Below are positions 1 to 64,000 of a stretch of DNA of 64,000 bases, piece after piece. The stretch is from an uncultured Candidatus Saccharibacteria bacterium (GTDB taxonomy: Bacteria > Patescibacteriota > Minisyncoccia > Phycocordibacterales > UBA12088). Below the pieces are notes generated by a model. That model made no database searches, was not told where the DNA came from, and saw only the letters and a program-made list of their open reading frames with translations. Where the stretch lies: assembly GCA_964411375.1 (NCBI GenBank), contig CAYPKR010000003.1:7237-71236 (forward strand), written 5' to 3'. The position numbers were made by a program, and so were the translations under genes. Positions within the stretch are counted from its first letter, which is position 1; each line of letters begins with the position of its first letter.

Positions 1-13
1 TACTATTTTCCTG

Positions 14-775
14 ATGATCGGCATTTTTGATTCAGGATCCGGTGGGCTGACTGTTTTGAGAGCGATTCGAGAACGAGCGCCTGATTTGGATATTGTCTAT
101 TTTGGCGATACGAAAAATGCGCCGTATGGAAATAAAAGCAGGGAAGAACTCTCGGCACTCACTGCTCGTGGATTCCAGATTTTGAAAGATGCTGGGGCGA
201 CGCAATTTGTCAGTGCGTGCAACAGCATTTCTGCGTCGGTGACCGAAAGACTTCTACGCCCGCTCCGCATTGATATCGCAGAGGTGGTTGAAATGTCCGA
301 ACCATCAATTAAGTCGTTTGAGGATGAGACCGATCAAAAAATTCTCCTTGTTGCGACGACGGCGACTATTGAGTCAGGAATGTATCAAGATGGATTTACA
401 GAAATTGGAATGGATATCGAAACGTCTCCAATTCCTGATTTAGCAGGCGCGATTGAGCGAGGAGAATCAGCCGAGCTGATCGAAACAATTATTCGCAGAG
501 TTTTTGCGAAGAGGGATTTGTCCGAGATCGATTTTCTCTTTCTTGGCTGCACCCATTTTCCACTCGTTTCTGATGTATTCAAAAAAATACTTCGAGAAGA
601 GAAAAGTCACGCGATCGTATTTGATCCGGCGCTTCCGGTTGCTCGGGAGGCGACAAGACGCTTTGGGACAAAGGGGAACGATTCACTCACTTTTTTGCTC
701 TCTGCAGAATCAGATGCATTTTCAATGCGAGTATCAGCGCTTTTCGGGGAAGGACATTCCATGAAGATTGTATGA
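14..775 (+). CDS. murI: glutamate racemase
   Basis: 253-aa ORF; N-terminal IGIFDSGSGGLTV motif and overall length typical of MurI. Confidence 0.85.
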   Translation: MIGIFDSGSGGLTVLRAIRERAPDLDIVYFGDTKNAPYGNKSREELSALTARGFQILKDAGATQFVSACNSISASVTERLLRPLRIDIAEVVEMSEPSIKSFEDETDQKILLVATTATIESGMYQDGFTEIGMDIETSPIPDLAGAIERGESAELIETIIRRVFAKRDLSEIDFLFLGCTHFPLVSDVFKKILREEKSHAIVFDPALPVAREATRRFGTKGNDSLTFLLSAESDAFSMRVSALFGEGHSMKIV

Positions 776-814
776 ATTGCAAACTCTGTGCCCTTCATGT
801 ATGAATCATCTAGT

Positions 815-845
815 GGTAGTACACTACTAGGGAGTTTTTTAGTAA
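815..845 (+). terminator. weak hairpin followed by T-run (agttttttag) downstream of murI
   Basis: ctagtggtagtacactactag imperfect stem followed by gggagtttttt; seen in sequence. Confidence 0.3.
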
Positions 846-858
846 TTATATTGTATAT

Positions 859-1437
859 ATGAATAAGACAGTGGTGTGGATCGTTGCAATCGGAATCATT
901 GTGCTCGGTTTCTATATTTGGTGGTCGGGTATGCAAGAACCGCGTACATTAAATGAAAATCAAAACGCAACGACAACGACGGACACGACCTCTCCGGTTT
1001 CAGTTGGAAATGTTTCGCGGAAAGGATTTACGTCAAACGTCATTAGTAGCATCTCTGACGCGAGCTCGTTTGCGGCGTTTCTCTCAGCTTCGGGCGTTGA
1101 TGCAACACTTCGAGGTACTGGACCATATACCGTATTCGTTCCAATCAATGCCGCATTTGATCATGCACCAGAAGGCGTATTGTCAGTCACTGGAGCAGAA
1201 CGCAAGCGATTGGTGCAGTACCACGTAATCTCGGGAAAAAAGATCGATCCGAATCTGTTGGTATCGGGAACCGAAACAGCACTTTCGGGTGATCCGCTCA
1301 ATATGCAGATTTCTCAGCTTGATCATGTTGCGCGAGTAAACGGCGCACTTATTCTCTCAAGTTATTCTGCTTCAAACGGCGTCATATATCTCATTAACGG
1401 CGTGCTGATTCCCCCACAGAAGCCCAATTACCAATAA
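859..1437 (+). CDS. fasciclin (FAS1) domain protein with N-terminal membrane anchor/signal
   Basis: N-terminal hydrophobic segment; TVFVPINAAFDHAPEGVL and LVQYHVISGK motifs typical of FAS1 domains. Confidence 0.7.
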   Translation: MNKTVVWIVAIGIIVLGFYIWWSGMQEPRTLNENQNATTTTDTTSPVSVGNVSRKGFTSNVISSISDASSFAAFLSASGVDATLRGTGPYTVFVPINAAFDHAPEGVLSVTGAERKRLVQYHVISGKKIDPNLLVSGTETALSGDPLNMQISQLDHVARVNGALILSSYSASNGVIYLINGVLIPPQKPNYQ

Positions 1438-1466
1438 TTGGATCAGTAGGTTGGGGAAAAAGATTT

Positions 1467-1510
1467 AAATACGCACCGCCGCGCGAAGCGCGGCGGTGCG
1501 TATTTCGTCC
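1467..1510 (+). terminator. rho-independent terminator-like hairpin (18-bp perfect stem)
   Basis: aaatacgcaccgccgcgc-gaa-gcgcggcggtgcgtattt, perfect 18-bp GC-rich stem immediately after fasciclin gene stop. Confidence 0.6.
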
Positions 1511-1531
1511 TCTGTCCGATTATTCGCGCTC

Positions 1532-2884
1532 ATGGTATACCTGTCTTCAATGGCTGATTGGAAAACTTTCTTCAAGAACAAAAAAATTACCGTGATGGGC
1601 GCCGGGCTTCTTGGCGGTATTGGCGATATTCAATTCCTCGTGGAACAAGGGGCTGATTTGATCGTCACCGATCTTCAATCGGAAGAAGCGCTCAAAACAT
1701 CAATTGATCGCCTCAAAGATTTTCCGAATGTGCGATTTACGCTCGGAAAACACGAGCTTGCTGATTTCAAAGATCGCGATCTTGTTATCAAATCGCCTAC
1801 CACACCGCTCGATTCTCCGTTTACTGCGGAAGCAAGAAAAAATCATATTCCAGTTACGATGTGGGCGGCATTGTTTGCAAGGTTCGCACAGGAAGCCGGC
1901 GTGCCGATTGTAGGTGTTACTGGAACGCGTGGCAAAACAACTACGACTGCATGTATTGTTTCCATTGTTGAGGCGTCAGGCAAAAAAGTAATTACGGGGG
2001 GCAATGTTCAAAATATATCTATACTTTCACAGCTTCCTACACTTACTCGCGACTCAATCGCTGTCCTCGAGCTCGATTCGTGGAAACTCCAAGGATTTGC
2101 GGAAGAAAAAATCAGCCCACATATCGCCGTCTTCACTACCTTTTATCCCGATCATCTCAACTATTATCACGGCGATCTCGATCAATATCTTGCTGACAAA
2201 GCAAATATTTTTTTGAATCAGACGCCAGAAGACACGCTCGTTGTCGGGGAACAGGTTGCCGAACTTCTCCAGAAAAAATATGGAAAGAAAATCAAATCAC
2301 ATGTGGTAATCACAAAGACAAACGCAGTTCCAAAATCATGGAAACTCGGGATTCCAGGTGAGCATAATCGCTATAACGCAGCATGCGCAGCCGCAGCTGC
2401 TCGCGCACTTGGTATTGATGATGAAATTATTAAAGGCGCAGTCGAATCATTCAAAGGTGTTTCAGGACGGCTTGAATTTGTACGTGAACTTCGCGGCGTC
2501 AAAATTTATAACGACACAACTGCCACGACACCTGAAGCAACACTTGCGGCCCTCGAAGCAGTTGGAAATTCAGATACAAAAAATATCATCCTCATTATGG
2601 GCGGCGCCGACAAAGGACTCGATATGTCCATACTTCTCCAAGAAGTACAAGAAAAATGCAAAGCAGTCGTTTTGCTTCAGGGATCGGGAACCGAAAAAAT
2701 CGCTCCGGCATTTCCAGATGCTCCCGCGTTTGATTCACTACAATCGGCAATCGAGCAGGCTCAAAAATTTGCAAAAGAAGGGGATATCATTTTGTTTTCT
2801 CCCGCCTTCGCTTCGTTTGGTATGTTTAAAAATGAATACGATCGAGGAGATCAATTCATGGCACTCATACAAAATTTACAATAG
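1532..2884 (+). CDS. murD: UDP-N-acetylmuramoyl-L-alanine--D-glutamate ligase
   Basis: ITVMGAGLLGG Rossmann N-term, GVTGTRGKTTTT P-loop of Mur ligases, PGEHNRYNAACAAAA motif; ATG at 1532 chosen over upstream TTG at 1496 that overlaps the terminator. Confidence 0.8.
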   Translation: MVYLSSMADWKTFFKNKKITVMGAGLLGGIGDIQFLVEQGADLIVTDLQSEEALKTSIDRLKDFPNVRFTLGKHELADFKDRDLVIKSPTTPLDSPFTAEARKNHIPVTMWAALFARFAQEAGVPIVGVTGTRGKTTTTACIVSIVEASGKKVITGGNVQNISILSQLPTLTRDSIAVLELDSWKLQGFAEEKISPHIAVFTTFYPDHLNYYHGDLDQYLADKANIFLNQTPEDTLVVGEQVAELLQKKYGKKIKSHVVITKTNAVPKSWKLGIPGEHNRYNAACAAAAARALGIDDEIIKGAVESFKGVSGRLEFVRELRGVKIYNDTTATTPEATLAALEAVGNSDTKNIILIMGGADKGLDMSILLQEVQEKCKAVVLLQGSGTEKIAPAFPDAPAFDSLQSAIEQAQKFAKEGDIILFSPAFASFGMFKNEYDRGDQFMALIQNLQ

Positions 2885-2888
2885 GAAA

Positions 2889-2907
2889 GGGGGCGCTAGG
2901 CGCCCCC
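2889..2907 (+). terminator. GC hairpin gggggcgc-tag-gcgccccc directly after murD stop (no U-tract)
   Basis: perfect 8-bp G/C stem seen in sequence; lacks T-run so intrinsic-terminator function is uncertain. Confidence 0.35.
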
Positions 2908-2908
2908 T

Positions 2909-3228
2909 CGACCGTCGATTGGATTGTGTGTGGTTCCGCCCACGATTTGAAGTACGGGTCGGGAAGACCGAGGTACAACTGGTTTTCGACGAGGAACCTC
3001 TTCTTCTCGTGCGGCAGCAAAGCCACTTGCAACAACGCTATATGGACAGAAGCCCGGCATACCTCTTCCTGCACAATCGCAAGGCTCGTTTCTGTGAACA
3101 TAACAAGAGGCACCTTGATCGCCGTCCGGCATCCTTTCAGTCATGAGATCCTCACATTGTGTACTCGACTCATGGCAACGTATCACACTCTCCCAAAGTT
3201 TCAACCTTAGTGCTAGGATTGGAACCAC
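2909..3228. other. GC-rich (about 53%) 320-bp non-coding gap between murD and murC; candidate structured RNA or regulatory leader of unknown class
   Basis: no convincing ORF (only short overlapping six-frame ORFs), GC clearly above typical intergenic AT-richness in this window, several local hairpins; class not identified. Confidence 0.3.
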
Positions 3229-4503
3229 ATGGAAAAAATTCACCTAATCGGAATCGGCGGCATCGGTATGAGTGCGCTCGCACAGCTCTATGCCAAAGAG
3301 GGAAAGTTGGTTACGGGGTCTGATCGTGATCCGTCTCCAGCGGTACATGACCTCCTTCTCAAAAAAGGAATACAAGTATATGTCGGTCACCGCGCGGAGA
3401 ATGTCCCCGAGAATGCTAATCTCGTCATTTATTCTGACGCTGTTCCTGAAGATAATCCGGAGCGTGCGCGTGCGCGGGAACTCGGTATTTTGGAACAAAT
3501 GTATTTTGAAGCGCTCGGAGATGTTACCAAGGGTAGAAAGACAATCGCGATTGCGGGAACGCACGGAAAAACAACAACAACTGGAATGCTTACTAAAATC
3601 TTGATTGATGCAGGAGCAAATCCGACTGCGATTGTCGGTTCCATCGTCAAAGATTTTGAATCAAACTTCGTCGCCGGCTCGCCCGATCTTTTTGTTGTCG
3701 AAGCATGCGAATGGCGCGGGCACTTTTTGAATCTGTCACCATTTATTTTAGTTGTTACGAATATCGAATGGGATCACACGGATTTTTATCCAAATCTTCA
3801 GGCAGTCCAAAAAACATTTCGAGAGCTCATGGAACGAGTTCCAAAAGACGGTGCGATTGTGACTGACATGACTCATCAAAATATCGCGCCACTTCTTGTT
3901 GGACTTTCTTGTCGTGTGATTGATTACAAAACACTCACGGAAATCAAGACACCGCTTCTTGGTGAGTTTAATCAAGATAATGCACGTGCTGCGGCAGGAG
4001 GAGTGAACGCATTTTTGCCTGAAACCCAACTACGTGACATCAACACATCTCTCAAAAATTTTCACGGCACATGGCGACGTTTTGAATATAAAGGAAAAAC
4101 AGAAAACGGCGCCGAAGTGTGGGACGACTACGCACATCACCCAACTGCAGTTGCGGTAACACTGAAGGCCGCGCGGGAAAAATTTCCCGATACCAAAATC
4201 ACTGTCGCATTCCATCCACACTTGTACTCGAGAACGAAAGACTTATTGCCTGAATTCACCAATGCATTTACGGATGCCGATCATATTATCATTGCGCCGA
4301 TCTATGCCGCGCGTGAGGTTTCGGACGGTACAATCTCAAACCACATTCTCGCCGAAGCAATTGCTAAAACAGGGAAGGACGTCGTCGCGTTCGATTCGTT
4401 TGATTCAATTGAAGAAAAACTACGCACGCTTCCCGAGGGAAGCCTCATCATTACCATGGGCGCAGGAGATATCTATAAAGTCGGGGAGAGGTTACTTGGC
4501 TGA
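3229..4503 (+). CDS. murC: UDP-N-acetylmuramate--L-alanine ligase
   Basis: IHLIGIGGIGMSALA N-terminus, AIAGTHGKTTTTGM P-loop, length 424 aa. Confidence 0.85.
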   Translation: MEKIHLIGIGGIGMSALAQLYAKEGKLVTGSDRDPSPAVHDLLLKKGIQVYVGHRAENVPENANLVIYSDAVPEDNPERARARELGILEQMYFEALGDVTKGRKTIAIAGTHGKTTTTGMLTKILIDAGANPTAIVGSIVKDFESNFVAGSPDLFVVEACEWRGHFLNLSPFILVVTNIEWDHTDFYPNLQAVQKTFRELMERVPKDGAIVTDMTHQNIAPLLVGLSCRVIDYKTLTEIKTPLLGEFNQDNARAAAGGVNAFLPETQLRDINTSLKNFHGTWRRFEYKGKTENGAEVWDDYAHHPTAVAVTLKAAREKFPDTKITVAFHPHLYSRTKDLLPEFTNAFTDADHIIIAPIYAAREVSDGTISNHILAEAIAKTGKDVVAFDSFDSIEEKLRTLPEGSLIITMGAGDIYKVGERLLG

Positions 4504-6297
4504 TTCTCCGCTACACTGCTGCCTTGCGAGTTCGATCGGTTGAATCGGCGCGGTTGTATAATCGGGCAGCGTTTCTTCCAAGTAAAAGGTCATATTTGTT
4601 TGGATTAATTTTTCTCCGTCTTTGTGATGATCGTTCCAATCGCGGCAGAGATACGCGAGATAGTAATATCGAAGCGTCGAGAAATCGGCCGACCAGAGAT
4701 TCATCAGGTATTTCCGCCACCGCTCATCCGGATAGAGCGCGGAAACATTTTCTGGCTTTTCGATGGTTGGAATCTTCCATCCTGGATTTGCAAGATTTAC
4801 GCTCGCGCCATTTTGCTCAATCCCAGTAATCGCGTACCATCCATCATCTTTGAGAGGATACGGCGCAAACATATTCCACATCTGATCGAGTCCAAGTCCG
4901 CGCATCCATGTGTAATACGCGATTGGATAATTGAGACGAAAACGCGCGGACGGAATATTTGAATAATTCCAAGCTGATACTGCCACAATATATGAAAGCG
5001 CGAGGATAGTGGAGACAGTCCAGAGTAATTTGCAGATGATTTCTGGAAGCATCCATTTTGGTTTATCCGGCAGACATACGCGCTTGCGATGATCGGCGAT
5101 GAATCGATACACATGCTCGCCAATTGGTCTAAACATCGAAAGATTAAAAATCGGTGCAATCCAGTAGAGAAGTGGGGAAGCCGCAAGAAGCGCAATACCA
5201 GCGCCGTATGAAAAATGATGTGCGCCACCTTTGGTCACAATAACCCACGAATCCTTCGCTTCCATTTCTTTCAGTATCTCGGGATTTGTTTGTGCTGGCA
5301 GAATTTCGGTCTTCGGCAAAATCAAAAAGGTGCGGATCAGATGCGATGATTTTTTACAGAAGCCGCAATCGCCGTCGTAGTAGATTGTGAGGTTACCAAA
5401 GTGAGTGCTTGCCCAGCGTTCAACCGAATCCCAAAGTCTTGTGGTGAGGAATGCCGATACACCGGTCATTGAAATCCACGAAAATGGACCGAGGTTCATA
5501 TGGAGCGCAAAAGAGAAATGCATTACTAGAAGTCCAAATGTTGCAATTGAACGAGTGAGGAAGGTGAATACCGGACTAAAGAGGAGAAAGAATACTGACG
5601 CCTGAAGTGTCGTTACGCCAAACGTCAGAAACATCATGAATGCAGGAAACTGTCTGGTGAATTCTCCAATCGGCGTTGAAAATTGATCGAGCGAAAGCGC
5701 ATAATAGACCGCCGTTCCGTTGGTCGTCCATTCCACGCCAGTTTTAAGAAGAACTGCAGAGAAATATACAAACGATACTTGGAAGAGAAATGCTGCACTC
5801 CATGCGGAGAGAAAACGCTTTGGTACTTCTCTTCCGTATCGAAGCGCGGCGTCAACTGAAAACGCGCGTCCCCACGGCAAAAACATACCGATAAATAAAT
5901 AAACGCGAAGCATAATATCGCCGCCTTGAAGGATGATTGGATTGAGGAGTTGCATTATAAAAACCGCGAGCCATACGAATACCGACGCCACTCGCGTTTT
6001 CCAACCGATGAGGAGAAATACTGCCGCCACGATTCCAATCAGGAGCACAACAAGCGGAAGCGCCGGAAATTTGTCCATGAGATTGAAGAGCTCCGGATGC
6101 GGCGTGGTCCACACTCCAGAGTGAATGAGGCTGCTTGGAAAGACGCCGCCGTTTCCATAATGAGCGGTCAGATTGGCAAGACGCTCAAAGATAAAGTCGT
6201 ACAGGACAATGAGCGAAAAGCCGACACGCATGAGCGCGAGCGAGCGAACATCAATACCGAATAGCTCGTTGATCTTCGCCGAAATACGATTTTTCAT
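4492..6297 (-). CDS. HTTM (vitamin K-dependent gamma-carboxylase-like transmembrane) domain protein fused to DCC1-like thiol-disulfide oxidoreductase (DUF393) and a C-terminal domain
   Basis: N-terminal polytopic HTTM-like region; central YYDGDCGFCKKS motif diagnostic of DCC/DUF393 family; 601 aa; converges on murC with 12-bp overlap. Confidence 0.7.
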   Translation of the reverse strand: MKNRISAKINELFGIDVRSLALMRVGFSLIVLYDFIFERLANLTAHYGNGGVFPSSLIHSGVWTTPHPELFNLMDKFPALPLVVLLIGIVAAVFLLIGWKTRVASVFVWLAVFIMQLLNPIILQGGDIMLRVYLFIGMFLPWGRAFSVDAALRYGREVPKRFLSAWSAAFLFQVSFVYFSAVLLKTGVEWTTNGTAVYYALSLDQFSTPIGEFTRQFPAFMMFLTFGVTTLQASVFFLLFSPVFTFLTRSIATFGLLVMHFSFALHMNLGPFSWISMTGVSAFLTTRLWDSVERWASTHFGNLTIYYDGDCGFCKKSSHLIRTFLILPKTEILPAQTNPEILKEMEAKDSWVIVTKGGAHHFSYGAGIALLAASPLLYWIAPIFNLSMFRPIGEHVYRFIADHRKRVCLPDKPKWMLPEIICKLLWTVSTILALSYIVAVSAWNYSNIPSARFRLNYPIAYYTWMRGLGLDQMWNMFAPYPLKDDGWYAITGIEQNGASVNLANPGWKIPTIEKPENVSALYPDERWRKYLMNLWSADFSTLRYYYLAYLCRDWNDHHKDGEKLIQTNMTFYLEETLPDYTTAPIQPIELARQQCSGESAK

Positions 6298-6439
6298 TGG
6301 TAGTATTTTACCATGATAAAGTCGTACAGGACAATGAGCGAAAAGCCGACACGCATGAGCGCGAGCGAGCGAACATCAATACCGAATAGCTCGTTGATCT
6401 TCGCCGAAATACGATTTTTCATTGGTAGTATTTTACCAT
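6190..6439. repeat. perfect tandem duplication, 2 x 125 bp (6190-6314 and 6315-6439)
   Basis: identical 125-bp units seen directly; unit contains start codon plus first 36 codons of the HTTM gene and its upstream leader, so second copy creates a 74-aa pseudo-ORF (6294..6518, minus). Confidence 0.9.
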
Positions 6440-6487
6440 CCGAGCATATTTTCGGACTATAGGGCGGCATGGTATGGTTCGGAGGAT

Positions 6488-7168
6488 ATGGGAACATTAT
6501 CCGTCGTCGCAACGCCAATCGGTAACCTCGAAGATATGACGCTTCGAGCCATTCGCATCCTCAAAGAAGCGGACATTATTCTCTGCGAAGACACTCGAGT
6601 GACCAAGCGTCTCCTTTTTCACTACCAGATTGAGACGTCGACCATGAGCTACCACGAACATTCGGGCAAAATGAAGGTAGAAAAAATTGCCGATATGTTG
6701 GAGGAAGGGAAGAAAATCGCTCTGGTCTCTGACGCGGGAACGCCGGGCGTTTCTGATCCAGGAAGCTACTTGATCCAAGAACTCCGCTCAAAACTTGGCG
6801 ACGATCTAAGCGTTGAAACCATTCCCGGTCCTTCGGCGCTAACCTCTGCCATTGCGATTGCAGGGATCGACGCTGATGCGTTTGTATTCCTTGGATTTCT
6901 CCCGCACAAAAAGGGACGAGAGACGATGTTTGGAGAGATTGCGGAGACTTTGCGTGCCGTTATTTTTTACGAATCCCCACATCGGATCCTCCGGACACTC
7001 GAATCGCTCTCACGGCACATTGGCGAGCGCCAAATGCGTATCTGTCGCGAACTCACCAAGATTCACGAAGAGGTGTTGTCCGGTTCGGCATCCTCACTTC
7101 TCGACCAATTGAACGAAAAACCGGAAAAAGTACGGGGCGAATTTGTAGTCATTATTAATCCACTTTAG
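6488..7168 (+). CDS. rsmI: 16S rRNA (cytidine1402-2'-O)-methyltransferase
   Basis: LSVVATPIGNLEDMTLRA and tetrapyrrole-methylase-like fold motifs (ALVSDAGTPGVSDPG); ATG 6488 preferred to upstream alternative start. Confidence 0.8.
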   Translation: MGTLSVVATPIGNLEDMTLRAIRILKEADIILCEDTRVTKRLLFHYQIETSTMSYHEHSGKMKVEKIADMLEEGKKIALVSDAGTPGVSDPGSYLIQELRSKLGDDLSVETIPGPSALTSAIAIAGIDADAFVFLGFLPHKKGRETMFGEIAETLRAVIFYESPHRILRTLESLSRHIGERQMRICRELTKIHEEVLSGSASSLLDQLNEKPEKVRGEFVVIINPL

Positions 7169-7212
7169 ACAGTCAGAAAATCAGAGAGTATACTGTTTTG
7201 ACAAACCAGATT

Positions 7213-7425
7213 ATGCGAAAAGAAAACACTATTATTGCGCTTAGTATTCTAATCTTCCTCATCCCATTCCTGGGTGTGCCGGGGAGTCTCAAAACACTCG
7301 CGACTCTCACTTCCGCATTTCTTATCTGTATCTTTGGGATTATGGTCAGAAGTGATTTCAAAAAAATGGCAGTAGCAAAAGGGAAACACACGGATGCATT
7401 TGTTGAAAACGGTACCCATCAGTAA
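7213..7425 (+). CDS. small two-TM membrane protein (hypothetical)
   Basis: 70-aa ORF with two hydrophobic helices; TATACT -10-like hexamer 7190-7195 upstream. Confidence 0.35.
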   Translation: MRKENTIIALSILIFLIPFLGVPGSLKTLATLTSAFLICIFGIMVRSDFKKMAVAKGKHTDAFVENGTHQ

Positions 7426-7462
7426 TTAGCAGTTCAGGAGATTTGCTGAATAAATAGACACG

Positions 7463-7487
7463 CGCCGCGTGGCTAAGCCACGTGGCG
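7463..7487. terminator. bidirectional terminator hairpin between convergent small genes
   Basis: cgccgcgtggc-taa-gccacgtggcg 11-bp stem (one G-U); T-rich flank on minus strand side. Confidence 0.55.
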
Positions 7488-7496
7488 TCGGGGTAC

Positions 7497-7724
7497 CTAT
7501 TCAAGTTTCGTTCGAAGCCAGGCACCCACTTTTCTTTTTGAACCGGTAAGTATGCGGAGAGATGTTTCTTCCCAATCTCTAGACGCCTGTTCGAAAACAC
7601 GATCAATCAATGAGGCCGCTTCTTCTGGGGTTATGCCAGAACCCTCGGGAGATCTGCACAATGATACGATGAGTGCATCCCGAAGAGCCCTATCACGAAG
7701 CGCCAGTAGCTGTCGAAGGTTCAT
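7497..7724 (-). CDS. hypothetical small protein (75 aa)
   Basis: ORF only; ends just before terminator hairpin; no recognisable domain. Confidence 0.3.
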   Translation of the reverse strand: MNLRQLLALRDRALRDALIVSLCRSPEGSGITPEEAASLIDRVFEQASRDWEETSLRILTGSKRKVGAWLRTKLE

Positions 7725-7776
7725 GCGAACTCTCCTCTAGAACATTCCCCGAGAGAATACCATAGGAAAGGAGGAG

Positions 7777-7794
7777 TGGTATACTCTCTATAAT
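7777..7794 (+). promoter_or_regulatory. extended -10-like element TGgTATACT plus TATAAT immediately upstream of ATG 7796 (leaderless-type promoter candidate)
   Basis: tggtatactctctataatt ATG seen in sequence. Confidence 0.35.
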
Positions 7795-7795
7795 T

Positions 7796-9622
7796 ATGAA
7801 TCCCGATGAGCGAGTGACATATTTTGCAGAAACGGATGCGAGAGGAAAACGTGTTCGCTTCGGTATCAAAGCAAAGGATCGTTCGCGTCATATGTACGTG
7901 ATCGGCAAAACCGGTATGGGTAAATCGACCTTGCTTGAGAATATGGCGATTCAGGATATTCAAAATGGGGAAGGAATGACTTTCATCGATCCGCACGGTT
8001 CAACTGCCGAAAAATTACTTGATTACATTCCAGAAGATCGTATCAAGGATGTCTTATATTTTGCGCCATTCGACCTCGAATATCCGATTTCATTTAATGT
8101 GCTTGAACAAGTTGAGCCTGATAAGCGGCACTTGGTCGTCTCTGGTCTCATGGCGACGTTTGAAAAAATCTGGGTGGATGCATGGTCGGCGCGTATGGCG
8201 TACATTCTCCAAAATACGCTCTTGGCACTTCTCGAATATCCAGGTGCGACGATCCTTGGCGTTAATCGTATGTATTCTGACAAGGATTTTAGAAAGCGTG
8301 TGATTGAACATCTTACTGATCCGACCGCACGCTCATTTTGGGTTGATGAATATTCAAAATATACCGATCGCTATACGCAAGAAGCGACGCCAGCAATCCA
8401 AAACAAAATCGGTCAATTCGCATCAAATGCGCTTGTCCGTAATATCATCGGTCAGCCTCGATCGAGTTTTGATATTCGCAAATTAATGGACGAGAGAAAA
8501 ATCTTTATTGTTAACCTCTCAAAAGGACGAGTTGGTGAGGGAAATGCAAATCTCTTAGGCTCAATGCTTATCACTAAAATTTATCTCGCCGCAATGTCTC
8601 GTGCTGATTCGATTGGTCCAGTGCTTCGAGGACTTCCAAATTCGTATCTCTACGTAGACGAGTTTCAGTCATTTGCCAATCGATCGTTTGCAGATATTCT
8701 CTCCGAGGCGCGTAAATACAAATTGAATCTCACCATTGCGCATCAATATATCGAACAGATGGAAGAAGAAGTGCGTGCGGCAGTCTTCGGTAACGTCGGT
8801 ACCATGGTCGCATTCCGTGTTGGGTCATATGACGCAGAAACACTCGAGAAAGAATTCGCGCCAGTATTTACCATGGAAGACATTGTGAATCTCGGGTTCG
8901 CGCAGACGTATCTAAAACTCATGATTGACGGCGTTGCGTCCCAGCCGTTTTCTGCAGTTACGCTCGGTCCAATCGAAGCGCCAACAATCTCTAATCGCGA
9001 CCGGGCAATTGCGTATTCGCGCGCGCAATATGCGGCACGAAGGTCTGATACCGAAGAAACGATTCGCAAATGGCATGAGCCGGTTGTTCCAATAATCGGT
9101 GCGACTACTGCACCACCTTCTCAAAGAAGCGATGAGCGACGTTCGTTTGATAGTAATTCGCGACGAATGGAGCGTAGAGATGATTCTCCTCGTCCACCAA
9201 GAACTGATGATCGCCGACCTCGCGAAAACACGGAGCGACGAGAAGCTCCTCGAATAGAACGAGTTCCCGAACATCGCGATGCTCCGTCATCAGTTGTGCA
9301 AACTCCTGCGTCTCTCAAAGAAGTATTGGCGCGGATTGCAAATGCCGAAAAAGAAAAGCAGCAAGAAAAACAACAATCAAAAGAGCAGGCTCCTCGTGTT
9401 GAAAAAAATGATTCAAACGAACATCGCAAAAATACTTCTCATGCAAACCCTGATCAAAAAAGTGGCAACACCAATGAGCGAGAAAAACTCAAAGAAGCGC
9501 TCCAACATCTTGCAGAAAAAAAGCCGAATGGAGAGCATACAGAATCAAGACCGCACATGGCTCCAGAAGTATCAGAAGATGAACTTCGCAAATTACTGTA
9601 CGTCGAAGAACCTCCTAAATAG
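7796..9622 (+). CDS. VirD4/TraG/TraD-like type IV coupling-protein family P-loop ATPase with long low-complexity charged C-terminal tail
   Basis: Walker A IGKTGMGKST, Walker B-like YVDEFQSF, about 430-aa ATPase core then about 170 aa R/E/K/D/S-rich tail. Confidence 0.55.
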   Translation: MNPDERVTYFAETDARGKRVRFGIKAKDRSRHMYVIGKTGMGKSTLLENMAIQDIQNGEGMTFIDPHGSTAEKLLDYIPEDRIKDVLYFAPFDLEYPISFNVLEQVEPDKRHLVVSGLMATFEKIWVDAWSARMAYILQNTLLALLEYPGATILGVNRMYSDKDFRKRVIEHLTDPTARSFWVDEYSKYTDRYTQEATPAIQNKIGQFASNALVRNIIGQPRSSFDIRKLMDERKIFIVNLSKGRVGEGNANLLGSMLITKIYLAAMSRADSIGPVLRGLPNSYLYVDEFQSFANRSFADILSEARKYKLNLTIAHQYIEQMEEEVRAAVFGNVGTMVAFRVGSYDAETLEKEFAPVFTMEDIVNLGFAQTYLKLMIDGVASQPFSAVTLGPIEAPTISNRDRAIAYSRAQYAARRSDTEETIRKWHEPVVPIIGATTAPPSQRSDERRSFDSNSRRMERRDDSPRPPRTDDRRPRENTERREAPRIERVPEHRDAPSSVVQTPASLKEVLARIANAEKEKQQEKQQSKEQAPRVEKNDSNEHRKNTSHANPDQKSGNTNEREKLKEALQHLAEKKPNGEHTESRPHMAPEVSEDELRKLLYVEEPPK

Positions 9623-9668
9623 CTAGAATCAGATTTTTCCGAATTTGGTGTCTATTGTGTACGACGAT

Positions 9669-11159
9669 ATGCACAGTGGTAAAATCCATCACATATATTT
9701 GAGCGCGGCGCGGTGTTCGGCATTTGCCTTACTCCTTCTGCCGATTCATGCATCTGCCTCAGTTCTCATCAACGAAGTTGCGTGGATGGGAAGTCTAGTG
9801 TCCGCAAATGACGAATGGATCGAACTTCGAAATGTTGGAAGTAGCGCAGTCGATCTTTCTGGATATACGCTGACTTCTGGAAATGGATCGCTTCATGTAC
9901 CGATCTCGGGTTCAATCGCAGGAAGCGGATATTTTCTTTTGGAGCGAACTGACGATTCGACGGTACCAAATGTAGTTGCCGATCAAATTTATTCTGGCTC
10001 GCTCACGAATGTGGGCGATTCGCTGACACTTAAAAATGCATCGGGTTCAGTTGTTGATACTGTTTCTGGCGGAGAAAATTGGGGAAATATCGGCGGAGAC
10101 AATACTACCAAAGATACCGCGCAAAGAACCGAAAGTGGTTGGATTACTGCCGCAGGAACTCCGCGCCGAGATAACGCAACTAGTGGAGCCACACCAACTC
10201 CAGCACCTTCAAATTCAAGTGGGACGGCAACTGCATCTAAATCATCGGCAACTTCTCTAAAACAAAATGAACCAGAAGATCCCGGCATGACGGTTTCTGC
10301 GGGAGGCGATCGAATGGGACTTATCGGATCGGATATTTCATTTTCAGCGACTGCATACGGTAAAGAAAAGAAGCCGATCCTGAATGCGAATTACGCATGG
10401 ACGTTTGGTGACGGTACATCCAAAGAGGGAACACATGTCGTGCATCAATATTCGATTCCCGGTGATTACGCAGTTATGGTAAATGTCGGCAATATTGATT
10501 CAAAAACAATGGTGACGGATCGGATTATTGTTCATGTGCGTGAAGCATCATTTGTGCTCACGCCGAACAATGACGGTTCTCTCACACTTTCCAACCAAGA
10601 TGCGGATGATATCGACATTGGAGGATTCATACTCACCGGCTCAGGAAAACAATTCACTCTACCACTTCACACCATTATTCTTGGCGAAGGATTTATCAGG
10701 TTTATGCCGAGCATTCTTGGTTTTTCTGGAGATCAATCGAGTATGCTTTTGTATCAAAGTGGAGCAGTTGCAACTCGTGTCGAAGTTTCGGAAACTGCCT
10801 CTGGTAACCAATTGCCCGCAGGAATGGTTAGTGGAAAGATAGCGGATTTGCCAAAAGAGGAAATAATTTCGTCTAAAAAGACATCCGGCGCTAATACCGA
10901 AGGGATTCCTGCTCCTCAAAAAGGCAGTGCAAAAGTGAGTGAGGAAAAAATCCCGCCGCAAGCGGAGCTTGCGGCGGGAGCAGGGAATTCAATTTCCGAT
11001 TCTGGAAAATTCTCGTCATTATTGCTCTGGTTCTTGCTTCTCGTAGCACTTCTTGGTTCGGCGATCGCGGCGGTCATTATCGTTCGAAGACAACCGATCG
11101 AGTCCTTACTCACCGCTGATGCTTTTTCGATCGTCGAAGAAGAGGATCCGCTGGTGTAA
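9669..11159 (+). CDS. secreted/anchored surface protein with lamin-tail domain (LTD) and PKD domain, C-terminal TM anchor
   Basis: signal peptide; VLINEVAWMGS...DEWIELRN...DLSGYTL (LTD signature); YAWTFGDGT...GDYAVMVNV (PKD); C-terminal hydrophobic helix + RRQP. Confidence 0.7.
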   Translation: MHSGKIHHIYLSAARCSAFALLLLPIHASASVLINEVAWMGSLVSANDEWIELRNVGSSAVDLSGYTLTSGNGSLHVPISGSIAGSGYFLLERTDDSTVPNVVADQIYSGSLTNVGDSLTLKNASGSVVDTVSGGENWGNIGGDNTTKDTAQRTESGWITAAGTPRRDNATSGATPTPAPSNSSGTATASKSSATSLKQNEPEDPGMTVSAGGDRMGLIGSDISFSATAYGKEKKPILNANYAWTFGDGTSKEGTHVVHQYSIPGDYAVMVNVGNIDSKTMVTDRIIVHVREASFVLTPNNDGSLTLSNQDADDIDIGGFILTGSGKQFTLPLHTIILGEGFIRFMPSILGFSGDQSSMLLYQSGAVATRVEVSETASGNQLPAGMVSGKIADLPKEEIISSKKTSGANTEGIPAPQKGSAKVSEEKIPPQAELAAGAGNSISDSGKFSSLLLWFLLLVALLGSAIAAVIIVRRQPIESLLTADAFSIVEEEDPLV

Positions 11160-11197
11160 TTGACGGCATGCGAGTAATGCGCTTTTCTTAGTCTCTA

Positions 11198-12640
11198 ATG
11201 GATGTTTCGAAACAAAAACTTATTCTCGTAACAGGAGGAGCCGGCTTCATCGGCTCGAATTTGTGTGATCGGTTGGTTATAGGAGGTCACAAAGTTATCT
11301 CACTTGATAACTATTTCGCTGGCTCCAAAGAAAATCATGTCGACGGAGTCGAATATCGTGAAGGACACACCAAAGATATCGAAAAATTAATCCCTGAAAC
11401 GCCAGATATTATTTATCATCTTGGTGAATATTCGAGAGTTGAACAGAGTGTACTTGAGCCGGAAGTTGTTGAAGATTTAAATACTGTCGGCACCACCGCA
11501 GTCATTGAATTTTGGAAGCAGAGAAAATCGAAATTGGTATATGCAGGGTCATCTACGAAATTTGGCGATAACGGCAAGGCACGTGAGGCAACGCCGTATG
11601 CACGAACCAAGGCAGACAATACGGAACGAGTGAAAGCAGTGGGAGAGCGGGAAAAATTACCGTACGCAATTACTTATTTTTACAACGTATACGGTCCCCG
11701 CGAACGCTCCGGCATGTACGGCACCGTTATTGAAATATTCAAACAGATGTATCTCTCCGGTGCGCCACTCACGGTTACGACTCCGGGCACTCAAGAGCGG
11801 AATTTCACTCACGTCGATGATATCGTCGACGGACTCATTGTTGTTGGAGAGAAAGGGGAAGGAGATGAGTTTGGGCTCGGAAACAGTGAACGGTTTACCA
11901 TACTCGAAGTTGCGCATCTTTTTTCCGCTTCGGTCGTGATGCTTCCTCCGCGCGAAGGGAATCGGATGATGAGCGCACTCGATACAACCAAATCATTGTC
12001 CCTTGGATGGCGCGCGAAGAGAACACTTCGAGAATATATTGGCGCGTTTGTATCGGAAAACCACAAAGCAGTCACGCACGACATCCGCATTTTGATATTT
12101 TCAACGACGTTCTATCCAACCATCGGTCCCGCAGAAGAAGCATTGATTACGCTTATGCAAAAAATGCCGCACGTGCAATTTGATGTAATTACTGCTGCAT
12201 TCGATGCTCGGCATTCCGAAACATTGGCACTGCCAATTTCTAATGCAACAGTATATCGGGTGGGATTTGGTAATCGGTTCGATAAATTTTTACTTCCGAT
12301 ACTTGGTGCAAGAAAAGCACGATCGCTTGTCAAGAAACATCGGTACTTATTTGCATGGTCTTTGATGGCAAGCTATGCGACACTTGCTGCGATTTTTTCA
12401 GGGCGCAGAAAAGACTTGCCACTCCTCGTCACGCTCGCCGATCAGCGAATCACCTGGTATACACGCCTCTTTCTCTCGTTTGTACTTACTGGAGCCGATC
12501 AAGTGTATGCAACAATTTCGTCCCACGAAAAATATGTTGCCGGAAAGGCACGTCAGCGTTCTATGGGGCATGGTGACGATTTTGCCAATCAAATCCGCTT
12601 TTCATACCAAAGCATTTTGGCGAAAAATAATACTATATGA
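11198..12640 (+). CDS. NAD-dependent epimerase/dehydratase (UXS-like extended SDR) fused in-frame to an orphan GT-B N-terminal (Glyco_trans_4-like) domain
   Basis: VTGGAGFIGSNL + LDNYFAGSKEN (UXS-like); residues about 300-480 align with N-terminus of downstream GT4 (ILIFSxTYYP...GGAEVA...RIGF). Confidence 0.7.
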   Translation: MDVSKQKLILVTGGAGFIGSNLCDRLVIGGHKVISLDNYFAGSKENHVDGVEYREGHTKDIEKLIPETPDIIYHLGEYSRVEQSVLEPEVVEDLNTVGTTAVIEFWKQRKSKLVYAGSSTKFGDNGKAREATPYARTKADNTERVKAVGEREKLPYAITYFYNVYGPRERSGMYGTVIEIFKQMYLSGAPLTVTTPGTQERNFTHVDDIVDGLIVVGEKGEGDEFGLGNSERFTILEVAHLFSASVVMLPPREGNRMMSALDTTKSLSLGWRAKRTLREYIGAFVSENHKAVTHDIRILIFSTTFYPTIGPAEEALITLMQKMPHVQFDVITAAFDARHSETLALPISNATVYRVGFGNRFDKFLLPILGARKARSLVKKHRYLFAWSLMASYATLAAIFSGRRKDLPLLVTLADQRITWYTRLFLSFVLTGADQVYATISSHEKYVAGKARQRSMGHGDDFANQIRFSYQSILAKNNTI

Positions 12641-13851
12641 AAAAAATTCTTATTTTTTCCCTCACCTATTACCCAAAATTTGTGGGTGGTGCGGAAGTCG
12701 CTATTAAAGAAATCACGAACCGAATTGACCCTTCTGAAATCGAATTTCATATGGTAACGCTTCGGATGGATTCGACGCTTCCCAGGGAAGAAAAGATCGG
12801 CAATGTCATTGTCCACCGGATCGGATTTTCAAAACCGAATCCGACGATGGCGGATTTGAAGCGGTTTCCACTTCATTTCAATAAATTTCTATTTCAGTTC
12901 ACCGCTTTTTTTGCCGCGGCCTCGCTCCACCGTACATATCATTTCGATGCCGTGTGGGGAATGATGGCGCATTCGACGGGCGTGCCTGCCGGTATCTTCA
13001 AAACTTTTTTCCCCAAGGTTTCGTACATCCTGACTTTGCAGGAGGGGGATCCGATTCCGCATATCGAAAAAACCATGCGTCCTCTCTGGCCCCTCTTCAC
13101 CCGCGGTTTCTCAAAGGCCGATGTCATTCAGCCGATTTCGACATTTCTTGGAAAATGGGCAGAAGCGCGCGGATTCAAAGGTAGACTCGAAATTATTCCG
13201 AATGCAGTTAACATCGCGCATTTTTCAAAAGAATATTCGGACGCTGAACTCAAACTGATCAAAGAAGCACTCGAAAAAAAAGACGGTGATATTTTCCTGA
13301 TCACCACTTCAAGGCTCGTGCACAAAAATGCGGTTGATGATGTGATAAATGCATTGCCATCTTTACCAACCCATGTGCATTTTGCAGTACTCGGGATCGG
13401 TCCTGACGAAGAAATGCTTCGCTCGCTGGCAAAAGAAAAGGGCGTGGAGACCCGCGTGCACTTCTTAGGGCAGATTGGCCACGCCGATCTTCCTAAATAT
13501 TTGAAAGCATCCGACATTTTTATTCGGCCAAGTCGATCGGAAGGAATGGGGAATTCATTCATAGAGGCGATGGCATCGGGAGTGCCGGTTATTGCAACGC
13601 AGGAAGGCGGCATTGCAGATTTTCTGTTTGATCCTGAAAAAAATCCTGAACAAAATGCAACTGGTTTTGCGGTTGCCGCAGATTCTCCTGAAGAAATCGC
13701 AAAAAAAACGCGCTGGATTTTGGAACATCCGATTAAAGTATCGAAAATCGGTGAGACTGCTCGAACCATGGTATTTGAAAAATACGATTGGAATCTAATC
13801 GCAAAAAATATGGAAGAGCGAGTGTTCAAACCGGTGTTGACGAAGAAATAA
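12637..13851 (+). CDS. glycosyltransferase family 4 (GT-B)
   Basis: N-terminal Glyco_trans_4-like domain and C-terminal GT1/4 motif SRSEGMGNSFIEAMASGVPVIAT; start overlaps previous stop (ATGA). Confidence 0.8.
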   Translation: MKKILIFSLTYYPKFVGGAEVAIKEITNRIDPSEIEFHMVTLRMDSTLPREEKIGNVIVHRIGFSKPNPTMADLKRFPLHFNKFLFQFTAFFAAASLHRTYHFDAVWGMMAHSTGVPAGIFKTFFPKVSYILTLQEGDPIPHIEKTMRPLWPLFTRGFSKADVIQPISTFLGKWAEARGFKGRLEIIPNAVNIAHFSKEYSDAELKLIKEALEKKDGDIFLITTSRLVHKNAVDDVINALPSLPTHVHFAVLGIGPDEEMLRSLAKEKGVETRVHFLGQIGHADLPKYLKASDIFIRPSRSEGMGNSFIEAMASGVPVIATQEGGIADFLFDPEKNPEQNATGFAVAADSPEEIAKKTRWILEHPIKVSKIGETARTMVFEKYDWNLIAKNMEERVFKPVLTKK

Positions 13852-14290
13852 AAAGGAATATTGTTTTGACAGCTAGTTTGAACATCGGCAATCCCGTCGA
13901 AAAATCTTCGAGGAATCTAGCAATGCAAGCCATGATGCCGGCCACGGGGCGTTGGTTTTGTGAGGGAGATCCTCTGGTAGAATTTACGCCCCCCAGCCTT
14001 CGGCAAGTCGTACCCTTGTTCTAGCGATGCCGGTGGAGGAAGCCCCAGCTCGGATGCGGCCACTCATTCCGCTCGAGGCATTTCCGCCCGGCGTAAAGCA
14101 GTTGGCGGAGATCGGGATCGCCATGACCAAAATGACGATCACACTCGCCCTCCTTGGCAGCAAGACTCTCGAGATGAATGCCATGTTCTGGCTCACTGGT
14201 AAGGTGGTACCACGTTGATCATCGCGCGCCCTGTCCCTCTCTGGACGGGGCGCTGCATCGTTTTCGGAGAAAGATGAGTATACTAAGAAT
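13852..14290. other. GC-rich (about 57%) 439-bp non-coding region with multiple hairpins/palindromes; possible structured RNA or regulatory region
   Basis: no credible ORF; hairpin gcgccctgtcc-ctctct-ggacggggcgc at 14227-14256; 10-bp palindrome gtggtaccac; minus strand contains UUCGACGGGAUU (tmRNA D-loop-like 12-mer) but geometry does not fit a canonical tmRNA. Confidence 0.3.
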
Positions 14291-15403
14291 ATGAAGATTC
14301 TTCTGGCAACCCCCCTGTATCCTCCCGAAATTGGTGGTCCGGCAACGCATGCGGAAATTGTAGTCCGCGAGTTTCCCAAACATGGAATCAAGGTGAGGTT
14401 GCTCCCATTTTCTCGCGTGCGATTTCTTCCTAAAATCATCCGACACTTTGCATATTTTATTCTGTGCGTTTGGCATGCAATTGGCGTGGATATTGTGTAT
14501 GCGCTTGATCCGGTGTCAGTCGGATTTCCTGCGTCTCTTGCCGCAAGACTGCTTCGGAAAAAATTGTATCTTCGTGTTCCCGGCGATTATGCATGGGAGC
14601 AAGGTCAACAGCGATATCGCATTATTTTGCCGCTGGATGAATTTGTAGTTGCAAAAAATTTGCCACAAGGAGTTCAGCGACTTCAAAAAATTCAAACCTC
14701 TGTTGCGACAAAGGCAGATGGTGTCATCGTCCCATCAAAATATTTGGGCGGAATCGTAGAAAAATGGGGAATTAATCCTGCAAAAATTAAAGTAGTGTAT
14801 AGTTCCATTCATTTTCCTGAAGCACTTCCAGACAAAAAAGCAGTGCGCGAGAAACTCGGCATCAATGGCCCATACATTGTAAGTGCTGGCAGACTTGTTC
14901 CGTGGAAAGGATTTTCTGCTTTGATTGAGACGATTTCACAACTCAAGGAATCATTTCCAAATAGTATGCTTGGCATTGCTGGAGATGGGCCCGACGCGAC
15001 AATTTTGCGTCAAGGTGCCCTCGATCGGAACGTACAGGACAATGTCCAATTTCTTGGGCGAGTTCCATCTGCTGAACTTCTCGAACATATTGTCGCCGCT
15101 GATATTTTTATTCTGAATACAAATTATGAAGGATTGTCGCACCAGCTAATCGAAGTAATGCATGCAGGAACACCAATCATCACGACCAATGTTGGTGGGA
15201 ACACCGAGCTTATAGAAAACGGTACCGAGGGAACACTCGTAGCGTATAATGATACAAAGGCATTGCAATCGGTGGTTCAATCCATCCTTGCGGATCCGCG
15301 TACTGCAGAGCAAATGGCGAAAGCTGCAAAAGTACATGCTGCTTCGTTTACTGAAGCAAATATGATCCAAGCACTCGTTCCGTTATTCCAATATTCAAAA
15401 TAA
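14291..15403 (+). CDS. glycosyltransferase family 4
   Basis: GT-B architecture; ILNTNYEGLSHQLIEVMHAGTPIITTNVGG C-terminal motif. Confidence 0.8.
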   Translation: MKILLATPLYPPEIGGPATHAEIVVREFPKHGIKVRLLPFSRVRFLPKIIRHFAYFILCVWHAIGVDIVYALDPVSVGFPASLAARLLRKKLYLRVPGDYAWEQGQQRYRIILPLDEFVVAKNLPQGVQRLQKIQTSVATKADGVIVPSKYLGGIVEKWGINPAKIKVVYSSIHFPEALPDKKAVREKLGINGPYIVSAGRLVPWKGFSALIETISQLKESFPNSMLGIAGDGPDATILRQGALDRNVQDNVQFLGRVPSAELLEHIVAADIFILNTNYEGLSHQLIEVMHAGTPIITTNVGGNTELIENGTEGTLVAYNDTKALQSVVQSILADPRTAEQMAKAAKVHAASFTEANMIQALVPLFQYSK

Positions 15404-15407
15404 TTCT

Positions 15408-16544
15408 ATGCGCGTTCTCATGATTTCAACTGACCGAGGTATCTTCGATCCGAAGAGTGTCGTCCGCGCGCGAATGATCCAGTACGGGGGCATTGTTGAA
15501 TCGCTGCATATCGTTGTGCTCGCAACAGCAGCGGGACATTTCAAAGATGGGGCGATTGCAGAAAATGTGTTTGTGTATTCGACCAATTCATTCAGTCGAT
15601 ATTTCTATCCGTTTGATGCGATGTGGAAGGCAAAACAACTGCAACTCAAATTTGATATGGTGACTGCCCAAGATCCCTTTGAATGCGGACTCGCTGCGTG
15701 GCGAATTGCAAAGCGAGCGCGCGTACCGTTTGAGCTTCAAGTCCATACTGATTTTGGGAGCAAATATTTTAAACGCGAAAGTGGGCTCAATCGCACTCGC
15801 GTACGAATTGCGAAGATTACGCTTCCGCGCGCAAACGCGGTTCGCGTTGTTTCAGAGCGTGTTGCGGAGGCAGTGCGTCCACTGACGAAAGCATCAGTCA
15901 CGATTCTTCCGATTTTTGTTGATATCAATCAGATAAGTACCACCAATCCATCGTTCTCACTTCGCACCCATTTTCCCGATTTTACATTTATTATTTTGAT
16001 GGCATCAAGATTGGAGCCGGAAAAAAATATTCCGATCGCACTTCGTGCACTCAAAACAGTGATCCAAAAATATCCGAGAACCGGTCTCGTTATTCTCGGC
16101 GAAGGATTTAAAAGAGCGGGACTCGAAGCGGAAGCAAAATCACTCGGAATAGAAGATCATGTGAAATTTCTTGGCTGGCAAAATGATCTGATTTCATATT
16201 ACAAAGGTGCAAGTATGTTTCTTCTGACATCGACATACGAAGGGTACGGTCAGGTATTAGTTGAAGCGGCGGCGGCGAATTGCCCAATTGTTTCAACTGA
16301 TGTTGGAATTGTGGGCAGTATTTTGAAAGACAATGAATCGGTGCTCGTCGTGCCGACCGGGGATGCCGACGCCACCGCCGAGAAAATCGCCGCATTTTTG
16401 ACCAATAACGATCTCCGCCGGAAACTCGCTGTAGGTGCCAGAGACGCTGTTTTTGCCGCAATTCCGGGCAGTTTTGGCGACTCTGTTGCACAAATGAAAT
16501 CCTCATGGGAGCAGATGATTGCGCCCAAAACAGGGACAAAGTAG
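15408..16544 (+). CDS. glycosyltransferase family 4
   Basis: LLTSTYEGYGQVLVEAAAANCPIVSTDVG motif; 378 aa. Confidence 0.8.
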   Translation: MRVLMISTDRGIFDPKSVVRARMIQYGGIVESLHIVVLATAAGHFKDGAIAENVFVYSTNSFSRYFYPFDAMWKAKQLQLKFDMVTAQDPFECGLAAWRIAKRARVPFELQVHTDFGSKYFKRESGLNRTRVRIAKITLPRANAVRVVSERVAEAVRPLTKASVTILPIFVDINQISTTNPSFSLRTHFPDFTFIILMASRLEPEKNIPIALRALKTVIQKYPRTGLVILGEGFKRAGLEAEAKSLGIEDHVKFLGWQNDLISYYKGASMFLLTSTYEGYGQVLVEAAAANCPIVSTDVGIVGSILKDNESVLVVPTGDADATAEKIAAFLTNNDLRRKLAVGARDAVFAAIPGSFGDSVAQMKSSWEQMIAPKTGTK

Positions 16545-16664
16545 GTCTTGACACCAAGGTAATTAGCTGGCTTTCTGCTTCAGGGTAGCTTCACGTACAG
16601 TAACTTAGACTGGCGGAGGATCGTTCTGTTCTCTAGGGCTTATGCCAAGAGGGAGTTCTTTGCC

Positions 16665-17666
16665 ATGACGAATGGAATCAATGTCGTGTCAGTCGGAGGA
16701 GGAGGTGCTCATGTCCGCATCGCTCAAGCTGTAAAACTGGTTGGTGAACGATCAGGTTTGCCAATCAACTATGCTGCTGTCGTGGGTTCACTAGATAGTG
16801 GTGGCTCTTCTGGAGAGCGTCGAAAGTACACCGGATGGTGCCTAGGCGATACTCGTCGGGTAGCGTCAGGGCTTATGCCGCCTGGAGTCGCGAAAGAATT
16901 CGAACTCCGTGATTCTGACGGAATAGCCGCTGGACAACTTATCCTTGAGAAATACCTCAAGGGAAGAGATCCTCGAGAAGCAATTCGATTGTTCTGTGAG
17001 GAATATGCGCTTCCAGGTCAGGTTTTCCCCGCAACGTTTACAGACGCGCATGTATTTTTGGAGTGCAACGATCGTACTCGTTTCAACGGTGAAGACGAAA
17101 TTTATAATGCCGATGTCGTCGCTCATGACGGCGTTTGCCGGTTGTGGATTTCTCCCGATACTGTGCCGAATCCTGATGCAGTCGCTGCAATAGGGCAGGC
17201 TGACGTAATCATCATTCCTCCCGGGACACTTCTGTGTTCCCTGAAGCCAACGATTATGACTGTGCGAGACGCGCTTCTTGCAAGCGATGCAACGTTCATC
17301 TGCTTTCCAAATCTATTCAATCGACAGAAGCACATGTTGCATAGCGCAACCGTTGACGATCACCTCGCGCTCATCGAAGAAGATTTGCGTCCAGGGATCA
17401 TTGATCATGTGTGCATTAATACCGCACCGTTTCCGGATGAGATCCTGCGTCTATATGGCGACGAGGCAAAAGCGCCGTCGTATGTGCTGAGCGCTGCCGG
17501 ACGGAATGTCCATGGCGCCGACCTCGTTGACGGGGAAGTAAATGTCTACCAACAAAGTGATGTTATCGCTGGGCTCCGCTCTCCGATGTCGCATCACTTC
17601 CCGTCAGTAGCACAAATACTCGATTCTATCTTCCGGCAAATTCTTACTCCGGGAGTGTACCAATGA
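16665..17666 (+). CDS. YvcK/CofD (UPF0052, 2-phospho-L-lactate transferase-like) family protein
   Basis: VVSVGGGGAH N-terminus and DSGGSSGERR motif matching the DDGGSSGRLR signature of YvcK/CofD; higher GC than neighbours. Confidence 0.6.
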   Translation: MTNGINVVSVGGGGAHVRIAQAVKLVGERSGLPINYAAVVGSLDSGGSSGERRKYTGWCLGDTRRVASGLMPPGVAKEFELRDSDGIAAGQLILEKYLKGRDPREAIRLFCEEYALPGQVFPATFTDAHVFLECNDRTRFNGEDEIYNADVVAHDGVCRLWISPDTVPNPDAVAAIGQADVIIIPPGTLLCSLKPTIMTVRDALLASDATFICFPNLFNRQKHMLHSATVDDHLALIEEDLRPGIIDHVCINTAPFPDEILRLYGDEAKAPSYVLSAAGRNVHGADLVDGEVNVYQQSDVIAGLRSPMSHHFPSVAQILDSIFRQILTPGVYQ

Positions 17667-18190
17667 ACACCCAATTACTCATCGACTTCGATTGCACTCT
17701 CTTCGACACCGATGCGATGAAAGTCGCACTCGGTGAGGAGCGGATCCGACGTGTTATCGCCGGTCTTGAATTCTTCAGGCGAGATGAACTCTCTAAGTTC
17801 ATCTATTCAGACGCACGCGCATTTTTAGCGAGTGACTCGTCTCGACACACCTTGATTTCGTTGGTCGCACCGACCACTACAATGCCGACCAGCCTTTCGT
17901 TTCAAAGCGCGAAGATTTCGGCATCCGGCATTCTTAGCTATTTCTCACTCCGCATTATTGCGGATGAAGCGTATAAGGGACCGATCGTTTCGCGGCACTG
18001 CGCTTCGCTCGGTATCGACCCCCAGCATGTCGTCGTTATAGACGATAGGCAGGACCAGCTTGATTCAGTGACCGAGCATTGTCCCGATGCGCGAACTGTC
18101 CGAATTGACCGGACTAGATCTTTTGGTAACGAATGCAACGTAATTGCTTCGTTTGCCGACCTTCCGAGATTGCTTCGGAGGATACACTGA
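17663..18190 (+). CDS. HAD-superfamily hydrolase-like protein
   Basis: LIDFDCTLFDTD (DxDxT motif I) and VVVIDDRQD (motif IV-like); overlaps upstream gene by 4 bp. Confidence 0.45.
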   Translation: MNTQLLIDFDCTLFDTDAMKVALGEERIRRVIAGLEFFRRDELSKFIYSDARAFLASDSSRHTLISLVAPTTTMPTSLSFQSAKISASGILSYFSLRIIADEAYKGPIVSRHCASLGIDPQHVVVIDDRQDQLDSVTEHCPDARTVRIDRTRSFGNECNVIASFADLPRLLRRIH

Positions 18191-18209
18191 TGTTCTTTCA
18201 CCTAGCCGT

Positions 18210-18245
18210 GGCCGGCCCGTATACTCGGGCCGGCCTTTTCTCTTT
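18210..18245 (+). terminator. rho-independent terminator
   Basis: ggccggcccg-tatact-cgggccggcc followed by ttttctcttt. Confidence 0.85.
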
Positions 18246-18324
18246 GAAACATCACCATTGTTCTTCGTGTTGTATTAGGTATCGCACGGGGCGCCTTTTT
18301 ATGAGAGTATAACCACAACAAGCC

Positions 18325-19161
18325 ATGAAAATTGGGTTTATCGGGCAGGGATTTGTGGGGAAGAGTTATGCGGATGATTTTGAATCTCGCGGCTTTTCGG
18401 TTGTGCGGTACTCGCTCGAGCCGGCATATTCAATAAACAAAGATGCAATCGCTGATTGCGACATTGTTTCCATTTCGGTACCAACACCAACGACCCCAAA
18501 AGGTCAGGACATTTCAATTCTTGAAGCAGTACTTCCTCTCGTTGGCGTTGGTAAAACTGCGGTCATCCGTTCAACTGTACTTCCTGGGACCACTGAAAAA
18601 CTCCAAGAAAAATTTTCAAAAATTATTGTCCTGCACGCACCAGAATTTTTGCTTGAAGCGGGAGCTGCATACGATGCAGCACGACCGGCGATGAATATCG
18701 TTGGATGTACGCTCAATTCTGCAGTGCATCGAGAAAAAGCAGCAGAAGTGCTATCAATCCTACCAACCGCGCGTTTCTCATTTATGATGACTTCGCGTGA
18801 AGCGGAAATGGCGAAGTATATTCACAATACGCACGGTTACATGCGCATCATTTATACAAATCTAATGTATGAACTCGCTGAAAAACTTGATTGTGATTGG
18901 GGGAAAATCCAATCGATGATGGAAGCCGATCCAATGATGAGCCCATATTACAATAAGCCCGTTCACAAGGGTGGACGAGGAGCCGGTGGCGCATGTTTCA
19001 TAAAAGATTTTGCGGCGTTTCGACAGTTTTATGAATCAAATATTGCTGACCCCGCATACCGTACGATTTTGGATACTCTTGAAAAGAAAAATCTTGAACT
19101 CTTGAAACAGTCGGGAAAGAATCAGGACATCGTGCAGGCCGTGTATGGAAACAATGTGTAG
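18325..19161 (+). CDS. compact UDP-glucose/GDP-mannose dehydrogenase-family (nucleotide-sugar dehydrogenase-like) protein
   Basis: MKIGFIGQGFVGKS Rossmann N-term; GGACFIKD resembles catalytic GGxCFxKD motif; only 278 aa (short for family). Confidence 0.6.
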   Translation: MKIGFIGQGFVGKSYADDFESRGFSVVRYSLEPAYSINKDAIADCDIVSISVPTPTTPKGQDISILEAVLPLVGVGKTAVIRSTVLPGTTEKLQEKFSKIIVLHAPEFLLEAGAAYDAARPAMNIVGCTLNSAVHREKAAEVLSILPTARFSFMMTSREAEMAKYIHNTHGYMRIIYTNLMYELAEKLDCDWGKIQSMMEADPMMSPYYNKPVHKGGRGAGGACFIKDFAAFRQFYESNIADPAYRTILDTLEKKNLELLKQSGKNQDIVQAVYGNNV

Positions 19162-19163
19162 CT

Positions 19164-20213
19164 ATGCGTATTCTCATCTGTACGCAGAAGGTAGATAAAA
19201 ACGATTCGGTGTTGGGATTTTTCCACCGATATCTTGTTGAGTTTGCAAAACATTTTGATCAAGTCACCGTAATCGCACTCGGGGTTGGCGAATATGATCT
19301 TCCTAAAAATGTTCGCGTCTTTTCGCTCGGCAAAGAAAATGGCGCAGGAACTTTTTCATATGTTCGCCGATTTGTACCACTCATCATTCGCGAGAGAAAA
19401 AACTATGATGCGGTTTTCGTCCACATGAGTGTTGAATTTGCGATGCTCGGCGGTCTCATCTGGAAATTTATGCGAAAGCGCATTGTCATGTGGTACACGC
19501 ATCGGCAGGGAAGCATGCGCCTTAAGATCGGGTCGTTTTTTGCCGATTCGATTCTCACTGCTGCAGAAGAAAGCTATCCGTATCAAACGCCAAAGCGCCG
19601 AGTGATTGGGCATGGAATCGAAACTGCAAGGTTTCAGTGTCTGACTGATTTGGAGCCGCATATTCATCTTGAAATTCTCACTGCTGGGCGAATTACCCGA
19701 ATCAAAAATTGCGATACGCTTCTTGAAGCAGTTGCAAAATTGCGAGATCAAGGGCTTACCGTACACGCGACATTTCTTGGTTCGCCAGTAACCCCCGACG
19801 ATAAAAAATACGAGGAAGAACTTCTTGTGCTCATTAAAAAATTGGATATCGCGGATCTCGTGTCATTTCCCGGCTCCATTCCGAATGCAGAAATCTCGTC
19901 GTGGTATTGCAAATCAGACATTGTGACCAATATGACGCCAACAGGCGGTCTTGATAAAACAGTGATTGAGGCAATGGCAGCAGAGCGTATTGTGATTGTG
20001 TCGAATGAAGCCTACAAACCCCATTTTGGTACTCACGCCCCCGATCTGATTTTTAAAGAACGTAACAGCGACAGTCTTGCCTCAAAAATAAAATCATTTG
20101 TCGATCCTGAAGCGCGTGCGCCGATTGTAGAGTATCTCCATAAGTATGCACTGGATAATTTTGACGTAGTGGCAATTGTTCAAAAGATAAGTAGCGCGCT
20201 CAAAAATGGATAA
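19164..20213 (+). CDS. glycosyltransferase (GT-B, family 4-like)
   Basis: C-terminal GLDKTVIEAMAAERIVIVSNE motif, GT-B two-domain length. Confidence 0.65.
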   Translation: MRILICTQKVDKNDSVLGFFHRYLVEFAKHFDQVTVIALGVGEYDLPKNVRVFSLGKENGAGTFSYVRRFVPLIIRERKNYDAVFVHMSVEFAMLGGLIWKFMRKRIVMWYTHRQGSMRLKIGSFFADSILTAAEESYPYQTPKRRVIGHGIETARFQCLTDLEPHIHLEILTAGRITRIKNCDTLLEAVAKLRDQGLTVHATFLGSPVTPDDKKYEEELLVLIKKLDIADLVSFPGSIPNAEISSWYCKSDIVTNMTPTGGLDKTVIEAMAAERIVIVSNEAYKPHFGTHAPDLIFKERNSDSLASKIKSFVDPEARAPIVEYLHKYALDNFDVVAIVQKISSALKNG

Positions 20214-21348
20214 GCCTGACATTATGTACCTCGCTGCGATGCGCTTTCCTTCGGAGCGTGCACACTCCGCACAGGTGGCGATGACTTCCGCCGCGTTTGC
20301 GACCCTTGGACAGAAAGTCGAAATTGTTATTCCATCGAGACGGGGAGCTGTCAAAGGAGATCCATTTGAGTATTTTAAAATCCCGAAAAACGAAAACCTC
20401 ACCGTTACTACGCTCAAAGTACCTGACACCATTCGCTTCGGTCGGTTTGGATTTTGGTTTCACCATGTATGTTTTGCGCTTCGAGCACGAGCACATGCGC
20501 GCATTCGAAATCCACACGTCCTGTATTCTCGGGACGAATCAGTACTATTTTTTTTCCGTAATTTCGGAATCCCGTTTGTATGGGAATCACATCTTGGTAA
20601 ATGGAATATACTCGCACACTCGGTTGCAGAGAAATGTAAAACACTTATTGTCATCAGCCGCGGACTTCAGAATTTTTACAGAGATCGAGGCATTTCACTT
20701 GCAAAAATAACTGTCGCGCCAGATGGCGTATCACTTGAATCATTTGAAACAACGGAAAGTAAAGAAACTGCACGCGGACGACTTGGTTTGCCGATCGATG
20801 GGGTCATCGTCATGTACATCGGTTCACTTGAAAAATGGAAAGGATACGATACGTTTGCACGTGCGGCAAAATTTTCCACTGCACGATTTGTGGTGATTGG
20901 TGGAAAAGATCATGAGGTAGAGAGGCTGCGTAAAGAATTTCCAAGCGTACTATTTCTTGGTGCGCGTCCATATGCCGAACTTCCGGGGAATCAGAGGGCT
21001 GCTGATGTTTTGGTTATACCGAATACCGCAAAAGACATCGTATCGCTCCAATTTACTTCGCCGCTCAAATTATTTACTTCACTTGCGTCGCATGTGCCGA
21101 TTGTTGCAAGTGATATTCCCTCAATCCGCGAGATCGCTAATGCAGGTGAAGTATTCTATGTGCGCCCTGATGACCCGGAAGCACTTGCGAAGGGTGTGAA
21201 CGAAGCGCTGCATCCACTGGAAGGTAAAAAACGCGCAGACGCAGCGTACCAAAAGTCACGATCATTTTCATGGGAAGCAAGGGGGAGGACGATTCTTGAA
21301 GCCGTCGGTCTTTTGCCTGAGCACGCTATTGCGTCAAATCAGCCATAA
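20206..21348 (+). CDS. glycosyltransferase family 4
   Basis: GSLEKWKGYD and GT-B C-domain motifs; 380 aa; overlaps previous gene by 8 bp. Confidence 0.8.
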   Translation: MDKPDIMYLAAMRFPSERAHSAQVAMTSAAFATLGQKVEIVIPSRRGAVKGDPFEYFKIPKNENLTVTTLKVPDTIRFGRFGFWFHHVCFALRARAHARIRNPHVLYSRDESVLFFFRNFGIPFVWESHLGKWNILAHSVAEKCKTLIVISRGLQNFYRDRGISLAKITVAPDGVSLESFETTESKETARGRLGLPIDGVIVMYIGSLEKWKGYDTFARAAKFSTARFVVIGGKDHEVERLRKEFPSVLFLGARPYAELPGNQRAADVLVIPNTAKDIVSLQFTSPLKLFTSLASHVPIVASDIPSIREIANAGEVFYVRPDDPEALAKGVNEALHPLEGKKRADAAYQKSRSFSWEARGRTILEAVGLLPEHAIASNQP

Positions 21349-21352
21349 CTCT

Positions 21353-21802
21353 ATGATGCCGAGAAGCTTATCTATGCAGATTCCTCACATTCTACAAAAA
21401 CCGCTCAATCTACTCCTTGCGCTCCCACTCGGCATACGCTTTATTATTGCTGGCGGCACTGGTACCGTATTCAATCTATGCGTTCTCTACGTTCTGACGG
21501 ATTTCTTCGGAGTTTGGTATCTGGCATCGACTACAATTTCGTTTTTGGTTGGATCGGTGTTTAGTTTCACTCTGCAGAAATTTCTAACCTTTAGACATAC
21601 AAACGCTTCGGGACTTCAACGCGAATTCCCAATCTTTCTTACGGTCGGTGGAATCAACTTGTTCTTAAATAGTGCGCTTATGTACACGCTCGTCGATATT
21701 GTTGGAGTATGGTACATGCTTGCGCAAATTATTTCGACCGGCATTATTTCAATTGAAAGCTTCATTACCTATCGCTATATTGTCTTCAAAAAGCCGCAAT
21801 GA
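21353..21802 (+). CDS. GtrA-family small membrane protein (polyprenol-linked sugar flippase-like)
   Basis: 4-TM 150-aa protein with GtrA-like RFIIAGGTGTVFNLCVLYVLTDFFGVWY motif; immediately upstream of GtrB-like GT2. Confidence 0.65.
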   Translation: MMPRSLSMQIPHILQKPLNLLLALPLGIRFIIAGGTGTVFNLCVLYVLTDFFGVWYLASTTISFLVGSVFSFTLQKFLTFRHTNASGLQREFPIFLTVGGINLFLNSALMYTLVDIVGVWYMLAQIISTGIISIESFITYRYIVFKKPQ

Positions 21803-22749
21803 ATCCAATGAAACTCTCCATCGTCATTCCACTCTTCAATGAAGCACCGAGCGTTTCACATCTTGTTGATGCGCTCAAAAATGCGCTAGCGAAGCAGTCA
21901 AAATATGAAATCATCATCGTCGATGACGGTTCAAAAGACGCAACATGGAACGAACTTTCGAAATGCGGAGAAACATTTCCTGAACTTAAGAGTATTCGGT
22001 TATTCCGAAATGCCGGTCAGACAACCGCGCTGCAAGCAGGTATTGATGCATCCTCCGGCGAAATTGTCGTGACGCTTGATGGCGATCTCGAAAATAACCC
22101 AGCGGATATTGATCGACTGCTCGAAAAACTAGATGAAGGATACGATGTTGTTTCTGGATGGCGTAAAGATCGATGGAAGGGAAATACATTCACTCGCCGA
22201 ATCCCCTCAAAAATAGCAAATGCACTCATTTCATACATGACGGGACTGAAGCTTCATGATTATGGATGCACCCTAAAAGCGTACCGAAGGGAATATCTCA
22301 CCCCGCTTCGCTTGTATGGCGAAATGCATCGATTCATTCCGGCATACGCATCATGGTACGGTGCACGTATTGCAGAGATTCCTGTTCGATACACGCCACG
22401 GCGATTTGGTAAAAGTCATTACGGCATGGGTCGAATCTTCCGCGTACTTCTCGATCTTCTTTTAATTCGATTCCTTGAGAAGTATATGCATCGCCCGATT
22501 CACTTTTTTGGCGGTGCAGGAGCAATTTCACTTGCAATCGGAGGTGTTGCAGGTTTTCTCGCAATTGTTCTGAAGATCATTCATTTGAGAGATTTTGTAT
22601 CGACACCGCTTCCAATTTTCTCGGCCATGTTTTTAATCATCGGCATACAATTTATTCTGATGGGTATTCTTGCCGAAATATTGATGCGAACATATTTTGA
22701 ATCACAAGGACGAACCACCTATATCATTCGAGAAAAAATTAATTTTTAA
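21799..22749 (+). CDS. GT2 polyprenyl-phosphate glycosyltransferase (GtrB/DPM1-like) with C-terminal TM helices
   Basis: LSIVIPLFNEA...EIIIVDDGSKD...TLDGDLENNP motifs; two C-terminal TM helices. Confidence 0.85.
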   Translation: MNPMKLSIVIPLFNEAPSVSHLVDALKNALAKQSKYEIIIVDDGSKDATWNELSKCGETFPELKSIRLFRNAGQTTALQAGIDASSGEIVVTLDGDLENNPADIDRLLEKLDEGYDVVSGWRKDRWKGNTFTRRIPSKIANALISYMTGLKLHDYGCTLKAYRREYLTPLRLYGEMHRFIPAYASWYGARIAEIPVRYTPRRFGKSHYGMGRIFRVLLDLLLIRFLEKYMHRPIHFFGGAGAISLAIGGVAGFLAIVLKIIHLRDFVSTPLPIFSAMFLIIGIQFILMGILAEILMRTYFESQGRTTYIIREKINF

Positions 22750-22759
22750 TGTAAAGCCC

Positions 22760-24631
22760 ATGTGCGGCATTGCCGGATTTAAAGGAGTTGGAAATGCTGC
22801 ATTCCTCGAGGAAGCGGTACGTCGATTGAAACATCGCGGACCCGACGACAGCGGCACATCGCTAATACAGGATGTTGGCTTTGCATTTGCGAGGCTTGCC
22901 ATAATTGACCTTTCACCGCTTGGCGCACAGCCAATGTGGAATGCTGAAAAAACGGTCGGGATTGTTTTTAACGGCGAGATATATAATTTTGAAGAGCTGC
23001 GAGTCGACCTTGAAAAATGTGGGCACACATTTCAGGGACATTCTGATACGGAAGTACTCCTTCATGCGTACATGGAATATGGTACGGAGTGTTTCAAAAA
23101 GTTGAATGGAATGTTTGGGCTTGCGATTTATGATCAGAAAAAAGACGCACTTATTCTTGCACGCGATCGATTTGGTAAAAAACCACTCTATTGGAGTAGA
23201 ATGAGCGACACAATCGTATTTGGATCCGAACTCAAGGCAATACTCGCACATCCCAAAGTGCAGCGGGAGCTCGATCCTGATGCACTTTCAGCATATCTTT
23301 TTTATGAATATGTGCCGACTCCGGGATCCATTTTTAAAAACATTCATAAACTTGAGCCAGGTTCTGTACTTACCTTTGAGAAGGGAAATATAACCATCAA
23401 TTCATTTTGGGAGCCACCGAAAACTATCGCCCCACTTTCATTCGATGAAGCGCTTAAAGAATTTGATCGCCGTCTCTCGGAGAGTGTACAGCGACGTATG
23501 GTATCGGATGTTCCGCTTGGCGTGTTTCTCTCCGGCGGAATTGATAGCTCGACGATCGCGTATTATGCGCGTCAGCATACCGATAAGCCACTTCAAACAT
23601 TTTCAATCGGATTTGATGAAAAATCATTCGATGAATCATCCTATGCGCGTGAGGTAGCAAGACATCTTGGCACTGATCATCATGAAATGACCGTCCACTC
23701 ATCTGATATTCTTCGTGCAGTCACCGAAAAACTCCCTGACGTTCTTGATGAACCATTGGCAGACGCATCCATTCTCCCCACACTCTTTTTGTCGGAGTGT
23801 GCTAGAAAAAATGTCACCGTCACTTTGGGTGGCGATGGCGCTGACGAACTTTTGTTCGGGTATCCGACATTTACGGCAGAACGATTTGCTTCGCTGTATT
23901 CAACTCTTCCACATCCCGTACATTCAATATTTTCGGGAATGGTGGGGATGATGCCAGCTTCTGATTCGTACCTCAACCTCAAATTCAAAGGAGCACAATT
24001 TTTGAAAGGTTTTAATGGGGACGCTAGATATCGACATGAGAGATGGTTGTCGGCATTTGACGAATCATTGATTCAAACTACTTTGAAAAATGCGCCATCA
24101 AACGAAACACTCGGACATCTACTATTTGATCATATCGATTCCATTAGAAAACGAGTAAGTGAAATGGAGAGCTGGAATTTGCTTAGTTTTGAGTACGCTT
24201 TTACGTACCTGATGGACAAAGTATTAGTGAAAGTCGATCGAGCAAGCATGGCACAGTCGCTTGAAGTTCGTGCGCCATTTCTCGACTACACACTTGCTGA
24301 ATTTTTATTCACCCTTCCTTCCTCATATAAATATCGTGGCGGCACCGGTAAATATATTCTTCGAAAATTAATGCAGGATCGCTTACCTCATTCTGCAACT
24401 ACGCGGAAGAAGCAAGGATTTGCGATGCCAGTAAGTGCCTGGCTTCGAAGCGAACTTCGTCCGCTCCTCACTGAACTTCTCGAACCTACCAGGATTCAGA
24501 AGCAAGGATTATTTGATCCAAAGATGATACAAAAAATGGTTGAGAGACATGTCGAGCGGCAGAGAGACTGGCACAAAGAACTTTGGACACTTCTTATCTT
24601 CCAATTATGGTACGACCGATGGTATTCGTAG
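22760..24631 (+). CDS. asparagine synthase (glutamine-hydrolysing)-family amidotransferase (copy 1)
   Basis: MCGIAG N-terminal nucleophile, GVFLSGGIDSS PP-loop; in glycan cluster context likely sugar amidotransferase (WbpS-like) rather than housekeeping AsnB. Confidence 0.8.
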   Translation: MCGIAGFKGVGNAAFLEEAVRRLKHRGPDDSGTSLIQDVGFAFARLAIIDLSPLGAQPMWNAEKTVGIVFNGEIYNFEELRVDLEKCGHTFQGHSDTEVLLHAYMEYGTECFKKLNGMFGLAIYDQKKDALILARDRFGKKPLYWSRMSDTIVFGSELKAILAHPKVQRELDPDALSAYLFYEYVPTPGSIFKNIHKLEPGSVLTFEKGNITINSFWEPPKTIAPLSFDEALKEFDRRLSESVQRRMVSDVPLGVFLSGGIDSSTIAYYARQHTDKPLQTFSIGFDEKSFDESSYAREVARHLGTDHHEMTVHSSDILRAVTEKLPDVLDEPLADASILPTLFLSECARKNVTVTLGGDGADELLFGYPTFTAERFASLYSTLPHPVHSIFSGMVGMMPASDSYLNLKFKGAQFLKGFNGDARYRHERWLSAFDESLIQTTLKNAPSNETLGHLLFDHIDSIRKRVSEMESWNLLSFEYAFTYLMDKVLVKVDRASMAQSLEVRAPFLDYTLAEFLFTLPSSYKYRGGTGKYILRKLMQDRLPHSATTRKKQGFAMPVSAWLRSELRPLLTELLEPTRIQKQGLFDPKMIQKMVERHVERQRDWHKELWTLLIFQLWYDRWYS

Positions 24632-24699
24632 GTAGTCACTCGATTGCTTGACGGAGAGGGAATTGGTTGAAAGAATGAATCATCATCAAGAGAACCGGC

Positions 24700-26499
24700 A
24701 TGCATCCCTTCCTATTTTCTCGGCTTAAGACCGGTACTCGAATCCATATTCTCGGGATCGTATTTTCGCTCCTCGCGGGAGCTGTTATCGTTGCTCCACA
24801 CTTGTGGTTTATCGTCCATTCCGGAAGTGCGTATCAAGGTATTCAACTCTTTGGAGCAGATGCTGAGACGAGCTATCTCACCCGCATCCAGGAAGCCGCG
24901 GAGACGGGAGATGTAGCTAACCCGTATATCTTCGAAGAAAAGGGAACGTTGCCGTCATCCTACGATACCTATATCGAATATGCGCTCGCACTTCCGACTA
25001 TTTTCTTCCATGTTCCGGTTGCAACAATGAATCTGTGGTACAAGTTTTTGCTTCCTGCAATCGCATTTTTCCTCGCGTATCTTCTTGCGTATCGTGTAAC
25101 TGGGCGGAGAAGCGCCTCTCTCCTTGCCGCTTCGCTTGGGATTCTTGGACTTCAATTATTTTCAGTCAGCGATATTCGATTTTTTCTCGGACATGCGCCA
25201 GTGGGGTATGAACCGTTTACCAATTTTGTGAATTACGGACGTCCAGTAAATCCAGAAGCAAGCGGCATTGTTTTCTTCGTCTACCTGCATTTGTTGTGGT
25301 CATTCTGGACTGCGGCAAGTGGATGGACGCTTCCCCTAATGCGTCGAAAGTTCTTCCTCATTATGGCGCTCGCAACGGTATACGCTGCATCGTTCTACGT
25401 CTATTTTTATACGTGGACATTTTTTACAGTTCTGAATGGTCTCTTCTTCCTCGCATGTATCATAGAGCGTCGATTTCGAGACGCGGTGCATTATTTGTTC
25501 ATAACCGCTCTCGGACTTCTCGCCGCGATTCCGTATTTTTTGAATCTCATCGCGTTCACTTCACATCCGTACTACGCCGATATTTCAAAGACATTTGGGT
25601 TTGTCATCTCCCATACGCCAAGAATAAGTACCGGTGGACTCGCAACTATCATTCTATTTACGTGTGTTGCGCTCTGGTGTGATCGAAGGCAATTGATGAA
25701 ACCTCGTGGTACCGCAATGTATTTGGGAGTTCTACTTCTCACAACGGTTATTGTTATCAATCAGCAAATTCTTACGGGTCGGTTGCTGCAAGAAGGGCAT
25801 TATCATTGGTATTTCAACACCCCAATTTTTGCGCTCGCAATCGCGTGGTCATTTTCAAAGATTTCGGAACGTATTCGGATTCGTCACTTATTGTCAGGTA
25901 TCACGCTTTTCGTTATTCTTGCCGCGTTTGGAACAACGATATACATTCAAATTTTAAGTTATCGCGCGCAGGAAGCGGTGGCGCTTTCTGACCAAGTCTA
26001 TGCGCCACTATTTACATGGTTGAATAAAAATGCCGCGCCTGAATCAGTACTTCTTGCTGATCACCGTATTTCGGAATGGACACCAGTGTATACGCATTTA
26101 AATGTGTATTGGAGTGATTACAACTTTACGTATTTGACTCCGCGATTCCGTGTCATGCATGCGCTCTTTATGTATCTTAAACTCTACGATATTCCGCCAT
26201 CTGCGATGCCAGAGTCTGCATTCCATCCACCTACCGATACTGCCGAGGCCGCGTTTGCACACAAAGAAACAGCAATTTTGGTAGGGAACCATCGCGAGTA
26301 TCTCTACGGATTTTATCCAGACGGCATGGCATACTTGAATACGCTCTTTTGGAATGGGCCGTTTGAGAAGCGTCTCCATGATTATCGAATTGACTATATT
26401 GCGGTCGACATGCGGTTTGAATCAAATTGGATTTCCAAAATACCTCCGAGTGCAAAGAAAGTTTTCGAAGAAGGTCCAATCGTACTCTACCAACTCTAA
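24700..26499 (+). CDS. large polytopic membrane protein (about 12 TM), possible GT-C-type glycosyltransferase/polymerase; paralog of 27384-29129
   Basis: hydrophobicity pattern; shared N-terminal loop motif with paralog; no confident family. Confidence 0.5.
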   Translation: MHPFLFSRLKTGTRIHILGIVFSLLAGAVIVAPHLWFIVHSGSAYQGIQLFGADAETSYLTRIQEAAETGDVANPYIFEEKGTLPSSYDTYIEYALALPTIFFHVPVATMNLWYKFLLPAIAFFLAYLLAYRVTGRRSASLLAASLGILGLQLFSVSDIRFFLGHAPVGYEPFTNFVNYGRPVNPEASGIVFFVYLHLLWSFWTAASGWTLPLMRRKFFLIMALATVYAASFYVYFYTWTFFTVLNGLFFLACIIERRFRDAVHYLFITALGLLAAIPYFLNLIAFTSHPYYADISKTFGFVISHTPRISTGGLATIILFTCVALWCDRRQLMKPRGTAMYLGVLLLTTVIVINQQILTGRLLQEGHYHWYFNTPIFALAIAWSFSKISERIRIRHLLSGITLFVILAAFGTTIYIQILSYRAQEAVALSDQVYAPLFTWLNKNAAPESVLLADHRISEWTPVYTHLNVYWSDYNFTYLTPRFRVMHALFMYLKLYDIPPSAMPESAFHPPTDTAEAAFAHKETAILVGNHREYLYGFYPDGMAYLNTLFWNGPFEKRLHDYRIDYIAVDMRFESNWISKIPPSAKKVFEEGPIVLYQL

Positions 26500-26508
26500 G
26501 TACTCCGT

Positions 26509-27387
26509 ATGAAAATAACAGTTACACTTCCGTCAAAATGCCCGCTCTGTCTCCATCCGCATACCACTTTTTATGCGAGACGACGTGGGTACGATCTGTT
26601 CAGATGCGACTCCTGTAGAGTAATTTTTGTATTTCCGCCGCCAGAGCATGTCGAAGAAGTCTACAGTGCTGATTATTTTACCGGCGCGGTTAATGGACAT
26701 GGCTACGTCGATTATGAGCGAGAAAAACTCGCGATGATCGACACATTTAAGGAATATTTGAGGCGGATTAAAAATCGAAAACCAACTCCTGCCCATCTTC
26801 TTGATATTGGCGCGGCAACTGGCACCTTTATAGAACTTGCAATTGAAGCGGGATATACCGCAGAAGGAGTGGAACTTTCTGCATATGCGGCTGAAGCAGC
26901 AAGACAAAAGGGTCTCAAGGTGCAGACGGGAAAAATCGAGGACGCATCATTTTCACCTGAATCCTTTGACATCATCACGATGTTCGATGTGTTCGAACAC
27001 ATCAGCAATCCGATCGAAGTACTCGGGGCGGCAAAAAAACTCCTGAAGCCGGGAGGTATTATTGTCGTCAACACGGTTGATGCAGATAGTTTGTATGCAC
27101 GAGTCCTTGGAAAATATTGGCATCTCATCGTGCCTCCAGAACATTTGTTGTATGTAAGCGTCTCAAATTTTGGAGCATTCCTTACGCGGAATGGATTTCA
27201 ACCACTTGAATCTGCAAAAATTGGAAAATCATTTCCGTTTCCATATGTCCTCTCAACATTTGCCCGTTGGGTTCGCATAGAGTTTCTCGAATCCCTCGCA
27301 AGAAAAAGTGGCAAAACACCGCTCCAAAAATTACGCCTTCCGATACATCTCCGCGATCTTTTCTTTATGATTGCTGAAAAAAAATGA
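26509..27387 (+). CDS. class I SAM-dependent methyltransferase with N-terminal Cys4 zinc-ribbon
   Basis: CPLC...CDSC ribbon; LLDIGAATGTF (motif I), IITMFDVFEH motif. Confidence 0.75.
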   Translation: MKITVTLPSKCPLCLHPHTTFYARRRGYDLFRCDSCRVIFVFPPPEHVEEVYSADYFTGAVNGHGYVDYEREKLAMIDTFKEYLRRIKNRKPTPAHLLDIGAATGTFIELAIEAGYTAEGVELSAYAAEAARQKGLKVQTGKIEDASFSPESFDIITMFDVFEHISNPIEVLGAAKKLLKPGGIIVVNTVDADSLYARVLGKYWHLIVPPEHLLYVSVSNFGAFLTRNGFQPLESAKIGKSFPFPYVLSTFARWVRIEFLESLARKSGKTPLQKLRLPIHLRDLFFMIAEKK

Positions 27388-29129
27388 TTCGCCTCGTTTT
27401 ACTATTTTCTCTCTCCTCGATTGTATTGACGCTTTTTCCAGCGGCATTGGTCTATCGTGCTGCAGGAGGGAATTGGCAAGGAGTGCCGCCAGAGCTTATC
27501 ACTGATAGTCTCTACTATTACGCCCAAATCCATGAAGTTCGAGACGGTTACCCAAAAGTCGGTAATCCATTTTTTAAGGAGCATCAAAATGAAATTGCTC
27601 CTGCATTTTTCCTTCCAGTCGATATTGCCGCAATCCCTATGTATTTTGGTGCGTCCATCACAGCGACGGCACTCATTGATTTATTCTTCTTTACTGGTGT
27701 ATTTTTATTTCTCGCATACTTGATTCTTCGCGCATGTGAACTCCCACGAATGTTTGCATATCTGGGGTCGCTCATCGCGTATCTTGGCGCGTATATGTTT
27801 ATGGTACGGCCGGTTGCGATGCAGATCGTATTTCCAACCTTTCTGTTTTTCCTTCTTTCATACCTGTATTTTCTCCGCGCTCCCGGAAGAAAATCAGCAG
27901 TCATCCTTGGGCTCGGCATTCTACTCGCACCGTACACCTACACGTATCTTGCGTACATCGTGATTGGAACAATGGCGAGTGGGGTCATTTCATTTTTGAT
28001 TTGGAGAAAGTGGAACGAACTCAAATGGCTTTTTGTCTCTGGTCTCATTTCAATAATCGGAGCAATTCCATTTCTATTTGGCATTTTCTTGCCTGAAATA
28101 CATCACCCACTGTATCCAGAAACGATTGTTCGAATCGGTATGGTCATGACTCATATTCCTGCGAATGAATTTTTCTATTACGGTCGTTGGGTACTACTCG
28201 TTCTGGTAGCGCTTCTTCTCGTACTGCGTGGAGCATTCCGTGACCGAATCCGTTCATTAGGGGATGATCCGCAAAATATATTCCTGCTCTCCAGTGGAGC
28301 GGGACTGCTTATTGCGGCGGGAAGCAATATCATAACCGGCGTTGAATTATCGCTCGCAATTCATATTGGCCGATTCATTATTTTGTGGCTCTCGCTTGCG
28401 GTAGCTATTCTTGGGTTCCGTTTCCTTATGCTTCCTAGATGGGAAATGCGCACACCAGTTCGAATTCTCGGTGCTCTCCTTATCATAATTATGGGAGTCA
28501 GTCTTATCCGAAATATTCCGCGTTCATTTGCTTTTGCAACAAAAGATAATCTTTCGCCAACTGCCGAGCTTCAAACATACGCCGAGCCACTCCGAGCACT
28601 GACACTTGGCACCGCGCCCGGAGCAGTTGTTTGGAGTAATGATACGCTCGCACGCTACATTCCGATCATGACAAATGATTATGTTCTGTATACCGAAGCG
28701 GGCGGACTTCAGCTTGTTGGAGACACCGAGATGATTGATCGCTATTTAGTATCCCGAATGGGAACTTCAAGCGAGGAAACACTTCGCAGTTCAATCGGCA
28801 AATATTTAGGCGCTGGTATTGGAAAAGAGCAACCAATCGCAATAAATCGAAGTGTCGCATGGTGCCTTCGTCTCAAAAAAATAATTCATAATCACGTTTG
28901 TGCAGAGCCGACAAGTGGTGAGCAAATTCTTGGTGATCAATTTTTTACTGAGTTGTTAGCACAATCAAAACAAATACAAAGTAACCGAATCGATACCCTC
29001 CGTAGATTCAATGTCGAGTATCTTCTTCTCGACAGTACCGTTGATCCGACGTTTAGTTCGTTTGGAGTTTCAGGAGAGCTCAAATGGAGCAATGATCGGT
29101 TCTCAATCTATCGTTTGAGCGATGAGTAA
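27384..29129 (+). CDS. large polytopic membrane protein, paralog of 24700-26499
   Basis: similar length/topology and N-terminal loop (E..TDSLYYYAQIHEVRDGYPKVGNPFFKE vs AETSYLTRIQEAAETGDVANPYIFEE). Confidence 0.5.
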   Translation: MIRLVLLFSLSSIVLTLFPAALVYRAAGGNWQGVPPELITDSLYYYAQIHEVRDGYPKVGNPFFKEHQNEIAPAFFLPVDIAAIPMYFGASITATALIDLFFFTGVFLFLAYLILRACELPRMFAYLGSLIAYLGAYMFMVRPVAMQIVFPTFLFFLLSYLYFLRAPGRKSAVILGLGILLAPYTYTYLAYIVIGTMASGVISFLIWRKWNELKWLFVSGLISIIGAIPFLFGIFLPEIHHPLYPETIVRIGMVMTHIPANEFFYYGRWVLLVLVALLLVLRGAFRDRIRSLGDDPQNIFLLSSGAGLLIAAGSNIITGVELSLAIHIGRFIILWLSLAVAILGFRFLMLPRWEMRTPVRILGALLIIIMGVSLIRNIPRSFAFATKDNLSPTAELQTYAEPLRALTLGTAPGAVVWSNDTLARYIPIMTNDYVLYTEAGGLQLVGDTEMIDRYLVSRMGTSSEETLRSSIGKYLGAGIGKEQPIAINRSVAWCLRLKKIIHNHVCAEPTSGEQILGDQFFTELLAQSKQIQSNRIDTLRRFNVEYLLLDSTVDPTFSSFGVSGELKWSNDRFSIYRLSDE

Positions 29130-29863
29130 CGCTGACGAAGTCGCCACGGCATAATGAGTACTTCGTAAATGTAGCGATGTAATCCGCTCGATATTTTTGA
29201 ATACCCATTTTCTCGATTTTTGAATGTAATCGGTACTTCAAGAATTCGCGCACCTAAATAATGCGCGATAAGTTTCATTTCCATTTGAAAAGCAAATCCC
29301 GTTGCAGATACATCCTTGAATGCTTCGTGGCGAAGGAGTGGTGCGCGGAATGCTTGGAATCCCGCAGTCAAATCGCGAATGCCGGTTCCGGAAGCAGTTG
29401 TTGCATATATATTTCCGACACGACTTAAAATGATTCGACCAATTGGCCAATTCTCAAGTCTACCACCGCGTACATAGCGTGATCCGATCACCATTTCATG
29501 CCGTTTGATTTCTTCAAGAAAAACATCAATGACTGACGGATTATGTGAAAAATCAGAATCCATAGTAATGATCACGCTGGCTCTGGGATCATTTTCCAAA
29601 ATAGCTCCGAATGATTCGAGGTAGGCGCTTGCGAGCCCGAGTTTTTTTGGTCGGCTGTGAAGGCGAATATTCGGATTCTTAGCTGCCATTAGAGAAACGA
29701 GCGCTCCCGTTCCGTCAGGGGAATTATCATCGACAACAACGATTCCGATCGTGGGATAGAGTTTTGTTACGGCAGTAATCATCCGCTCGATATTTTCTCG
29801 TTCGTTATATGTGGGGATCACAACATATACGCCCCTTTCCGTATCGATCGACTGTTCCTGCAT
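29108..29863 (-). CDS. GT2 dolichyl/polyprenyl-phosphate mannosyltransferase (DPM1-like) synthase
   Basis: VVIPTYNEREN, VVVDDNSPDGT, ITMDSDFSHNP motifs. Confidence 0.85.
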   Translation of the reverse strand: MQEQSIDTERGVYVVIPTYNERENIERMITAVTKLYPTIGIVVVDDNSPDGTGALVSLMAAKNPNIRLHSRPKKLGLASAYLESFGAILENDPRASVIITMDSDFSHNPSVIDVFLEEIKRHEMVIGSRYVRGGRLENWPIGRIILSRVGNIYATTASGTGIRDLTAGFQAFRAPLLRHEAFKDVSATGFAFQMEMKLIAHYLGARILEVPITFKNRENGYSKISSGLHRYIYEVLIMPWRLRQRYSSLKR

Positions 29864-29867
29864 AGAA

Positions 29868-30515
29868 TTATTTACGAAGCTCGAGAATGGCGAGCCCGAG
29901 GGGAAGGGGCTGAATAAGAAATGCGCGTGCCTTCGGGGTCACTTGCATTCCGATTCGACGAAGTTGTTTTTTGTTATAAAACACCTGATCAGTCCATGGC
30001 CAAAATGGGCGAAGGATTTTTGGTCGAGTCAAAATGTACCACACATGATGATATGAATAGCGATAAGGAACGCTGATGAGCGCAACGCCTCCTGGCTTCA
30101 GCGCACGAAAATGGCTTTTTGCGATATCAACCGGATTTTGAAAATGTTCCATAAGGCCTTGGCTCCAGACGACATCATATTCTTCCTTAAATGGATAGGT
30201 GAGACAATCGCCCAAGATAAAATGTGCGTTGGTCACCCCATTTCGTTTCGCAACATCTTCTGAAAGACGAATAGACGCTTCGGTGATATCAAGTCCAACC
30301 GCCTCCTTGATCTTTGGTGCAATCTGAATGAGTAGCGATGATGTTCCAGAGCCAAGCTCTAAAAATCGACTTTCCGGCTTCAAATAGCGGCGAAACATCC
30401 GCAAAAAGAAATAGTTATAGACATGGCGGCCGGCATTAACCATTCGGGTAAGGAGCCCTTCGCGGACCCATATTCTCTGCCATTCCGCCTCCTGATCTAG
30501 TTTTCGTAACTCCAT
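29868..30515 (-). CDS. class I SAM-dependent methyltransferase
   Basis: FLELGSGTSSL motif I, LKPGGVALISVP motif. Confidence 0.75.
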   Translation of the reverse strand: MELRKLDQEAEWQRIWVREGLLTRMVNAGRHVYNYFFLRMFRRYLKPESRFLELGSGTSSLLIQIAPKIKEAVGLDITEASIRLSEDVAKRNGVTNAHFILGDCLTYPFKEEYDVVWSQGLMEHFQNPVDIAKSHFRALKPGGVALISVPYRYSYHHVWYILTRPKILRPFWPWTDQVFYNKKQLRRIGMQVTPKARAFLIQPLPLGLAILELRK

Positions 30516-30620
30516 GATATTTACGGTATACTCACGAATAGTAACAGTCCTCTACCGAAACCTCAAACCATCTACCATTGTTACTCACTAGCTGTCGGAT
30601 TCTCACTATCATCAATCATC

Positions 30621-32447
30621 ATGTGCGGCATTAACGGTTTTACTTTTGAAGATGTACGCCTCATCAAGAAGATGAATGCGACGACCGCACATCGCGGTCC
30701 GGACGGCGAAGGAGCGCTCGCTGAAGAGGGAATTTCTTTGGGACATAATCGACTCGCAATTATCGATCTTGATCCGAGGGCTAAGCAGCCGATGGAAAGC
30801 GCGGATCATACACTCGCAATCGTCTTCAATGGTGAAATTTATAATTTTAAGGAGCTCAAGCGCGAGCTAACTGAATATACATTCAAAACAGAAAGCGATA
30901 CTGAAGTCATTCTTGCGGCGTATCAAAAGTGGGGAAGAATGTGTGTTGAAAAAATGAATGGTATGTTTGCCTTCGCGATTTGGGATCGTAATCGTCATGA
31001 ATTATTTTTGGCGCGCGATCATATTGGCATCAAACCGCTCTACTACTACACGGACGGAAAGAAGTTTATTTTTTCTTCCGAAATAAAAGCGATACTCGCG
31101 CATAATATTCCACGCACGGTAAATAAAACTGCATTCTCTGAATATCTGCGACTTCTCTATGTTCCTGAACCGCAAACGATGTTTGAAGGTATTTTTAAAT
31201 TTCCTCCGGCACACCGAGGTGTTGTTCGCGGTGGTACGCTCCGCATGGAGCGATATTGGAGCGTCGATCCACTCACTAAAAATACTGATGGAGTAGAAGA
31301 ACAAAAAGAAACAATTCGTGATCTAGTTGATTCCGCAGTGGAGCGTCAATTGGTATCGGACCGACCCCTCGGCGTATTTCTCTCTGGTGGAATTGATTCG
31401 AGCATTGTTGTCGATTCGATGTCCAGGCTCGGTGGATCGATTGAAACTTTTTCAGTTGGATTTGATCTTTCTGAATCCGAACAATCAGAAAAATTTAACG
31501 CCGATGTTTCCCTCGCCAAACGCACCGCTGAACACTACGGTACGAAACATCACGAGGTCTATTTGAAAGGAGATGATGTTGTGTCTCTTCTCACTAAAAG
31601 TGTCGTCAGTATGGACGAGCCAATTGCGAATGCGACTGCCCTCACACAATTTAAACTTGCAGAATTTGCACGTCAGTCGGTTGTTGTCGCGCTCGGCGGG
31701 GACGGAGGAGATGAACTATTTGGCGGATACGATCGCTATCGACTCGCATATATTTCATCCAAATACCACTTGGCTCCGTCTTTTTTGCGGAATATTTTAG
31801 GATCAATCGTTCCGTCGCTCAAAAAACTGGAAACTGATCCAGACATTTCTCGTTTCGCAAGGTTTTTATTTCAAAAAGATGAAACACTCCAGTCCGTCGT
31901 TCGACCAGAATATAGTACGGATGCGGCATCAATACTCTTCGCTCCACAATTTAAGGGAGCAAGCGAAGAAACATTTCTTGATTTATTCATGGATGTCGAT
32001 CGCCAAAGTTGGCTCGTTGATGAATCGCTTATGCGCTCTGACAAAATGAGTATGGCATCGGGACTTGAAATGCGTGTGCCACTTCTTGATATCGACATCG
32101 TTGAATACGCCGCTTCAATTAAGGCGACTGACAAAGTATCGTTTCGAGATACCAAGCGCATTTTGAAGGACGCATTTCGTGATCGACTTCCTGGATATTT
32201 ATTTACCGAGCCAAAACGCGGTTGGTTTTCTCCTGCAGCGAAGTGGCTCCGCCGTCCCGAAGTATCGCGCTTTGTCGACGAAGTACTCAATCCGTCCTAT
32301 TATCCGCCCACTTCCAGGCTCTTTCAGTTTGACGGTGTTCGTGAAATGCTTGATCGTCACCGTGACGGAAAGGCATATAATCTGACCATGCTCTGGGCGA
32401 TCATTGTTTTCCAGATTTGGGCGAAAGAATATAAGGTCACGATCTAA
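30621..32447 (+). CDS. asparagine synthase (glutamine-hydrolysing)-family amidotransferase (copy 2)
   Basis: MCGINGF, GVFLSGGIDSS; 608 aa; paralog of 22760-24631. Confidence 0.8.
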   Translation: MCGINGFTFEDVRLIKKMNATTAHRGPDGEGALAEEGISLGHNRLAIIDLDPRAKQPMESADHTLAIVFNGEIYNFKELKRELTEYTFKTESDTEVILAAYQKWGRMCVEKMNGMFAFAIWDRNRHELFLARDHIGIKPLYYYTDGKKFIFSSEIKAILAHNIPRTVNKTAFSEYLRLLYVPEPQTMFEGIFKFPPAHRGVVRGGTLRMERYWSVDPLTKNTDGVEEQKETIRDLVDSAVERQLVSDRPLGVFLSGGIDSSIVVDSMSRLGGSIETFSVGFDLSESEQSEKFNADVSLAKRTAEHYGTKHHEVYLKGDDVVSLLTKSVVSMDEPIANATALTQFKLAEFARQSVVVALGGDGGDELFGGYDRYRLAYISSKYHLAPSFLRNILGSIVPSLKKLETDPDISRFARFLFQKDETLQSVVRPEYSTDAASILFAPQFKGASEETFLDLFMDVDRQSWLVDESLMRSDKMSMASGLEMRVPLLDIDIVEYAASIKATDKVSFRDTKRILKDAFRDRLPGYLFTEPKRGWFSPAAKWLRRPEVSRFVDEVLNPSYYPPTSRLFQFDGVREMLDRHRDGKAYNLTMLWAIIVFQIWAKEYKVTI

Positions 32448-32448
32448 T

Positions 32449-33663
32449 ATGAAAATTCTTGCGGTCACTCCGCCATTTCATCAAAAAAGCACTGGTGCGG
32501 CGGAACACGATATTATTGCCGGTATCAAATTACTTACGGAAATGGGTCACGACGTTTCGGTGGCAGTTTTGAGTCCTTCCTATTATGATTCTGCTCGCGC
32601 ACTCGAATTAGTTCCAAAAGGAGTAGCAGTATTTCCATACACGCCGCCTGCGGGCAATTTTTCAAAGTGGCTTGTTGCGTCTATTCGAAAGCCTGCGCTA
32701 TTCGATCGTGCCGCGTATAGTTTTTGGCAGATGACTGAAGATTCGAATTTCCAGAAATTTTTTGACACACAAAATCCAGACCTTGTCATTTCGTGGTGTT
32801 CGTATTCATGGCCAGCGCTGTATTTTGGAAGAAAGAAAAAAATTACAACCGTATTTCGTTCGCATAATTACGAACCGAGCTTCTTCTTCGAAGCGCTGAC
32901 GGGATTTGAAGTCTACTCACCCCTAAACTGGATTCGCCGAATTGCAAAGTGGATGGGGGAACGAAGTGCTGTTCGTTTTGCTGATTCAGTTGCGACTATT
33001 CCATTTGCGCAAGCGTCACTCTACAAGGAGTGGCGAAATCCAAGGGACATTGAAATACTCACTCTTATTTTTTTAGGAAGTCGGTTACAATCATCATTTG
33101 TTCATGCGAGCAAAAAGCCGCTCGACGTTTTTTATCTTGGTGCCAATTACAATGTTGCATTTCATCTTCGTGGAGTTGAATCGATCATCTCGCATATTGC
33201 GCCTGAAGTGATTGCACGCGCTCCTGGCGCATTTCGTTTCCATATTTGCGGATCAAAACTGCCCGAACGGTTAGTGAAACAGTGCGATGGAGTGAATATT
33301 ATCTACGAAGGATATGTCGATGATTTTAATGAATTTATGAGTCGTATGGATATTGGCGCATTTCCAGTCCGTACCGGAAAATCGATGAAGGGAAAAGTAT
33401 TTGAAACGATCTCGCGTGCGTTCCCCGTTGTCATTGCACCGAATTGCCTCGGCGGCTACGATATACAAAACGGAGAAGAAGCGTTGGTGCGGGAATCGAA
33501 TGAAGAATTTGCTGATGCAATTATCTCTCTTCAGGATGATGCGCTTCGAAAAAAACTTTCTGAAGGTGCGGCAGCATTTGCGAGACGGGAATTTGGAGAA
33601 ACACACATTCGAAGTGTTATGGAACGATCAATTACACGAGCAGTCGAAAATCACACAAACTAA
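32449..33663 (+). CDS. glycosyltransferase (GT-B-like), hypothetical family
   Basis: two-domain length, MKILAVTPPF N-terminus typical of GT-B; weak C-terminal motifs. Confidence 0.55.
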   Translation: MKILAVTPPFHQKSTGAAEHDIIAGIKLLTEMGHDVSVAVLSPSYYDSARALELVPKGVAVFPYTPPAGNFSKWLVASIRKPALFDRAAYSFWQMTEDSNFQKFFDTQNPDLVISWCSYSWPALYFGRKKKITTVFRSHNYEPSFFFEALTGFEVYSPLNWIRRIAKWMGERSAVRFADSVATIPFAQASLYKEWRNPRDIEILTLIFLGSRLQSSFVHASKKPLDVFYLGANYNVAFHLRGVESIISHIAPEVIARAPGAFRFHICGSKLPERLVKQCDGVNIIYEGYVDDFNEFMSRMDIGAFPVRTGKSMKGKVFETISRAFPVVIAPNCLGGYDIQNGEEALVRESNEEFADAIISLQDDALRKKLSEGAAAFARREFGETHIRSVMERSITRAVENHTN

Positions 33664-33664
33664 T

Positions 33665-34270
33665 ATGTCGCATTGGGAACAATTCATGCGTGAAAAACTC
33701 ACGCGTATCTTTTCGGAGAATACGGAAGTCATCGATATCGGCGGGAGTCTTCGTATTCGTGGCAATTGGATCACTAATGATTACGAATGGCTGAAGCCTG
33801 CGGTCGAAAAAGTGACGTATAAAATTCTCGATCCCGTTCCTGATTACCATCCAGATATTGTGGGCGATATTCACGCGCTTCCGTTTAAGGATAACGAGGT
33901 TTCCGCGTTTCTTTGTATCGCAGTCATGGAGCATATTGAAAATCCGCATGTTGCTGCGCATGAACTCTATCGCACCCTAAAGAAGGGTGGCATGTGCTAC
34001 GTGTATGTTCCTTTTTTGTATCCATATCATGCTGAGCGCGGATATTACGGTGATTTCTGGCGCTACACCGAAGAAGCGCTTCGACATATTTTTAAAGAAT
34101 TTCCGACAATTGAAATCGTTAATGTGCGAGGTGCTTTGGAAACATGGATTTATTTGTCACCATTTCGCAGGATTCCCGGCATCCAACCACTCTCGCGGTT
34201 TTTGGATAGAATCCTGGGCAAATCGAGGAGCAAACAAACCAGCGGCTACCAAGTATTTTTACAAAAGTAG
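33665..34270 (+). CDS. class I SAM-dependent methyltransferase (Methyltransf_11-like)
   Basis: VIDIGGS motif I, LKKGGMCYVYVP motif; ATG 33665 chosen (upstream ORF extension overlaps previous gene). Confidence 0.7.
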   Translation: MSHWEQFMREKLTRIFSENTEVIDIGGSLRIRGNWITNDYEWLKPAVEKVTYKILDPVPDYHPDIVGDIHALPFKDNEVSAFLCIAVMEHIENPHVAAHELYRTLKKGGMCYVYVPFLYPYHAERGYYGDFWRYTEEALRHIFKEFPTIEIVNVRGALETWIYLSPFRRIPGIQPLSRFLDRILGKSRSKQTSGYQVFLQK

Positions 34271-34335
34271 AAAAGTGTTTTCTACTGTCGCACCTTTTAG
34301 GCAGAAATCCAGTTTCTGATAGTATTAGGCATTCT

Positions 34336-35292
34336 ATGAATGAGCAGATAGTCATTGTTGGCTTCGGATGGGTTGGTCAGGCAAACGCGCTCGCGCTCCG
34401 GTTGATGGGCTATTCGGTATCCTATTTTGATCCGGGTACGCCACCGCTCCACTATGAAAAAAAATATAAAGACACGTATGCCGAGCTCAAGCGAATTTCT
34501 AGGGTTACTGAAAAAGATTCACCGAAGACTGTCTATGTCGTCTGCGTGGGTGACCGAGTTTCAGAAGAAGGCGTACAAGATATCTCTCTCATCGTAAGTG
34601 CACTCAACTCTTTGAAAGGTACAAAGGGGCGCGTGGTACTTCGTTCAACCATTATTCCCGCAACACTCAAATCCCTCGACTTCGATTTTTATGTTCCTGA
34701 ATTTTTGCACGAGAAAAAAGCAGTCGAAGAATGCATCACTCCGTATTATTTTGTGATTGGACGAGATACTCCAAATATTCTCGAACCAAACTTCTTCGGT
34801 GAATGGGAGAAGCGCGCGCTTCGCACATTCCGTGGAACACCCAAGGAGGCATCTCATATCAAATATCTCTCCAACTTGTGGAACGCGCTTCGTATTGCCT
34901 TTGTTAACGAATATGGTTCGACCACTACTGAACCTTCTTCAAAAGAAGCGGTCGAAGAAATAGAACACATCATCGGTTATCTATTTGAAGACAAACCATA
35001 TCTTCGCTACGGCCGATCATTCGGTGGACATTGTTTGCCAAAAGATACGCGCGCGTATGCACACTGGCAGGAGAGCGAAGGAAAGAATGTGCCACTCATT
35101 AAAAGCATGCTTGCATCAAACGCGCTTCATATTGAACGTGAGAAAAAGTTCTCCAATCTTACTGAATGGTTTTCAGAATGGCAGCGTCCCGCGCTCTCTG
35201 GCTGGGTAGCGCTGCAGAGTCTCGCGCTCTCAATTAAGCGCAATATTACCCACCCGGGGAAGACGCTTGCAGGAAATCACCGTGTCGATTGA
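34336..35292 (+). CDS. compact UDP-glucose/GDP-mannose dehydrogenase-family protein (second copy)
   Basis: IVIVGFGWVGQ Rossmann, GGHCLPKD catalytic-Cys motif. Confidence 0.6.
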   Translation: MNEQIVIVGFGWVGQANALALRLMGYSVSYFDPGTPPLHYEKKYKDTYAELKRISRVTEKDSPKTVYVVCVGDRVSEEGVQDISLIVSALNSLKGTKGRVVLRSTIIPATLKSLDFDFYVPEFLHEKKAVEECITPYYFVIGRDTPNILEPNFFGEWEKRALRTFRGTPKEASHIKYLSNLWNALRIAFVNEYGSTTTEPSSKEAVEEIEHIIGYLFEDKPYLRYGRSFGGHCLPKDTRAYAHWQESEGKNVPLIKSMLASNALHIEREKKFSNLTEWFSEWQRPALSGWVALQSLALSIKRNITHPGKTLAGNHRVD

Positions 35293-35325
35293 CTACTTGG
35301 TACAGATACGTAAAATCGGAACACT

Positions 35326-36312
35326 ATGACTAAAGTATTAGTAACCGGCGGCTCAGGTTTTGTTGGTGGGCACCTCGCGAATCACCTCCTCGATCGCGGG
35401 TATGAGGTTGTGATCACTGACAATTTTTTTCGTGGCCGAAGGGATGCTGATTTTGAGACACTTCTCAAGCGTCCCGGCGTTTCGTTTATCGAAGCAGATT
35501 TAACTAAACGCGAAGACTGGAACAAGCTCGGCGGTGGATACGAACACGTCTATCATCTTGCGGCAGTAAATGGCACCGGACTTTTTTATGAAATTCCGCA
35601 CGAAGTTTTGCGCATCAACATTCAGACAATGTTCAACGTCGTTGAGTGGATGCATGAAATGAATCGTGGCGGAAAACTCCTATTCACTTCGTCAAACGAA
35701 CTCTATGCAGGTGCGAGGGAAGCATTCGATATCTTGCCGATTCCAACGAACGAAAATGTGCCGGCAGTTATTCCTGATATCCAAAATCCGCGCTGGACCT
35801 ACGCAAGCTCCAAACTGATTGGTGAGCAGATCTGTATTCACTATGCGAAGGCATACAATTTTCGAATGGTCATTGTGCGTCCGCACAATTTTTACGGTCC
35901 GCGTGCCGGCTATAATCATGTTATTCCGCAATTCATCGAACGCATCGGCAAAAAGATGGATCCGTTTCCTGTCTACGGTCTCCATGACAAACGATCGTTT
36001 TGTTATATCGATGATGCAGTTCGCGCGATGCGGCTTGTAATGGAGAGTCCGCGAACTGATGGCGGCACCTACCACATCGGATCGGAAGAAGAGCGAAAGA
36101 TTTTGAATATTGCCGAAGTGCTTTTTACTGCGATGCAATTTATTCCGAAGCAGATCATCGCGCATCCGTCTCCCGCAGGAAGCGTGAAGCGTCGCCTTCC
36201 CGACATCTCGAAACTAAAGCGCGATATCGATTGGGAACACGAAACAACCTTTGAAGAGGGAATCAGAAAAACGATTGATTGGTATCTTGCCAATCCGAAG
36301 TCGGATAAGTAA
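35326..36312 (+). CDS. UDP-glucuronate decarboxylase-like (UXS family) NAD-dependent epimerase/dehydratase
   Basis: VTGGSGFVGGHL, ITDNFFRGRR (UXS-type DNFFTGR motif), YASSK catalytic motif; directly downstream of UGDH-like gene. Confidence 0.75.
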   Translation: MTKVLVTGGSGFVGGHLANHLLDRGYEVVITDNFFRGRRDADFETLLKRPGVSFIEADLTKREDWNKLGGGYEHVYHLAAVNGTGLFYEIPHEVLRINIQTMFNVVEWMHEMNRGGKLLFTSSNELYAGAREAFDILPIPTNENVPAVIPDIQNPRWTYASSKLIGEQICIHYAKAYNFRMVIVRPHNFYGPRAGYNHVIPQFIERIGKKMDPFPVYGLHDKRSFCYIDDAVRAMRLVMESPRTDGGTYHIGSEEERKILNIAEVLFTAMQFIPKQIIAHPSPAGSVKRRLPDISKLKRDIDWEHETTFEEGIRKTIDWYLANPKSDK

Positions 36313-36340
36313 AAACTGCGCACGAGGCGCAGTTTTTATA
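36312..36340. terminator. bidirectional rho-independent terminator
   Basis: aaaactgcgc-acgag-gcgcagtttt 10-bp stem flanked by A/T runs on both strands, between convergent genes. Confidence 0.75.
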
Positions 36341-36977
36341 TACCCGAAACTAATTTTTCTTCCCCGTCTTTTATCGAAACAATATCGCCGCTTTTGTAGG
36401 CGCTTTCTTCAGAGATGATTTTATGCGCGATATCTGCAATGAGTGCCGGACTCTGTTTAGTGGAGGAATCATGCGCGAGGCGTTCGCGCATTTGTGTGTT
36501 CGTCGGACCCGGACAAATGGAGATAAACGAAAATTCGGAGCGGTTGCGCGCCAAGCCTTGCGCCAAATTATTCACCGCGGCTTTAGATGCGGAATATGCG
36601 GCAGTTCTGCCATTCGCCTCCACACCTGCGGAAGATGAAAGAAAAATCATTCCACCGCCTTGGTTTAAATCTTTTAGAAAATATTTAGCGATGTAGATGA
36701 GGGATAGGGAATTGATCTTGAATGTTGTTTCAATTGCTTCGACTGATTGTTTCTCTAAATCAGTTTCGGTGTCGATATATCCATGCGCGCAAACAATCCA
36801 GTCAATTTTTGTCCCTTCGGCTGAGATTTTTTGCTCCAATTTTTCAATATCGGAATATGACGAAAGATCGGCGTCAGCGCGGGTAATCGGTATCACCTCG
36901 TTTCCTGCTGTTTCGAGCGTTTCTTTAATTGCGCTCCCGATTCCACCATCCGCACCGGTCAGAAGAATTGTTTTCAT
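36336..36977 (-). CDS. short-chain dehydrogenase/reductase (SDR)
   Basis: MKTILLTGADGGIGSAI, YSASKAA catalytic motif; start at ATG 36977 rather than upstream in-frame extension. Confidence 0.75.
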   Translation of the reverse strand: MKTILLTGADGGIGSAIKETLETAGNEVIPITRADADLSSYSDIEKLEQKISAEGTKIDWIVCAHGYIDTETDLEKQSVEAIETTFKINSLSLIYIAKYFLKDLNQGGGMIFLSSSAGVEANGRTAAYSASKAAVNNLAQGLARNRSEFSFISICPGPTNTQMRERLAHDSSTKQSPALIADIAHKIISEESAYKSGDIVSIKDGEEKLVSGI

Positions 36978-36990
36978 GTTGTCAGTATGC

Positions 36991-37002
36991 CAGAAATTTC
37001 TG
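36991..37002. promoter_or_regulatory. 12-bp perfect palindrome cagaaatttctg in promoter region of SDR gene
   Basis: seen in sequence; possible operator. Confidence 0.25.
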
Positions 37003-37004
37003 CT

Positions 37005-37039
37005 AATAAAAAAGTAGCCCGGTCGCGCGAGCGACCGGG
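37005..37039 (-). terminator. rho-independent terminator for minus-strand NUDIX-like gene
   Basis: cccggtcgc-gcga-gcgaccggg stem; on minus strand followed by cttttttatt. Confidence 0.65.
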
Positions 37040-37060
37040 GACTTTGTGAAAGAGATAAGA

Positions 37061-37618
37061 TTAAAGACCGTGTGGCCGACTTTCTCCCCACCGAATGCAG
37101 GCGGCAACCAATTCACGTTGGTCATAACCGAATTCAGATACGGAAGGAAGTTTGTCGATTGTATACCACTCGGTACTCGTCGCTTCTTGTCCGCCGTGGG
37201 CGGTTGCACCGAACAGAAAATCTTCGCTCAAGATTTCAACTGGGTAATAGAGCGAGATTGCATGTTTCCCCCCAGGAACTTCTGGAAGAAAACCCGTAGG
37301 CGGCTCCCCACCAGGTTGGGTCGGAATCCACTGGCCGACGGTGATTGGTTTGGACCAAGGAACCAGTAACTGAATATCAACCCCGAGATCAATCTTAAAC
37401 TGACGCCGAAGACAATCTTTCACACCCTCGCCGTGCCTTACCTTTCCGCCAATAGAACAGAGCTTCCCCGCGAAGTGGCCAGTACCGCGTCGAATCACCA
37501 TACCTTCGATTTTACCGCGGTTATTCCGCCGAACCGGAACTCCATCGGTGCAGATGATGGGCTGGATAGCTTCCACAACCTTGTAGACAGGAAAGGAAGG
37601 GATCCTGCCGTCGGGCAT
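37061..37618 (-). CDS. NUDIX-like hydrolase (degenerate Nudix box)
   Basis: GKVRHGEGVKDCLRRQFKIDLG approximates Gx5Ex7REUxEExGU with substitutions. Confidence 0.4.
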   Translation of the reverse strand: MPDGRIPSFPVYKVVEAIQPIICTDGVPVRRNNRGKIEGMVIRRGTGHFAGKLCSIGGKVRHGEGVKDCLRRQFKIDLGVDIQLLVPWSKPITVGQWIPTQPGGEPPTGFLPEVPGGKHAISLYYPVEILSEDFLFGATAHGGQEATSTEWYTIDKLPSVSEFGYDQRELVAACIRWGESRPHGL

Positions 37619-37816
37619 CGATCAATGTGCGATAGCGAAGTTCGTTGGCGAGGTCGTCGGTCGAAACTCCACTCAGATCCATTGGATTTCCTCCACTTTC
37701 GATCTATCTGGTTAGATTAACGCCTTCGCGAAAGTACCATACAATACATGTATCGTCAATAGAATGGCGAAACGCACTCCGTTGTGATTCTCGAATCAGT
37801 TCGTTATAGTGAGCGC

Positions 37817-39019
37817 ATGCCAACAACTCGCTGTCTCTTGTGCAATTCACTCAATCTTGCTCCGATTATTAATCTCGGTTTTCATCCGCTTGCCGACACC
37901 TTTCTCAAACAGGAACAGCTCTCCGCAATGGAGCCGACGTATCCTTTGACCGTATCGCTCTGTATGAATTGCGGACATGCGATGGAAGGATTCATCGTGC
38001 CGCCTGAAGTTCGCTACCAAGAAAACGACTACAGCTACGACTCGGGAAATTCAAAAGTCTCGATTAACCATTTCAATGAATTCGCTAAAGAAGTCGGTGA
38101 GAAATATTCTCTGACCGACAAAGATCTCGTCGTCGATATCGGCAGCAATGTCGGCACGCTGCTCGAAGGATTCCGCTCGCAGTTTAATACGCCGGTTCTC
38201 GGCGTCGAGCCAGCGCCGAACATGGCGAACATTGCGGATGAGCGAAACGTTCCGACCATCCACGGATTTTTTGACGCGAAAGCGGCTGCCGAAATACAGA
38301 GCAAAGGCGGTGCAAAAGTAATAACCGCGACCAATGTCTACAATCATATCGGTGATCTCGACACCTTTATGAACGATATCAAAACCGCGCTTCGTCCCGA
38401 CGGCGTATTTATTTTTGAAGCACCCTACCTGAAACTGTTGGTAGACAAGATGGCGTTCGACACGATCTATCTCGAACACACGTCATACTTTGCTGTGAAG
38501 CCTCTCGCCGCGTTTTATGCGAAGCGCGGATTTGCGATTACCGATGTCATTACGAATGATTATATGGGCGGCTCAATGCGCATGACGGTTGCGCTTGGAG
38601 ATACTCACGCACCGATTGTCGCCGAGATGGTAACTAATGAAGAAGCGATGCAGTTATTTAGTGTAGAAATGTACAAAGGATTTCAGGAAAAGGTTAATGC
38701 GTTTAAAGTGGATCTTTTGGATCAGCTCATTACTGCAAAGAAGGCAGGTGGAAAAATTATCGGCATCGGTGCGGCGACTAAAGGAAACACGTTGCTTAAT
38801 TTTTGCGAAATTGATTCAACACTCCTTGAGTTCGTTACCGATTCTTCTCCGTACAAAATTGGAAAGTATACGCCGGGCTCGCATATTCCGATCAAGCCGG
38901 ACGAAGCGATTACGTCGGAGATTACCCACGCACTTATTTTGCCGTGGAATATCGCAGAATTTTTGAAAGGGAAACTCGGGCACTCAAATCTCAAGTTTAT
39001 TACGCCGCACATGGATTAA
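37817..39019 (+). CDS. sugar C-methyltransferase (TylC3/NovU-like class I SAM MTase with N-terminal zinc ribbon)
   Basis: CLLCNS...CMNCGH ribbon; VVDIGSNVGTL motif I; C-terminal C-methyltransferase-like domain (about 400 aa total). Confidence 0.7.
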   Translation: MPTTRCLLCNSLNLAPIINLGFHPLADTFLKQEQLSAMEPTYPLTVSLCMNCGHAMEGFIVPPEVRYQENDYSYDSGNSKVSINHFNEFAKEVGEKYSLTDKDLVVDIGSNVGTLLEGFRSQFNTPVLGVEPAPNMANIADERNVPTIHGFFDAKAAAEIQSKGGAKVITATNVYNHIGDLDTFMNDIKTALRPDGVFIFEAPYLKLLVDKMAFDTIYLEHTSYFAVKPLAAFYAKRGFAITDVITNDYMGGSMRMTVALGDTHAPIVAEMVTNEEAMQLFSVEMYKGFQEKVNAFKVDLLDQLITAKKAGGKIIGIGAATKGNTLLNFCEIDSTLLEFVTDSSPYKIGKYTPGSHIPIKPDEAITSEITHALILPWNIAEFLKGKLGHSNLKFITPHMD

Positions 39020-39047
39020 CATAGTAATAATTACGTAATTAACGATT

Positions 39048-39443
39048 ATGAAGTTAGAGAAAAAGCCGGTAAATTTTGAAGATGCGCGCGGCACGATTAT
39101 GGACATTATTGTCGGTGAGCCGCGCGAACACTGCACGATTATTTTCACCAAAGTAGGAGGAGTTCGCGGCAATCATTACCACAAACAATCTCAGCAATCA
39201 GACTTTTTGGTTTCTGGTCATATGAAGGTATACGGTCGCAAAAATAACGAAGGCGAAATTGTTGAAGCAGATTTTATGCCGAACGATTACGTCGAATGGG
39301 ATGCAGGTGAATCCCACGAATTTGTTGCGGTTGAGGATTCAGTCTTTATCACATTCGTAAACGGTCCGCGTGGTGGCGAGGCATTTGAGTCGGATACCTT
39401 CCGTCTCGATGTGCCCCTCCATGAAGAATTTGCCAAACAGTAA
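39048..39443 (+). CDS. WxcM/FdtA-like cupin (sugar 3,4-ketoisomerase-like)
   Basis: 131-aa cupin with VRGNHYH and ESHEF His-containing motifs. Confidence 0.6.
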   Translation: MKLEKKPVNFEDARGTIMDIIVGEPREHCTIIFTKVGGVRGNHYHKQSQQSDFLVSGHMKVYGRKNNEGEIVEADFMPNDYVEWDAGESHEFVAVEDSVFITFVNGPRGGEAFESDTFRLDVPLHEEFAKQ

Positions 39444-39467
39444 GGCACCAAGTAGTATCGAACCACA

Positions 39468-40589
39468 ATGAAAGATTCTGCTCGTCCGCTCCGGGTGCTC
39501 GCGCTCGCTCCGACCAACGTACCAATGTCGGGGTGGGGTCGCTATGCCCATGCGGTGGGGCGAGAACTCACTAAGCAAGGAATCGAATACACGCTCCTTG
39601 CAGAAATGCCTGACCCCGAACATCCTGAGCGTCCATATCTTTTGAAGCGCACCAAGTTTTCTCTTTTCAGAAATATTTTGACGGTACGACGAGCTGTTAA
39701 AAATGTCGACATCGTTCATGCATTCGATATCTGGCCGTACGGCATCTACGGTTTTTTTGCCGTTTTAGGGTCCAAGAAAAAATTGTTTATGACCGGTGTC
39801 GCGACGTATTCAATTGCGCCTGCTCGGAAAGGATTGAAATGGTTCCTCATGTGGCTTGCGAGTAAAAAGGCACGGGCGATTTTTTCGGTCAGCGCGTACA
39901 CCAAATCGAGAATCTATAAGCGCATGCCGACTGACAACAATGTTGTCGTATACTGGGGCGCTTCGTCGATTCCAACAATTACGCCTGAAAAAGTCGCTGA
40001 GTATCGAATCAAATACAATATTCACGATACGAAAACCCCGATTCTTTTAACGGTTGGCGAGATCAAACATCGCAAGGGGCAGTTTGATGTTGTTCGCGCA
40101 ATTCCAGAACTCAAGAAGCAATATCCGAATATTCTCTACTGCATTGTTGGTTCCGACAAAAAATATCTTGAATACACCGACGCTATCCGCGAATACGCAA
40201 AGCAAGAAGGAATCGAAGCGAATGTCAAAGTAATCACCGATGCAAAAACGGACGAATCACTCGCATTCTTCTACACGATTGCTAATATATTCCTTTTGAC
40301 TTCAAACAATGAAGGCGACCATTTCGAAGGATTCGGACTCGTTTTCCTCGAAGCAGAACAATTCGGCAAGCCAGTCATCGGCACTCTTGGATGCGGCGTT
40401 GAAGAAGCACAGCAACCCGGCTACAATGGCTATCTGGTGAGGCAGAGCGATCCAAAGGATATTGCAGAAAAAGTAGAAAAGACTGTAAGTGGTAATAAGG
40501 AACTGCTTGGCGAACATTCGAAAGATTTTGCGAGTCGATTTACATGGGAGAAGACAGTGAAGGAATATATCAAGCACTACAGAAAATAA
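39468..40589 (+). CDS. glycosyltransferase family 4
   Basis: FLLTSNNEGDHFEGFGLVFLEAEQFGKPVIGT motif. Confidence 0.8.
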   Translation: MKDSARPLRVLALAPTNVPMSGWGRYAHAVGRELTKQGIEYTLLAEMPDPEHPERPYLLKRTKFSLFRNILTVRRAVKNVDIVHAFDIWPYGIYGFFAVLGSKKKLFMTGVATYSIAPARKGLKWFLMWLASKKARAIFSVSAYTKSRIYKRMPTDNNVVVYWGASSIPTITPEKVAEYRIKYNIHDTKTPILLTVGEIKHRKGQFDVVRAIPELKKQYPNILYCIVGSDKKYLEYTDAIREYAKQEGIEANVKVITDAKTDESLAFFYTIANIFLLTSNNEGDHFEGFGLVFLEAEQFGKPVIGTLGCGVEEAQQPGYNGYLVRQSDPKDIAEKVEKTVSGNKELLGEHSKDFASRFTWEKTVKEYIKHYRK

Positions 40590-40604
40590 TCATACAATAA
40601 AATT

Positions 40605-41249
40605 ATGCGCGCATTTGTTTTCTCCGTCTTTTCTTTTATACGCAAAACATTCGGTATCTATCAGCGCCCGACTCGCTACGATCATTTGTATGAGTATGCG
40701 AACAAGCTACAGGCAAAGCGCATTATGGAAATCGGCACGTGGAAAGGGGAGCGTGCGCGTCAAATGATTGCCGTTGCAAAAAAGTATCACAAACCGGAAG
40801 AAGTCGAATACTATGGATTCGATCTCTTCCAGACGATGGATAAGGACACGTACGCGTACGAAATTTCCAAGCAGCCGCCAAGCCGTGCAGAAATAGAAAA
40901 AGAACTCGCGACAACCGGAGCAAAGATCAATCTCTTTGAAGGCGATACAACGAAGACGCTTCCGGGAGTTGTCTCGACACTTCCCAAGATGGACATCATC
41001 TATATCGACGGTGGACACAGCTACGACACTATTCTTTCTGACTGGGAAAATTCCGCAAAACTCATGCATGAAAAAACCGTCGTCATCTTTGACGATTACT
41101 GGCAAAATCGCGCTGATGGCGCAAAGCCGATTGTCGATAAAATTGATCAGAATAAATACCGAGTCGTGCTGCTTCCTGCGATGGACGTCTTCTTCAATCC
41201 CGATTTCGGCCGTCTCGTCATTCGCTTCGCGATGGTAACGAAGAAGTAG
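40605..41249 (+). CDS. class I SAM-dependent methyltransferase (TylF/CmcI-like)
   Basis: MEIGTWKGERA (motif I), IYIDGGHSYD motif typical of TylF/CmcI family. Confidence 0.6.
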   Translation: MRAFVFSVFSFIRKTFGIYQRPTRYDHLYEYANKLQAKRIMEIGTWKGERARQMIAVAKKYHKPEEVEYYGFDLFQTMDKDTYAYEISKQPPSRAEIEKELATTGAKINLFEGDTTKTLPGVVSTLPKMDIIYIDGGHSYDTILSDWENSAKLMHEKTVVIFDDYWQNRADGAKPIVDKIDQNKYRVVLLPAMDVFFNPDFGRLVIRFAMVTKK

Positions 41250-41253
41250 CTAC

Positions 41254-42111
41254 TTATAGCTTCGCCATCACTTCAAACGCATCTTTGCGTACATGTCCTT
41301 TTGCGATTTCGTCCTTGACCATCGCTTCGGTGATCGCGCCGTCTTTGATTGCGTCACGCACTAATTCGAAAAAGAATTTCTCAACATTTGGATCGGCGTG
41401 CGGCTGGTAGGTGCGCGACACTTTGCCAGTCATTACGAGAATTGGTTCACGCGGAATAAATCCAAGTATCGGCTTCATATTGCGCTCAAAATCGATCGGA
41501 AGTCCGGTGCGCCATGGTTGGGTTTCGCGCTTTGAAGTATGAAGCATTTTTGTTTCTGATGTCAGTACGTCGATCGAGTTCCAAATGCGGGGGAGTTCTT
41601 TAACCGTTTCTGGATCAATTTTTCGCATGCGAATGATATCGGCGTAATCGATTTCTTTTTTGTGAAGTTTGTCGAGATAATTTCCGACATTCCAGTCGGT
41701 GAGTTTGGCGCAATCAAGAAGCATCATACTCGATTCAAACGAACCTTGCTTTGCCTTGCATGCCGCAAGCGATTTTCCTTCAAGATCCATATCGAAGAGT
41801 TCGTGAATGTCGACTCTAGCAAAAATATCTGGATCAATTACCACCGCACGTCCTTGGTAACCCATTCGCTCCGGCGGCAGGAATCTTGTCAAAGTAAACG
41901 ACTGCAAGTCTTCCGGATCATACTTCGTCAAAATACCGTCCCGAATATATTCTGCGCCAACAAAATTCTTAAACATCGGGTCGTCGTCGACATTGAGAAA
42001 TTCGACCCGAATATCCTTCGGTTTCTCTAGTCTCTCGATCGCGTACTTCGCGATGTGGGCGCCTAAAATCTGTTTGTTATTTGCTTGTATAAATACCGCG
42101 CGTGTTTCCAT
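41254..42111 (-). CDS. hypothetical protein, possible GT-A-fold nucleotide-sugar transferase (DPD motif)
   Basis: 285-aa ORF with good coding character; GRAVVIDPDIF DxD-like; no confident family. Confidence 0.45.
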   Translation of the reverse strand: METRAVFIQANNKQILGAHIAKYAIERLEKPKDIRVEFLNVDDDPMFKNFVGAEYIRDGILTKYDPEDLQSFTLTRFLPPERMGYQGRAVVIDPDIFARVDIHELFDMDLEGKSLAACKAKQGSFESSMMLLDCAKLTDWNVGNYLDKLHKKEIDYADIIRMRKIDPETVKELPRIWNSIDVLTSETKMLHTSKRETQPWRTGLPIDFERNMKPILGFIPREPILVMTGKVSRTYQPHADPNVEKFFFELVRDAIKDGAITEAMVKDEIAKGHVRKDAFEVMAKL

Positions 42112-42251
42112 GAAAATGTGGCTATTATTGGACTCCTAGCTACTTCCTTGCGGCAGAGGCTCGAAGAGCGTTTAATAATGACGTTATCGATATTGAAACA
42201 TTTTGGCGTCCAGAATAGTTTCAAGGATATTATAGGACATTTCCCTCATAC

Positions 42252-43226
42252 ATGTTGAAAAAAACCCTGATTGGAATTATCCAGCGAAAACCCTCGATGT
42301 ACACCGGATCGGTCGTTTTAAACGTGCTCGGCGCACAGCCGATCCGCACCTTCTATCTCTGGTGCCGTCGGTCCTTTCATTTCCCGATCGTTCTTAAAAG
42401 CCAGTTTCGACCCTATCTTGCCGAACTCGAAGAAAACGGGGCAGTCATCATTCCAAATTTTCTCTCACCCGAGGAGTATACAAAGTTCAAGGCAGAGTTC
42501 GACTCGCTCTCGCCAAATTTTCCTCCGGACTATTCAGAGATCGCACTTCCACACGTTGATCGCTTGAGTCTCCATGACGGTCGCGTTTCGGGATTTGCCA
42601 AGCACCTCTTCTTGGACAGTCCGCTCATTCGTGCGCTCACGATTGGATACTTGAAGCGCGAATATCATTTCCCCTACAACGCCTATCTCACCAAGATTTA
42701 TCTGAATCAGGAAGAACTCGACAAGCCCAAAAACGGCGGCACCAACAATATTCATTTCGATGCGCCTACTCGCGTGCTCAAATTCTTCTATTATGTCACT
42801 GACACCAACGAACAAAACTCGGCGCTCTATTACTGCATGGGCACCAACAAGCGCGGAAAACTTTCGCGTCTCTGGTTTGAATATAAGTTGTCGATTCGAT
42901 TCGCGATGAACAAATGGAATCCAAACAACGAAGGGGAATATCTCGCGGCAGATCCATGGGTAAAGCTCACACCTGAAGAAGTCAAAAAATATCACCTCAC
43001 CGAAAAGCCAATCAATGTAAAAGGGAATACGCTCGTTGCGGCGGATGTCGGTGCGTTCCATCGTCGTGGGGCATTCTTGAAGCCGGGCGTTCGAGAAACC
43101 GTTGAAATCAATTTCCGTGAAATCGAAACGCTTCGCCACACGTTCTACCCACTTGAACGATTTGCTCGGAAGCTTTTGAAAAAAGAAAAACCACTGAAGG
43201 CTCCGCTCACCGCTTCGACGATGTAA
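42252..43226 (+). CDS. PhyH-like Fe(II)/2-oxoglutarate-dependent oxygenase
   Basis: NIHFDAP (HxD) and distal His (GAFHRRG) arranged like PhyH/2OG oxygenases. Confidence 0.55.
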   Translation: MLKKTLIGIIQRKPSMYTGSVVLNVLGAQPIRTFYLWCRRSFHFPIVLKSQFRPYLAELEENGAVIIPNFLSPEEYTKFKAEFDSLSPNFPPDYSEIALPHVDRLSLHDGRVSGFAKHLFLDSPLIRALTIGYLKREYHFPYNAYLTKIYLNQEELDKPKNGGTNNIHFDAPTRVLKFFYYVTDTNEQNSALYYCMGTNKRGKLSRLWFEYKLSIRFAMNKWNPNNEGEYLAADPWVKLTPEEVKKYHLTEKPINVKGNTLVAADVGAFHRRGAFLKPGVRETVEINFREIETLRHTFYPLERFARKLLKKEKPLKAPLTASTM

Positions 43227-43239
43227 TCGGCTATACAGA

Positions 43240-43995
43240 ATGAAACACGAGCGAATCCTCGGGATAATCCCCGCACGACTTAATTCAACAAGACTTCCCG
43301 GCAAAATGCTTCTCGATATGCTCGGGAAGCCTTTGATTGTGCGCACCTACGAGCAAGCAAAAAAAGCGTCGATGCTTGATGACGTAGTCGTTGCGACTGA
43401 TTCTCCGGAAATCAAAGCGGCAGTTCACGCATTTGGCGGGAAGGTACTCCTTACTTCATCAAAACCAAAAACGGGGAGTGATCGAGTCGCAGAAGCCGCA
43501 GCAAAATTTCGTGACTTCAGACCCGACATCGTACTTAATATCCAAGGCGATGAACCTTTGATGCCGTCTGCCGCAATAAATACGACTGCAAAACTCCTCC
43601 TTGGCGAAAAGCGCGCAGTCATGTCGACTGTTGCGTCGCGTTTCACAAAGGAGAGTGAGCTTTTGGAACCTGGACTCGTCAAAGTCGTCATCGACAAAAA
43701 TGGATACGCACTCTACTTTTCCCGCTCGGTAATTCCACATCCTCGCGTCCCGGTGCCAATTGAAAACTACTTCAATCACATCGGTATTTACGGATACAAA
43801 GCTGATTTTTTGAAACAATATGTGAAGCTTAAACAAACACCGCTCGAGCTTGCGGAATCCTTGGAACAACTTCGCGCGCTTGAAAATGGATTTGAAATAA
43901 AAGTCGGCGTGGGGAAGTTTGAACGCGCGGAAGTGAACGAAGCGCATGAATTCAAACGAGCGCTTGAGATGATGCGAGGGCGCGGACGCGTATAA
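43240..43995 (+). CDS. KdsB-family CMP-sugar synthetase (3-deoxy-manno-octulosonate cytidylyltransferase-like)
   Basis: GIIPARLNSTRLPGKML, NIQGDEPL motifs diagnostic of KdsB/NeuA cytidylyltransferases. Confidence 0.8.
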   Translation: MKHERILGIIPARLNSTRLPGKMLLDMLGKPLIVRTYEQAKKASMLDDVVVATDSPEIKAAVHAFGGKVLLTSSKPKTGSDRVAEAAAKFRDFRPDIVLNIQGDEPLMPSAAINTTAKLLLGEKRAVMSTVASRFTKESELLEPGLVKVVIDKNGYALYFSRSVIPHPRVPVPIENYFNHIGIYGYKADFLKQYVKLKQTPLELAESLEQLRALENGFEIKVGVGKFERAEVNEAHEFKRALEMMRGRGRV

Positions 43996-43996
43996 T
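43991..43996 (+). promoter_or_regulatory. consensus -10 hexamer TATAAT 7 bp upstream of ATG 44003 (leaderless-type)
   Basis: gcgcgtataatagcagaATG seen in sequence. Confidence 0.35.
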
Positions 43997-44002
43997 AGCA
44001 GA

Positions 44003-45463
44003 ATGGAATTCGGAAAGCCTGATGTCTGGGACTATAAAGCACACCAAGTGCTGATTGCCAAAATAAACGCGCTCACTATTCGGGGAGTACCGCTTAGGGA
44101 TGCATTCGAAATCGGTGGGTATAATGCGTGGCAGTGGTATCAAGGACTATTGTTTGAGTCGATAAAATGGCGCGTCGTTGACGGGGTGACGCCTTCGTAT
44201 GATCTGCTTTCGTATAAGCGAATGCTCTATGAAATAGCAAAACTCAAAATTTTTTTCTACATTTCACTTCTTGGATTCCTCGGGGCACTCATTCGCCGAC
44301 CGAAAGCCCTCCTCTACAGCATTGATCTTAAAAATTCTCGCTTTAAAGGAGATCAGCGAATTACTCCGGTGTATGACGCATTCTTGCGCACTCATACGCG
44401 ATTTGTGGAATGCTTTCATGTCGGAAGAGGAAGGAAGACATTCTATAATTGGATAGGTCGGGGACGACTATCCCTCTATCTCGAAGGGATCGATGCATTC
44501 TTTTTATTTTGGAGTATGCTCCGCCAATCTCCTATGCGTTCCGAATTTGCCGCAATTGATTTTTCTTCCATTCCTGAACGTGATCGCCCGCTTGCGCAAA
44601 AAGTTGTACGGAATCTGATCTATCGAATTGAACTTTCCAAAATGCGGATCCGCGTCTTCCGCCGCATCTTTCGTGCTCTCCGACTTCAAAAAATATTTTT
44701 GATTGATGACCCGCGCCATTTTTGGGAATTGATTGCCGCAGGGAAAGCAGAGGGAATTGAAACGATCGCACTTGAGCACGGACATTACACCCGCTATCAA
44801 CTTGGCCTCTTTCAATTTCCTCAAAGTCGCTACCCATACCTATCACCTGACATGCTATTGGTGTGGAGTGAATATTGGAAGCATGAACTCGAAAAATATC
44901 ATTCGGTATTTTCAAATATCACGGTTGCCGGATACAAAAGTCCAATTCCAGATGAAGTGCACCACAGACCAATCGGCGAAAAACTTCGAGTACTCGTGCC
45001 ATATGAAAGTGTAGCGCCAAAAGAGGCTGTGCGTACCTATCTCAAATTACTTTCGGCAGATCCTACGGTTTCAATCGTATTTAAACCAAGACCTGATTCT
45101 TCTGTAGATGAACAAATTCGCGACTATGTGCTCAACTCGGATTTAGTAACGGTTCTCGAAGCTCTTCCCAAAAATCCGCGCGATGTGTGTGATATTGCAA
45201 TTGGCACCTACACGACTCTGTTGTCGGAATTGGTTATGCAGGGTGTTCCGGTCGCTCTCCTTGAAACCCCAATGGATTATGGAGATGGTCTTGTGGAAAA
45301 TGGGATTGCGGGACGACTTCAGTTTGAACCTGTCTCATCTCTTACAGAAAGACTTCGCGTACTTGCTGCAATTGATCCCGCAGAAATTGCGCGCCGCAGA
45401 ACTGTGATTACGGGAAACGCAAATCAGATGATGGCAGATGAAATTGTCCGTATCCTTAGATAG
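44003..45463 (+). CDS. hypothetical protein with N-terminal TM segment; possible CMP-sugar/phosphosugar transferase (GT-B-like)
   Basis: 486 aa, one hydrophobic helix (FFYISLLGFLGALI), downstream of KdsB-like gene; family not identified. Confidence 0.4.
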   Translation: MEFGKPDVWDYKAHQVLIAKINALTIRGVPLRDAFEIGGYNAWQWYQGLLFESIKWRVVDGVTPSYDLLSYKRMLYEIAKLKIFFYISLLGFLGALIRRPKALLYSIDLKNSRFKGDQRITPVYDAFLRTHTRFVECFHVGRGRKTFYNWIGRGRLSLYLEGIDAFFLFWSMLRQSPMRSEFAAIDFSSIPERDRPLAQKVVRNLIYRIELSKMRIRVFRRIFRALRLQKIFLIDDPRHFWELIAAGKAEGIETIALEHGHYTRYQLGLFQFPQSRYPYLSPDMLLVWSEYWKHELEKYHSVFSNITVAGYKSPIPDEVHHRPIGEKLRVLVPYESVAPKEAVRTYLKLLSADPTVSIVFKPRPDSSVDEQIRDYVLNSDLVTVLEALPKNPRDVCDIAIGTYTTLLSELVMQGVPVALLETPMDYGDGLVENGIAGRLQFEPVSSLTERLRVLAAIDPAEIARRRTVITGNANQMMADEIVRILR

Positions 45464-46733
45464 ATTCTGCGGAAATATCTTTGTACGTTGCAAAGAGTAC
45501 AATAACCACGATAAGTTTAAATGCTTCACTCACAATGCGGGAAATAATCATTCCCATAAATCCGCCGAGCATAATCCCCGTAAACAAAATGCCAATCGTG
45601 CCGATCTGTGCAATTACATTGTATACATAGAGTCGCGGATGATTTTTGGTTACTTGAAGCGATGTCATCGGAATAATTCCCGCAGTTGAAAAAATAATCA
45701 TGATCGCATAAATCTGCGAGTAGGGGATTGCCTCAATATATTTGGGAAAAAATGCGTGGAAAATAATGGGCGCGACCAATGCATACGCGACCACCGCGCT
45801 CACGGTGAGGAACGTCACTTGGAGCAGTCGTCGGGGAAGAGCGGTCTTGGTTTCGGTAACACTGCGTGCTGACAATTTAGGAAGCATCAGTGAATAACTA
45901 TTTTTGAGAACTCCGCGAATTTGTTCAGGGAGCGCCGTCGCAAAGGTGTAGAGCGCAAGTTCCGCCGCACCCAAATAATGAAACACCAAAATTGAATCGA
46001 TTTGTTCCGCGAGTCCGCCCAAAATCCCCATGATACTCAAATGCGTGCCGAAGCGGATGGATTCACCACCTGTTAACACCGTTGCGGGATAGCGTTTCAG
46101 TGTACGGAGATACAGATAGAGTGAAATGAGTGCATTTGTTGTATAGTAGGTGAAAATAATCGCGACGACATTGTGGGTGATAAGCACAATGCCGATCAAA
46201 AATGGAATTGGAAAAACAGTTCGCGCAATTGCGTAGGTTGTGAGCGAAAAGAAATCGCGAATACCATTTAAGAATGATTGATAGAGTAGTGATGCGTTCC
46301 AAAAAGGAAGCGCGATCGCGGTGATGAGGAGACTCAAGCCTAATGTGTGGTTTCCGTGGACAAAATAGTAGGCGCCGCTTAAGAAGCCTACGATCGCCAT
46401 TGGAATCGAGCCTTTGAGACTTGCACGAAACGCGATTGGCATTTCCCCGTGATTTCCTTCAGCGACTGATTGCACTACAGAGATTGCAAGTCCAGTTAGA
46501 GAAAAAGTGGTAAGAAGTCCTGCGAGACTCAAAATATATTTGTACTGTCCGTACACTTCCTTGGGAACTAGATTGGCGAAGACAACCGCAAGTGCGAGCA
46601 TGGCAAGGGCGCTCACCACTTGGTTGATAAATAAAAGTGACCCGCCTTTAGCGAGATAGACGAGGTCAGTTTTGACGTAGGGTTCGAGGGCTCGAAGCAC
46701 GCGATAGAGCCATGATTTCGGATCGGCTTCCAT
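45456..46733 (-). CDS. Wzx-like polysaccharide/oligosaccharide flippase (MOP superfamily)
   Basis: about 12 TM, about 425 aa, typical Wzx N-terminal (LAKGGSLLFINQVVSAL); start at internal ATG (MEADPKSW) to avoid overlap with divergent gene. Confidence 0.7.
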   Translation of the reverse strand: MEADPKSWLYRVLRALEPYVKTDLVYLAKGGSLLFINQVVSALAMLALAVVFANLVPKEVYGQYKYILSLAGLLTTFSLTGLAISVVQSVAEGNHGEMPIAFRASLKGSIPMAIVGFLSGAYYFVHGNHTLGLSLLITAIALPFWNASLLYQSFLNGIRDFFSLTTYAIARTVFPIPFLIGIVLITHNVVAIIFTYYTTNALISLYLYLRTLKRYPATVLTGGESIRFGTHLSIMGILGGLAEQIDSILVFHYLGAAELALYTFATALPEQIRGVLKNSYSLMLPKLSARSVTETKTALPRRLLQVTFLTVSAVVAYALVAPIIFHAFFPKYIEAIPYSQIYAIMIIFSTAGIIPMTSLQVTKNHPRLYVYNVIAQIGTIGILFTGIMLGGFMGMIISRIVSEAFKLIVVIVLFATYKDISAESI

Positions 46734-46838
46734 GAATAGTACAACTATACCGTAGACACGGGCGTTTCCAGAGCAAGGTAAGGTGTAATATCGGCACGGA
46801 GGAAGCCATCTGTCTAGTTCGCTGAAGGCCGAGCCTTC

Positions 46839-49052
46839 ATGGTATATTTCGCCCATATGGACACAACGCGATTCCTTCGCTACAGCATCTTCACGATGCT
46901 CTTTTGTATACCCTTTATCCCTCTTATCGTTCTTAACGGCACTTTCTTCCCATTTATCGTAGGGAAAAATTTCGCGTTCCGTATCTTTGTTGAAATCGCG
47001 CTCGGGCTATGGGTTGCGCTCATGCTCGTTGATCGCTCATACCGTCCAAAACTTTCTCCGGTCTTCTGGTCGGTCGTCGCCTTTGCGGTCGCGATTTTTG
47101 TGGCCGATCTTTTCGGAATGAATTTCTGGAAGAGTTTCTGGAGCAATTTCGAGCGCATGGAAGGGTACATCACGATACTCCATCTTTTCGCATACTTCGT
47201 CGTTGCCTCATCGGTATTTAATACCGAAAAACTCTGGCATCGATTCTTCAATACGAACCTCGCGGTGTCAGTTTTGATCTCGATCTTCGGACTCTTTCAG
47301 CTTGCTGGCTGGTTTACGATCAACCAAGGCGGTGTGCGTCTCGACGGTACGTTCGGCAACGCAACATATCTCGCGATTTATATGGTCTTCAACCTTTTTA
47401 TTGCTGCATGGCTCATGCTTTCCTACAAAGGGAAGAGTCTCAAGTGGGTGCGCGGCATTTACGGAGCAATTATTCTTCTTGAATTGGTCATTCTCTTCTA
47501 CACCGCAACGCGTGGTGCGATCCTCGGTCTCATCGGTGGTGTATTTCTATCGGCAATTCTCCTTGCGCTCACCATGCGAGGCAATCCGCATATTCGAAAA
47601 ATTTCCTACGGCACCATAATCGGACTCGTCGTTTTGGTTGGTGGCTTTATGCTCATCAAAAATACGAGCTTTGTTCAGCACAACGAAGTACTCAGTCGTC
47701 TTGCAACCATTTCGCTCGAAGGTGGTCAGACGCGTTTCGAAGTTTGGAACACCGCGTGGCAGGGAGTAAAAGAGCATCCAATTTTTGGATGGGGACAGGA
47801 AAACTTCATCTATGTTTTCAACGAGCATTACAATCCGAACATGTACGCCCAGGAAGCGTGGTTTGATCGCGTGCATGACGTCGTTCTTGATTGGCTGATT
47901 GCCGGAGGCCTTGTCGGACTCATTGCGTATCTCTCGATGTTTGGCGCAGCGCTCTTTGGGCTGTGGTTTTCGAAACGATCAAAGGATGCATTTTCGCCAC
48001 TTGAACGCAATTTGATCACCGGTCTTTTTGCAGGGTATTTCTTCCACAATATCTTCGTCTTCGACAACATCTTGAGTTATATCCTCTTCTTCTCTCTGCT
48101 CGCCTTCATTCATTATCGTCTGACGACCAAAGGTTTGGATCCTGATCTTTCCGATAAGCGTGCGAAGGGAACTGGTCTTCCAGCCCAGGTAGTATTGCCA
48201 GTCTCGCTGGTACTCACCGTGGTCATATTCTATTTCGCAAACTGGAACGGCATCATGACGAACGTAACCTTGATCAAGGCAATCTCTCCGGCAGAAGGTG
48301 GTGTCGCACAAAATCTCGAATACTTCAAAAAAGCAATTTCCTACCACGGCCTCGGTATGCAGGAAGTGAAAGAGCAGCTTTTGCAGACTGGCATTACGGT
48401 GTCGCGTGCAAACGGTGTTGATGCAAAACTCAAACAAGATTTCCTCACCTACGCAAGAACACAGATGGATGAAGAGCTGGTAAGCAATCCAAATGACGCA
48501 CGCCTCCAGGTCTTCATGGGCTCATTCCTAAGCGGTGCTGGAAGTCCTGAAGAAGCGCTTCCATATCTCCAAAAAGCAATCGAGCAATCACCATCAAAGC
48601 AGATCATTCTCTTCGAGCTCGGTCAGACACAAATTCAGCTTGGCAAGTACCAAGATGCAGTCGCGACCTTCAAAAAAGCATACGAGCTCGCGCCAGCTTT
48701 CCAACAAGCAGCGGTTAATTACGCAGCAGCGCTCATTTATGCAGGGAATCTGGATGGTGCATCGAAGATTTTGACCCCGCTTTTCGGTACGATGGCAGTC
48801 AACAACGATCAATTGCTTGCCGCATACTACGCAAGCAAGCATTACGATCTTGTTCTCCAGATTTGGCAGGCGCGTGTTGCGTCAGATCCAAACAATCTTC
48901 AATATCACGTCTCACTTGCTGCCGCATACTTAGTTTCTAATCGCCGCGCAGACGCAATTTCTGAACTTCAGAAGGCAGAAGCACTTGATGCGACATTCAA
49001 ACAGCAAGCAGATTATTACATCTCGGAAATTCGCGCCGGCAGAAACCCGTAA
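46839..49052 (+). CDS. O-antigen ligase/Wzy-like domain membrane protein with C-terminal TPR repeats
   Basis: Wzy_C-like segment (FYTATRGAILGLIGG, multiple TM) then TPR-like helical repeats (ALPYLQKAIEQSP..., AVATFKKAYELAP...). Confidence 0.7.
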   Translation: MVYFAHMDTTRFLRYSIFTMLFCIPFIPLIVLNGTFFPFIVGKNFAFRIFVEIALGLWVALMLVDRSYRPKLSPVFWSVVAFAVAIFVADLFGMNFWKSFWSNFERMEGYITILHLFAYFVVASSVFNTEKLWHRFFNTNLAVSVLISIFGLFQLAGWFTINQGGVRLDGTFGNATYLAIYMVFNLFIAAWLMLSYKGKSLKWVRGIYGAIILLELVILFYTATRGAILGLIGGVFLSAILLALTMRGNPHIRKISYGTIIGLVVLVGGFMLIKNTSFVQHNEVLSRLATISLEGGQTRFEVWNTAWQGVKEHPIFGWGQENFIYVFNEHYNPNMYAQEAWFDRVHDVVLDWLIAGGLVGLIAYLSMFGAALFGLWFSKRSKDAFSPLERNLITGLFAGYFFHNIFVFDNILSYILFFSLLAFIHYRLTTKGLDPDLSDKRAKGTGLPAQVVLPVSLVLTVVIFYFANWNGIMTNVTLIKAISPAEGGVAQNLEYFKKAISYHGLGMQEVKEQLLQTGITVSRANGVDAKLKQDFLTYARTQMDEELVSNPNDARLQVFMGSFLSGAGSPEEALPYLQKAIEQSPSKQIILFELGQTQIQLGKYQDAVATFKKAYELAPAFQQAAVNYAAALIYAGNLDGASKILTPLFGTMAVNNDQLLAAYYASKHYDLVLQIWQARVASDPNNLQYHVSLAAAYLVSNRRADAISELQKAEALDATFKQQADYYISEIRAGRNP

Positions 49053-49173
49053 AACCTTTCGAGAAAGCCCACCTCCTTCGTTACGGAGCCCTGAAAAATA
49101 CCAAGCAGTATATTTAATACAGCTTGGTATTTTTCTTTCCCGTGCCTCGGATCTGCATCTTTCTCGAAAGGTT
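49053..49173. repeat. nested palindromic element: outer 15-bp inverted repeat (aacctttcgagaaag / ctttctcgaaaggtt) enclosing inner 13-bp hairpin terminator
   Basis: seen in sequence; outer IR 49053-49067 and 49159-49173 followed by TTTTTT. Confidence 0.6.
49094..49140 (+). terminator. rho-independent terminator after ligase/TPR gene
   Basis: aaaaataccaagc-(14 nt loop)-gcttggtattttt then ctttcc. Confidence 0.65.
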
Positions 49174-49443
49174 TTTTCATCACAACACTTGCATTTTTCT
49201 GGATAGTCTGCTATATTCTTTCTTGTGAGCGCCCGCGATCTGCGAGCCCCTCCGAAGATTTACGAAAGCACCACCCCCAAAGGGGTGTTTTCGTTTATGA
49301 ACGACTCTCCAATTCTTCATTTGCTGTCCATACATCGTTGTGTACTATATATGTATTCCTCCAAGAGATGGGGGGCGGCGGCACTCACAAATAAATCTTT
49401 GGAGCTCGCACCCGCTCCCCATCTTTCGGCGGAATACTATTCC

Positions 49444-50472
49444 ATGGAGTTTTTAGAACAAGTGTCTCTTGCAAATAAAACAACGCTCCACCTTGGCGGA
49501 GCGGCTTTGTTTTTTGTAGAAGTTTCAAGTATTGAAGAGTTACGAGAAGCAATCAAAAAAGCAAAAAATGGCGGACTTCGATTTAGAGTAATCGGAGGTG
49601 GATCAAATATTCTCGTTCCAGATGAGGGTTTCGATGGGCTCATCATCAAAAACTCGATACCAGGCATCCAATATGAGGAGATGGGGGAGAAAATACATGC
49701 AACGGTTGGTGCAGGAGAGGTGTGGGATCAATTTGTCGAAGACACCACTATGCGTGGATTCTATGGACTTGAAAACCTTTCAGGAATCCCGGGAACAGTT
49801 GGCGGAACGCCTATTCAAAATGTCGGTGCGTACGGAGTCGAAGTTGCCAATCTAATTGAATGGGTTGAAGTATATGATGCAAATACTGATTCAGTGCGTA
49901 AAATGTCGAATGACAAGTGTGCCTTTGGATATCGCGACAGTATTTTTAAAGGGCACGAAGAAGGAAAAGGTTTGTGCGTGACACGAGTACAATTTGTTCT
50001 TAGTAAAAATAAAATATTGTCACTTGAATACAAAGATATTCAAGCGGCACTTCAAGAGCAGGGAATTATCGATCCAACACTCAAGGATATTCGAAAAATA
50101 ATTCTTGCTATTCGAAGCAGAAAATTTCCTAATCTCAAGGAATTCGGCACCGCAGGATCATTCTTCAAAAATCCATTTATTACTAAGGAACAACTCTCTC
50201 TGGTGCAGGAATTCTATCCAGATATTCCAACGTACCCAGGACCCGATTCTCTCATAAAAATACCGATTGCGTATGTGCTTGAGCGCTTACCTGAAGGGTA
50301 TAAAGGAAAACGATTTGGGAATGTTGGTCTCTATAAAAATCATTCGCTGGTTGTTATTAACTATGGAGATGCAACCGGAGATGAAACACTTTCATTCGCA
50401 CAAAAAATAATTAGTGAAGTGAAAGAAAAAATTCAAATTGAAATGGAAATGGAAGTACAAATACTAAAATAA
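49444..50472 (+). CDS. murB: UDP-N-acetylenolpyruvoylglucosamine reductase
   Basis: FAD-binding NTLHLGGAA...VIGGGSNIL motifs, C-terminal MurB domain; ATG 49444 chosen (upstream part of six-frame ORF is non-homologous). Confidence 0.8.
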   Translation: MEFLEQVSLANKTTLHLGGAALFFVEVSSIEELREAIKKAKNGGLRFRVIGGGSNILVPDEGFDGLIIKNSIPGIQYEEMGEKIHATVGAGEVWDQFVEDTTMRGFYGLENLSGIPGTVGGTPIQNVGAYGVEVANLIEWVEVYDANTDSVRKMSNDKCAFGYRDSIFKGHEEGKGLCVTRVQFVLSKNKILSLEYKDIQAALQEQGIIDPTLKDIRKIILAIRSRKFPNLKEFGTAGSFFKNPFITKEQLSLVQEFYPDIPTYPGPDSLIKIPIAYVLERLPEGYKGKRFGNVGLYKNHSLVVINYGDATGDETLSFAQKIISEVKEKIQIEMEMEVQILK

Positions 50473-50665
50473 AAATAAAAAAATATTTTTCAAAAATAAA
50501 AAAATAAAAAGTTATCCACATATATTTTTAAAAATGATTGTATATACATCATTCATTCGCAATAATAGTGATACAGCGTTAGTCATCTTGCATAAAAAAT
50601 ATTTCGCAAAAATATTTGGTCGAAGATGAAACTACACGCCCATACTAATTAAAACAAAATCTATC

Positions 50666-50728
50666 ATGGCAAAGAAAAAGAAGGCTGCAAAGAAGACCAA
50701 GAAGAAGGCTTCGAAGAAGAAGCGATAA
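50666..50728 (+). CDS. putative micro-ORF encoding 20-aa Lys-rich peptide MAKKKKAAKKTKKKASKKKR
   Basis: ATG...TAA seen in sequence; preceded by about 190 bp of >75% AT promoter-like DNA; stop codon 22 nt upstream of a strong intrinsic terminator; too short for ORF track. Confidence 0.3.
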   Translation: MAKKKKAAKKTKKKASKKKR

Positions 50729-50750
50729 TCTCTCTATCGCATCTCCCACA

Positions 50751-50786
50751 ACAAGGGCTCCCACTGGAGCCCTTGTTTCTTTTTTC
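50751..50786 (+). terminator. strong rho-independent terminator
   Basis: acaagggctcc-cact-ggagcccttgt followed by ttcttttttc. Confidence 0.85.
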
Positions 50787-50909
50787 ATAACTAATATAAA
50801 AAAGCCATCTACTTTGTTGCGGGTCTCGAAAAAATCCTTCGCCGTATTGTCATACGTCTACGGATTTTTTCTCCCTGCGCCTCGTATCTGATCTTTTTAT
50901 ATTAGTTAT
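50787..50909. repeat. nested palindromic element upstream of secA: outer 16-bp perfect IR (ataactaatataaaaa / tttttatattagttat) enclosing inner 10-bp IR (gaaaaaatcc / ggattttttc)
   Basis: seen in sequence; architecture resembles element at 49053-49173 but sequences unrelated. Confidence 0.6.
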
Positions 50910-50955
50910 GAATACTCTCGAATAGCTCCTGTTTTTGTGTTATCCTGCGGTACGT

Positions 50956-53487
50956 ATGTCATTTCTAAAGTCACTATTAGGGGGCGACGAAAACGGCAAG
51001 GCGCTTAGGAAAATGGCGCCTATTGTGGCTGAGATAAATGCTTTTGAGGCTAAAATCCAACCCCTAACAGATGAGGAGCTCAAAGGAAAAACTGCTGAAT
51101 TTAGGGCGCGTCTCGAGAAGGGCGAAACCCTCGATCAGATCCTTCCCGAAGCCTTTGCAGTCGTTCGCGAGGCTTCTCGTCGCGTATCGGGTCAGCGCCA
51201 TTACGATGTTCAGCTCATGGGCGGTCTCGCTCTCCATCAAGGCAATATTTCTGAAATGCGCACTGGAGAAGGAAAGACCTTGGTCGCAACGCTTCCTGCA
51301 TATTTGAATGCACTGACGGGGAAGGGAGTGCATGTCGTCACCGTCAACGATTACCTCTCTCGCCGCGACGGCGTATGGATGGGGCAAGTATATTCGGCGC
51401 TCGGTCTTTCCCTTGGCGTTATCACAAGTGACGCATCATATATATATGATGGTTCGCACAAAGAAGTTGAAGTGGAGGATACAGAACGCGATGAGCTCGG
51501 TTCGTTCAAAGTTTTTTACGATTTTCTCCGTCCATCAACGCGCCAAGATTCATACAATGCCGACATTACGTACGGTACCTCGAATGAATTTGGATTTGAT
51601 TATCTTCGCGACAATATTGCGTATGAAAAACGTGATCTTCGTCAACGCGGATTCCACTATGCAATCGTTGACGAAGTCGACTCGATTTTGATCGACGAAG
51701 CGCGCACCCCGCTCATCATTTCGGCTCCCGCGGCACAATCTGAATCTCTCTACGCAACGTTTGCAAAAATTGCCGCAACGTTAAACGTCGGCGAGGATTT
51801 TGAACTTGAAGAAAAGCATCGACAGATTTTGATGAAAGATTCTGGTATCGAAAAAGCAGAAAAGATGCTCGGCATGGGAAATATTTATACTGACGGCGGT
51901 ATCAAATATGTGCATCACCTCGAAACTGCTGTTCGTGCGAAGGCACTCTTTAACAAAGACAAAGAATACGTCGTGAAGGACGGACAGATCGTCATTGTCG
52001 ATGAATTCACCGGTCGTCTTCAGCCAGGACGACGTTGGTCAGAGGGGCTCCATCAAGCAGTCGAAGCAAAGGAAGGCGTGCCGGTACAAAACGAAACACG
52101 TACATTCGCGTCGGTGACATTCCAAAATTATTTCCGCATGTATGCGAAACTCTCTGGAATGACGGGAACTGCCGTAACTTCCGCCGAAGAATTCCGTACG
52201 GTCTACAATCTCGATACGATAATCATTCCAACCAACAAGCCGATCGCGCGCAAAGACAATGATGATCTTATTTTCCGAACCGAAAAAGGAAAGTTCACCG
52301 CAATCGCCAGAAAGGTAAAAGAACTCACCGAAAAGGGAACGCCGGTTCTCATCGGTACGGTTTCGATTGAGAAAAACGAACTTCTGGCAGAATATCTCTC
52401 AAAGGAAGGTGTAGCGCATGAAATGTTGAATGCAAAAAATCACGAGCGTGAAGGAGAAATCATTGCACAGGCAGGTCATCAAAAGCGCGTAACGATTGCA
52501 ACCAACATGGCGGGTCGCGGCGTCGATATTAAACTTGGAGGAAATCCCGCAACGCTTGAACAATATGACGCAGTCAAAAACCTTGGCGGACTCTTTGTCC
52601 TCGGTACCGAGCGCCACGAAGCACGTCGCATCGACAACCAGCTTCGTGGTCGTGCCGGACGTCAGGGCGATCCGGGTGAGACGCAATTTTTCGTCTCTCT
52701 CGAAGACTCTCTTATGCGTGTCTTTGCATCGGACACAATAAAAGGAATGATGGAGCGTTTGAACATTCCGGAAGACGAGCCAATTCAAAACAAGCTCATC
52801 ACGCGTTCGCTTGAATCTGCACAAACCAAGATCGAAGGATTCCATTTCGATTCTCGTAAACAAGTGCTCGCATACGACAATGTGCTAAACACCCAGCGCC
52901 ACTCGCTCTACGCAACTCGCTCGAGAATACTTCTTGGCGAACAATCCGACATTGAAGAATATCTAAATGAACAGGTTGCGGGCGATGCCGAAGCAATGAA
53001 AATCATTGGATCAAAGAAAGCAGAGCTTGGAGAAGAAGCGTTTATTGAAAGTTTCCGCCGACTCGCACTCCAAACGATCGACATGTTCTGGATGGATCAT
53101 TTGGAAGCGATGGACTATCTTCGCTCGAGCGTCAATCTTCGCGCCTATGGTCAGCGCGATCCGCTTGTTGAATATCGCAAAGAAGGTCTCCTGCAGTTTC
53201 GTCAGCTTGAGGAATCAATTAGTGCAAATCTCATTCGTCTCCTTCCATCAATCGGTGGAAGCGCAATAGTTACAGAAGAAAAGAAGATGCAGAACGTACA
53301 GAAGAGCGCAGTACTTCTTGGCGGCAGTCAGAGTGCATCAAATGCAAAGAGTGTGAACGGGGGAGTGAAGTCTTCTAAAATTGGCCGCAATGACATGGTC
53401 ACGATCACGGATGGTACTAAGACCGAAACAATGAAATACAAAAAAGCGGAACCCTTGATTGAAAGCGGCGTTTGGAAGATTGTATAA
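50956..53487 (+). CDS. secA: preprotein translocase ATPase SecA
   Basis: DEAD-like motor motifs (MRTGEGKTLVATLPAYLNAL, VDEVDSILIDEARTPLIIS, MAGRGVDIKLGG); ATG 50956 (MSFLKSLLGG) preferred over TTG 50935. Confidence 0.9.
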   Translation: MSFLKSLLGGDENGKALRKMAPIVAEINAFEAKIQPLTDEELKGKTAEFRARLEKGETLDQILPEAFAVVREASRRVSGQRHYDVQLMGGLALHQGNISEMRTGEGKTLVATLPAYLNALTGKGVHVVTVNDYLSRRDGVWMGQVYSALGLSLGVITSDASYIYDGSHKEVEVEDTERDELGSFKVFYDFLRPSTRQDSYNADITYGTSNEFGFDYLRDNIAYEKRDLRQRGFHYAIVDEVDSILIDEARTPLIISAPAAQSESLYATFAKIAATLNVGEDFELEEKHRQILMKDSGIEKAEKMLGMGNIYTDGGIKYVHHLETAVRAKALFNKDKEYVVKDGQIVIVDEFTGRLQPGRRWSEGLHQAVEAKEGVPVQNETRTFASVTFQNYFRMYAKLSGMTGTAVTSAEEFRTVYNLDTIIIPTNKPIARKDNDDLIFRTEKGKFTAIARKVKELTEKGTPVLIGTVSIEKNELLAEYLSKEGVAHEMLNAKNHEREGEIIAQAGHQKRVTIATNMAGRGVDIKLGGNPATLEQYDAVKNLGGLFVLGTERHEARRIDNQLRGRAGRQGDPGETQFFVSLEDSLMRVFASDTIKGMMERLNIPEDEPIQNKLITRSLESAQTKIEGFHFDSRKQVLAYDNVLNTQRHSLYATRSRILLGEQSDIEEYLNEQVAGDAEAMKIIGSKKAELGEEAFIESFRRLALQTIDMFWMDHLEAMDYLRSSVNLRAYGQRDPLVEYRKEGLLQFRQLEESISANLIRLLPSIGGSAIVTEEKKMQNVQKSAVLLGGSQSASNAKSVNGGVKSSKIGRNDMVTITDGTKTETMKYKKAEPLIESGVWKIV

Positions 53488-53488
53488 T
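53481..53488 (+). promoter_or_regulatory. extended -10 promoter element TGTATAAT 8 bp upstream of ATG 53497 (inside secA 3' end)
   Basis: tgtataattacgtcATATG seen in sequence; implies leaderless transcript. Confidence 0.4.
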
Positions 53489-53496
53489 TACGTCAT

Positions 53497-53841
53497 ATGA
53501 AAATTCTCGCAAAATTACTCGTATCCATACTCGCTATTCTCCTCGCGTCTAAGTACGTGCCTGGGATTCATGTCGAAAGCATCTACACCGCGATCATCGT
53601 GGCACTTGTGCTCGGACTTTTGAATCTCACGGTGAAGCCGATTCTTTTTGTCCTTACACTTCCAATCACAATCCTCACGTTTGGACTATTTGCGTTTGTT
53701 TTAAACGCGCTCATGCTCTGGTTTGTCGGCTCTTTTGTAGAAGGCTTTGCAGTCGACGGATTTATTCCGGCTTTGATCGCGTCTCTCTTCATTTCGGTCG
53801 TTTCGTGGTTCGGAAACCATCTCCTTAAAGACGCAAAGTAA
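53497..53841 (+). CDS. DUF360/phage-holin_4-like small membrane protein (YvlD-like)
   Basis: 114 aa, 3-4 TM, ILFVLTLPITILTFGLFAFVLNALML pattern typical of this family. Confidence 0.6.
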   Translation: MKILAKLLVSILAILLASKYVPGIHVESIYTAIIVALVLGLLNLTVKPILFVLTLPITILTFGLFAFVLNALMLWFVGSFVEGFAVDGFIPALIASLFISVVSWFGNHLLKDAK

Positions 53842-53897
53842 TCGGGGATTCAAAATCCTTGCCGATTCACCAACCCTAGCGTAGGCTCATACTACAT

Positions 53898-54869
53898 ATG
53901 GCATTTGTCGACGAAATACGAATACACGCAAAGGCAGGTGACGGCGGAAACGGCGTCGAGCGTTGGCGTCATGAAAAATTCCACGAATATGGGGGACCGT
54001 CTGGCGGTAACGGTGGACAGGGCGGCGACATATATATGACAGCGACCCGCGATCGCGGTGTCCTCTCCGACTACCGGCACGATCCGGAATTTTTTGCTGA
54101 AAAGGGAGAGCCCGGAGGTGGCCGAAGCATGCACGGCGCAAACGGGGCGGATACAACAATCAAGATTCCTGTCGGCTCCATAATCACCAATGTCGAAACA
54201 GGTAAGTCATTCGAACTTTTAACTGAAGGCGAAACCGTAAAGGTTTTAACCGGTGGTCGTGGAGGTCTGGGCAATGAGCATTTCAAAAGCTCTATCAATC
54301 GCGCACCAAAAGAAACAACCGACGGTAAGCCGGGTGAAGAAGCGCATTTTGATATTGAACTTCGCCTTATCGCAGATCTCGGGTTCATCGGACTGCCGAA
54401 TGCAGGGAAGACCAGTCTTTTAAACGCACTCACTCGCTCACAGGCAAAAACGGGAAACTACGCCTTCACGACGCTTGAGCCAAATCTCGGCGACATGATG
54501 GGCTATATTCTTGCTGATATTCCGGGACTCATTGAAGGCGCATCCGAAGGGAAGGGGCTGGGACACAAATTCCTCAGGCACGTAGCACGCACGAGACTGT
54601 TGGTACACTGCGTCTCGCTCGAAAGCGAAGATCCGCTTAGAGACTACGAAACCGTCCGTGCTGAGCTTGGTGCATTTGATAAGTCACTTCTAGAAAAGAA
54701 GGAAATCATCGCGCTCACCAAATCGGACATGGTCACACAAGAGACAATCAAAAAAGTAATCAAAGACTTTGAAAAGCTCGCCGAGAAGGTAACGCCAATT
54801 ACCATCCTCGACGACTCAGTTATGAAAACCTTCCGCGAAACGCTGATGAAGTTTTTGGAAGAAAAATAA
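53898..54869 (+). CDS. obg: GTPase Obg/CgtA
   Basis: Obg fold N-terminus (FVDEIRIHAKAGDGGNG...GGNGGQGGDIY), G-domain motifs GLPNAGKTSLL, DIPGLIEGA, TKSD. Confidence 0.9.
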   Translation: MAFVDEIRIHAKAGDGGNGVERWRHEKFHEYGGPSGGNGGQGGDIYMTATRDRGVLSDYRHDPEFFAEKGEPGGGRSMHGANGADTTIKIPVGSIITNVETGKSFELLTEGETVKVLTGGRGGLGNEHFKSSINRAPKETTDGKPGEEAHFDIELRLIADLGFIGLPNAGKTSLLNALTRSQAKTGNYAFTTLEPNLGDMMGYILADIPGLIEGASEGKGLGHKFLRHVARTRLLVHCVSLESEDPLRDYETVRAELGAFDKSLLEKKEIIALTKSDMVTQETIKKVIKDFEKLAEKVTPITILDDSVMKTFRETLMKFLEEK

Positions 54870-54871
54870 CC

Positions 54872-55339
54872 ATGACCCACATCCATGAAAAGATTGATTT
54901 TACGGCAAGTGTGTATATCGTGCATGAGAACAAAGTACTTCTCCATTTACATCAAAAGACCAATCTCTGGCTTCCGCCAGGCGGCCATGTCGAGCTCGAC
55001 GAAGATCCGAATGAAACCGCGATCCGTGAAGCAAAAGAAGAATGCGGACTCGACATTAATCTTATAGGCAATCCGGTAGGATCGGGAGGAGTCACGGGAA
55101 ACTCACGCGAACTTATCCCACCAAAATTTTTGAACCGCCATTTCTTTATTGGTGGAAGCGGACATGAACATATTGATCATGTGTATTTTGGAGAGGTGAG
55201 TGGTGGAATACTTACACCTGAAAATGTAGATGAAGATTGGCGATGGGTAAGTAGGGAAGAGATCGAGTCCGACACAATCCCACTAAAAGCAGATATCCGC
55301 GCGTACGCACTCGCGGCACTCCGAGAACTTTCAAAATAA
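54872..55339 (+). CDS. NUDIX hydrolase
   Basis: canonical Nudix box GGHVELDEDPNETAIREAKEECGL. Confidence 0.85.
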   Translation: MTHIHEKIDFTASVYIVHENKVLLHLHQKTNLWLPPGGHVELDEDPNETAIREAKEECGLDINLIGNPVGSGGVTGNSRELIPPKFLNRHFFIGGSGHEHIDHVYFGEVSGGILTPENVDEDWRWVSREEIESDTIPLKADIRAYALAALRELSK

Positions 55340-55344
55340 AACTA

Positions 55345-55373
55345 TCGCCTTGCCGAGAATCTCGGCAAGGCGA
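55345..55373. terminator. bidirectional terminator hairpin between convergent genes
   Basis: tcgccttgccgag-aat-ctcggcaaggcga 13-bp stem. Confidence 0.6.
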
Positions 55374-55379
55374 CTTCGT

Positions 55380-55871
55380 TTAGCGGTGCCACGGTTGTCG
55401 GGCACGAATATCGATTTCTTCGTTTCGACGCCCCTGTTTCAGTATCTGGATTATTCTGTAGATACATTCAAACAGAAACATCACTAGAGTTCCGAGCGTA
55501 AGCCCTATATTTGTCCAGGCGTCAGTAACTTCCGCTACATAATTGCTGTCATCAGAGAGTCCGCCGATTGAATACAGCGACCAGTAGTCCAATATGAATC
55601 TGGTCAACAAACTAGTTGCAGCAAGACACATGACCCCGAGAACCACCACATCCCATTTTCTTGGGATAGAAGGGTACATGATTTTTCCAATTACCATGTA
55701 CATTACTACCGATCCGCCAACGGTGCCCGCTAAAAGGTGCATGAATATCTGGTACTCGAGCCACCATGGCTTGGGGGTGAGAAGGTAGGCTATTCCGCCG
55801 ATTGCGAAACTGCATAAGCAGGGAACAAAAAATTGCCACAACCTCTGCTTGATCATCAGGTCAGTCTCCAC
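55380..55871 (-). CDS. hypothetical polytopic small membrane protein (163 aa)
   Basis: 4 hydrophobic helices; no recognisable domain. Confidence 0.5.
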   Translation of the reverse strand: METDLMIKQRLWQFFVPCLCSFAIGGIAYLLTPKPWWLEYQIFMHLLAGTVGGSVVMYMVIGKIMYPSIPRKWDVVVLGVMCLAATSLLTRFILDYWSLYSIGGLSDDSNYVAEVTDAWTNIGLTLGTLVMFLFECIYRIIQILKQGRRNEEIDIRARQPWHR

Positions 55872-55956
55872 TGTGTTGCGCTTCCGTCACTATAAAGTAG
55901 AAAAGTCTACTGTCAATTTTTGAGCCTTCAGGGATAATCTGTTAGGATAGCGGGAC

Positions 55957-57369
55957 ATGGCAACCTATCGCCCTACCATCGGACTCGAGATCCACGCAGA
56001 GCTTCGTACAAATACGAAGATGTTCTGCAACTCCAAAAATGACCCAGACGAGACTCGTCCGAACGTGAATATTTGCCCAGTCTGTATGGGGCATCCAGGG
56101 ACACTCCCGACGATCAATAAGGAGGCTGTAAAGCACGTCCTCAAGGTTGGACTCGCGCTCGGCGGAACTATTGCCGACTACACCGAATTTGATCGTAAAA
56201 ACTATTTCTACCCAGATATTCCAAAAGGCTATCAAATCAGCCAATACAAATATCCGCTTGTTGCCGGTGGGGAACTTGCGGGGATCTCGGTTACCCGAGT
56301 TCATCTCGAAGAAGATACTGCGCGCTCACAGCACGAAGGGGAAGGCAGTATCGTTGATTTCAATCGTGCAGGAGTTCCTTTGATGGAGCTGGTGACTGAA
56401 CCAGTTATTCATGACGCAGAGACTGCAGGAAAATTTGCAAAAGAATTACAACTCTTACTTCGAACACTTGGCGTTTCAAATGCCAACATGGAAAAAGGGG
56501 AAATGCGGGTCGAAGCAAATATCTCAATCTCGGCTAGCGAAGAATTCGGGACGAAAGTCGAGGTCAAAAACTTGAACTCCTTTAAGTCAGTCGAAAAGGC
56601 GATCGCGTACGAGCTGACTCGTCAGGCCGAGATCTTGGATAGGGGAGAAAAGGTGATTCAGGAAACGCGCGGTTGGGATGAAATCAAACAAGTAACATTT
56701 TCACAGCGTCTCAAAGAGACCAGTGAGGACTATCGATATTTTCCAGATCCTGATTTGCCAAAACTCATAATCTCAGAAGTGCCAGAATTTTCTGGAACAA
56801 ATCTTCGCGGAGAGATGCCGGAACTTCCGAATACAAAACGCGAACGCTACCAAAAAGAATTTGGACTGAAAGTTAGTGATATCGAAATATTTGTTACTGA
56901 TACAACGCTCGGAAACTTTTTTGAATCAACAATCGAAAAAATTTCTGACAAGAAAAATATTCAACTCGCGGCAAATTATATTACTTCCGACCTCGTCGGT
57001 CTTTTGAAGGGAAGTTCGGTCAAAGAATCAAAGTTAATTCCAGGTTCTTTTGCAGAACTAATCCAGATGAATGGTGAGGGGTTGCTATCATCGCGCGGCA
57101 CCAAAGACCTCCTTGCTGTCCTGGTCGCGGAAGGAGGCGAGCCAAGAGTCGTAGCTGAAGAAAGAGGACTCATTCAGGAAAATGATGAGGTGGCACTCCG
57201 GGGAGCAGTGGAGAAGGTGATAGCGGGGAATAGCGGGGCCGTAGAGGAGTTTAGAAATGGAAAAAAATCGTCGATTCAATTCCTCGTTGGACAAGTTATG
57301 AAAGAAACAAAAGGCTCGGCTAATCCAACTGCAGTCCAAAAGATACTCCGAGAAGTTCTCGGCAAGTAG
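55957..57369 (+). CDS. gatB: aspartyl/glutamyl-tRNA(Asn/Gln) amidotransferase subunit B
   Basis: PTIGLEIHAELRT, CPVCMGHPGTLP, GatB/YqeY C-terminal domain; 470 aa. Confidence 0.9.
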   Translation: MATYRPTIGLEIHAELRTNTKMFCNSKNDPDETRPNVNICPVCMGHPGTLPTINKEAVKHVLKVGLALGGTIADYTEFDRKNYFYPDIPKGYQISQYKYPLVAGGELAGISVTRVHLEEDTARSQHEGEGSIVDFNRAGVPLMELVTEPVIHDAETAGKFAKELQLLLRTLGVSNANMEKGEMRVEANISISASEEFGTKVEVKNLNSFKSVEKAIAYELTRQAEILDRGEKVIQETRGWDEIKQVTFSQRLKETSEDYRYFPDPDLPKLIISEVPEFSGTNLRGEMPELPNTKRERYQKEFGLKVSDIEIFVTDTTLGNFFESTIEKISDKKNIQLAANYITSDLVGLLKGSSVKESKLIPGSFAELIQMNGEGLLSSRGTKDLLAVLVAEGGEPRVVAEERGLIQENDEVALRGAVEKVIAGNSGAVEEFRNGKKSSIQFLVGQVMKETKGSANPTAVQKILREVLGK

Positions 57370-57387
57370 CTGGACGAAATAGGTAAT

Positions 57388-57420
57388 AAAAAGAATCTCG
57401 GCTAGCCGAGATTCTTTTTA
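57388..57420 (+). terminator. rho-independent terminator after gatB
   Basis: aaaaagaatctcggc-tag-ccgagattcttttt (stem about 13-15 bp plus T-run). Confidence 0.8.
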
Positions 57421-57712
57421 TTTAAAGGATATTTCAACGATTACTACCCTTGAGATTTAGGTACTCGCAAGACTATTAATGTCGAATTCCATGCCCTGCT
57501 CCCCTGTTTTACGACCCAGGATCTAGATGGTCGGGAAAGATAATGTATTTAAAAATAGAAAGCTAAATTAGCTCCGATTCGGAAGACTAGGGAACTCAAA
57601 CCTAAAACGACCAGCAATTAATTCTTTAAAGGGTTACTGATTTCTACTTGACCACAGATTTTTAATAAAATCGGCTAGCTCGATTTAACTAGTCTCGTGT
57701 AGAATAGCAGTA

Positions 57713-58546
57713 ATGGACGAACTCATAATTGGAGGAAAACAATATATCTCGTCAAGGCGAGCGGCTGAAATAACCGGCTATGCAAAAGACTATATCGGTC
57801 AACTTTGTCGGGGGAAACGTATCGAAGGGAAATTAGTCGGTCGTAATTGGTACGTTGAGCCGAGATCCCTACTCCATCTATCGGCAAAGAAAGGCAACAA
57901 CTCGCTTAGCGGAGATCAAGGCATCTCTCGTAGAGAAGAGGCTTCAAAAGGAGCAGAAATTCTCGCTGAGAGCACATTCGCGTATGAACCAGAAAATGTA
58001 GCATACGAAAACGACGAGTCTCCCTTAGTTCCTGTACTGAAAATAGCAAGGAAAGAAAGTGTGCAAGCTCAGGTCACTTCTACAGACACAGCTCTGGAGT
58101 CAGAAGAATTACCCAGTAACATAGCAATCGATTCTGCCGAGCAAAGGGAGTCTATTGATGAGCCTGTAAAGGTACGCAAGGTTTCAGTTAAGCCATCGGC
58201 TAATGCTGTCGATTTACGCATAATGGGACTTATAAGCGATACCAAGCGAAGGAAGCAAGAGACAGCGGAAAGAGTAGAGAGTCGCGCAGAGACAGAATTA
58301 CAAGCAGTTGAGAAGGTAGTTCAGCCTAAGGTCATAAAGAAGCGGGGGGTCTTTGTCCCAAAGCTATCTCTCGTTCCAGCCCTAAAATTTGCAGTAGTAA
58401 CAGCCAGTCTAATGTTTATACTAGGATCTGTTACAGACAGGACTCACGTTTACCCGAGTGGCAACAATCAGTACTCTATTTCTAGCGCTGCAAGCCTGAC
58501 TGCATCTGTCGAAGAGGGGATTAAAAATCTCGTTAAAACGAGATAA
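57713..58546 (+). CDS. membrane-anchored protein with N-terminal excisionase/MerR-like HTH_17 DNA-binding domain, charged linker and C-terminal TM helix
   Basis: YISSRRAAEITGYAKDYIGQLCRGKRIEGKLVGRNWYVEPRSL fits HTH_17 pattern (AAE..G.S...IY.L...G.L.A.KIGR.W.I...DLE.FL); TM at about aa 225-245. Confidence 0.6.
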   Translation: MDELIIGGKQYISSRRAAEITGYAKDYIGQLCRGKRIEGKLVGRNWYVEPRSLLHLSAKKGNNSLSGDQGISRREEASKGAEILAESTFAYEPENVAYENDESPLVPVLKIARKESVQAQVTSTDTALESEELPSNIAIDSAEQRESIDEPVKVRKVSVKPSANAVDLRIMGLISDTKRRKQETAERVESRAETELQAVEKVVQPKVIKKRGVFVPKLSLVPALKFAVVTASLMFILGSVTDRTHVYPSGNNQYSISSAASLTASVEEGIKNLVKTR

Positions 58547-58874
58547 TCTTATTTTAAAGCAAATAATGGGTACAAAAAGATTCCGTATCGCGGAGTCTTT
58601 TTTCTTGCATTAGGAATATTTGGGCTAGAAAGGAGGTAAATAAATATTTAGTCGGTGTTAGTAATCGAGGTAACCTATCCTCAGGAGGACAGAGGTTTGA
58701 TTCGAATGGATTCGTCGGATCATCGGAAAGTAAGGAATAGCGACTAGATGGGTGAGTCACTTCAAATTTCTTAAGATCTATCTTGTAGATAGAGGCGGTT
58801 GTTGCTGGAATCAGTCACAGATATTTGGAAGTAAGAATATCTATAATACGTTTTAAAATAAGATTATCTCGTTT
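58535..58874. repeat. 24-bp perfect inverted repeats (58535-58558 aaaacgagataatcttattttaaa / 58851-58874) flanking a 292-bp segment; candidate invertible promoter switch or MITE-like element
   Basis: IRs seen directly; left IR overlaps the stop codon of the upstream gene; consensus TATAAT at 58841-58846 oriented toward downstream genes lies just inside the right IR. Confidence 0.6.
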
Positions 58875-59102
58875 TGCCGAGATATATTTTTAAGCTAAAT
58901 AATTTTAAATAACCTATAACCGCCTTCAAATAATTTTTTGAGTCAATGCGAGTAAAATACCGTGGAAGCGATCCAATTGAGTCAAAAATCGATCTCAATA
59001 GGGAAATAAAGGCTAGATTTTGCTATTTTGAGGGGTTTTAGATCGGAAAGTTTCATTATTTCTATCCAAAATATTCTTTCTATCTTGATATATAGCCATC
59101 TT

Positions 59103-59868
59103 TTTTATTTTAAGAAAAAATAACCTCAAAAAAGATTCGTTGGAAGCTAAAAAAGTAACGAAAAAATCGAACCATCCGAGATTTTAGATTTGTTGAAAAA
59201 CCTAGTGATTCCGGATATCAAAGAAAGTCGATTTTATCCACAGAAATAGTTAGGTCGATGTCGATTTTATCTTGTAAAATATAAGTAATTCGTTCAAACG
59301 GATTAGCCATGAGCACTGTTCTTTTATTCGAAAATAGGGAATACATCGCATCTCGCGATGCAGCGCTCGATTCCGGGTATTCGCTTGATTACATTTCAAA
59401 ACTTTGTCGTTCAAAAAAATTGAACGCAAAGTTGATCGGAAAAAGTTGGTTTGTTGAAAAAGATTCGCTCGAACTTTTTCTTCAATTTTATTTTAAGAAA
59501 AAATAACCTCAAAAAAGATTCGTTGGAAGCTAAAAAAGTAACGAAAAAATCGAACCATCCGAGATTTTAGATTTGTTGAAAAACCTAGTGATTCCGGATA
59601 TCAAAGAAAGTCGATTTTATCCACAGAAATAGTTAGGTCGATGTCGATTTTATCTTGTAAAATATAAGTAATTCGTTCAAACGGATTAGCCATGAGCACT
59701 GTTCTTTTATTCGAAAATAGGGAATACATCGCATCTCGCGATGCAGCGCTCGATTCCGGGTATTCGCTTGATTACATTTCAAAACTTTGTCGTTCAAAAA
59801 AATTGAACGCAAAGTTGATCGGAAAAAGTTGGTTTGTTGAAAAAGATTCGCTCGAACTTTTTCTTCAA
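59103..59868. repeat. perfect tandem duplication, 2 x 383 bp (59103-59485 and 59486-59868)
   Basis: units identical on inspection; each contains promoter-like region, direct repeats GTCGATTTTATC x2, and first 59 codons of the HTH_17 gene. Confidence 0.9.
59309..59506 (+). pseudogene. truncated duplicate (65 aa) of N-terminal HTH_17 domain created by the 383-bp tandem duplication
   Basis: first 59 aa identical to gene 59692-60789, then 6 aa read into next repeat unit and stop. Confidence 0.5.
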
Positions 59869-60789
59869 TCACAAGAAAGAATCAAAATTGAAAATCAGAA
59901 GCGCCTTTCGCGTGAACGCCGCTCTGATTACCGCACCATTCGACTTCAGGAGAGTGTGGTCAAACTTCGAGAGAACATTTCAGAAACTGCATCGAATTCT
60001 GCCAAGGGAATTTTTTCACGTTTCCCTGCAATCGCCTCTACCCTCACTCTCGCAGTACTTCTCTATGCAGTCGTAAGCGGTACTATATCGATTTCGAACA
60101 TTTCAAATCGTGCACAGTCGGCACTTGCTGATGCGGCAAATACCATTGGTTTTATCGGTGATCTTGCGAGTCAAAATCAAACTGCATGGAATGCATTTAA
60201 TGCAAATATGCAGACTGCAATGATCGGTGTTTCAGAAGCGACAACTGATTTGCAAAAAAATATTGGATTTTTTGTAAACGAGATGAATCACGAGACAATG
60301 GTTAGTCACCGAGCAATTGGAGCATCAGCAAATACTGCAATCAGTGCGCTTACTACTACGGGTAAAAATATCGGATCGAACATCTACGCAGTGTTGCTTA
60401 CTCTCCATGACACTGCAATCGTATACGTGAATGGGCTCTGGGGTCACATGGCATTTGTCGCACCACAATCTCGAGAAATTTCTGAAGCACCAAAATCGAA
60501 TACGAACACAAATACAAACACGCCGACAACTGAAGATTCTGGCTCGCCGCAAGGAATGGTTGTGGTCCCATCGAACGGAACACCGAGTGCAGATGCCGAA
60601 CAAATTTCAAGAATTCAAAAGACGTTCTCTGACAAAGTTTCTGTGATACCGGCAGAAGACGGAGAAAGCGGAATTATTAGACCTGAATTTAAAGACACGA
60701 AAGGCAGTGATTATGTCTACGTGCTCGTTCCTGTTGGCGGCGGCGAACAAAATTCAGGAAGCGTAAATACTGGCGGTACGAAGCCATAA
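59692..60789 (+). CDS. membrane-anchored protein with N-terminal HTH_17 DNA-binding domain, one TM helix and about 230-aa extracytoplasmic C-terminal domain
   Basis: EYIASRDAALDSGYSLDYISKLCRSKKLNAKLIGKSWFVEKDSLELFL (HTH_17-like); TM FPAIASTLTLAVLLYAVVSG; paralogous N-domain to 57713-58546. Confidence 0.65.
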   Translation: MSTVLLFENREYIASRDAALDSGYSLDYISKLCRSKKLNAKLIGKSWFVEKDSLELFLQSQERIKIENQKRLSRERRSDYRTIRLQESVVKLRENISETASNSAKGIFSRFPAIASTLTLAVLLYAVVSGTISISNISNRAQSALADAANTIGFIGDLASQNQTAWNAFNANMQTAMIGVSEATTDLQKNIGFFVNEMNHETMVSHRAIGASANTAISALTTTGKNIGSNIYAVLLTLHDTAIVYVNGLWGHMAFVAPQSREISEAPKSNTNTNTNTPTTEDSGSPQGMVVVPSNGTPSADAEQISRIQKTFSDKVSVIPAEDGESGIIRPEFKDTKGSDYVYVLVPVGGGEQNSGSVNTGGTKP

Positions 60790-60806
60790 TTTTTGTTTGT
60801 TCCTGG

Positions 60807-60846
60807 TTTCCCACCACTTCTCTGGACGTGCGGTGGTGGGAAACTG
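60807..60846 (+). terminator. 11-bp hairpin tttcccaccac-(15 nt loop)-gtggtgggaaa after HTH_17 gene (no U-tract)
   Basis: seen in sequence. Confidence 0.3.
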
Positions 60847-60878
60847 GGCGGAAACGCACGGTACTAGGTCGAAAAAAT

Positions 60879-61817
60879 ATGTTCACACTGAATTCATCAC
60901 AACAGAAAAAAATTGCAGGAATTGCTCTTGGAGCACTTTCGATTTTCTTGGTGAATGGACTTAGTGCAATCGCAGCAGCACCGGAAGGCGCATTCATGGT
61001 GACACCGGCGAAAGTGGAAATCGACATCAATCCGGGAGAGACGGTGAGTCGAGACATCACGATCGAAAACAATACGGGAAGTGAAACAACATTTACGATG
61101 ACCGCAGAAAATATTTCAGGAACTCACAGTGGGAGTGAGACCGTCGTATTTTCAAATGCAACTGACACAGCATCATCGCTCAAAGAAAATATTTCGTTTG
61201 AAAAAAATACATTCACGATTGCAAACGGAGGAAAAATTTCACTTCCTGTTACGATCACCATTCCGCAAAACGCAGAACCATCGGGACGCTACGCGGCAGT
61301 GTTAGTTAAAGCGATTCCATCTGGATCAGCGAGCGGCGCATCAGTTGCATCGCAAATCGGCGTACTCTTTTTCGTACGCGTCGCAGGAGACACTGGTGCA
61401 AACGCAACGCTCAAAAAATTCGGGACAAAAAATGATGCATATCTGTTTGCAAATGCTGACGTGCCATTTCGAGTGACGTTTGAAAATACCGGAAACGTAC
61501 ACGTAAATCCGTATGGAAAAATCTGGATTCGAAATATGCTCGGACAAAAAGTTGGAGAAATTATTCTCGACCCATGGTTCGTGCTTCCAAATTCAGTACG
61601 CACACGTGACGCTGAGTGGAAAATGTCTGGCGCATTCGGCGTATACCGCGCAGTACTTGAAGTGAATCGCGGATACGAAAATATTGTTGAAAGCGCATCG
61701 GTCTCGTTTGTCGTGTTGCCGTGGTATGTTCTGCCAACCTTGCTTATTTTCCTCGGTGCAATTGTGTGGGTTCTGTCAGTTCGACAAGCACGCAAAAAAA
61801 CAGAGCAAACAATATGA
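60879..61817 (+). CDS. secreted cell-surface protein with signal peptide and C-terminal TM anchor + basic tail (DUF916/DUF3324-like architecture)
   Basis: N-terminal signal (IAGIALGALSIFLVNGLSAIAAA), C-terminal WYVLPTLLIFLGAIVWVLSVRQARKK; ATG 60879 preferred over upstream GTG. Confidence 0.5.
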   Translation: MFTLNSSQQKKIAGIALGALSIFLVNGLSAIAAAPEGAFMVTPAKVEIDINPGETVSRDITIENNTGSETTFTMTAENISGTHSGSETVVFSNATDTASSLKENISFEKNTFTIANGGKISLPVTITIPQNAEPSGRYAAVLVKAIPSGSASGASVASQIGVLFFVRVAGDTGANATLKKFGTKNDAYLFANADVPFRVTFENTGNVHVNPYGKIWIRNMLGQKVGEIILDPWFVLPNSVRTRDAEWKMSGAFGVYRAVLEVNRGYENIVESASVSFVVLPWYVLPTLLIFLGAIVWVLSVRQARKKTEQTI

Positions 61818-62560
61818 CGACTCGCAGAGTAAAAATCGCAGTCATGTTTGTACTTGGACTCGCACTCACTGCATCAGCAGACACCATGCAAAGTAGTAAC
61901 TATCGAATTCAGCAAGACAGCATGAACGCTGGTGGCGTTCGCTCAACTTCAGGAACCTACTCGATGGAAGATACCGTTGGCGAACAAGCAACTGGCTATT
62001 CAGGTAGCGCTTCGTACAACCTCAAAGCGGGATATCAGCAGATGGATAGCGTCGGATTAGCCCTGACTGGAGCCGCAAATGTGACGCTCTTGCCTGCACT
62101 TCAGACAACCGGCGGAGGAACTTCAACTGGTTCATTGCCACTTACTGCAACAACCGATAACACCACTGGCTACCAGATGTCGATCAAGGTTTCGAACAAT
62201 CCAGCGATGCAGTCGAATTCAGCATCGATTCCGAACTATGCACCAGTTGGGGCAGACCCTGATTTCGAATTCATTACACCAGTTGCCGCTGCAGCATTCG
62301 CTTTTTCTCCGGAGGGAACAGAGATTGTACAGAAATACAAAGATGACGGCACTGCATGCAATATCGGTACATTCGATACGACTGGCGCTTGTTGGAATTT
62401 GCTTTCAACGATTGACGATGTCATTGCAACGCGCGGAACGGCAAACAATCCTTTGGGAACAGTGACAACACTTAAATTCCAAGTTGCGGCAGATGCAGCG
62501 ACAACGCTTTCGGCCGGATCGTACATTGCAACAACTACCGTGACACTGATCGCACTCTAA
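61814..62560 (+). CDS. secreted Thr/Ser/Gly-rich beta-rich protein with signal peptide (WxL-like? single CWNL motif)
   Basis: signal peptide MTTRRVKIAVMFVLGLALTASA; start overlaps previous stop (ATGA). Confidence 0.55.
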   Translation: MTTRRVKIAVMFVLGLALTASADTMQSSNYRIQQDSMNAGGVRSTSGTYSMEDTVGEQATGYSGSASYNLKAGYQQMDSVGLALTGAANVTLLPALQTTGGGTSTGSLPLTATTDNTTGYQMSIKVSNNPAMQSNSASIPNYAPVGADPDFEFITPVAAAAFAFSPEGTEIVQKYKDDGTACNIGTFDTTGACWNLLSTIDDVIATRGTANNPLGTVTTLKFQVAADAATTLSAGSYIATTTVTLIAL

Positions 62561-62564
62561 TCGT

Positions 62565-63905
62565 ATGCGAACGTTTCTCTCACTCATCTTCCTCGCAACA
62601 TTCATGGCACTTCCACTCCTCACTCTTCGCGCAGCTGAAACCGGAACCTTCACGGTCGGTCTTTCGGTTACTGCACCAACTGGAGGTAGTACGACTGGCA
62701 CGACAGGAACAGGGACGACTGGGGGAACAACGGGAGGAAACGGCGCACCACCAGAACATCAGCTTCCAAAAATTCTAAACGTGATCGTAACTCCTGATAT
62801 TCATTCATCACTCATCACGTATACGACTGATCCACATGCACTTGGTTCGATTCAATATGGAAAAACAATCGACTACGAGGCAGGAACCATTTCTGAATCC
62901 TTCTATGTCACGAGTCACGCGACACAAATTTCTGGACTTGAAGCAGATACACTCTACTACTTCAAAATTTCAGTCATTGATGGGTTTGGTGGAATCGCTA
63001 CATATATAGGTACGTTCCACACCACCGAAGTCGCGACAACTCCAACTCCAGTTACTCCGGCAAACCCAACAACATTCACTGCAACGCCGCACGCAAAAGA
63101 GATTGATCTTAATTGGATTACTCCGGGCGTCGTAAATCCAGAAGTGCGCATCATGAAATCAGATTCGTTCTATCCGAATGATCCAAGTGACGGCACACTT
63201 CTTTTTGAAGGATACGGTAATTCATTTCCTGATACCGATGTTGTCCCTGGAAAAACCTACTACTACACGCTCTTCGTAAAACAGGGAGACGAATATTCTT
63301 CCGGAGTTATTGCAAAAGCAACCGTTCCAAATGTTGGTGTTGAACCACTTCCACCTTCTTCAAATCCGTTCGAAGGATTGCCAACCTCATCAAACATCGA
63401 TCCAAAAATTCAATCGCTCACGCTTGAAGATTTCCTCTTCATTCAAGATGGAAAAATTCTTTCTTCGCATAACGGACAGATCAACATCGATGGAGAAAAG
63501 AATTTGACCGTTATCTTGCCGTACGATCGCGTGCCGGAAATCTTGAAGACCATCGGTATCACACTCCACGACCCAGAAGATCCTGCAAAAACATTCACGT
63601 TCTTGCTTCGAGTGAATGAAGATAAAAGCGGATATGTTGCAACAATCGCCCCACTTGGTCGCTCAGGAATCTACAATCTCGCGATCATCATCCTCGACTA
63701 CAAAAATCAAGGACTCAAGGAACTCAAAGGTGCGCTTCTTGCCGAAGTACAAACTGCGCTCCCAATAGTCGGCGGACTCCTTGGCCGAATTTCAAACCTA
63801 CTTGATTGCCCACCGTTCTTCCTCGCTATTTTCCTTTCGGTCATTTTGGCAGGCGCGCTACCACGTCGCCGCAAAGACCATGGGGTAATCGCCGCTTCTG
63901 CCTGA
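62565..63905 (+). CDS. surface protein with signal peptide, TG-rich linker, fibronectin type III-like domains and C-terminal TM anchor
   Basis: ISGLEADTLYYFKISV and VVPGKTYYYTLFV FN3-like strands; C-terminal PFFLAIFLSVILAGALPRRRK anchor. Confidence 0.6.
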   Translation: MRTFLSLIFLATFMALPLLTLRAAETGTFTVGLSVTAPTGGSTTGTTGTGTTGGTTGGNGAPPEHQLPKILNVIVTPDIHSSLITYTTDPHALGSIQYGKTIDYEAGTISESFYVTSHATQISGLEADTLYYFKISVIDGFGGIATYIGTFHTTEVATTPTPVTPANPTTFTATPHAKEIDLNWITPGVVNPEVRIMKSDSFYPNDPSDGTLLFEGYGNSFPDTDVVPGKTYYYTLFVKQGDEYSSGVIAKATVPNVGVEPLPPSSNPFEGLPTSSNIDPKIQSLTLEDFLFIQDGKILSSHNGQINIDGEKNLTVILPYDRVPEILKTIGITLHDPEDPAKTFTFLLRVNEDKSGYVATIAPLGRSGIYNLAIIILDYKNQGLKELKGALLAEVQTALPIVGGLLGRISNLLDCPPFFLAIFLSVILAGALPRRRKDHGVIAASA

Positions 63906-63914
63906 TACATATAT

Positions 63915-64000
63915 ATGTACGTTTCGACGACAATCTCATTTTTGAAAAAGATACTTGCAGGCGCGGGCATGTTGCTCTTGCTTGCGTTGCCACTTCTTTC
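63915..64000 (+). CDS. 5' end of another secreted/membrane protein (partial, runs off window)
   Basis: MYVSTTISFLKKILAGAGMLLLLALPLL signal-peptide-like start. Confidence 0.3.
   Translation, partial: MYVSTTISFLKKILAGAGMLLLLALPLL

What the first reader, a model, noticed from the sequence alone, without database searches (positions are those of the whole stretch)
11198..49052. About 38-kb surface-glycan biosynthesis island with paired AsnB-type amidotransferases and paired compact UDP-sugar dehydrogenases (uronamide sugar signature)
More than 30 consecutive genes are devoted to glycan assembly. Besides many GT4/GT2 enzymes, the island has two asparagine-synthase-family amidotransferases (22760-24631, 30621-32447) and two nucleotide-sugar dehydrogenase-like genes (18325-19161, 34336-35292), one of which is followed by a UXS-like decarboxylase/epimerase. 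In O-antigen and capsule loci, AsnB homologs (e.g. WbpS-type) amidate uronic acids made by UDP-sugar dehydrogenases. So the island plausibly makes an amidated, methylated heteropolysaccharide or protein glycan. GtrA/GtrB and DPM1-like polyprenyl-phosphate GT2s plus a Wzx flippase and an O-antigen-ligase/TPR protein imply lipid-linked assembly and en-bloc transfer to a surface acceptor.
Basis: partly seen in the sequence, partly recalled or inferred. Interest (0 to 1): 0.55.

Follow-up and report, generated by a model that had tools for sequence, protein, structure and literature searches.

The report
Surface-glycan gene island in Patescibacteria
A 38-kb run of 34 genes in an ultra-small (Patescibacteria/CPR) bacterium builds cell-surface sugar chains, plausibly with amidated sugar acids, and uses short sugar-oxidising enzymes that lack the domain that normally holds the nucleotide-sugar substrate.

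Summary
Positions 11198-49052 carry 34 consecutive genes, and almost all have glycan-assembly domains. Both AsnB-type amidotransferases and both short UDP-sugar-dehydrogenase-like genes sit at the stated coordinates.

The window comes from a Patescibacteria (probably Paceibacteria) genome. The island lies between peptidoglycan genes (MurC/MurD and MurB).

Both dehydrogenases keep the catalytic Lys/Asn/Cys/Asp. Both lack the whole C-terminal UDP-binding domain. This is a family trait: hundreds of CPR homologues are 275-360 aa. It is not a truncation, and the window encodes no separate C-domain.

Both AsnBs have an intact glutaminase Cys and PP-loop. They score nearest the WbpS/WbqG family (TIGR03108) but below its cutoff, and far from E. 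coli-type AsnB.

Comparative loci show four modules:
- a conserved core, SDR-GT4a-GT4b-GT4c-DH1-GT4d;
- an Arn/Gtr-like module, GtrA-ArnC-like GT2-AsnB1-GT-C, where the GT-C fold was newly recognised;
- a DH2-SDR cassette with C-methyltransferase and cupin;
- Wzx plus a Wzy_C/TPR protein.

AsnB genes sit beside compact dehydrogenases in some genomes but are accessory (10 of 80 loci). The uronamide reading is plausible, not shown. DH2's product is probably processed further rather than amidated. Verdict: an ordinary kind of locus with unusual enzymes.

The parts
11198..12640 (+). SDR480: extended-SDR epimerase/dehydratase domain (residues 9-250) plus a ~190-aa C-terminal region resembling the N-half of a GT4
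   Evidence: Pfam Epimerase E 2e-38. The C-terminal region is 28% identical to GT4a residues 3-136. It is the first gene of the conserved core in many Paceibacteria loci.
12637..13851 (+). GT4a glycosyltransferase (core)
   Evidence: Glycos_transf_1 E 2e-34. Homologues occur in 64/80 DH1 loci.
14291..15403 (+). GT4b glycosyltransferase (core)
   Evidence: Glycos_transf_1 E 5e-37. Found in 62/80 loci.
15408..16544 (+). GT4c glycosyltransferase (core)
   Evidence: Glycos_transf_1 E 5e-38. It is the gene immediately upstream of DH1 in 27 loci. Natural GT4c::DH1 fusions exist, P0312 and P0318.
16665..17666 (+). CofD/YvcK-like protein
   Evidence: Pfam CofD E 8e-31. NCBIfam YvcK subfamily scores 89 bits, below the cutoff of 196. 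PDB UPF0052 proteins match at E 2e-15. It recurs in CPR glycan islands: L001, L004, L009, L024, L036.
17663..18190 (+). 175-aa protein, only faint HAD-hydrolase similarity
   Evidence: NCBIfam HAD TIGR02253 E 0.007. Co-located with CofD in L009 and L021.
18325..19161 (+). DH1: compact two-domain UDP-sugar-dehydrogenase-like enzyme (278 aa)
   Evidence: Pfam N-terminal and central domains only. TIGR03026 positions 71-293 of 413, 120 bits, below the cutoff of 190. The catalytic motifs EMAKYIHN and GGACFIKD are kept. AF2 pLDDT 95; Foldseek top hits are UGDHs with TMq ~0.8 and TMt ~0.5.
19164..20213 (+). GT4d glycosyltransferase, coupled to DH1 (2-nt gap)
   Evidence: Glyco_trans_1_4 E 2e-15. It is the gene immediately downstream of DH1 in 24 loci. 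Natural DH1::GT4d fusions exist, P0311 and P0313.
20206..21348 (+). GT4e glycosyltransferase
   Evidence: Glyco_trans_1_4 E 2e-17.
21296..21802 (+). GtrA-type small membrane protein (the likely start is the ATG at 21353)
   Evidence: GtrA_DPMS_TM E 9e-24. Alternative starts are listed.
21799..22749 (+). GT2a: polyprenyl-phosphate sugar synthase of the ArnC/GtrB/DPMS class, with 2 C-terminal TM helices
   Evidence: Full-length match to ArnC structures (E 8e-53), GtrB sll0501 (1e-37) and DPMS (8e-19). NCBIfam ArnC scores 197 bits, below the cutoff of 529. TM helices.
22760..24631 (+). AsnB1: glutamine-dependent amidotransferase (623 aa)
   Evidence: Asn_synthase E 3e-101. Starts MCG (Cys2); PP-loop SGGIDS at residue 258. 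TIGR03108 scores 557 bits, below the cutoff of 817. The order GtrA-GT2-AsnB-membrane protein is also seen in L010 and L169.
24700..26499 (+). GT-C-fold membrane glycosyltransferase (599 aa), with no Pfam family
   Evidence: No Pfam or PDB sequence hit. AF2 pLDDT 93. The top 29 Foldseek hits are all GT-C enzymes: AftA at E 5.5e-8, then DPY19, STT3/PglB and ArnT. An acidic residue in the first loop is conserved in 44/46 homologues. The family is sometimes fused to GtrA.
26509..27387 (+). SAM methyltransferase MTa
   Evidence: Methyltransf_23 E 3e-28.
27384..29129 (+). Second multi-TM protein (581 aa), a weak paralogue of the GT-C
   Evidence: 23% identical to 24700-26499, E 2e-5. At least 10 TM helices. 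An orthologue lies in L009.
29108..29863 (-). GT2b, soluble family-2 glycosyltransferase
   Evidence: Glycos_transf_2 E 5e-26.
29868..30515 (-). SAM methyltransferase MTb
   Evidence: Methyltransf_31 E 6e-19.
30621..32447 (+). AsnB2: glutamine-dependent amidotransferase (608 aa)
   Evidence: Asn_synthase E 2e-78. Cys2 is present; PP-loop at residue 255. TIGR03108 scores 459 bits, below the cutoff. Orthologues of 520-660 bits lie 0-3.5 kb from DH1 in several CPR loci.
32404..33663 (+). GT4f glycosyltransferase. The likely start is the ATG at 32449, directly after the AsnB2 stop.
   Evidence: Glyco_trans_1_4 E 2e-14. An AsnB-GT pair is also seen in L007 and L090.
33401..34270 (+). SAM methyltransferase MTc (start uncertain)
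   Evidence: Methyltransf_11 E 2e-10.
34336..35292 (+). DH2: second compact dehydrogenase family (318 aa)
   Evidence: Central domain E 2e-12. TIGR03026 positions 2-298 of 413, 98 bits, below the cutoff. GGHCLPKD and IKYLSN motifs are present. Only 26% identical to DH1.
35326..36312 (+). SDR328: extended SDR, either a UXS/ArnA-like decarboxylase or a 4,6-dehydratase (unresolved)
   Evidence: Epimerase E 4e-53. PDB hits to a dTDP-glucose dehydratase (5e-30) and human UXS1 (7e-28). The motif is TSSNE with Asn where RmlB has Asp. It directly follows DH2 in 5 of 5 loci.
36336..37091 (-). Classical short-chain dehydrogenase/reductase (candidate keto-reductase)
   Evidence: adh_short E 1e-26. An SDR lies in the same cassette in L008.
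37061..37618 (-). NUDIX hydrolase
   Evidence: DUF4916 and NUDIX hits. Conserved next to DH2-SDR in L007 and L008.
37784..39019 (+). NDP-sugar C-methyltransferase
   Evidence: Methyltransf_14 E 2e-39 and Methyltransf_13 E 9e-15. Found in the cassette in L007, L008 and L170.
39048..39443 (+). 131-aa cupin (CapF C-terminal type), candidate keto-sugar epimerase/isomerase
   Evidence: PF14667 E 5e-8. No TM helices. The sequence is cupin-like. The L170 orthologue also hits Cupin_2.
39468..40589 (+). GT4g glycosyltransferase
   Evidence: Glycos_transf_1 E 3e-32.
40605..41249 (+). Class I methyltransferase (Methyltransf_24)
   Evidence: E 9e-16.
41254..42111 (-). GT8-like glycosyltransferase (weak)
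   Evidence: Glyco_transf_8 E 2e-5.
42252..43226 (+). PhyH-like Fe/2-oxoglutarate dioxygenase (weak)
   Evidence: PhyH E 2e-4, at the cutoff.
43240..43995 (+). KdsB-type CMP-ulosonic-acid synthetase
   Evidence: CTP_transf_3 E 5e-58. NCBIfam KdsB NF003952 scores 277 bits, above the cutoff of 193.
44003..45463 (+). 486-aa protein of unknown family, candidate GT-B transferase for the CMP-sugar
   Evidence: Only faint hits: Glyco_transf_4 (E 0.006) and polysialyltransferase (E 0.16). No PDB hit. Capsule_synth proteins occupy a similar position in L008 and L169.
45456..46856 (-). Wzx/MOP-family flippase
   Evidence: Polysacc_synt E 3e-13. At least 8 TM helices.
46839..49052 (+). Wzy_C (O-antigen-ligase/polymerase-like) membrane protein with a C-terminal TPR domain
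   Evidence: Wzy_C E 1e-18 plus TPR families. 12 TM helices. The same gene sits at the island end next to MurB in L043, and at the locus end in L170.

Best explanation
The region is the main cell-surface glycan locus of a Patescibacteria (CPR, probably Paceibacteria) bacterium. It occupies a fixed chromosomal site between peptidoglycan genes and has four modules.

1. Conserved core (SDR480, GT4a, GT4b, GT4c, DH1, GT4d, GT4e). It assembles a backbone oligosaccharide at the cytoplasmic face. DH1 is a two-domain relative of UDP-glucose dehydrogenase and supplies a hexuronic acid by NAD-dependent thiohemiacetal/thioester chemistry on Cys224.

2. Arn/Gtr-type side branch. The ArnC/GtrB-like GT2a loads a sugar on polyprenyl phosphate. 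GtrA helps it cross the membrane. One or two GT-C enzymes (24700, 27384) transfer it to the glycan outside the cell. AsnB1 is embedded in this module.

3. Sugar-tailoring cassette (DH2, SDR328, SDR251, NUDIX, C-methyltransferase, cupin, GT4g). It turns a nucleotide sugar, via a uronic acid and/or a 4-keto intermediate, into a C-methylated sugar. A KdsB-activated ulosonic acid and several O/N-methylations are added as well.

4. Export and attachment. Wzx flips the lipid-linked unit. The Wzy_C/TPR protein polymerises it or ligates it en bloc to a wall or protein acceptor.

The two AsnB homologues are active glutamine-dependent carboxyl amidotransferases. They adenylate a sugar carboxylate and convert it to the amide with ammonia from glutamine. 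Their most likely substrate is the uronic acid derived from DH1, giving a uronamide as WbpS/WbqG do.

Shown here: domain content, catalytic residues, folds, synteny and fusions. Inferred: substrates, the order of steps, the uronamide product and the acceptor.
For: - Domain content of all 34 genes.
- Organism and site: DH homologues are all from Patescibacteria. The flanks are MurD/MurC upstream and MurB/SecA downstream. The same flanks appear in other species.
- Dehydrogenases: catalytic Lys/Asn/Cys/Asp are invariant in both families. The DH1 model has pLDDT 95 and its best structural matches are UGDHs, including Cj1441 of the C. jejuni glucuronamide pathway.
- Core module: GT4c is immediately upstream of DH1 in 27 loci and GT4d immediately downstream in 24, out of 74 scored loci. 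Natural GT4c::DH1 and DH1::GT4d fusions exist.
- Arn/Gtr module: GT2a matches ArnC at E 8e-53 and GtrB at 1e-37 over its full length. GtrA is present. The 599-aa protein is GT-C by fold, has a conserved acidic residue in its first loop, and its family is sometimes fused to GtrA. In L170 a PMT_2 protein occupies the equivalent slot.
- AsnBs: Cys2 and the PP-loop are intact. They are nearest to TIGR03108, the family of WbpS and WbqG, for which genetic evidence of uronamide formation exists.
- AsnB-DH linkage: AsnB lies 3 nt from a compact DH in L004 and 56 nt in L032. AsnB is within 3.5 kb of DH1 in 7 of the 10 loci that have one (binomial P 0.026 against uniform placement).
- Outside CPR, canonical UGDH genes lie next to long-form AsnB homologues in L128, L157, L094 and L092.
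- GatB is present in the window, so a tRNA-dependent route for Asn/Gln charging exists.
Against: - Neither compact dehydrogenase has the C-terminal domain that binds UDP in every characterised family member. Both fail the TIGR03026 cutoff. No activity is known for either family.
- Both AsnBs fall below the TIGR03108 cutoff.
- AsnB is accessory: it is present near DH1 in only 10 of 80 species, and AsnB1 is not seen within the 10 kb held downstream of DH1 in the closest relative, L009. One AsnB2 orthologue (L089) has GT4c and GT4d but no DH1 between them.
- DH2 is invariably coupled to an SDR that may remove or transform the carboxyl group.
- No priming phosphoglycosyltransferase, no nucleotide-sugar pyrophosphorylase and no LCP ligase lie in the window.
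- The island may encode more than one product, so proximity of AsnB and DH genes need not mean a shared substrate.
Confidence: 0.55

Rival explanations
1. The AsnB homologues do not act on the glycan. They are either the cell's asparagine synthetases or LtsA/AsnB1-type enzymes that amidate the peptidoglycan stem peptide. Their place in the island reflects the neighbouring peptidoglycan genes.
For: - Both pass the broad TIGR01536 'asparagine synthase (glutamine-hydrolyzing)' cutoff (486 and 470 bits against 267).
- The island is flanked by a racemase, MurD, MurC and MurB.
- AsnB genes are dispensable for the conserved core (70 of 80 loci lack them).
Against: - They lie 11-20 kb from the Mur genes, inside blocks of glycosyltransferases.
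- AsnB1 keeps the order GtrA-GT2-AsnB-membrane protein in L010 and L169, and AsnB2 abuts a GT4.
- The E. coli-type AsnB model matches only in fragments, at ~300 bits against a cutoff of 499.
- GatB is present in the window.
- 22 of 33 long metagenomic loci with homologues carry GT4 neighbours.
Confidence: 0.12
2. The compact dehydrogenases do not make nucleotide-linked uronic acids for amidation. The AsnBs amidate a different carboxylate, such as the KdsB-activated ulosonic acid or an acidic substituent. DH1 and DH2 act on other substrates, or their products are fully consumed by decarboxylation.
For: - The UDP-binding domain is absent from both families, and no separate copy is encoded in the window.
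- DH2 is always followed by a UXS/ArnA-like SDR.
- A bona fide KdsB is present.
- AsnB and DH co-occur only loosely.
Against: - The complete UGDH catalytic set is invariant in both families, which argues for the same four-electron oxidation to a carboxylate.
- AsnB is directly adjacent to a compact DH in L004 and L032.
- Canonical UGDH genes sit next to AsnB homologues in other phyla.
- KdsB is absent from the 80 DH1 loci, including the 10 that have AsnB.
Confidence: 0.22
3. The 38 kb is not one pathway. It is a mosaic of at least two or three independent glycoconjugate systems: a conserved core polymer or glycolipid, a variable Gtr/Arn-type decoration or protein O-glycosylation system, and a tailored-sugar cassette. 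On this view 'two AsnB plus two dehydrogenases' is a coincidence of co-location.
For: - The core SDR-GT4a-b-c-DH1-GT4d is conserved across many species, while everything downstream varies.
- The DH2 cassette occurs in other arrangements and without AsnB.
- DH1 and DH2 are only 26% identical, and AsnB1 and AsnB2 only 35%.
Against: - There is a single Wzx and a single Wzy_C protein, at a conserved island end.
- Gene spacing is tight and mostly on one strand.
- Conserved ends with a variable middle is also how single-product O-antigen and capsule loci are built (general knowledge).
Confidence: 0.3

Closest known systems
WbpS/WbqG uronamide pathway (P. aeruginosa O6, E. coli O121; PGN_1234 in P. 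gingivalis; H. pullorum N-glycan)
   Same: An AsnB-family, glutamine-dependent amidotransferase is encoded in a glycan locus together with a UDP-sugar 6-dehydrogenase and glycosyltransferases. TIGR03108 is the best or near-best model for both window proteins.
   Different: - Scores are below the TIGR03108 cutoff.
- The partner dehydrogenases are two-domain forms without the UDP-binding domain.
- The host is a monoderm CPR bacterium without LPS.
- AsnB1 sits in a GtrA-GT2-GT-C module rather than next to a WbpO/WbpP pair.
Canonical UDP-glucose/GDP-mannose 6-dehydrogenases (e.g. S. pyogenes HasB 1DLI, C. jejuni Cj1441 7KWS, P. aeruginosa AlgD 1MFZ)
   Same: They share the Rossmann N-domain, the central helical domain, the PEF motif and the catalytic Lys/Asn/Cys/Asp. 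The fold match has TM ~0.8 over the query.
   Different: The whole C-terminal nucleotide-sugar-binding domain (about 110-130 aa, PF03720) is missing in every one of 240 listed homologues. The N-domain of DH1 is shortened (profile positions 1-70 are compressed into 38 residues). DH1 has a family-specific PVHKGGRGAGG loop before the catalytic Cys.
Arn (ArnC/ArnE-F/ArnT), GtrABC and S. mutans Pgf three-component glycosylation systems
   Same: All combine a polyprenyl-phosphate sugar synthase with two C-terminal TM helices, a GtrA-type small membrane protein and a GT-C transferase acting outside the membrane. In Arn, a Ugd plus ArnA-type SDR pair supplies the donor, which is analogous to DH2-SDR328.
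   Different: - The GT-C belongs to no described sequence family.
- An AsnB amidotransferase is inserted in the module.
- No aminotransferase or formyltransferase is present.
- The acceptor is unknown.
B. subtilis teichuronic acid operon (tuaA-H)
   Same: It is a monoderm wall-polymer locus combining a UGDH (TuaD), GT4 and GT2 enzymes, a Wzx-like exporter (TuaB) and a Wzy_C-type protein (TuaE). This comparison rests on general knowledge; weak NCBIfam hits to TuaD and TuaG appear.
   Different: The hits are far below the equivalog cutoffs (46 against 700, and 38 against 400). No TuaA-type priming transferase is present. The window locus has many more tailoring enzymes.
C. jejuni HS:2 capsule glucuronamide pathway (Cj1441 UGDH plus ATP-grasp amidoligases)
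   Same: A uronic acid is made by a UGDH and then converted to an amide. Related CPR islands carry an ATP-grasp, PIG-L and HAD set where this island carries AsnB. Cj1441 is the top structural match of DH1.
   Different: The amide-forming enzyme class differs: AsnB-type here, ATP-grasp there. The C. jejuni dehydrogenase has three domains.

Membership tests
UDP-glucose/GDP-mannose 6-dehydrogenase family (Pfam PF03721+PF00984+PF03720; NCBIfam TIGR03026) | N-terminal NAD-binding Rossmann domain | tested here: met
   DH1 scores 58.8 bits on PF03721 (cutoff 27) and has GFIGQGFVG. DH2 scores 25.8 bits, just under the cutoff, but has an invariant GFGWVGQ motif. The DH1 fold was confirmed.
UDP-glucose/GDP-mannose 6-dehydrogenase family (Pfam PF03721+PF00984+PF03720; NCBIfam TIGR03026) | Central domain with the catalytic Cys in GGxCxxKD, plus Lys and Asn on the long helix | tested here: met
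   DH1 has K164, N168, C224 and D228. DH2 has K176, N180, C233 and D237. All are invariant in 44 and 40 homologues.
UDP-glucose/GDP-mannose 6-dehydrogenase family (Pfam PF03721+PF00984+PF03720; NCBIfam TIGR03026) | C-terminal UDP/GDP-binding domain (PF03720) | tested here: not met
   It is absent from both proteins and from all 240 listed homologues. The models end at profile position ~295 of 413. No separate C-domain ORF is found in the window by tblastn or HMM.
UDP-glucose/GDP-mannose 6-dehydrogenase family (Pfam PF03721+PF00984+PF03720; NCBIfam TIGR03026) | Score at or above the curated TIGR03026 cutoff (189.8 bits) | tested here: not met
   DH1 scores 120.1 bits and DH2 98.2 bits.
UDP-glucose/GDP-mannose 6-dehydrogenase family (Pfam PF03721+PF00984+PF03720; NCBIfam TIGR03026) | Two-fold NAD+-dependent oxidation of C6 of a nucleotide sugar | not testable with these tools
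   This needs an enzyme assay.
WbpS/WbqG-type uronamide-forming amidotransferases (NCBIfam TIGR03108 eps_aminotran_1) | Class II glutaminase domain with an N-terminal Cys nucleophile | tested here: met
   Both proteins start MCGI. GATase_7 E-values are 8e-45 and 2e-48. R44, N70 and D93 (AsnB2 numbering) are invariant.
WbpS/WbqG-type uronamide-forming amidotransferases (NCBIfam TIGR03108 eps_aminotran_1) | PP-loop (SGGxDS) adenylating synthetase domain | tested here: met
   SGGIDS lies at residue 258 in AsnB1 and 255 in AsnB2. The motif is invariant in alignment A2.
WbpS/WbqG-type uronamide-forming amidotransferases (NCBIfam TIGR03108 eps_aminotran_1) | Score at or above the curated cutoff (816.9 bits) | tested here: not met
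   The scores are 556.7 and 458.8 bits, with full-length alignments.
WbpS/WbqG-type uronamide-forming amidotransferases (NCBIfam TIGR03108 eps_aminotran_1) | Phylogenetic grouping with WbpS, WbqG and PGN_1234 rather than with AsnB or LtsA | not tested
   Reference sequences could not be obtained with the tools. Only model scores were compared.
WbpS/WbqG-type uronamide-forming amidotransferases (NCBIfam TIGR03108 eps_aminotran_1) | Conversion of a hexuronic acid residue to the uronamide | not testable with these tools
   This needs biochemistry or glycan mass spectrometry. Support from gene context only.
Housekeeping asparagine synthetase B (NCBIfam NF006949) | Score at or above the cutoff (499 bits) with a full-length alignment | tested here: not met
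   The scores are 299.7 and 293.7 bits, split into 3 stretches.
Gtr/Arn-type three-component extracytoplasmic glycosylation | Polyprenyl-phosphate sugar synthase (GT2 with C-terminal TM hairpin) | tested here: met
   GT2a matches ArnC at 8e-53, GtrB at 1e-37 and DPMS at 8e-19 over its full length. It has 2 C-terminal TM helices.
Gtr/Arn-type three-component extracytoplasmic glycosylation | GtrA-family small membrane protein | tested here: met
   PF04138 scores 84 bits (cutoff 26).
Gtr/Arn-type three-component extracytoplasmic glycosylation | GT-C-fold transferase | tested here: met
   The AF2 model has pLDDT 93. The top 29 Foldseek hits are GT-C enzymes, the best at E 5.5e-8 with TM 0.54. The first-loop acidic residue is conserved. 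There is no match to any sequence family.
Wzx/Wzy-dependent polysaccharide pathway | Wzx flippase and a Wzy/Wzy_C-type membrane protein | tested here: met
   PF01943 scores 50 bits and PF04932 68 bits.
Wzx/Wzy-dependent polysaccharide pathway | Initiating phosphoglycosyltransferase in the locus | tested here: not met
   No Bac_transf or MraY/WecA-type domain was found in any of the 49 ORFs that were scanned; five short ORFs downstream of the island were not scanned. The enzyme may be encoded elsewhere.

The most novel reading that the evidence does not exclude
Patescibacteria may have replaced the canonical three-domain UDP-sugar dehydrogenase by two families of two-domain enzymes that no longer bind the nucleotide themselves. 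On this reading DH1 works as part of a GT4c-DH1-GT4d assembly, which in some genomes is literally fused. It either borrows the nucleotide-binding Rossmann domain of the neighbouring glycosyltransferase, or it oxidises a hexose after that sugar has been added to the lipid-linked glycan. Uronic acids, and after AsnB action uronamides, would then be made at the level of the growing glycan rather than of the nucleotide sugar. That would be a new route to acidic and amidated surface glycans.
Probability: 0.2. Interest if true: 0.7.

Novelty: new variant of a known kind. Interest (0 to 1): 0.4.

Why it matters
CPR/Patescibacteria are a large, mostly uncultured part of bacterial diversity. They live attached to other cells, so their surface chemistry is central to their biology, yet no paper in the searchable library described these loci.

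This locus gives a concrete, testable parts list:
- a core conserved across species (SDR-GT4x3-DH1-GT4d) at a fixed site between peptidoglycan genes;
- a hypervariable middle, a layout that suggests strain-specific surface variation;
- two uncharacterised enzyme families.

The two-domain dehydrogenases pose a clear enzymological question: how is a nucleotide sugar bound, or what replaces it, when the UDP-binding domain is gone? The GT-C family, which no Pfam or NCBIfam model detects, adds to the known extracytoplasmic glycosyltransferases. If the AsnB enzymes make uronamides, they would let these cells tune surface charge.

None of this overturns current concepts. It extends known pathways into a poorly known phylum.

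Tried and rejected
- Exact look-up of the window's DH1 in the contig index found nothing. The source is a 73,650-bp NCBI/Logan contig.
- Rfam and tRNA scans of the window found nothing.
- Idea: the compact dehydrogenases are truncated pseudogenes. Rejected. Both belong to large, length-conserved families with invariant catalytic residues.
- Idea: the missing C-terminal domain is a split gene. Rejected for this window. tblastn gave no hit better than E 0.65, and an HMM of five canonical C-domains gave no hit.
- Idea: the 131-aa ORF at 39048 is a flippase remnant, because of the Pfam name Polysacc_synt_C. Rejected. It has no TM helix, its sequence is cupin-like, and it is conserved at 128-132 aa beside the C-methyltransferase.
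- Sequence searches of the 599-aa and 486-aa proteins against the PDB, and relaxed Pfam searches, gave nothing useful. Only structure prediction resolved the 599-aa protein.
- The metagenome scan with the AsnB alignment returned mostly distant, non-CPR homologues (33-38% identity). It served only as a context sample.
- SDR328 could not be assigned to decarboxylase or 4,6-dehydratase.
- A tree against WbpS, WbqG and LtsA could not be built, because no reference sequences were reachable.
- Literature searches for CPR glycan loci or short UGDH forms found nothing relevant.
- GC profile: there is no compositional sign of a foreign island.

Full report
**Observation check.** From 11198 to 49052 there are 34 consecutive genes, 28 on the + strand, and nearly all carry glycan-assembly domains:
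- seven GT4, two GT2 and one GT8-like glycosyltransferase;
- five methyltransferases, one of them a sugar C-methyltransferase;
- three SDR enzymes, GtrA, a Wzx flippase and a 12-TM Wzy_C/O-antigen-ligase-like protein with TPR repeats.

The two AsnB genes (22760-24631, 30621-32447) and the two dehydrogenase-like genes (18325-19161, 34336-35292) are exactly where stated. GC content is flat across the island (0.44-0.50). No RNA genes were found in the window.

**Organism and chromosomal setting.** All close homologues of the dehydrogenases and of the 599-aa membrane protein come from Patescibacteria: Paceibacteria/Parcubacteria, Kaiser-, Nomura-, Adler- and Zambryskibacteria. The window's own proteins are on record from a 73,650-bp NCBI/Logan contig. 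The flanks encode a racemase, MurD, MurC, a TP-methylase, a TraG/VirD4-like ATPase and an LTD/PKD surface protein upstream. MurB, SecA, Obg and GatB lie downstream. In 80 loci from different GTDB species fetched through DH1, the same left flank (MurC, TP-methylase, TraG-like) and right end (Wzy_C/TPR, MurB, SecA) recur. The island therefore sits at a fixed site, with conserved ends and a variable middle.

**The compact dehydrogenases.**
- DH1 (278 aa) and DH2 (318 aa) are only 26% identical to each other. They represent two separate families.
- Each matches only the N-terminal and central domains of the UDP-glucose/GDP-mannose dehydrogenase family. The TIGR03026 alignment stops near position 295 of 413, and both score below its cutoff (120 and 98 bits against 190).
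- Alignments to solved UGDHs show the PEF motif, the Lys/Asn helix and the GGxCxxKD catalytic loop.
- The catalytic residues are invariant in 44 DH1-type and 40 DH2-type homologues: K164/N168/C224/D228 and K176/N180/C233/D237.
- None of the 240 listed homologues (276-358 aa) carries the C-terminal domain PF03720.
- A profile search of 1.84 billion representative proteins finds 405 clusters at E<=1e-30. Most of the listed full-length matches are 255-310 aa.
- The window encodes no separate C-domain.
- An AlphaFold model of DH1 (pLDDT 95) superposes on UGDHs with TM about 0.8 of the query but about 0.5 of the target. That is the N-terminal and central domains only.

So 'compact' is a real, conserved and unusual architecture, not a truncation. 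No description of it was found in the searchable literature.

**The AsnB homologues.** AsnB1 and AsnB2 are 35% identical. Both start with the glutaminase nucleophile (MCG) and keep the SGGIDS PP-loop.

| NCBIfam model | AsnB1 (bits) | AsnB2 (bits) | Cutoff (bits) |
|---|---|---|---|
| TIGR03108 (XrtA/PEP-CTERM EPS amidotransferase) | 557 | 459 | 817 |
| TIGR01536 (broad asparagine synthase) | 486 | 470 | 267 |
| NF006949 (E. coli-type AsnB) | ~300, in three fragments | ~294, in three fragments | 499 |

According to PMC7468200, P. aeruginosa WbpS and E. coli O121 WbqG are members of TIGR03108, and deletion of the P. gingivalis homologue abolishes the uronamide. PMC6025236 gives matching genetic evidence in H. 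pullorum. GatB in the window shows that a tRNA-dependent Asn/Gln route exists.

**Are AsnB and the dehydrogenases linked?**

*Evidence for linkage*
- An AsnB gene lies 3 nt upstream of a DH1-type gene in L004 and 56 nt upstream in L032.
- AsnB2 orthologues (520-660 bits) lie one to three genes from DH1-GT4d in L011, L022, L034, L069 and L090.
- In 7 of the 10 loci with a true AsnB, it is within 3.5 kb of DH1. The binomial P is 0.026 against uniform placement.
- Outside CPR, canonical 430-470-aa UGDH genes lie beside long-form AsnB homologues in several metagenomic loci.
- 22 of 33 long metagenomic loci with AsnB homologues have GT4 neighbours.

*Evidence against an obligate pairing*
- Only 10 of 80 DH1 loci have an AsnB within 10 kb.
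- The closest relative, L009, keeps the core, the GT-C genes and MTa. No AsnB1 is seen within the 10 kb held downstream of DH1.
- L089 has GT4c-GT4d-AsnB2 with no DH1 between them.

AsnB is thus an accessory tailoring gene, not an obligate partner.

**Modules.**

*Core.* The order is SDR480-GT4a-GT4b-GT4c-DH1-GT4d(-GT4e). GT4c is the immediate upstream neighbour of DH1 in 27 of 74 scored loci and GT4d the immediate downstream neighbour in 24. Natural fusions GT4c::DH1 (P0312, P0318) and DH1::GT4d (P0311, P0313) exist. So do fusions of DH with an SDR, a GT2, a 9-TM domain and an APS kinase. In this window and in L009, a CofD/YvcK-like gene and a small HAD-like gene are inserted before DH1.

*Arn/Gtr-like branch.* GtrA is present. 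GT2a aligns full-length to ArnC (8e-53), GtrB (1e-37) and DPMS (8e-19) and has two C-terminal TM helices. AsnB1 follows. Then comes the 599-aa protein, which has no sequence family. Its model (pLDDT 93) hits only GT-C enzymes: AftA at 5.5e-8, then DPY19, STT3/PglB, ArnT, AftB and ALG9. It has a conserved acidic residue in its first loop, and its family is occasionally fused to GtrA. A weak paralogue follows at 27384. The same order, GtrA-GT2-AsnB-methyltransferases-membrane protein, is found in L010 and L169. In L170 a PMT_2 protein fills the GT-C slot.

*Tailoring cassette.* The genes are DH2-SDR328-SDR251-NUDIX-C-methyltransferase-cupin-GT4g. DH2 is directly followed by, or overlaps, the SDR in all five loci examined. 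SDR328 is as close to UXS1 and ArnA as to 4,6-dehydratases. It carries Asn where RmlB-type dehydratases have the catalytic Asp; the RmlB residue is from general knowledge. The 131-aa protein is a CapF-type cupin, not a flippase fragment.

*Ulosonic-acid genes.* KdsB passes the NCBIfam cutoffs. It is flanked by a PhyH-like protein and a 486-aa protein with faint GT-B signals.

*Export and attachment.* These are Wzx and the Wzy_C/TPR protein.

No priming phosphoglycosyltransferase lies in the island.

**Most likely mechanism.**

*Shown here:* domain architectures, catalytic residues, folds of DH1 and of the GT-C, synteny and fusions.

*Inferred:*
- The core GT4s build a lipid-linked oligosaccharide.
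- DH1 provides a hexuronic acid through UGDH chemistry.
- One or both AsnBs adenylate a sugar carboxylate and amidate it with glutamine-derived ammonia, giving a uronamide as in WbpS/WbqG systems.
- DH2 plus SDR328 feed a 4-keto or decarboxylated intermediate to the cupin, the C-methyltransferase and a reductase, to give a C-methyl sugar.
- GT2a, GtrA and the GT-C enzymes add a side-branch sugar outside the membrane.
- Wzx flips the unit, and the Wzy_C/TPR protein polymerises or ligates it to a wall or protein acceptor.

My probabilities are about 0.95 that this is a surface-glycan locus, about 0.45-0.5 that a uronamide is made, and about 0.55 for the overall account.

**Rival explanations.**
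- AsnBs as Asn synthetases or peptidoglycan amidotransferases: 0.12.
- AsnBs acting on another carboxylate, with the compact dehydrogenases doing something else: 0.22.
- A mosaic of independent systems, so that the 'pairs' are coincidental: 0.30. This partly overlaps the main account.

**Comparison with known systems.** The locus works like a combination of four things: a Wzx/Wzy-type locus, an Arn/Gtr/Pgf-type three-component branch, a WbpS-type amidation step, and (for a monoderm) a teichuronic-acid-like acidic polymer pathway. It is not a strict member of TIGR03026, TIGR03108, or the ArnC, TuaD and TuaG equivalogs, because all curated cutoffs are missed. The defining C-terminal domain of the dehydrogenase family is absent.

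**Novelty and interest.** The kind of system is known. The variants are the two families of two-domain dehydrogenases, their fusions with flanking GT4s, and a GT-C family invisible to the Pfam and NCBIfam models used here. A specialist would find the missing UDP-binding domain curious rather than astonishing. I rate interest at 0.4. The most novel reading still open is that oxidation occurs on a glycosyltransferase-bound or lipid-linked sugar rather than on a free nucleotide sugar. I give it probability about 0.2 and interest 0.7 if true.

Noticed in passing
window 7796-9622 and 9645-11159: A TraG/VirD4-like ATPase (DUF87, TraD/VirD4 weak hits, with a long charged C-terminal tail) lies immediately upstream of the glycan core. 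Next to it is a secreted LTD+PKD protein with a Ser/Thr/Pro-rich linker and a C-terminal TM anchor. Homologues occur in 22/80 and 15/80 related loci. The surface protein could be a glycosylation acceptor, and the ATPase may belong to the CPR type IV secretion or pilus machinery.
   Followed up: partly
window 11198-12640: The first island gene is an SDR epimerase fused to a ~190-aa region resembling only the N-terminal half of a GT4 (28% identity to GT4a residues 3-136). The meaning of this half-GT-B domain is unknown.
   Followed up: partly
window 16665-18190; also L001, L004, L009, L024, L036, L041, L079: A CofD/YvcK-like protein, sometimes with a small HAD-like protein, recurs in CPR glycan islands, often directly upstream of DH1. 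CofD enzymes transfer a phospho-group from a nucleotide-diphospho donor, and YvcK binds UDP-GlcNAc (per its NCBIfam name). It could be a regulator or a phosphodiester-forming transferase.
   Followed up: partly
window 39048-39443: This 131-aa ORF hits Pfam 'Polysacc_synt_C' but is a soluble cupin of the CapF C-terminal type. It is conserved at 128-132 aa beside the C-methyltransferase in L008 and L170. The Pfam name is misleading, and the ORF is easily mistaken for a flippase fragment.
   Followed up: yes
window 42252-45463: A KdsB that passes the NCBIfam cutoffs sits in a bacterium expected to lack LPS. It is flanked by a PhyH-like dioxygenase and a 486-aa protein with faint polysialyltransferase/GT-B similarity. 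No KdsA, KdsC or KdsD is in the window. Related loci have KpsC/KpsS-like Capsule_synth proteins near their CTP_transf_3 gene (L008, L169).
   Followed up: partly
proteins P0311-P0313, P0318, P0319, P0331, P0365, P0397, P0402, P0436, P0441: Compact DH1-type domains occur fused to GT4d, GT4c, an SDR epimerase, a GT2, a 9-TM membrane domain, an APS kinase and a Ddl-like ATP-grasp. One homologue has an intein inserted exactly at the catalytic GG-C-xPKD motif. Some of these fusions could be gene-calling artefacts.
   Followed up: partly
L001, L002, L003, L006 (Nomurabacteria and relatives): Related islands carry an ATP-grasp (PylC-like), PIG-L deacetylase and HAD set instead of AsnB. Others carry sulfotransferases (L004, L007). 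This suggests alternative ways of modifying the same conserved core glycan.
   Followed up: no
window 55957-57369: GatB, a subunit of the Asp/Glu-tRNA amidotransferase, is present. This implies tRNA-dependent Asn/Gln formation and lessens the need for a housekeeping asparagine synthetase.
   Followed up: no
window 49000-51000 and 57000-61000: GC content drops to 0.38-0.42 just outside the island: in the MurB-SecA intergenic region, and around two paralogous genes of unknown function (57713-58546 and 59692-60789, whose N-termini are 48% identical).
   Followed up: no

Follow-up and report, generated by a model that had tools for sequence, protein, structure and literature searches.

The spacer between murB and secA in the DNA analyzed here (a stretch of 64,000 nt, hereafter the window) raises the question of whether the very short, lysine-rich open reading frame within it is a gene in its own right, a regulatory leader of secA or a chance frame in A/T-rich DNA. 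The upstream neighbor, MurB (FAD_binding_4 and MurB_C domains), ends at 50472 with its stop codon at 50470-50472, and secA starts at 50956, downstream of the micro-ORF and on the same strand. Between the murB stop codon and the ATG of the micro-ORF (50473-50665, 193 nt) the A+T content is 77.2%, in agreement with the initial annotation of the locus, which had described about 190 bp of more than 75% A+T ahead of the ORF; over 50473-50560 it reaches 85%, compared with 54% for the whole window. The features assigned to the spacer, with the evidence for each, are as follows.

50473-50511, + strand: A/T-rich tract from the murB stop codon to the DnaA-type box, upstream promoter region (composition)
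50512-50520, + strand: TTATCCACA, identical to the DnaA-box consensus, at about -61 to -53 from the predicted transcription start (conservation across cassettes)
50521-50537, + strand: A/T-tract spacer TATATTTTTAAAAATGA, UP-element-like (T/A tracts at the same place in orthologs)
50538-50543, + strand: -35-like hexamer TTGTAT (TTGTNN at fixed spacing in 19 cassettes)
50561-50566, + strand: -10 hexamer AATAAT, 17 nt after the -35 (GATAAT or GATACT in orthologs)
50572-50665, + strand: predicted 5' leader of about 93 nt, no Shine-Dalgarno sequence (fold of -15.5 kcal/mol, z = -2.96)
50576-50639, + strand: 5'-proximal stem-loop of the leader (RNA fold)
50618-50623, + strand: GGTCGA, a GGTCGR hexamer 48 nt before the ATG (conservation across cassettes)
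50666-50728, + strand: micro-ORF, ATG to TAA with the stop included (translation, orthologs, codon bias)
50750-50786, + strand: intrinsic terminator, stem-loop plus T-tract (scan; hairpins after orthologous ORFs)

Translation recovered the 20-codon frame that had been proposed at 50666-50728, running from ATG to TAA. Its product, MAKKKKAAKKTKKKASKKKR, comprises 20 aa and carries a net charge of about +13; the 13 residues previously all counted as Lys are indeed basic, and consist of 12 Lys and 1 Arg. Among the 421 ATG-initiated ORFs of 15-40 aa in the six frames of the window, this ORF is the most basic, with a K+R share of 65% vs. 40% in the runner-up. Its Lys codons are AAG rather than AAA in a ratio of 11:1, as compared to 301:676 in the long ORFs of the window (Fisher p = 2e-5). 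A Leu-rich ORF of 47 aa runs antisense across the same place (50645-50788) and was ruled out as the gene, since no conserved counterpart of it was found among the orthologs described below. No Shine-Dalgarno sequence precedes the micro-ORF; an SD-like core was found ahead of only 9 of the 57 long ORFs in the window, vs. 10% of random positions, and its lack is therefore normal in this DNA and no argument against translation. Downstream, the textbook intrinsic terminator reported to start 22 nt past the stop codon was located as a stem of 12 bp, 7 of them G-C, closed by a loop of 4 nt (50750-50777), followed by TCTTTTTTC. The stop-to-stem gap is 21 nt, such that the stem begins with the 22nd nt after the stop codon, and the whole element at 50750-50786 has the G+C-rich stem-loop and U-tract of an intrinsic terminator. 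The terminator scan returned 3 terminator-like sites in 800 nt, vs. 0.6 expected in shuffles.

The relatives of the window's SecA in one-genome-per-species and metagenome collections belong to Patescibacteria, with the best matches (58-71% identity) in Paceibacterota, Vogelbacteria, Wildermuthbacteria, Sungiibacteriota and MAGs labeled 'Patescibacteria group'; because of these relatives, the window was taken to derive from a Patescibacteria genome. An exact look-up of the window's SecA sequence returned no record. The loci of the SecA relatives were scanned for short basic ORFs, and 29 further cassettes were recovered in Patescibacteria (Paceibacteria-type) loci, or 30 with the window, noting that the loci are phylogenetically related and that cassette counts are thus not independent. 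The initial annotation had called for a search for short Lys-rich ORFs near murB and secA in other genomes, and had allowed that the terminator rather than the ORF might be what is conserved; across the 30 loci, frame, position and charge are all kept. The cassette lies nearly always 80-1700 nt upstream of secA and on the same strand, and it is missing upstream of secA in two close relatives (L090 and L098).

The encoded peptides share an N-terminus of the form M-A/P-(A/T)-K-K-(R/K)-K and a C-terminal run of K/R, and are built from K, R, A, P, T, S, V and an occasional G, with nothing else. Their length ranges from 13 aa (MAKKRKAAKKKKR) to 114 aa. Lys/Ala/Pro-rich tandem repeats differ in number between relatives, with 4.4 copies of an in-frame 33-nt repeat in L001 and 2.9 copies of an in-frame 54-nt repeat in L082; unlike these long members, MAKKKKAAKKTKKKASKKKR contains no tandem repeat. 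An HMM search of MAKKKKAAKKTKKKASKKKR against Pfam and NCBIfam returned no match at E <= 10, and a phmmer search of the PDB returned 0 chain matches for the family. Exact look-up of nine family peptides in a collection of 15 billion protein sequences found none of them present, and a HMMER-based search of the same collection with a 41-aa member yielded 2926 word candidates, none at E <= 0.01. Homology searching fails for this family because of its low complexity. No description of such Patescibacteria microproteins was found in the literature, and, as judged from these searches, the family is previously unannotated and found in Paceibacteria-type Patescibacteria.

Several lines of evidence bear on whether these frames are translated. 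In the long members, only the frame that begins with the ATG is open, and the other two frames carry many stops; the repeat periods of these members (33 nt, 54 nt) are multiples of 3. The purine-rich sequence of the short members is open in several frames, and the ATG-GCN/CCA start is kept exactly where the purine tract begins. Within the clade of 13-aa members, identity over the ORF (0.81-1.0) is higher than in the 45-nt flanks on either side, and the synonymous:non-synonymous counts for the differing codons are 3:0 or else 5-6:2, where both non-synonymous changes are K/R swaps. The preference for AAG over AAA noted for the window is shared by 27 of 29 cassettes despite AAA-rich backgrounds (sign test p = 2e-6), and the pooled AAG:AAA counts are 303:150 in the cassettes vs. 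1642:2538 in the background (p = 3e-29). Iterated AAA codons lower protein output and let ribosomes slide, and AAG codons do so much less (PMC4363877); the AAG bias therefore argues for selection toward efficient, in-frame translation and not toward stalling. By these comparisons, the ORF at 50666-50728 is not a chance frame, and the locus very probably holds a real, translated, independently transcribed and conserved gene.

Alignment of the upstream regions by anchoring on a shared 9-mer brought out a fixed architecture. The 9-mer, TTATCCACA, is the DnaA-box consensus, and DnaA is known to activate or repress transcription through such boxes (PMC8203912). An exact copy in the same orientation was found in 21 of 29 cassettes, at a distance of 102-201 nt ahead of the ATG, and a copy with no more than one mismatch in 25 of 29; L084 additionally has TTGTCCACA. 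The box is preceded by (A)G. Within the 300 nt ahead of the micro-ORFs, boxes with up to one mismatch have a density of 3.47/kb, vs. 0.19/kb elsewhere in the same loci, an 18-fold enrichment. Upstream of the box, an A/T-rich stretch is present in most of the orthologous cassettes as well. In 19 cassettes, 17-18 nt (20 nt in a single cassette) separate the end of the box from TTGTNN, and a spacer of 16-17 nt then leads to GATAAT, GATACT or AATAAT. The A/T tract between box and -35 in the window (50521-50537) may serve as an UP element. The hexamer TTGTAT matches the E. coli consensus TTGACA at just 3 of 6 positions, and the promoter was therefore missed by a generic promoter scan; its assignment at 50538-50566 rests on phylogenetic footprinting, and transcription would start at about 50572-50574. 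This arrangement of box, promoter and leader had no place in the initial annotation, and is regarded here as the most interesting part of the locus.

Both the match to the 9-mer and its conserved position relative to the core promoter are as found in DnaA-box promoters. A single consensus box near -57, in a promoter-proximal position like that of class I activators, suggests that DnaA modulates the micro-ORF promoter, and putative DnaA control is proposed because of this position. All cassettes but one have a single box, the exception being L021, where a perfect box and three others that each have one mismatch are clustered in about 185 bp; DnaA reportedly often favors paired sites, and another factor could read the box at 50512-50520. 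In L009 and L021, two neighboring DnaA-box promoters are predicted to give tiny transcripts without an ORF. Neither the window nor the fetched orthologous loci contain dnaA, and the literature search found no paper linking Patescibacteria with DnaA boxes. Promoters regulated by DnaA are known for E. coli dnaA and nrdAB, B. subtilis sda and Caulobacter gcrA/ftsZ (PMC8203912). The cassettes resemble them in having the consensus box at a conserved, promoter-proximal upstream position, and differ from them in that a single box at about -57 precedes a microprotein gene, in a setting known from sequence alone.

Between the promoter and the ORF lies the predicted leader, of 42-140 nt in the orthologs. 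A stem-loop beginning at nt 4-7 was predicted in 18 of the 18 orthologous leaders that were folded, and z was -2 or lower in 11 of the 18. A 5'-terminal hairpin is a classic stabilizer of mRNA, and the 5' hairpin of this leader likely has the same effect. Of the 29 cassettes, 24 contain the hexamer GGTCGR, in 22 of them at a distance of 35-66 nt from the downstream ATG, and the sequence on either side of it is not conserved; use of the hexamer as a Shine-Dalgarno sequence or as the -35 of a second promoter was rejected, as no start codon or -10 follows it at a consistent, fixed distance. The final 26 nt or so before the AUG of the window leader are A/U-rich and predicted to be unpaired. MAFFT alignment followed by RNAalifold returned no pairs for 13 leaders, and a stem enclosing GGTCGR exceeded shuffles in just 3 of 24 sequences. 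Because no shared fold could be demonstrated, only a shared architecture of 5' hairpin, motif and unpaired A/U stretch is claimed. Searches of the window and of 17 orthologous loci against Rfam 15, which includes the lysine riboswitch and the ribosomal-protein leaders, gave no score at or above a gathering threshold, and the best sub-threshold scores in 50400-51000 were at most 21.8 bits (E >= 0.39).

The initial annotation had suggested a tiny basic ribosomal or nucleoid microprotein. The microprotein itself stands, being conserved in 30 loci with selection visible at the codon level; the ribosomal part fits poorly with the missing model matches and with lengths of 13-114 aa; and for the nucleoid part an H1-like protein fits better than a ribosomal one, as a compositional resemblance. 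The long members match the Pfam HC2 model at E = 4e-4 and the NCBIfam model hist_H1_lk_Burk at E = 1.5e-3, both below threshold, and the long orthologs also give a sub-threshold, compositional match to a 'Mucin-like' model; no other family models were matched by them. Scores of the longest ortholog were 20.9 bits for PF07382 (cut-off 40), 18.8 for NF038053 (cut-off 80) and 15.1 for NF038052 (cut-off 135), and neither the window peptide nor its orthologs reached the curated cut-offs for Hc2 (PF07382/NF038052) or the Burkholderia-type H1-like proteins (NF038053). The H1-like resemblance is compositional, and every match lies below its curated cut-off.

That resemblance extends to several known proteins, namely Hc2/Hc1 of Chlamydia (PF07382, NF038052), the H1-like proteins of Burkholderia and Bordetella (NF038053), AlgP of Pseudomonas and the PAKKA tail of mycobacterial HupB, all of which are of low complexity and rich in K/R/A/P. 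The H1-like proteins and the present family alike contain no acidic or aromatic residues, and alike change in length through in-frame repeats of basic units, from pentamers to 18-mers; lysine-rich repeats account for the known length variation of Hc2 (PMC2848022), and AlgP has been described as H1-like (PMC9239181). Unlike Hc2 and AlgP, the window protein is 20 aa long and some orthologs are 13 aa long, roughly ten times shorter. The family further differs from H1-like proteins in its conserved MAKK(R/K)K N-terminus, its Patescibacteria lineage and its DnaA-box promoter and leader. What is new, by these comparisons, is a putative polycation of the H1-like kind in miniature, of 13-20 residues, whose gene has a conserved leader and a conserved promoter with a DnaA box.

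Together with its composition, the way in which repeats change the length of the family and its lack of conserved specific residues favor a nucleic-acid-binding polycation, and the product presumably binds nucleic acid by analogy with the H1-like proteins. The cassette would be read in the order of DnaA-box-identical element, UP-like tract, sigma-70-type promoter, leader of about 90 nt, 20-codon ORF and terminator, as a monocistronic unit. High expression of the micro-ORF is indicated by three features, namely the strong promoter, the hairpin at the 5' end of the leader and the bias toward AAG codons. The polycation would then bind nucleic acid irrespective of sequence, neutralizing its charge or compacting it, with the nucleoid as the first candidate target and RNA or ribosomes as the second. 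The family would grow and shrink by in-frame tandem repeats in the manner of H1 tails, Hc2 and AlgP, and DnaA, by tuning transcription, may couple the supply of polycation to replication status. To our knowledge, a peptide of 13-20 residues is far smaller than any characterized nucleoid protein. Taken as a whole, the statement that this is a stand-alone conserved gene whose polycationic microprotein binds nucleic acid is given somewhat better than an even chance.

Several alternative explanations were weighed. One of them, put forward as speculative in the initial annotation, makes the ORF a cis-regulatory uORF or attenuator in which ribosomes slowed at Lys codons would decide between termination and read-through into secA, in the manner of SecM or a leader peptide. 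In the window and most loci, secA is indeed preceded on its own strand by a short ORF and then a terminator, a layout shared with the hisL/trpL-type attenuators, SecM-secA and the RAPP-type arrest peptides (PMC12992588). Every cassette has a strong terminator of its own, with the hairpin after the stop codon recognized by script in 28 of 29 cassettes and by eye in L005 and L084; however, the distance between stop codon and stem ranges over 4-60 nt, and no conserved antiterminator pairing was found. In L021, the entire cassette keeps its place but has the opposite orientation, flanked by murB and an ATP-grasp gene, and in L105 it is likewise inverted relative to secA. Other genes lie between cassette and secA elsewhere, hpf (Ribosomal_S30AE) in L009, L014 and L103, and speD and speE (AdoMet decarboxylase and spermidine synthase) in L013, and the orthologous spacers before secA appear to carry -10-like elements of their own. 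Additionally, the length of the ORF varies ninefold, no SecM-type signal or arrest motif is present, and AAG is preferred to the stall-prone AAA (PMC4363877). Known attenuators and arrest peptides have a fixed register or an arrest motif, whereas the cassette can be inverted or set apart from secA and uses codons that keep clear of stalling runs. A leader peptide should show a fixed ORF-terminator register, obligate same-strand linkage in cis and stall-prone codons, and none of the three was found; the variable register, the anti-stalling codons and the inversion or separation therefore contradict this role. Given two loci with an inverted cassette and others with hpf or speD-speE in between, the cassette is not a leader or attenuator of secA, and is independent of secA. 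The comparative data have largely refuted this alternative already, and the probability left to it is close to negligible.

A second alternative that sets the product aside, a non-coding small RNA in which the purine-rich ORF is incidental, would account for the short terminated transcript, the conserved leader motif, the 5' hairpin, the several open frames of the short members and the ORF-less DnaA-box transcripts of L009 and L021. It does not account for the exact placement of ATG-GCN/CCA at the start of the purine tract, the long members being open in frame 0 only, the repeat periods in multiples of 3, the third-position AAG bias or the restriction of changes to synonymous or K/R ones, and no Rfam family was matched; it is judged highly improbable. 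The same low standing is given to the proposal that the A/T-rich region and DnaA box form a chromosomal replication origin next to an incidental ORF. Here a perfect box does lie beside a tract of 85% A/T and L021 has its four boxes in about 185 bp, but all other cassettes have one box, which is locked to the promoter at a fixed spacing. The origin is unlikely because of this single box, the absence of a GC-skew switch or change in gene orientation at 50.5 kb, and the lack of dnaA in the window. Very unlikely, too, is an exported cationic peptide with cell-penetrating or antimicrobial action, used by an episymbiont on its host. Its appeal lies in the neighboring secA, in the largely episymbiotic habit of Patescibacteria and in the capacity of polylysine peptides to cross or perturb membranes; however, the family carries neither a signal peptide nor any hydrophobic or amphipathic residues, transporter or processing genes do not adjoin it, and the repeat-expanded versions of about 100 aa are unlike antimicrobial peptides. 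The main rival to the nucleoid reading is ribosome or RNA association, which we consider possible though unlikely. A ribosomal or ribosome-associated microprotein like eL41, bTHX, bS22 or bL37 would fill grooves in rRNA, with the leader as an autoregulatory rRNA mimic. The size class, charge density and stand-alone genes of eL41 (PF05162, about 25 aa), bTHX, mycobacterial bS22 and bL37, and bL36 are indeed similar to those of the present family; the cassettes have a strong promoter, their own terminator and a conserved structured leader, and the next gene in three deeper-branching loci is the ribosome hibernation factor hpf. Small ribosomal proteins are highly expressed, and as structural proteins they keep their length and specific residues, whereas this family varies in length between 13 and 114 aa, even where its members are closely related, consists of low-complexity K/R/A/P/T sequence with Pro-containing tandem repeats, and has no conserved specific positions beyond the N-terminus. 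A match to small ribosomal protein families, which the initial annotation had proposed to look for, was not obtained; the window peptide and five orthologs hit no such Pfam or NCBIfam model at E <= 10, and the PDB gave no sequence match.

The preferred reading of a nucleic-acid-binding polycation also allows a more specific proposal, in which the product is a minimal, genetically encoded protamine- or polyamine-like polycation of ultra-small Patescibacteria, with as few as 13 residues, whose synthesis DnaA would set directly through the single consensus box at -57, coupling the compaction or charge neutralization of newly made DNA to the initiation of replication. The conserved GGUCGR motif of the leader would then be a feedback site that senses free polycation, and the cassette beside the spermidine synthesis genes speD-speE in L013 would reflect a shared polycation economy. 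This proposal is regarded as distinctly unlikely in its full form.

Overall, the gene described here is one that standard annotation does not see, being below the length limits of gene callers, missing from the protein collection and of low complexity, and, within a large class of uncultivated bacteria, its cassette ranks among the intergenic features near secA that are best conserved. For annotation, the murB-secA spacer should be treated as a gene with its regulatory region and not as a secA leader. The DnaA-box promoter would be the first candidate member of a DnaA regulon in Patescibacteria. If its product is an abundant polycation, the micro-ORF family would be a so far overlooked element of chromatin and ribosome physiology in bacteria whose cells and genomes are extremely small.

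The spacer between the terminator of the 20-codon, Lys-rich micro-ORF and secA holds a nested palindrome (50784-50912) with the following two pairs of arms.

Arms of the nested palindrome (window coordinates)
50784-50802 and 50894-50912, outer arms, 19 nt, 100% complementary
50828-50847 and 50852-50871, inner arms, 20 nt, 85% complementary

Because the spacer at this position measures merely 90-150 nt in the orthologous loci, the palindrome looks like a lineage-specific insertion that is MITE-like in size; the 19-mer of the outer arm has no further copy in the window. An apparent extended -10-like element (TGTTATCCT) lies only about 15 nt before the secA ATG (secA start 50956), and if this element is read as a promoter, its position suggests a secA mRNA with a very short leader or none. 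Use of Shine-Dalgarno sequences is very low across the window, with SD-like cores preceding 9 of the 57 long ORFs compared with 10% of random positions.

Among the Patescibacteria loci around secA relatives, a longer micro-ORF product was considered for the clade with the shortest one (13 aa), where an in-frame ATG 12-13 codons upstream, right after the second GGTCGA, would yield 25-26 aa.

Loci of the 13-aa clade with the possible extended frame (locus-internal coordinates)
L086, 408-485
L091, about 1576-1653
L104, 1919-1999

The resulting N-terminal extensions (MRSPILRVYRTT, MHRPFCGHSATI and MPQPNLRLRSCTK) are poorly conserved in sequence and are therefore probably not coding. In a Wildermuthbacteria locus (L013, 2313-3928), the micro-ORF cassette (the micro-ORF with its predicted promoter, leader and terminator) is followed directly by speD (AdoMet decarboxylase), then by speE (spermidine synthase) and secA, placing a polycationic peptide gene next to polyamine synthesis genes in this single case. 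The cassette is absent from the related locus L098, where the spacer between the TPR gene and secA (2750-2990) contains in its place a structured stretch rich in G+C. This stretch, which has a terminator-like hairpin (gtcccgcctctggcgggctttgcgttttttt) at its end, may represent a different small transcript.

Elsewhere in the window, no ORF of any size occupies the roughly 540 nt at 58560-59100, a stretch that follows a terminator-like hairpin (58575-58600) and gave no match to Rfam. Two perfect copies of a 300-nt sequence, repeated in direct orientation, are found at 59103-59402 and 59486-59785 (383-nt spacing), and both carry the DnaA-box consensus 9-mer TTATCCACA (59234 and 59617), with GGTCGA 10 nt further on and then an ORF start (MSTVLLFENREYIASRD...). 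The ORF begun in the second copy continues as a 365-aa ORF (59692-60789) with a weak HTH_17 match. The motif pair is identical to that of the micro-ORF cassette, but its arrangement differs.

A second type of DnaA-box promoter was observed near the cassette in L009 (2573-2700) and L021 (503-400, minus strand), consisting of TTATCCACA, 6-8 nt and TTGACA-N17-TATACT. The transcripts predicted from these promoters, approximately 45-75 nt long, have no evident ORF and end in intrinsic terminators; they may be small RNAs under the control of DnaA.

Follow-up and report, generated by a model that had tools for sequence, protein, structure and literature searches.

Genes at the locus

The window, a stretch of 64,000 nucleotides from contig CAYPKR010000003.1, carried two genes, A and C, downstream of gatB, and these were followed by genes for surface proteins. 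The coding features were as follows.

57713-58546, plus strand: gene A, 277 aa (sequence, Pfam, hydropathy)
59103-59868, plus strand: perfect tandem duplication, 2 x 383 bp (59103-59485 and 59486-59868), 100% identity
59309-59506, plus strand: ORF B, 65 aa, the predicted winged helix of C alone, without a transmembrane (TM) segment; duplication product
59692-60789, plus strand: gene C, 365 aa (sequence, hydropathy, family alignment)
60879-61817, plus strand: gene D, N-terminal signal or anchor, Ig/Fn3-like region, C-terminal TM segment (Pfam fn3_5 and WxLIP_PGBD, all sub-threshold)
61811-62560, plus strand: gene E, secreted, distantly PamT-like (NCBIfam NF058579, E 2.8e-10)
62565-63905, plus strand: gene F, signal peptide, Fn3-like domains, C-terminal TM segment (Pfam, hydropathy)
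63915-64000, plus strand: start of the next gene, signal peptide, running off the window (counterpart in the related locus L001 at least 1,267 aa)

The preliminary description of this DNA had counted three ORFs with a shared N-terminal domain and a duplicated promoter region. The duplication was present in perfect 383-bp units, each holding the C promoter region, a DnaA box and the first 59 codons of C. The shared domain was also found in all three ORFs, but ORF B was no independent paralogue. It consisted of the copied first 59 codons of C and six out-of-frame codons. Since ORF B arose by the 383-bp duplication, the family in the window comprises two paralogues and a duplication product. The duplication was absent from L086, the nearest relative.

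The reported association with a surface-protein locus held. C was followed by D, E and F in three of three genomes of the window lineage, and D, E and F all had signal or anchor segments. On one contig, the next gene began 2 nt past the annotated end of C. D and F matched no NCBIfam model at E ≤ 1. PamT is the predicted tip pilin of the Pam pilus of CPR bacteria (10.64898/2026.03.03.709456). As in the Pam system, D combined an Ig-like region with a C-terminal TM segment, like the chaperones PamC and PamD, F combined Fn3-type domains with a C-terminal TM segment, like PamR, and a large tail-fibre-like protein came after F (10.64898/2026.03.03.709456). Unlike the window, the Pam operon and its neighbourhood, in the available part of that account, include no named helix-turn-helix membrane protein (10.64898/2026.03.03.709456). 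Assignment to a Pam pilus operon was rejected, with E reaching only 40 bits against a cut-off of 240 for PamT and no PamA/PamB-type pilins found.

Fold of the N-terminal domain

Residues 4-53 of A and 5-54 of C were 48% identical (BLASTP, E 5e-15). HTH_17 (PF12728) scored 13.5 bits in A, 22.0 in the 65-aa ORF and 20.3 in C, all below the Pfam gathering cut-off of 27. Two giant relatives scored above it, with 29.8 and 33.3 bits. Among 37 aligned family members, 16 matched HTH_17 at E ≤ 1e-3, and it was the sole Pfam family that recurred. The AlphaFold model of the domain showed the order beta-beta-alpha-alpha-beta-beta-alpha (pLDDT 86, pTM 0.67). Its best PDB matches in Foldseek were TraN, Pukovnik Xis, BldC, RacA, RdfS and MtaN, with probabilities of 0.9-1.0, TM-scores of 0.55-0.7 and E-values of 0.03-0.3, which are weak because the domain is small. 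The columns G23, Y24, D27, Y28, R34, G44 and W47 were invariant in the alignment of A- and C-types. The N-domain of A-types was strongly conserved, with 67% mean identity.

The N-terminus of A and C is very probably a membrane-anchored winged helix of the Xis/MerR type, judging from the model. The DNA-binding fold of the HTH_17 excisionase/MerR type, proposed earlier, was thus borne out by Pfam in the relatives and by the structure model. No match to Trans_reg_C at E ≤ 1 and no MerR or MerR_1 domain was found in the window proteins with Pfam. HTH_25 and DUF4115 were likewise not matched in the window proteins or the aligned family members. MerR family regulators are soluble and have a coiled-coil dimerisation helix and a C-terminal effector-binding region after the winged helix. 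Assignment to them was rejected, as the long helix after the winged helix of C enters the TM helix, in a part of the model with low confidence past residue 80. The full-length model of C had a pLDDT of 48 and was unreliable except for residues 1-80.

Membrane topology

In A, the winged helix (residues 1-55) was followed by a long, mostly acidic linker, a basic patch, a TM segment at about residues 218-241 (nt 58364-58435) and a tail of about 36 aa. In C, the winged helix (1-55) led into a basic helix (about 56-107), a TM segment at about 110-134 (nt 60019-60093) and about 230 aa outside. This ectodomain terminated in a conserved C-terminal block, residues 286-347 approximately (nt 60547-60732). 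Topology was assigned from Kyte-Doolittle hydropathy and the positive-inside rule. Each protein had a single hydrophobic segment, with five or four K/R residues just before it and none or one just after. This excess indicates an N-in, C-out orientation. A and C are therefore predicted to be bitopic, with the winged helix in the cytoplasm. The topology first proposed, a cytoplasmic DNA-binding-type domain, one TM segment and an outside tail, agreed with hydropathy and charge bias, and the expected tails of 30 and 230 aa corresponded closely to those found.

All 126 further A-type representatives had exactly one TM helix, a juxtamembrane stretch with a net charge of +4 and a tail of 16-32 aa. 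The homologues were not soluble phage excisionases, as a TM helix was present in every homologue examined. The linker of A-types was disordered and acidic except for the short conserved motifs W..P.Y and MQ.AW..WF. Some A-types had two tandem winged helices.

Conservation of the gene pair in Patescibacteria

A search of related genomes recovered the same architecture, in the order obg-gatB-[A]-C, in about 80 species-level genomes of Patescibacteria (CPR). A and C of the window represent, locally, a gene pair retained immediately behind gatB in CPR bacteria of the Paceibacteria type, and the earlier term 'self-contained module' does not apply. The genes neighbouring the pair were murB, secA and obg. 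A fixed locus beside housekeeping genes in many genomes could also mean a structural or cell-cycle role, which speaks against regulation.

The A-type family comprised 1,234 to 6,685 clusters at 50% identity. A-types consisted of the winged helix, a long acidic linker, the TM helix and the short external tail. C-types had the winged helix, a short basic helix, the TM helix and an ectodomain of usually thousands of residues. Most were giant proteins whose external part measured between 2,000 and over 3,300 aa. Complete C-type ORFs spanned 365 to 2,920 aa and many exceeded 3,300 aa. The signal-anchor lay 100-150 residues from the protein start. As a rule, then, the second protein of the pair anchors a giant surface protein. 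In the window lineage C was short, and the surface material was encoded apart from it by D, E, F and a gene for a large secreted protein downstream. The A-C spacer was long and AT-rich (median 590 nt, 38.6% GC vs 53.9% for the loci).

Promoters and palindromic elements

The non-coding features of the window were as follows.

57395-57412, no strand: palindrome 1, ATCTCGGCTAGCCGAGAT, perfect, 18 bp, after gatB and 318 nt upstream of A; same position in L001 (7468) and L086 (1-18)
57700-57705, plus strand: predicted -10 box (TAGAAT) of A, 7 nt before the ATG; read from the sequence, start site inferred
58527-58544, no strand: palindrome 2, ATCTCGTTAAAACGAGAT, overlapping the last codons of A (N-L-V-K-T-R-stop); same layout in L086 (1173-1190) and L018
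58866-58883, no strand: palindrome 3, ATCTCGTTTTGCCGAGAT, in the A-C spacer (sequence, relatives compared)
59617-59625, plus strand: TTATCCACA, DnaA-box consensus, 75 nt before the ATG of C; duplicate copy at 59234-59242
59658-59691, plus strand: predicted -10 box of C (TAAAAT, 59658-59663) and the conserved 5' leader TAATTCGTTCAAACGGATTAGCC, 89% identical to L086

Because the -10 box of A lies 7 nt before the ATG, its mRNA is probably leaderless. A-type genes elsewhere showed TATA(A/C)T-N7-ATG. A block at the A promoter, GTGTAGAATA, was conserved in L001 and L086. In place of the C leader, most other lineages had TAATTCGGATATCCGAC-ATG. The DnaA box lay about 49 nt upstream of the predicted start site of C. 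CGAGATA occurred in 18 of 55 A promoters vs 0 of 171 control upstream regions. TATCCGA was present in 35 of 82 and TAATTCG in 33 of 82 C promoters vs 1 of 171 controls. Four copies of the repeat GTCGATTTTATC, suggested earlier as an operator, were present in the window, but the repeat was not conserved in the two nearest relatives. What was conserved under its first copy was the DnaA-box consensus.

Perfect copies of ATCTCG-N6-CGAGAT were concentrated in the module, with 17 of 18 within it and one outside (P 6e-15). When one mismatch was allowed, 42 copies lay inside and nine outside (P 7e-30). These values refer to 1.15 Mb examined, 12.4% of which was module. A scan of spacers of 2-10 nt gave 19 perfect half-site pairs, and N=6 accounted for 18 of them. 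Some matches were also part of the reading frame of A, where they encode the conserved peptides YISSKRA close to its start and NLVKTR-stop at its end, so part of the enrichment is coupled to coding sequence. Placement was stereotyped: loci that lack A had the palindrome at -79 relative to the ATG, and the others had it 0 to +20 nt past the A stop. In the loci without A, the palindrome abutted the C promoter and adjoined the DnaA box. Between the window and its nearest relative, non-coding conservation was limited to the palindromic elements and the C promoter.

Several palindromes were symmetric through the centre, which fits a dimer on double-stranded DNA better than an RNA hairpin. The palindromes were flanked by A-runs and T-runs and appeared terminator-like in a simple scan, which also flagged palindrome 1 as a hairpin. 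This observation counts against regulation.

A 46-nt inverted repeat (58527-58572 / 58838-58883, 83% complementary) flanked 265 nt and had been described as a putative invertible, phase-variable element. The repeat was present, but the inner segment was unrelated between genomes in either orientation and the arms alone were conserved. The arms were copies of the palindromic element, with palindrome 2 in the left and palindrome 3 in the right arm. Pfam detected no recombinase domain in the neighbouring genes scanned.

Proposed function and comparison with known systems

A and C are tentatively regarded as membrane-tethered DNA-binding regulators, possibly autoregulators, with a ToxR-like logic on a different fold. 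Their winged helices probably bind DNA, and it is conceivable, at slightly lower confidence than the overall reading, that they regulate this locus. The conserved, module-specific cis-elements make a regulatory role more plausible. In the proposed mechanism, the winged helices would recognise DNA sites restricted to the module, with ATCTCG-N6-CGAGA(T/A) as the leading candidate. In the window this palindrome precedes A, overlaps its end and recurs in the spacer between A and C. From the membrane, A and C would act as autoregulators of the surface-protein operon, as in ToxR/TcpP logic, and the single DnaA box upstream of the C start site may add a second input. The analysis shows the fold, the topology, the size of the family, its synteny, and how conserved and specific the cis-elements are; we infer DNA binding, the pairing of protein and site, and any transcriptional effect. 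Among the promoter elements the DnaA box is conserved best, and the actual regulator may therefore be a different protein. In C, a linker of only about 50 residues separates the winged helix from the membrane, so that it could reach no DNA except that kept at the membrane.

ToxR, TcpP and CadC share with the window proteins an N-terminal cytoplasmic winged helix, one TM segment and an external C-terminus, and the genes they regulate have surface or virulence functions. ToxR and TcpP also resemble A and C as two paralogous membrane-bound proteins at one locus. They differ in the OmpR-type Trans_reg_C domain, whereas the window proteins are of the Xis/MerR type (HTH_17) and without a recognisable periplasmic sensor domain. 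Unlike these regulators, one partner of the pair barely extends beyond the membrane and the other usually does so by thousands of residues, and the pair is known from sequence alone. An ectodomain of this size is, to our knowledge, unlike those of known transmembrane regulators.

The preliminary description had regarded the architecture as an undescribed regulator class. This no longer stands, as a census of transmembrane transcription regulators already lists HTH_17 with a TM segment (Demey et al. 2023, PMC10269533). The census names more than 100 kinds of DNA-binding domain and counts 151 HTH_17 proteins with a TM segment among 50,302 regulators, none functionally characterised (PMC10269533). 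It defines the class by domain content, a DNA-binding domain and at least one TM segment in one polypeptide, and A and C show this combination (PMC10269533). The HTH_17 members of the census share the domain combination and differ in that its available text describes no pair, synteny, giant ectodomain or cis-elements for them (PMC10269533). The word 'Patescibacteria' was not found in the available text and supplements (PMC10269533).

Through this anchoring role of the second protein, the pair could link the cell surface directly to DNA. Giant surface proteins, or a pilus-like assembly in the window lineage, would then be joined through one TM helix to a sequence-specific DNA-binding domain in the cytoplasm, with the small paralogue as partner, and connect host or surface contact with the chromosome. 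We consider this rather doubtful. Such a link could either turn contact directly into a transcriptional response of the surface locus or fasten that locus at the contact site. We know of no direct adhesin-to-DNA coupling described in bacteria.

Alternative interpretations

Instead of regulating, the winged helices might act as a tether that keeps the locus encoding them, or some region of the chromosome, at the membrane. Such a tether could make it easier to insert a very long surface protein co-translationally, or it could fix the nucleoid where the cell surface makes contact. Xis, BldC and RacA, which are architectural or anchoring proteins, were among the best structural matches of the N-domain. 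They and TraN are all soluble and differ from the window proteins by lacking a TM segment and an external part. RacA anchors DNA to the cell pole and is similar in that it ties DNA to a membrane-associated site. TraN, whose entries ranked first among the structural matches, consists of two such winged-helix domains in tandem, and some A-types also have two. A tether would also fit sites that lie around and within the module genes, beyond promoters, an unusually long, AT-rich A-C spacer, and very long C-type genes whose product needs co-translational insertion from its internal signal-anchor. It is unlikely in view of the loci without A, where the palindrome holds a classical regulatory position beside DnaA box and promoter. 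The short C of the window lineage also needs no help for a giant product.

Less likely again is a protein scaffold, in which the winged helix docks a cytoplasmic partner and not DNA, and A and C organise envelope or surface-protein assembly. The model is RodZ, which has the same order of parts, a helix-turn-helix docking MreB, a basic juxtamembrane stretch, one TM segment and an external part, and also a conserved single chromosomal locus. Docking would agree with the linker motifs of A-types, which are typical of protein docking, with the high conservation of the A N-domain and with murB, secA and obg as neighbours. Proteins of the RodZ type (HTH_25 with DUF4115) were also counted as 'transmembrane regulators' in the census (PMC10269533). 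The RodZ domain is, however, an Xre-type HTH (HTH_25) that binds MreB and not DNA, and neither HTH_25 nor DUF4115 was matched here. Both the fold and the conserved residues match DNA-binding domains of the Xis/MerR type. The fixed-spacer palindromes need a DNA-binding protein, and the only such domains always encoded there are those of A- and C-types.

A contact sensor that is released from the membrane was considered improbable. The ectodomain or fibre would sense a host cell, and cleavage in or near the membrane would free the winged helix as a soluble regulator. Precedents are membrane-bound regulators activated by proteolysis and RsgI-type anti-sigma factors. RsgI of clostridia is likewise single-pass and joins a cytoplasmic regulatory domain to large surface modules that sense the outside; it differs in that its cytoplasmic part binds a sigma factor and not DNA, and it has no sequence or fold relation to the window proteins. 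Release would suit a polypeptide that combines a giant or pilus-linked exposed part with a DNA-binding-type domain, and the duplication in the window shows that the domain can occur as a separate ORF behind a promoter of its own. No protease gene was conserved in the module and no cleavage motif was identified, and A-types, with their 16-32 exposed residues, have little to sense with.

A mobile-element remnant or phase switch, with excisionase-like recombination directionality factors and the inverted repeat as an invertible promoter segment, is very improbable: HTH_17 is the excisionase family and a perfect tandem duplication adjoins the inverted repeat around 265 nt, but the chromosomal position was fixed in the approximately 80 species, there were no PHROGs or PADLOC matches and no integrase or invertase domain in the neighbouring genes scanned, every homologue had a TM helix, and only the arms of the repeat were conserved, around an inner segment unrelated in relatives in both orientations. 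A phage or mobile-element excisionase was rejected as an annotation on the TM segments of A, C and all homologues examined, the housekeeping neighbours in fixed order and the lack of a PHROGs match.

Implications for Patescibacteria

The ultra-small CPR bacteria have tiny genomes with few recognisable regulators and are assumed to live in attachment to other cells. The A/C pair is a large unstudied family without an assigned function. Few genes in the Paceibacteria loci examined kept their position as consistently, and the pair is very abundant in metagenomes. The constant place of the conserved DnaA box in the promoter also points to a coupling between surface-protein expression and the replication cycle. 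Binding of the palindrome by the N-domains, if confirmed, would define an operator-regulator pair for a group with almost no known regulatory circuits and would give a reason why giant surface proteins start with a cytoplasmic domain. The palindrome-binding hypothesis is simple and could be tested with synthetic genes in E. coli, without cultivating the organisms.

Domain structure and membrane topology

Three open reading frames of the window share the same domain at their start.

57713-58546, plus strand, A, 277 aa
59309-59506, plus strand, B, 65 aa
59692-60789, plus strand, C, 365 aa

A and C were 48% identical over 50 residues (E 5e-15). HTH_17 was the sole Pfam family hit by these three proteins, with 13.5, 22.0 and 20.3 bits for A, B and C, respectively, below the cut-off of 27 bits. 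HTH_17 was also matched at E ≤ 1e-3 by 16 of 37 aligned family members, no other family recurred and two giant relatives exceeded the cut-off. The assignment therefore appears sound at family level. An AlphaFold model of the N-terminal domain, built from 37 sequences, reached a pLDDT of 86 and showed a winged helix in the order beta-beta-alpha-alpha-beta-beta-alpha. The top structural matches in the PDB were TraN, mycobacteriophage Xis, BldC, RacA, RdfS excisionase and the MerR protein MtaN, with probabilities near 1 and E-values that were weak because the domain is small. The HTH_17-type domain proposed in the preliminary description was thus borne out by the family-level matches, the model and the Xis/MerR-type structures.

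The two full-length proteins carry one hydrophobic segment each, at about residues 218-241 in A and 110-134 in C. A stretch rich in K and R directly precedes it and almost no charge follows, so the winged helix should be cytoplasmic and the C-terminus outside. This agrees with the single transmembrane (TM) helix and extracytoplasmic C-terminus described previously. The model of full-length C had a pLDDT of 48 and was reliable for residues 1-80 only; beyond these, with low confidence, it placed a long helix between the winged helix and the TM segment. Its quality was too poor for a structure search. Similarity between the ectodomain of C and those of giant relatives was undetectable.

B had been counted as a third protein with the common domain. 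The domain is present, but B is not a separate member of the gene family. Positions 59103-59485 and 59486-59868 form a perfect (100% identical) tandem duplication with a unit of 383 bp, which holds codons 1-59 of C together with its promoter region. B consists of these duplicated 59 codons followed by six out-of-frame codons. The duplication yields a free-standing copy of the DNA-binding-type domain of C with its own promoter. It was missing in the nearest relative, locus L086, which makes it either recent or, possibly, an assembly artefact.

Distribution and gene order

A word-indexed search returned more than 331 homologues of A, and all named ones originated from Patescibacteria, Paceibacterota or Minisyncoccia MAGs. 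A profile search with A-type proteins against 1.84 billion cluster representatives gave 6685 matches at E ≤ 1e-3, 4696 at E ≤ 1e-10 and 1234 at E ≤ 1e-30. All 126 newly returned representatives (126/126) had the domain, an acidic linker, a juxtamembrane stretch of net charge +4 and a single TM helix, and ended in a tail of 16-32 residues. Variants of the module were seen in L050 and L075, which have three genes with the domain, and in L009, L043, L047, L057 and P0011-P0016. They include genomes with three consecutive winged-helix membrane genes and A-types with two tandem winged helices. Only five close relatives of C were found and a search with its conserved C-terminal block returned nothing, whereas its N-terminal module was widespread.

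Synteny was analysed in 80 loci of species-representative genomes, scanned by an HMM of the N-terminal domain and by hydropathy. In almost every locus, (wzy-murB-secA-)obg-gatB preceded a short A-type and a C-type gene, in this order and on the same strand. The gap between the A-type and C-type genes had a median of 590 nt (range 156 to 1239 nt), long for compact genomes (49 A-C spacers; window 58547-59691). The winged helix of C-types began at residue 1-10, their TM helix was situated around residue 100-150 and the external part was usually enormous. Complete examples comprised 427, 581, 588, 832, 1546, 2006, 2102, 2462, 2699 and 2920 aa, and many C-types exceeded 3300 aa and ran off the locus. 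Pfam detected nothing but HTH_17 in the giant proteins. In lineages of the Zambryski and Nomura type, C was present and A missing, with dnaA-dnaN about 9 kb upstream.

The contigs of L008, L012, L013, L015, L019, L020, L022, L023, L026-L030 and others stopped 0.2-3 kb into the C-type gene. Assembly evidently fails within the giant gene, which points to repeats or strain-level hypervariability in that region. Two contigs from non-CPR MAGs, L014 (labelled Nitrospira sp.) and L068 (labelled Bacillota), carried a typical CPR module; they are probably binning contamination and not a true occurrence outside CPR.

A palindrome specific to the module

The sequence CGAGAT is the half-site of a palindrome, ATCTCG-N6-CGAGAT, that hardly occurs outside the A/C module, the locus after gatB, across Paceibacteria. 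All three copies in the 64-kb window lie in the A/C locus, compared with 0.04 expected from shuffles.

57395-57412, window, palindrome
58527-58544, window, palindrome
58866-58883, window, palindrome
7468 and 9381, L001, palindromes
1-18 and 1173-1190, L086, palindromes

Many other loci also carried it. Allowing spacers of 2-10 nt, 19 perfect copies occurred in 1.15 Mb of loci, and 18 had a spacer of 6 nt. The module represents 12.4% of the sequence and held 17 of 18 perfect N6 palindromes (P 6e-15) and 42 of 51 with one mismatch (P 7e-30). In loci without A, the palindrome adjoined the DnaA box, at -79 relative to the ATG of C. Elsewhere, it lay 0 to +20 nt past the stop codon of A or overlapped its last codons, as it does in the window. 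In several copies, the symmetry also extended through the centre. Within coding sequence, palindromes occupied YISSKRA codons and NLVKTR-stop codons, and lineages without A also had them 212-248 nt into C-type genes.

Two of the copies in the window are part of a 46-nt inverted repeat (58527-58572 and 58838-58883), each arm consisting of one palindrome with AT-rich flanks. The repeat had been regarded as a putative invertible element. The same layout was found in L001 and L086, with 629 and 307 nt between the arms, respectively. Conservation between the window and L086 was confined to the arms, the copy after gatB and the last ~120 nt before C; the inner segment was unrelated in either orientation. 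The arms thus appear to be the functional units and an invertible promoter is unlikely, and inversion was rejected as the leading reading.

The region 58520-58895 had a fold z-score of -7.7, which originated from the arms pairing with each other. Rfam gave no match at gathering score in the whole window and only chance-level matches in 57350-59750 and L001 7440-10010, and a tRNA search found none. A hidden RNA gene in the spacers was rejected on these grounds. The A-C spacer had a GC content of 38.6%, compared with 53.9% in its surroundings, and was conserved at its two ends only. L001 8822-9380, between the arms, appeared GC-rich on reading and contained no ORF ≥100 aa and no Rfam match.

Promoter elements and a DnaA box

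An alignment of all A- and C-type genes over their 70 upstream nt revealed strong conservation across species-level genomes. A-types showed the pattern (C)GAG(A/C)CGAGA(A/T)A..TATA(A/C)T-N7-ATG, and CGAGATA was present in 18 of 55 A promoters and none of 171 control upstream regions. The -10 box was positioned exactly 7 nt before the ATG in about 50 loci (window 57700-57713), leaving no leader. The mRNAs of A-types, and those of C-types in lineages without A, are therefore probably leaderless. TATCCGA was found in 35 of 82 C promoters and 1 of 171 controls. Most C-type leaders had TAATTCGGATATCCGAC directly before the ATG (the 20 nt upstream), including the 12-bp palindrome TCGGATATCCGA; a Shine-Dalgarno-like sequence was not visible.

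About 70 of 83 C-type genes were preceded by TTATCCACA, the DnaA-box consensus, whose distance from the ATG was fixed and whose orientation was plus. It was located at -53 in leaderless-type C genes (TATAAT box 7 nt before the ATG) and at -69 or -78 in those with a ~16-nt leader, which in either case places it about 49 nt upstream of the predicted start site. For C of the window, this site is predicted near 59670.

59617-59625, window, TTATCCACA upstream of C
59234-59242, window, TTATCCACA, duplicate of the C site
50512-50520, window, TTATCCACA, third copy, in the murB-secA gap
L003-L085, other loci, TTATCCACA upstream of most C-types
59669-59691, window, C leader, variant TAATTCGTTCAAACGGATTAGCC of TAATTCGGATATCCGAC

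The box at 59617-59625 underlies the first copy of GTCGATTTTATC, a repeat previously proposed as operator. That proposal was abandoned: GTCGATTTTATC was not conserved in L001 or L086. TTATCCACA was rejected as a generic promoter element of the window: three exact copies occurred in the 64 kb, of which two belong to the duplicated C site, and matches with up to one mismatch were not above chance. The A-C spacer was likewise rejected as oriC. It contained a single box, without clustering: at ≤1 mismatch, the 49 spacers held 43 boxes and none held more than two, and at two mismatches the count was near chance. The co-oriented flanking genes also disfavour an origin. Since TTATCCACA recurred upstream of dnaN and, in at least nine other loci, in the murB-secA gap, DnaA would be the simplest candidate for its binding. 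The fixed box before C-types and its recurrence in the murB-secA gap suggest a small DnaA regulon with the giant surface-protein gene among its members.

Genes downstream of C

The window, L001 (GCA_964567265.1) and L086 had a short C followed by the surface-protein genes D, E and F and a large secreted protein. This lineage is a derived form of the module. Homologues of D, E and F were found here only, and two metagenome scans for further members of the lineage returned none.

60879-64000, window, genes downstream of C
11162-18164, L001, genes downstream of C
3206-5695, L086, genes downstream of C

D comprises an Ig-like region and F Fn3-like domains, both with a C-terminal TM helix. The similarity of E to PamT is distant (40 bits against a cut-off of 240). 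The protein after F is tail-fibre-like; its gene begins at 63915 in the window and extends past the end. Sequence searches against the PDB were uninformative for the N-terminal domain, D and E and gave only weak Fn3 matches for F. Phage-family (PHROG) and defence-family libraries had no matches for A, C, D and E, and F had one weak match (E 8e-4) to an unannotated PHROG. These genes are reminiscent of the components of the CPR Pam pilus, a recently described structure, but do not qualify as members. They look like a reduced relative of it.

A putative membrane-tethered regulatory pair

A census of transmembrane regulators already lists 151 proteins with the combination of HTH_17 and TM helix among 50,302 (PMC10269533). 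The census involved no functional study and, in the accessible text and supplements, never uses the word Patescibacteria. A literature search of incomplete coverage found no paper on the A/C pair, its synteny, the giant C-types or the cis-elements.

Judged from their sequences, A and C fit a membrane-tethered DNA-binding pair. The module-specific palindrome with its fixed spacer would be the natural candidate site, since, apart from the winged helices, no DNA-binding-type domain is always encoded beside it. Serious alternatives are a non-regulatory tether between DNA and membrane and a RodZ-like protein scaffold. Three observations count against regulation: the palindromes also resemble bidirectional terminators, some overlap conserved codons and the giant ectodomain is unlike known regulators. 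With the palindrome as candidate site of the winged helices, the best single model is that A and C would auto-regulate the surface locus from the membrane, a ToxR/TcpP-like logic on an Xis/MerR fold.
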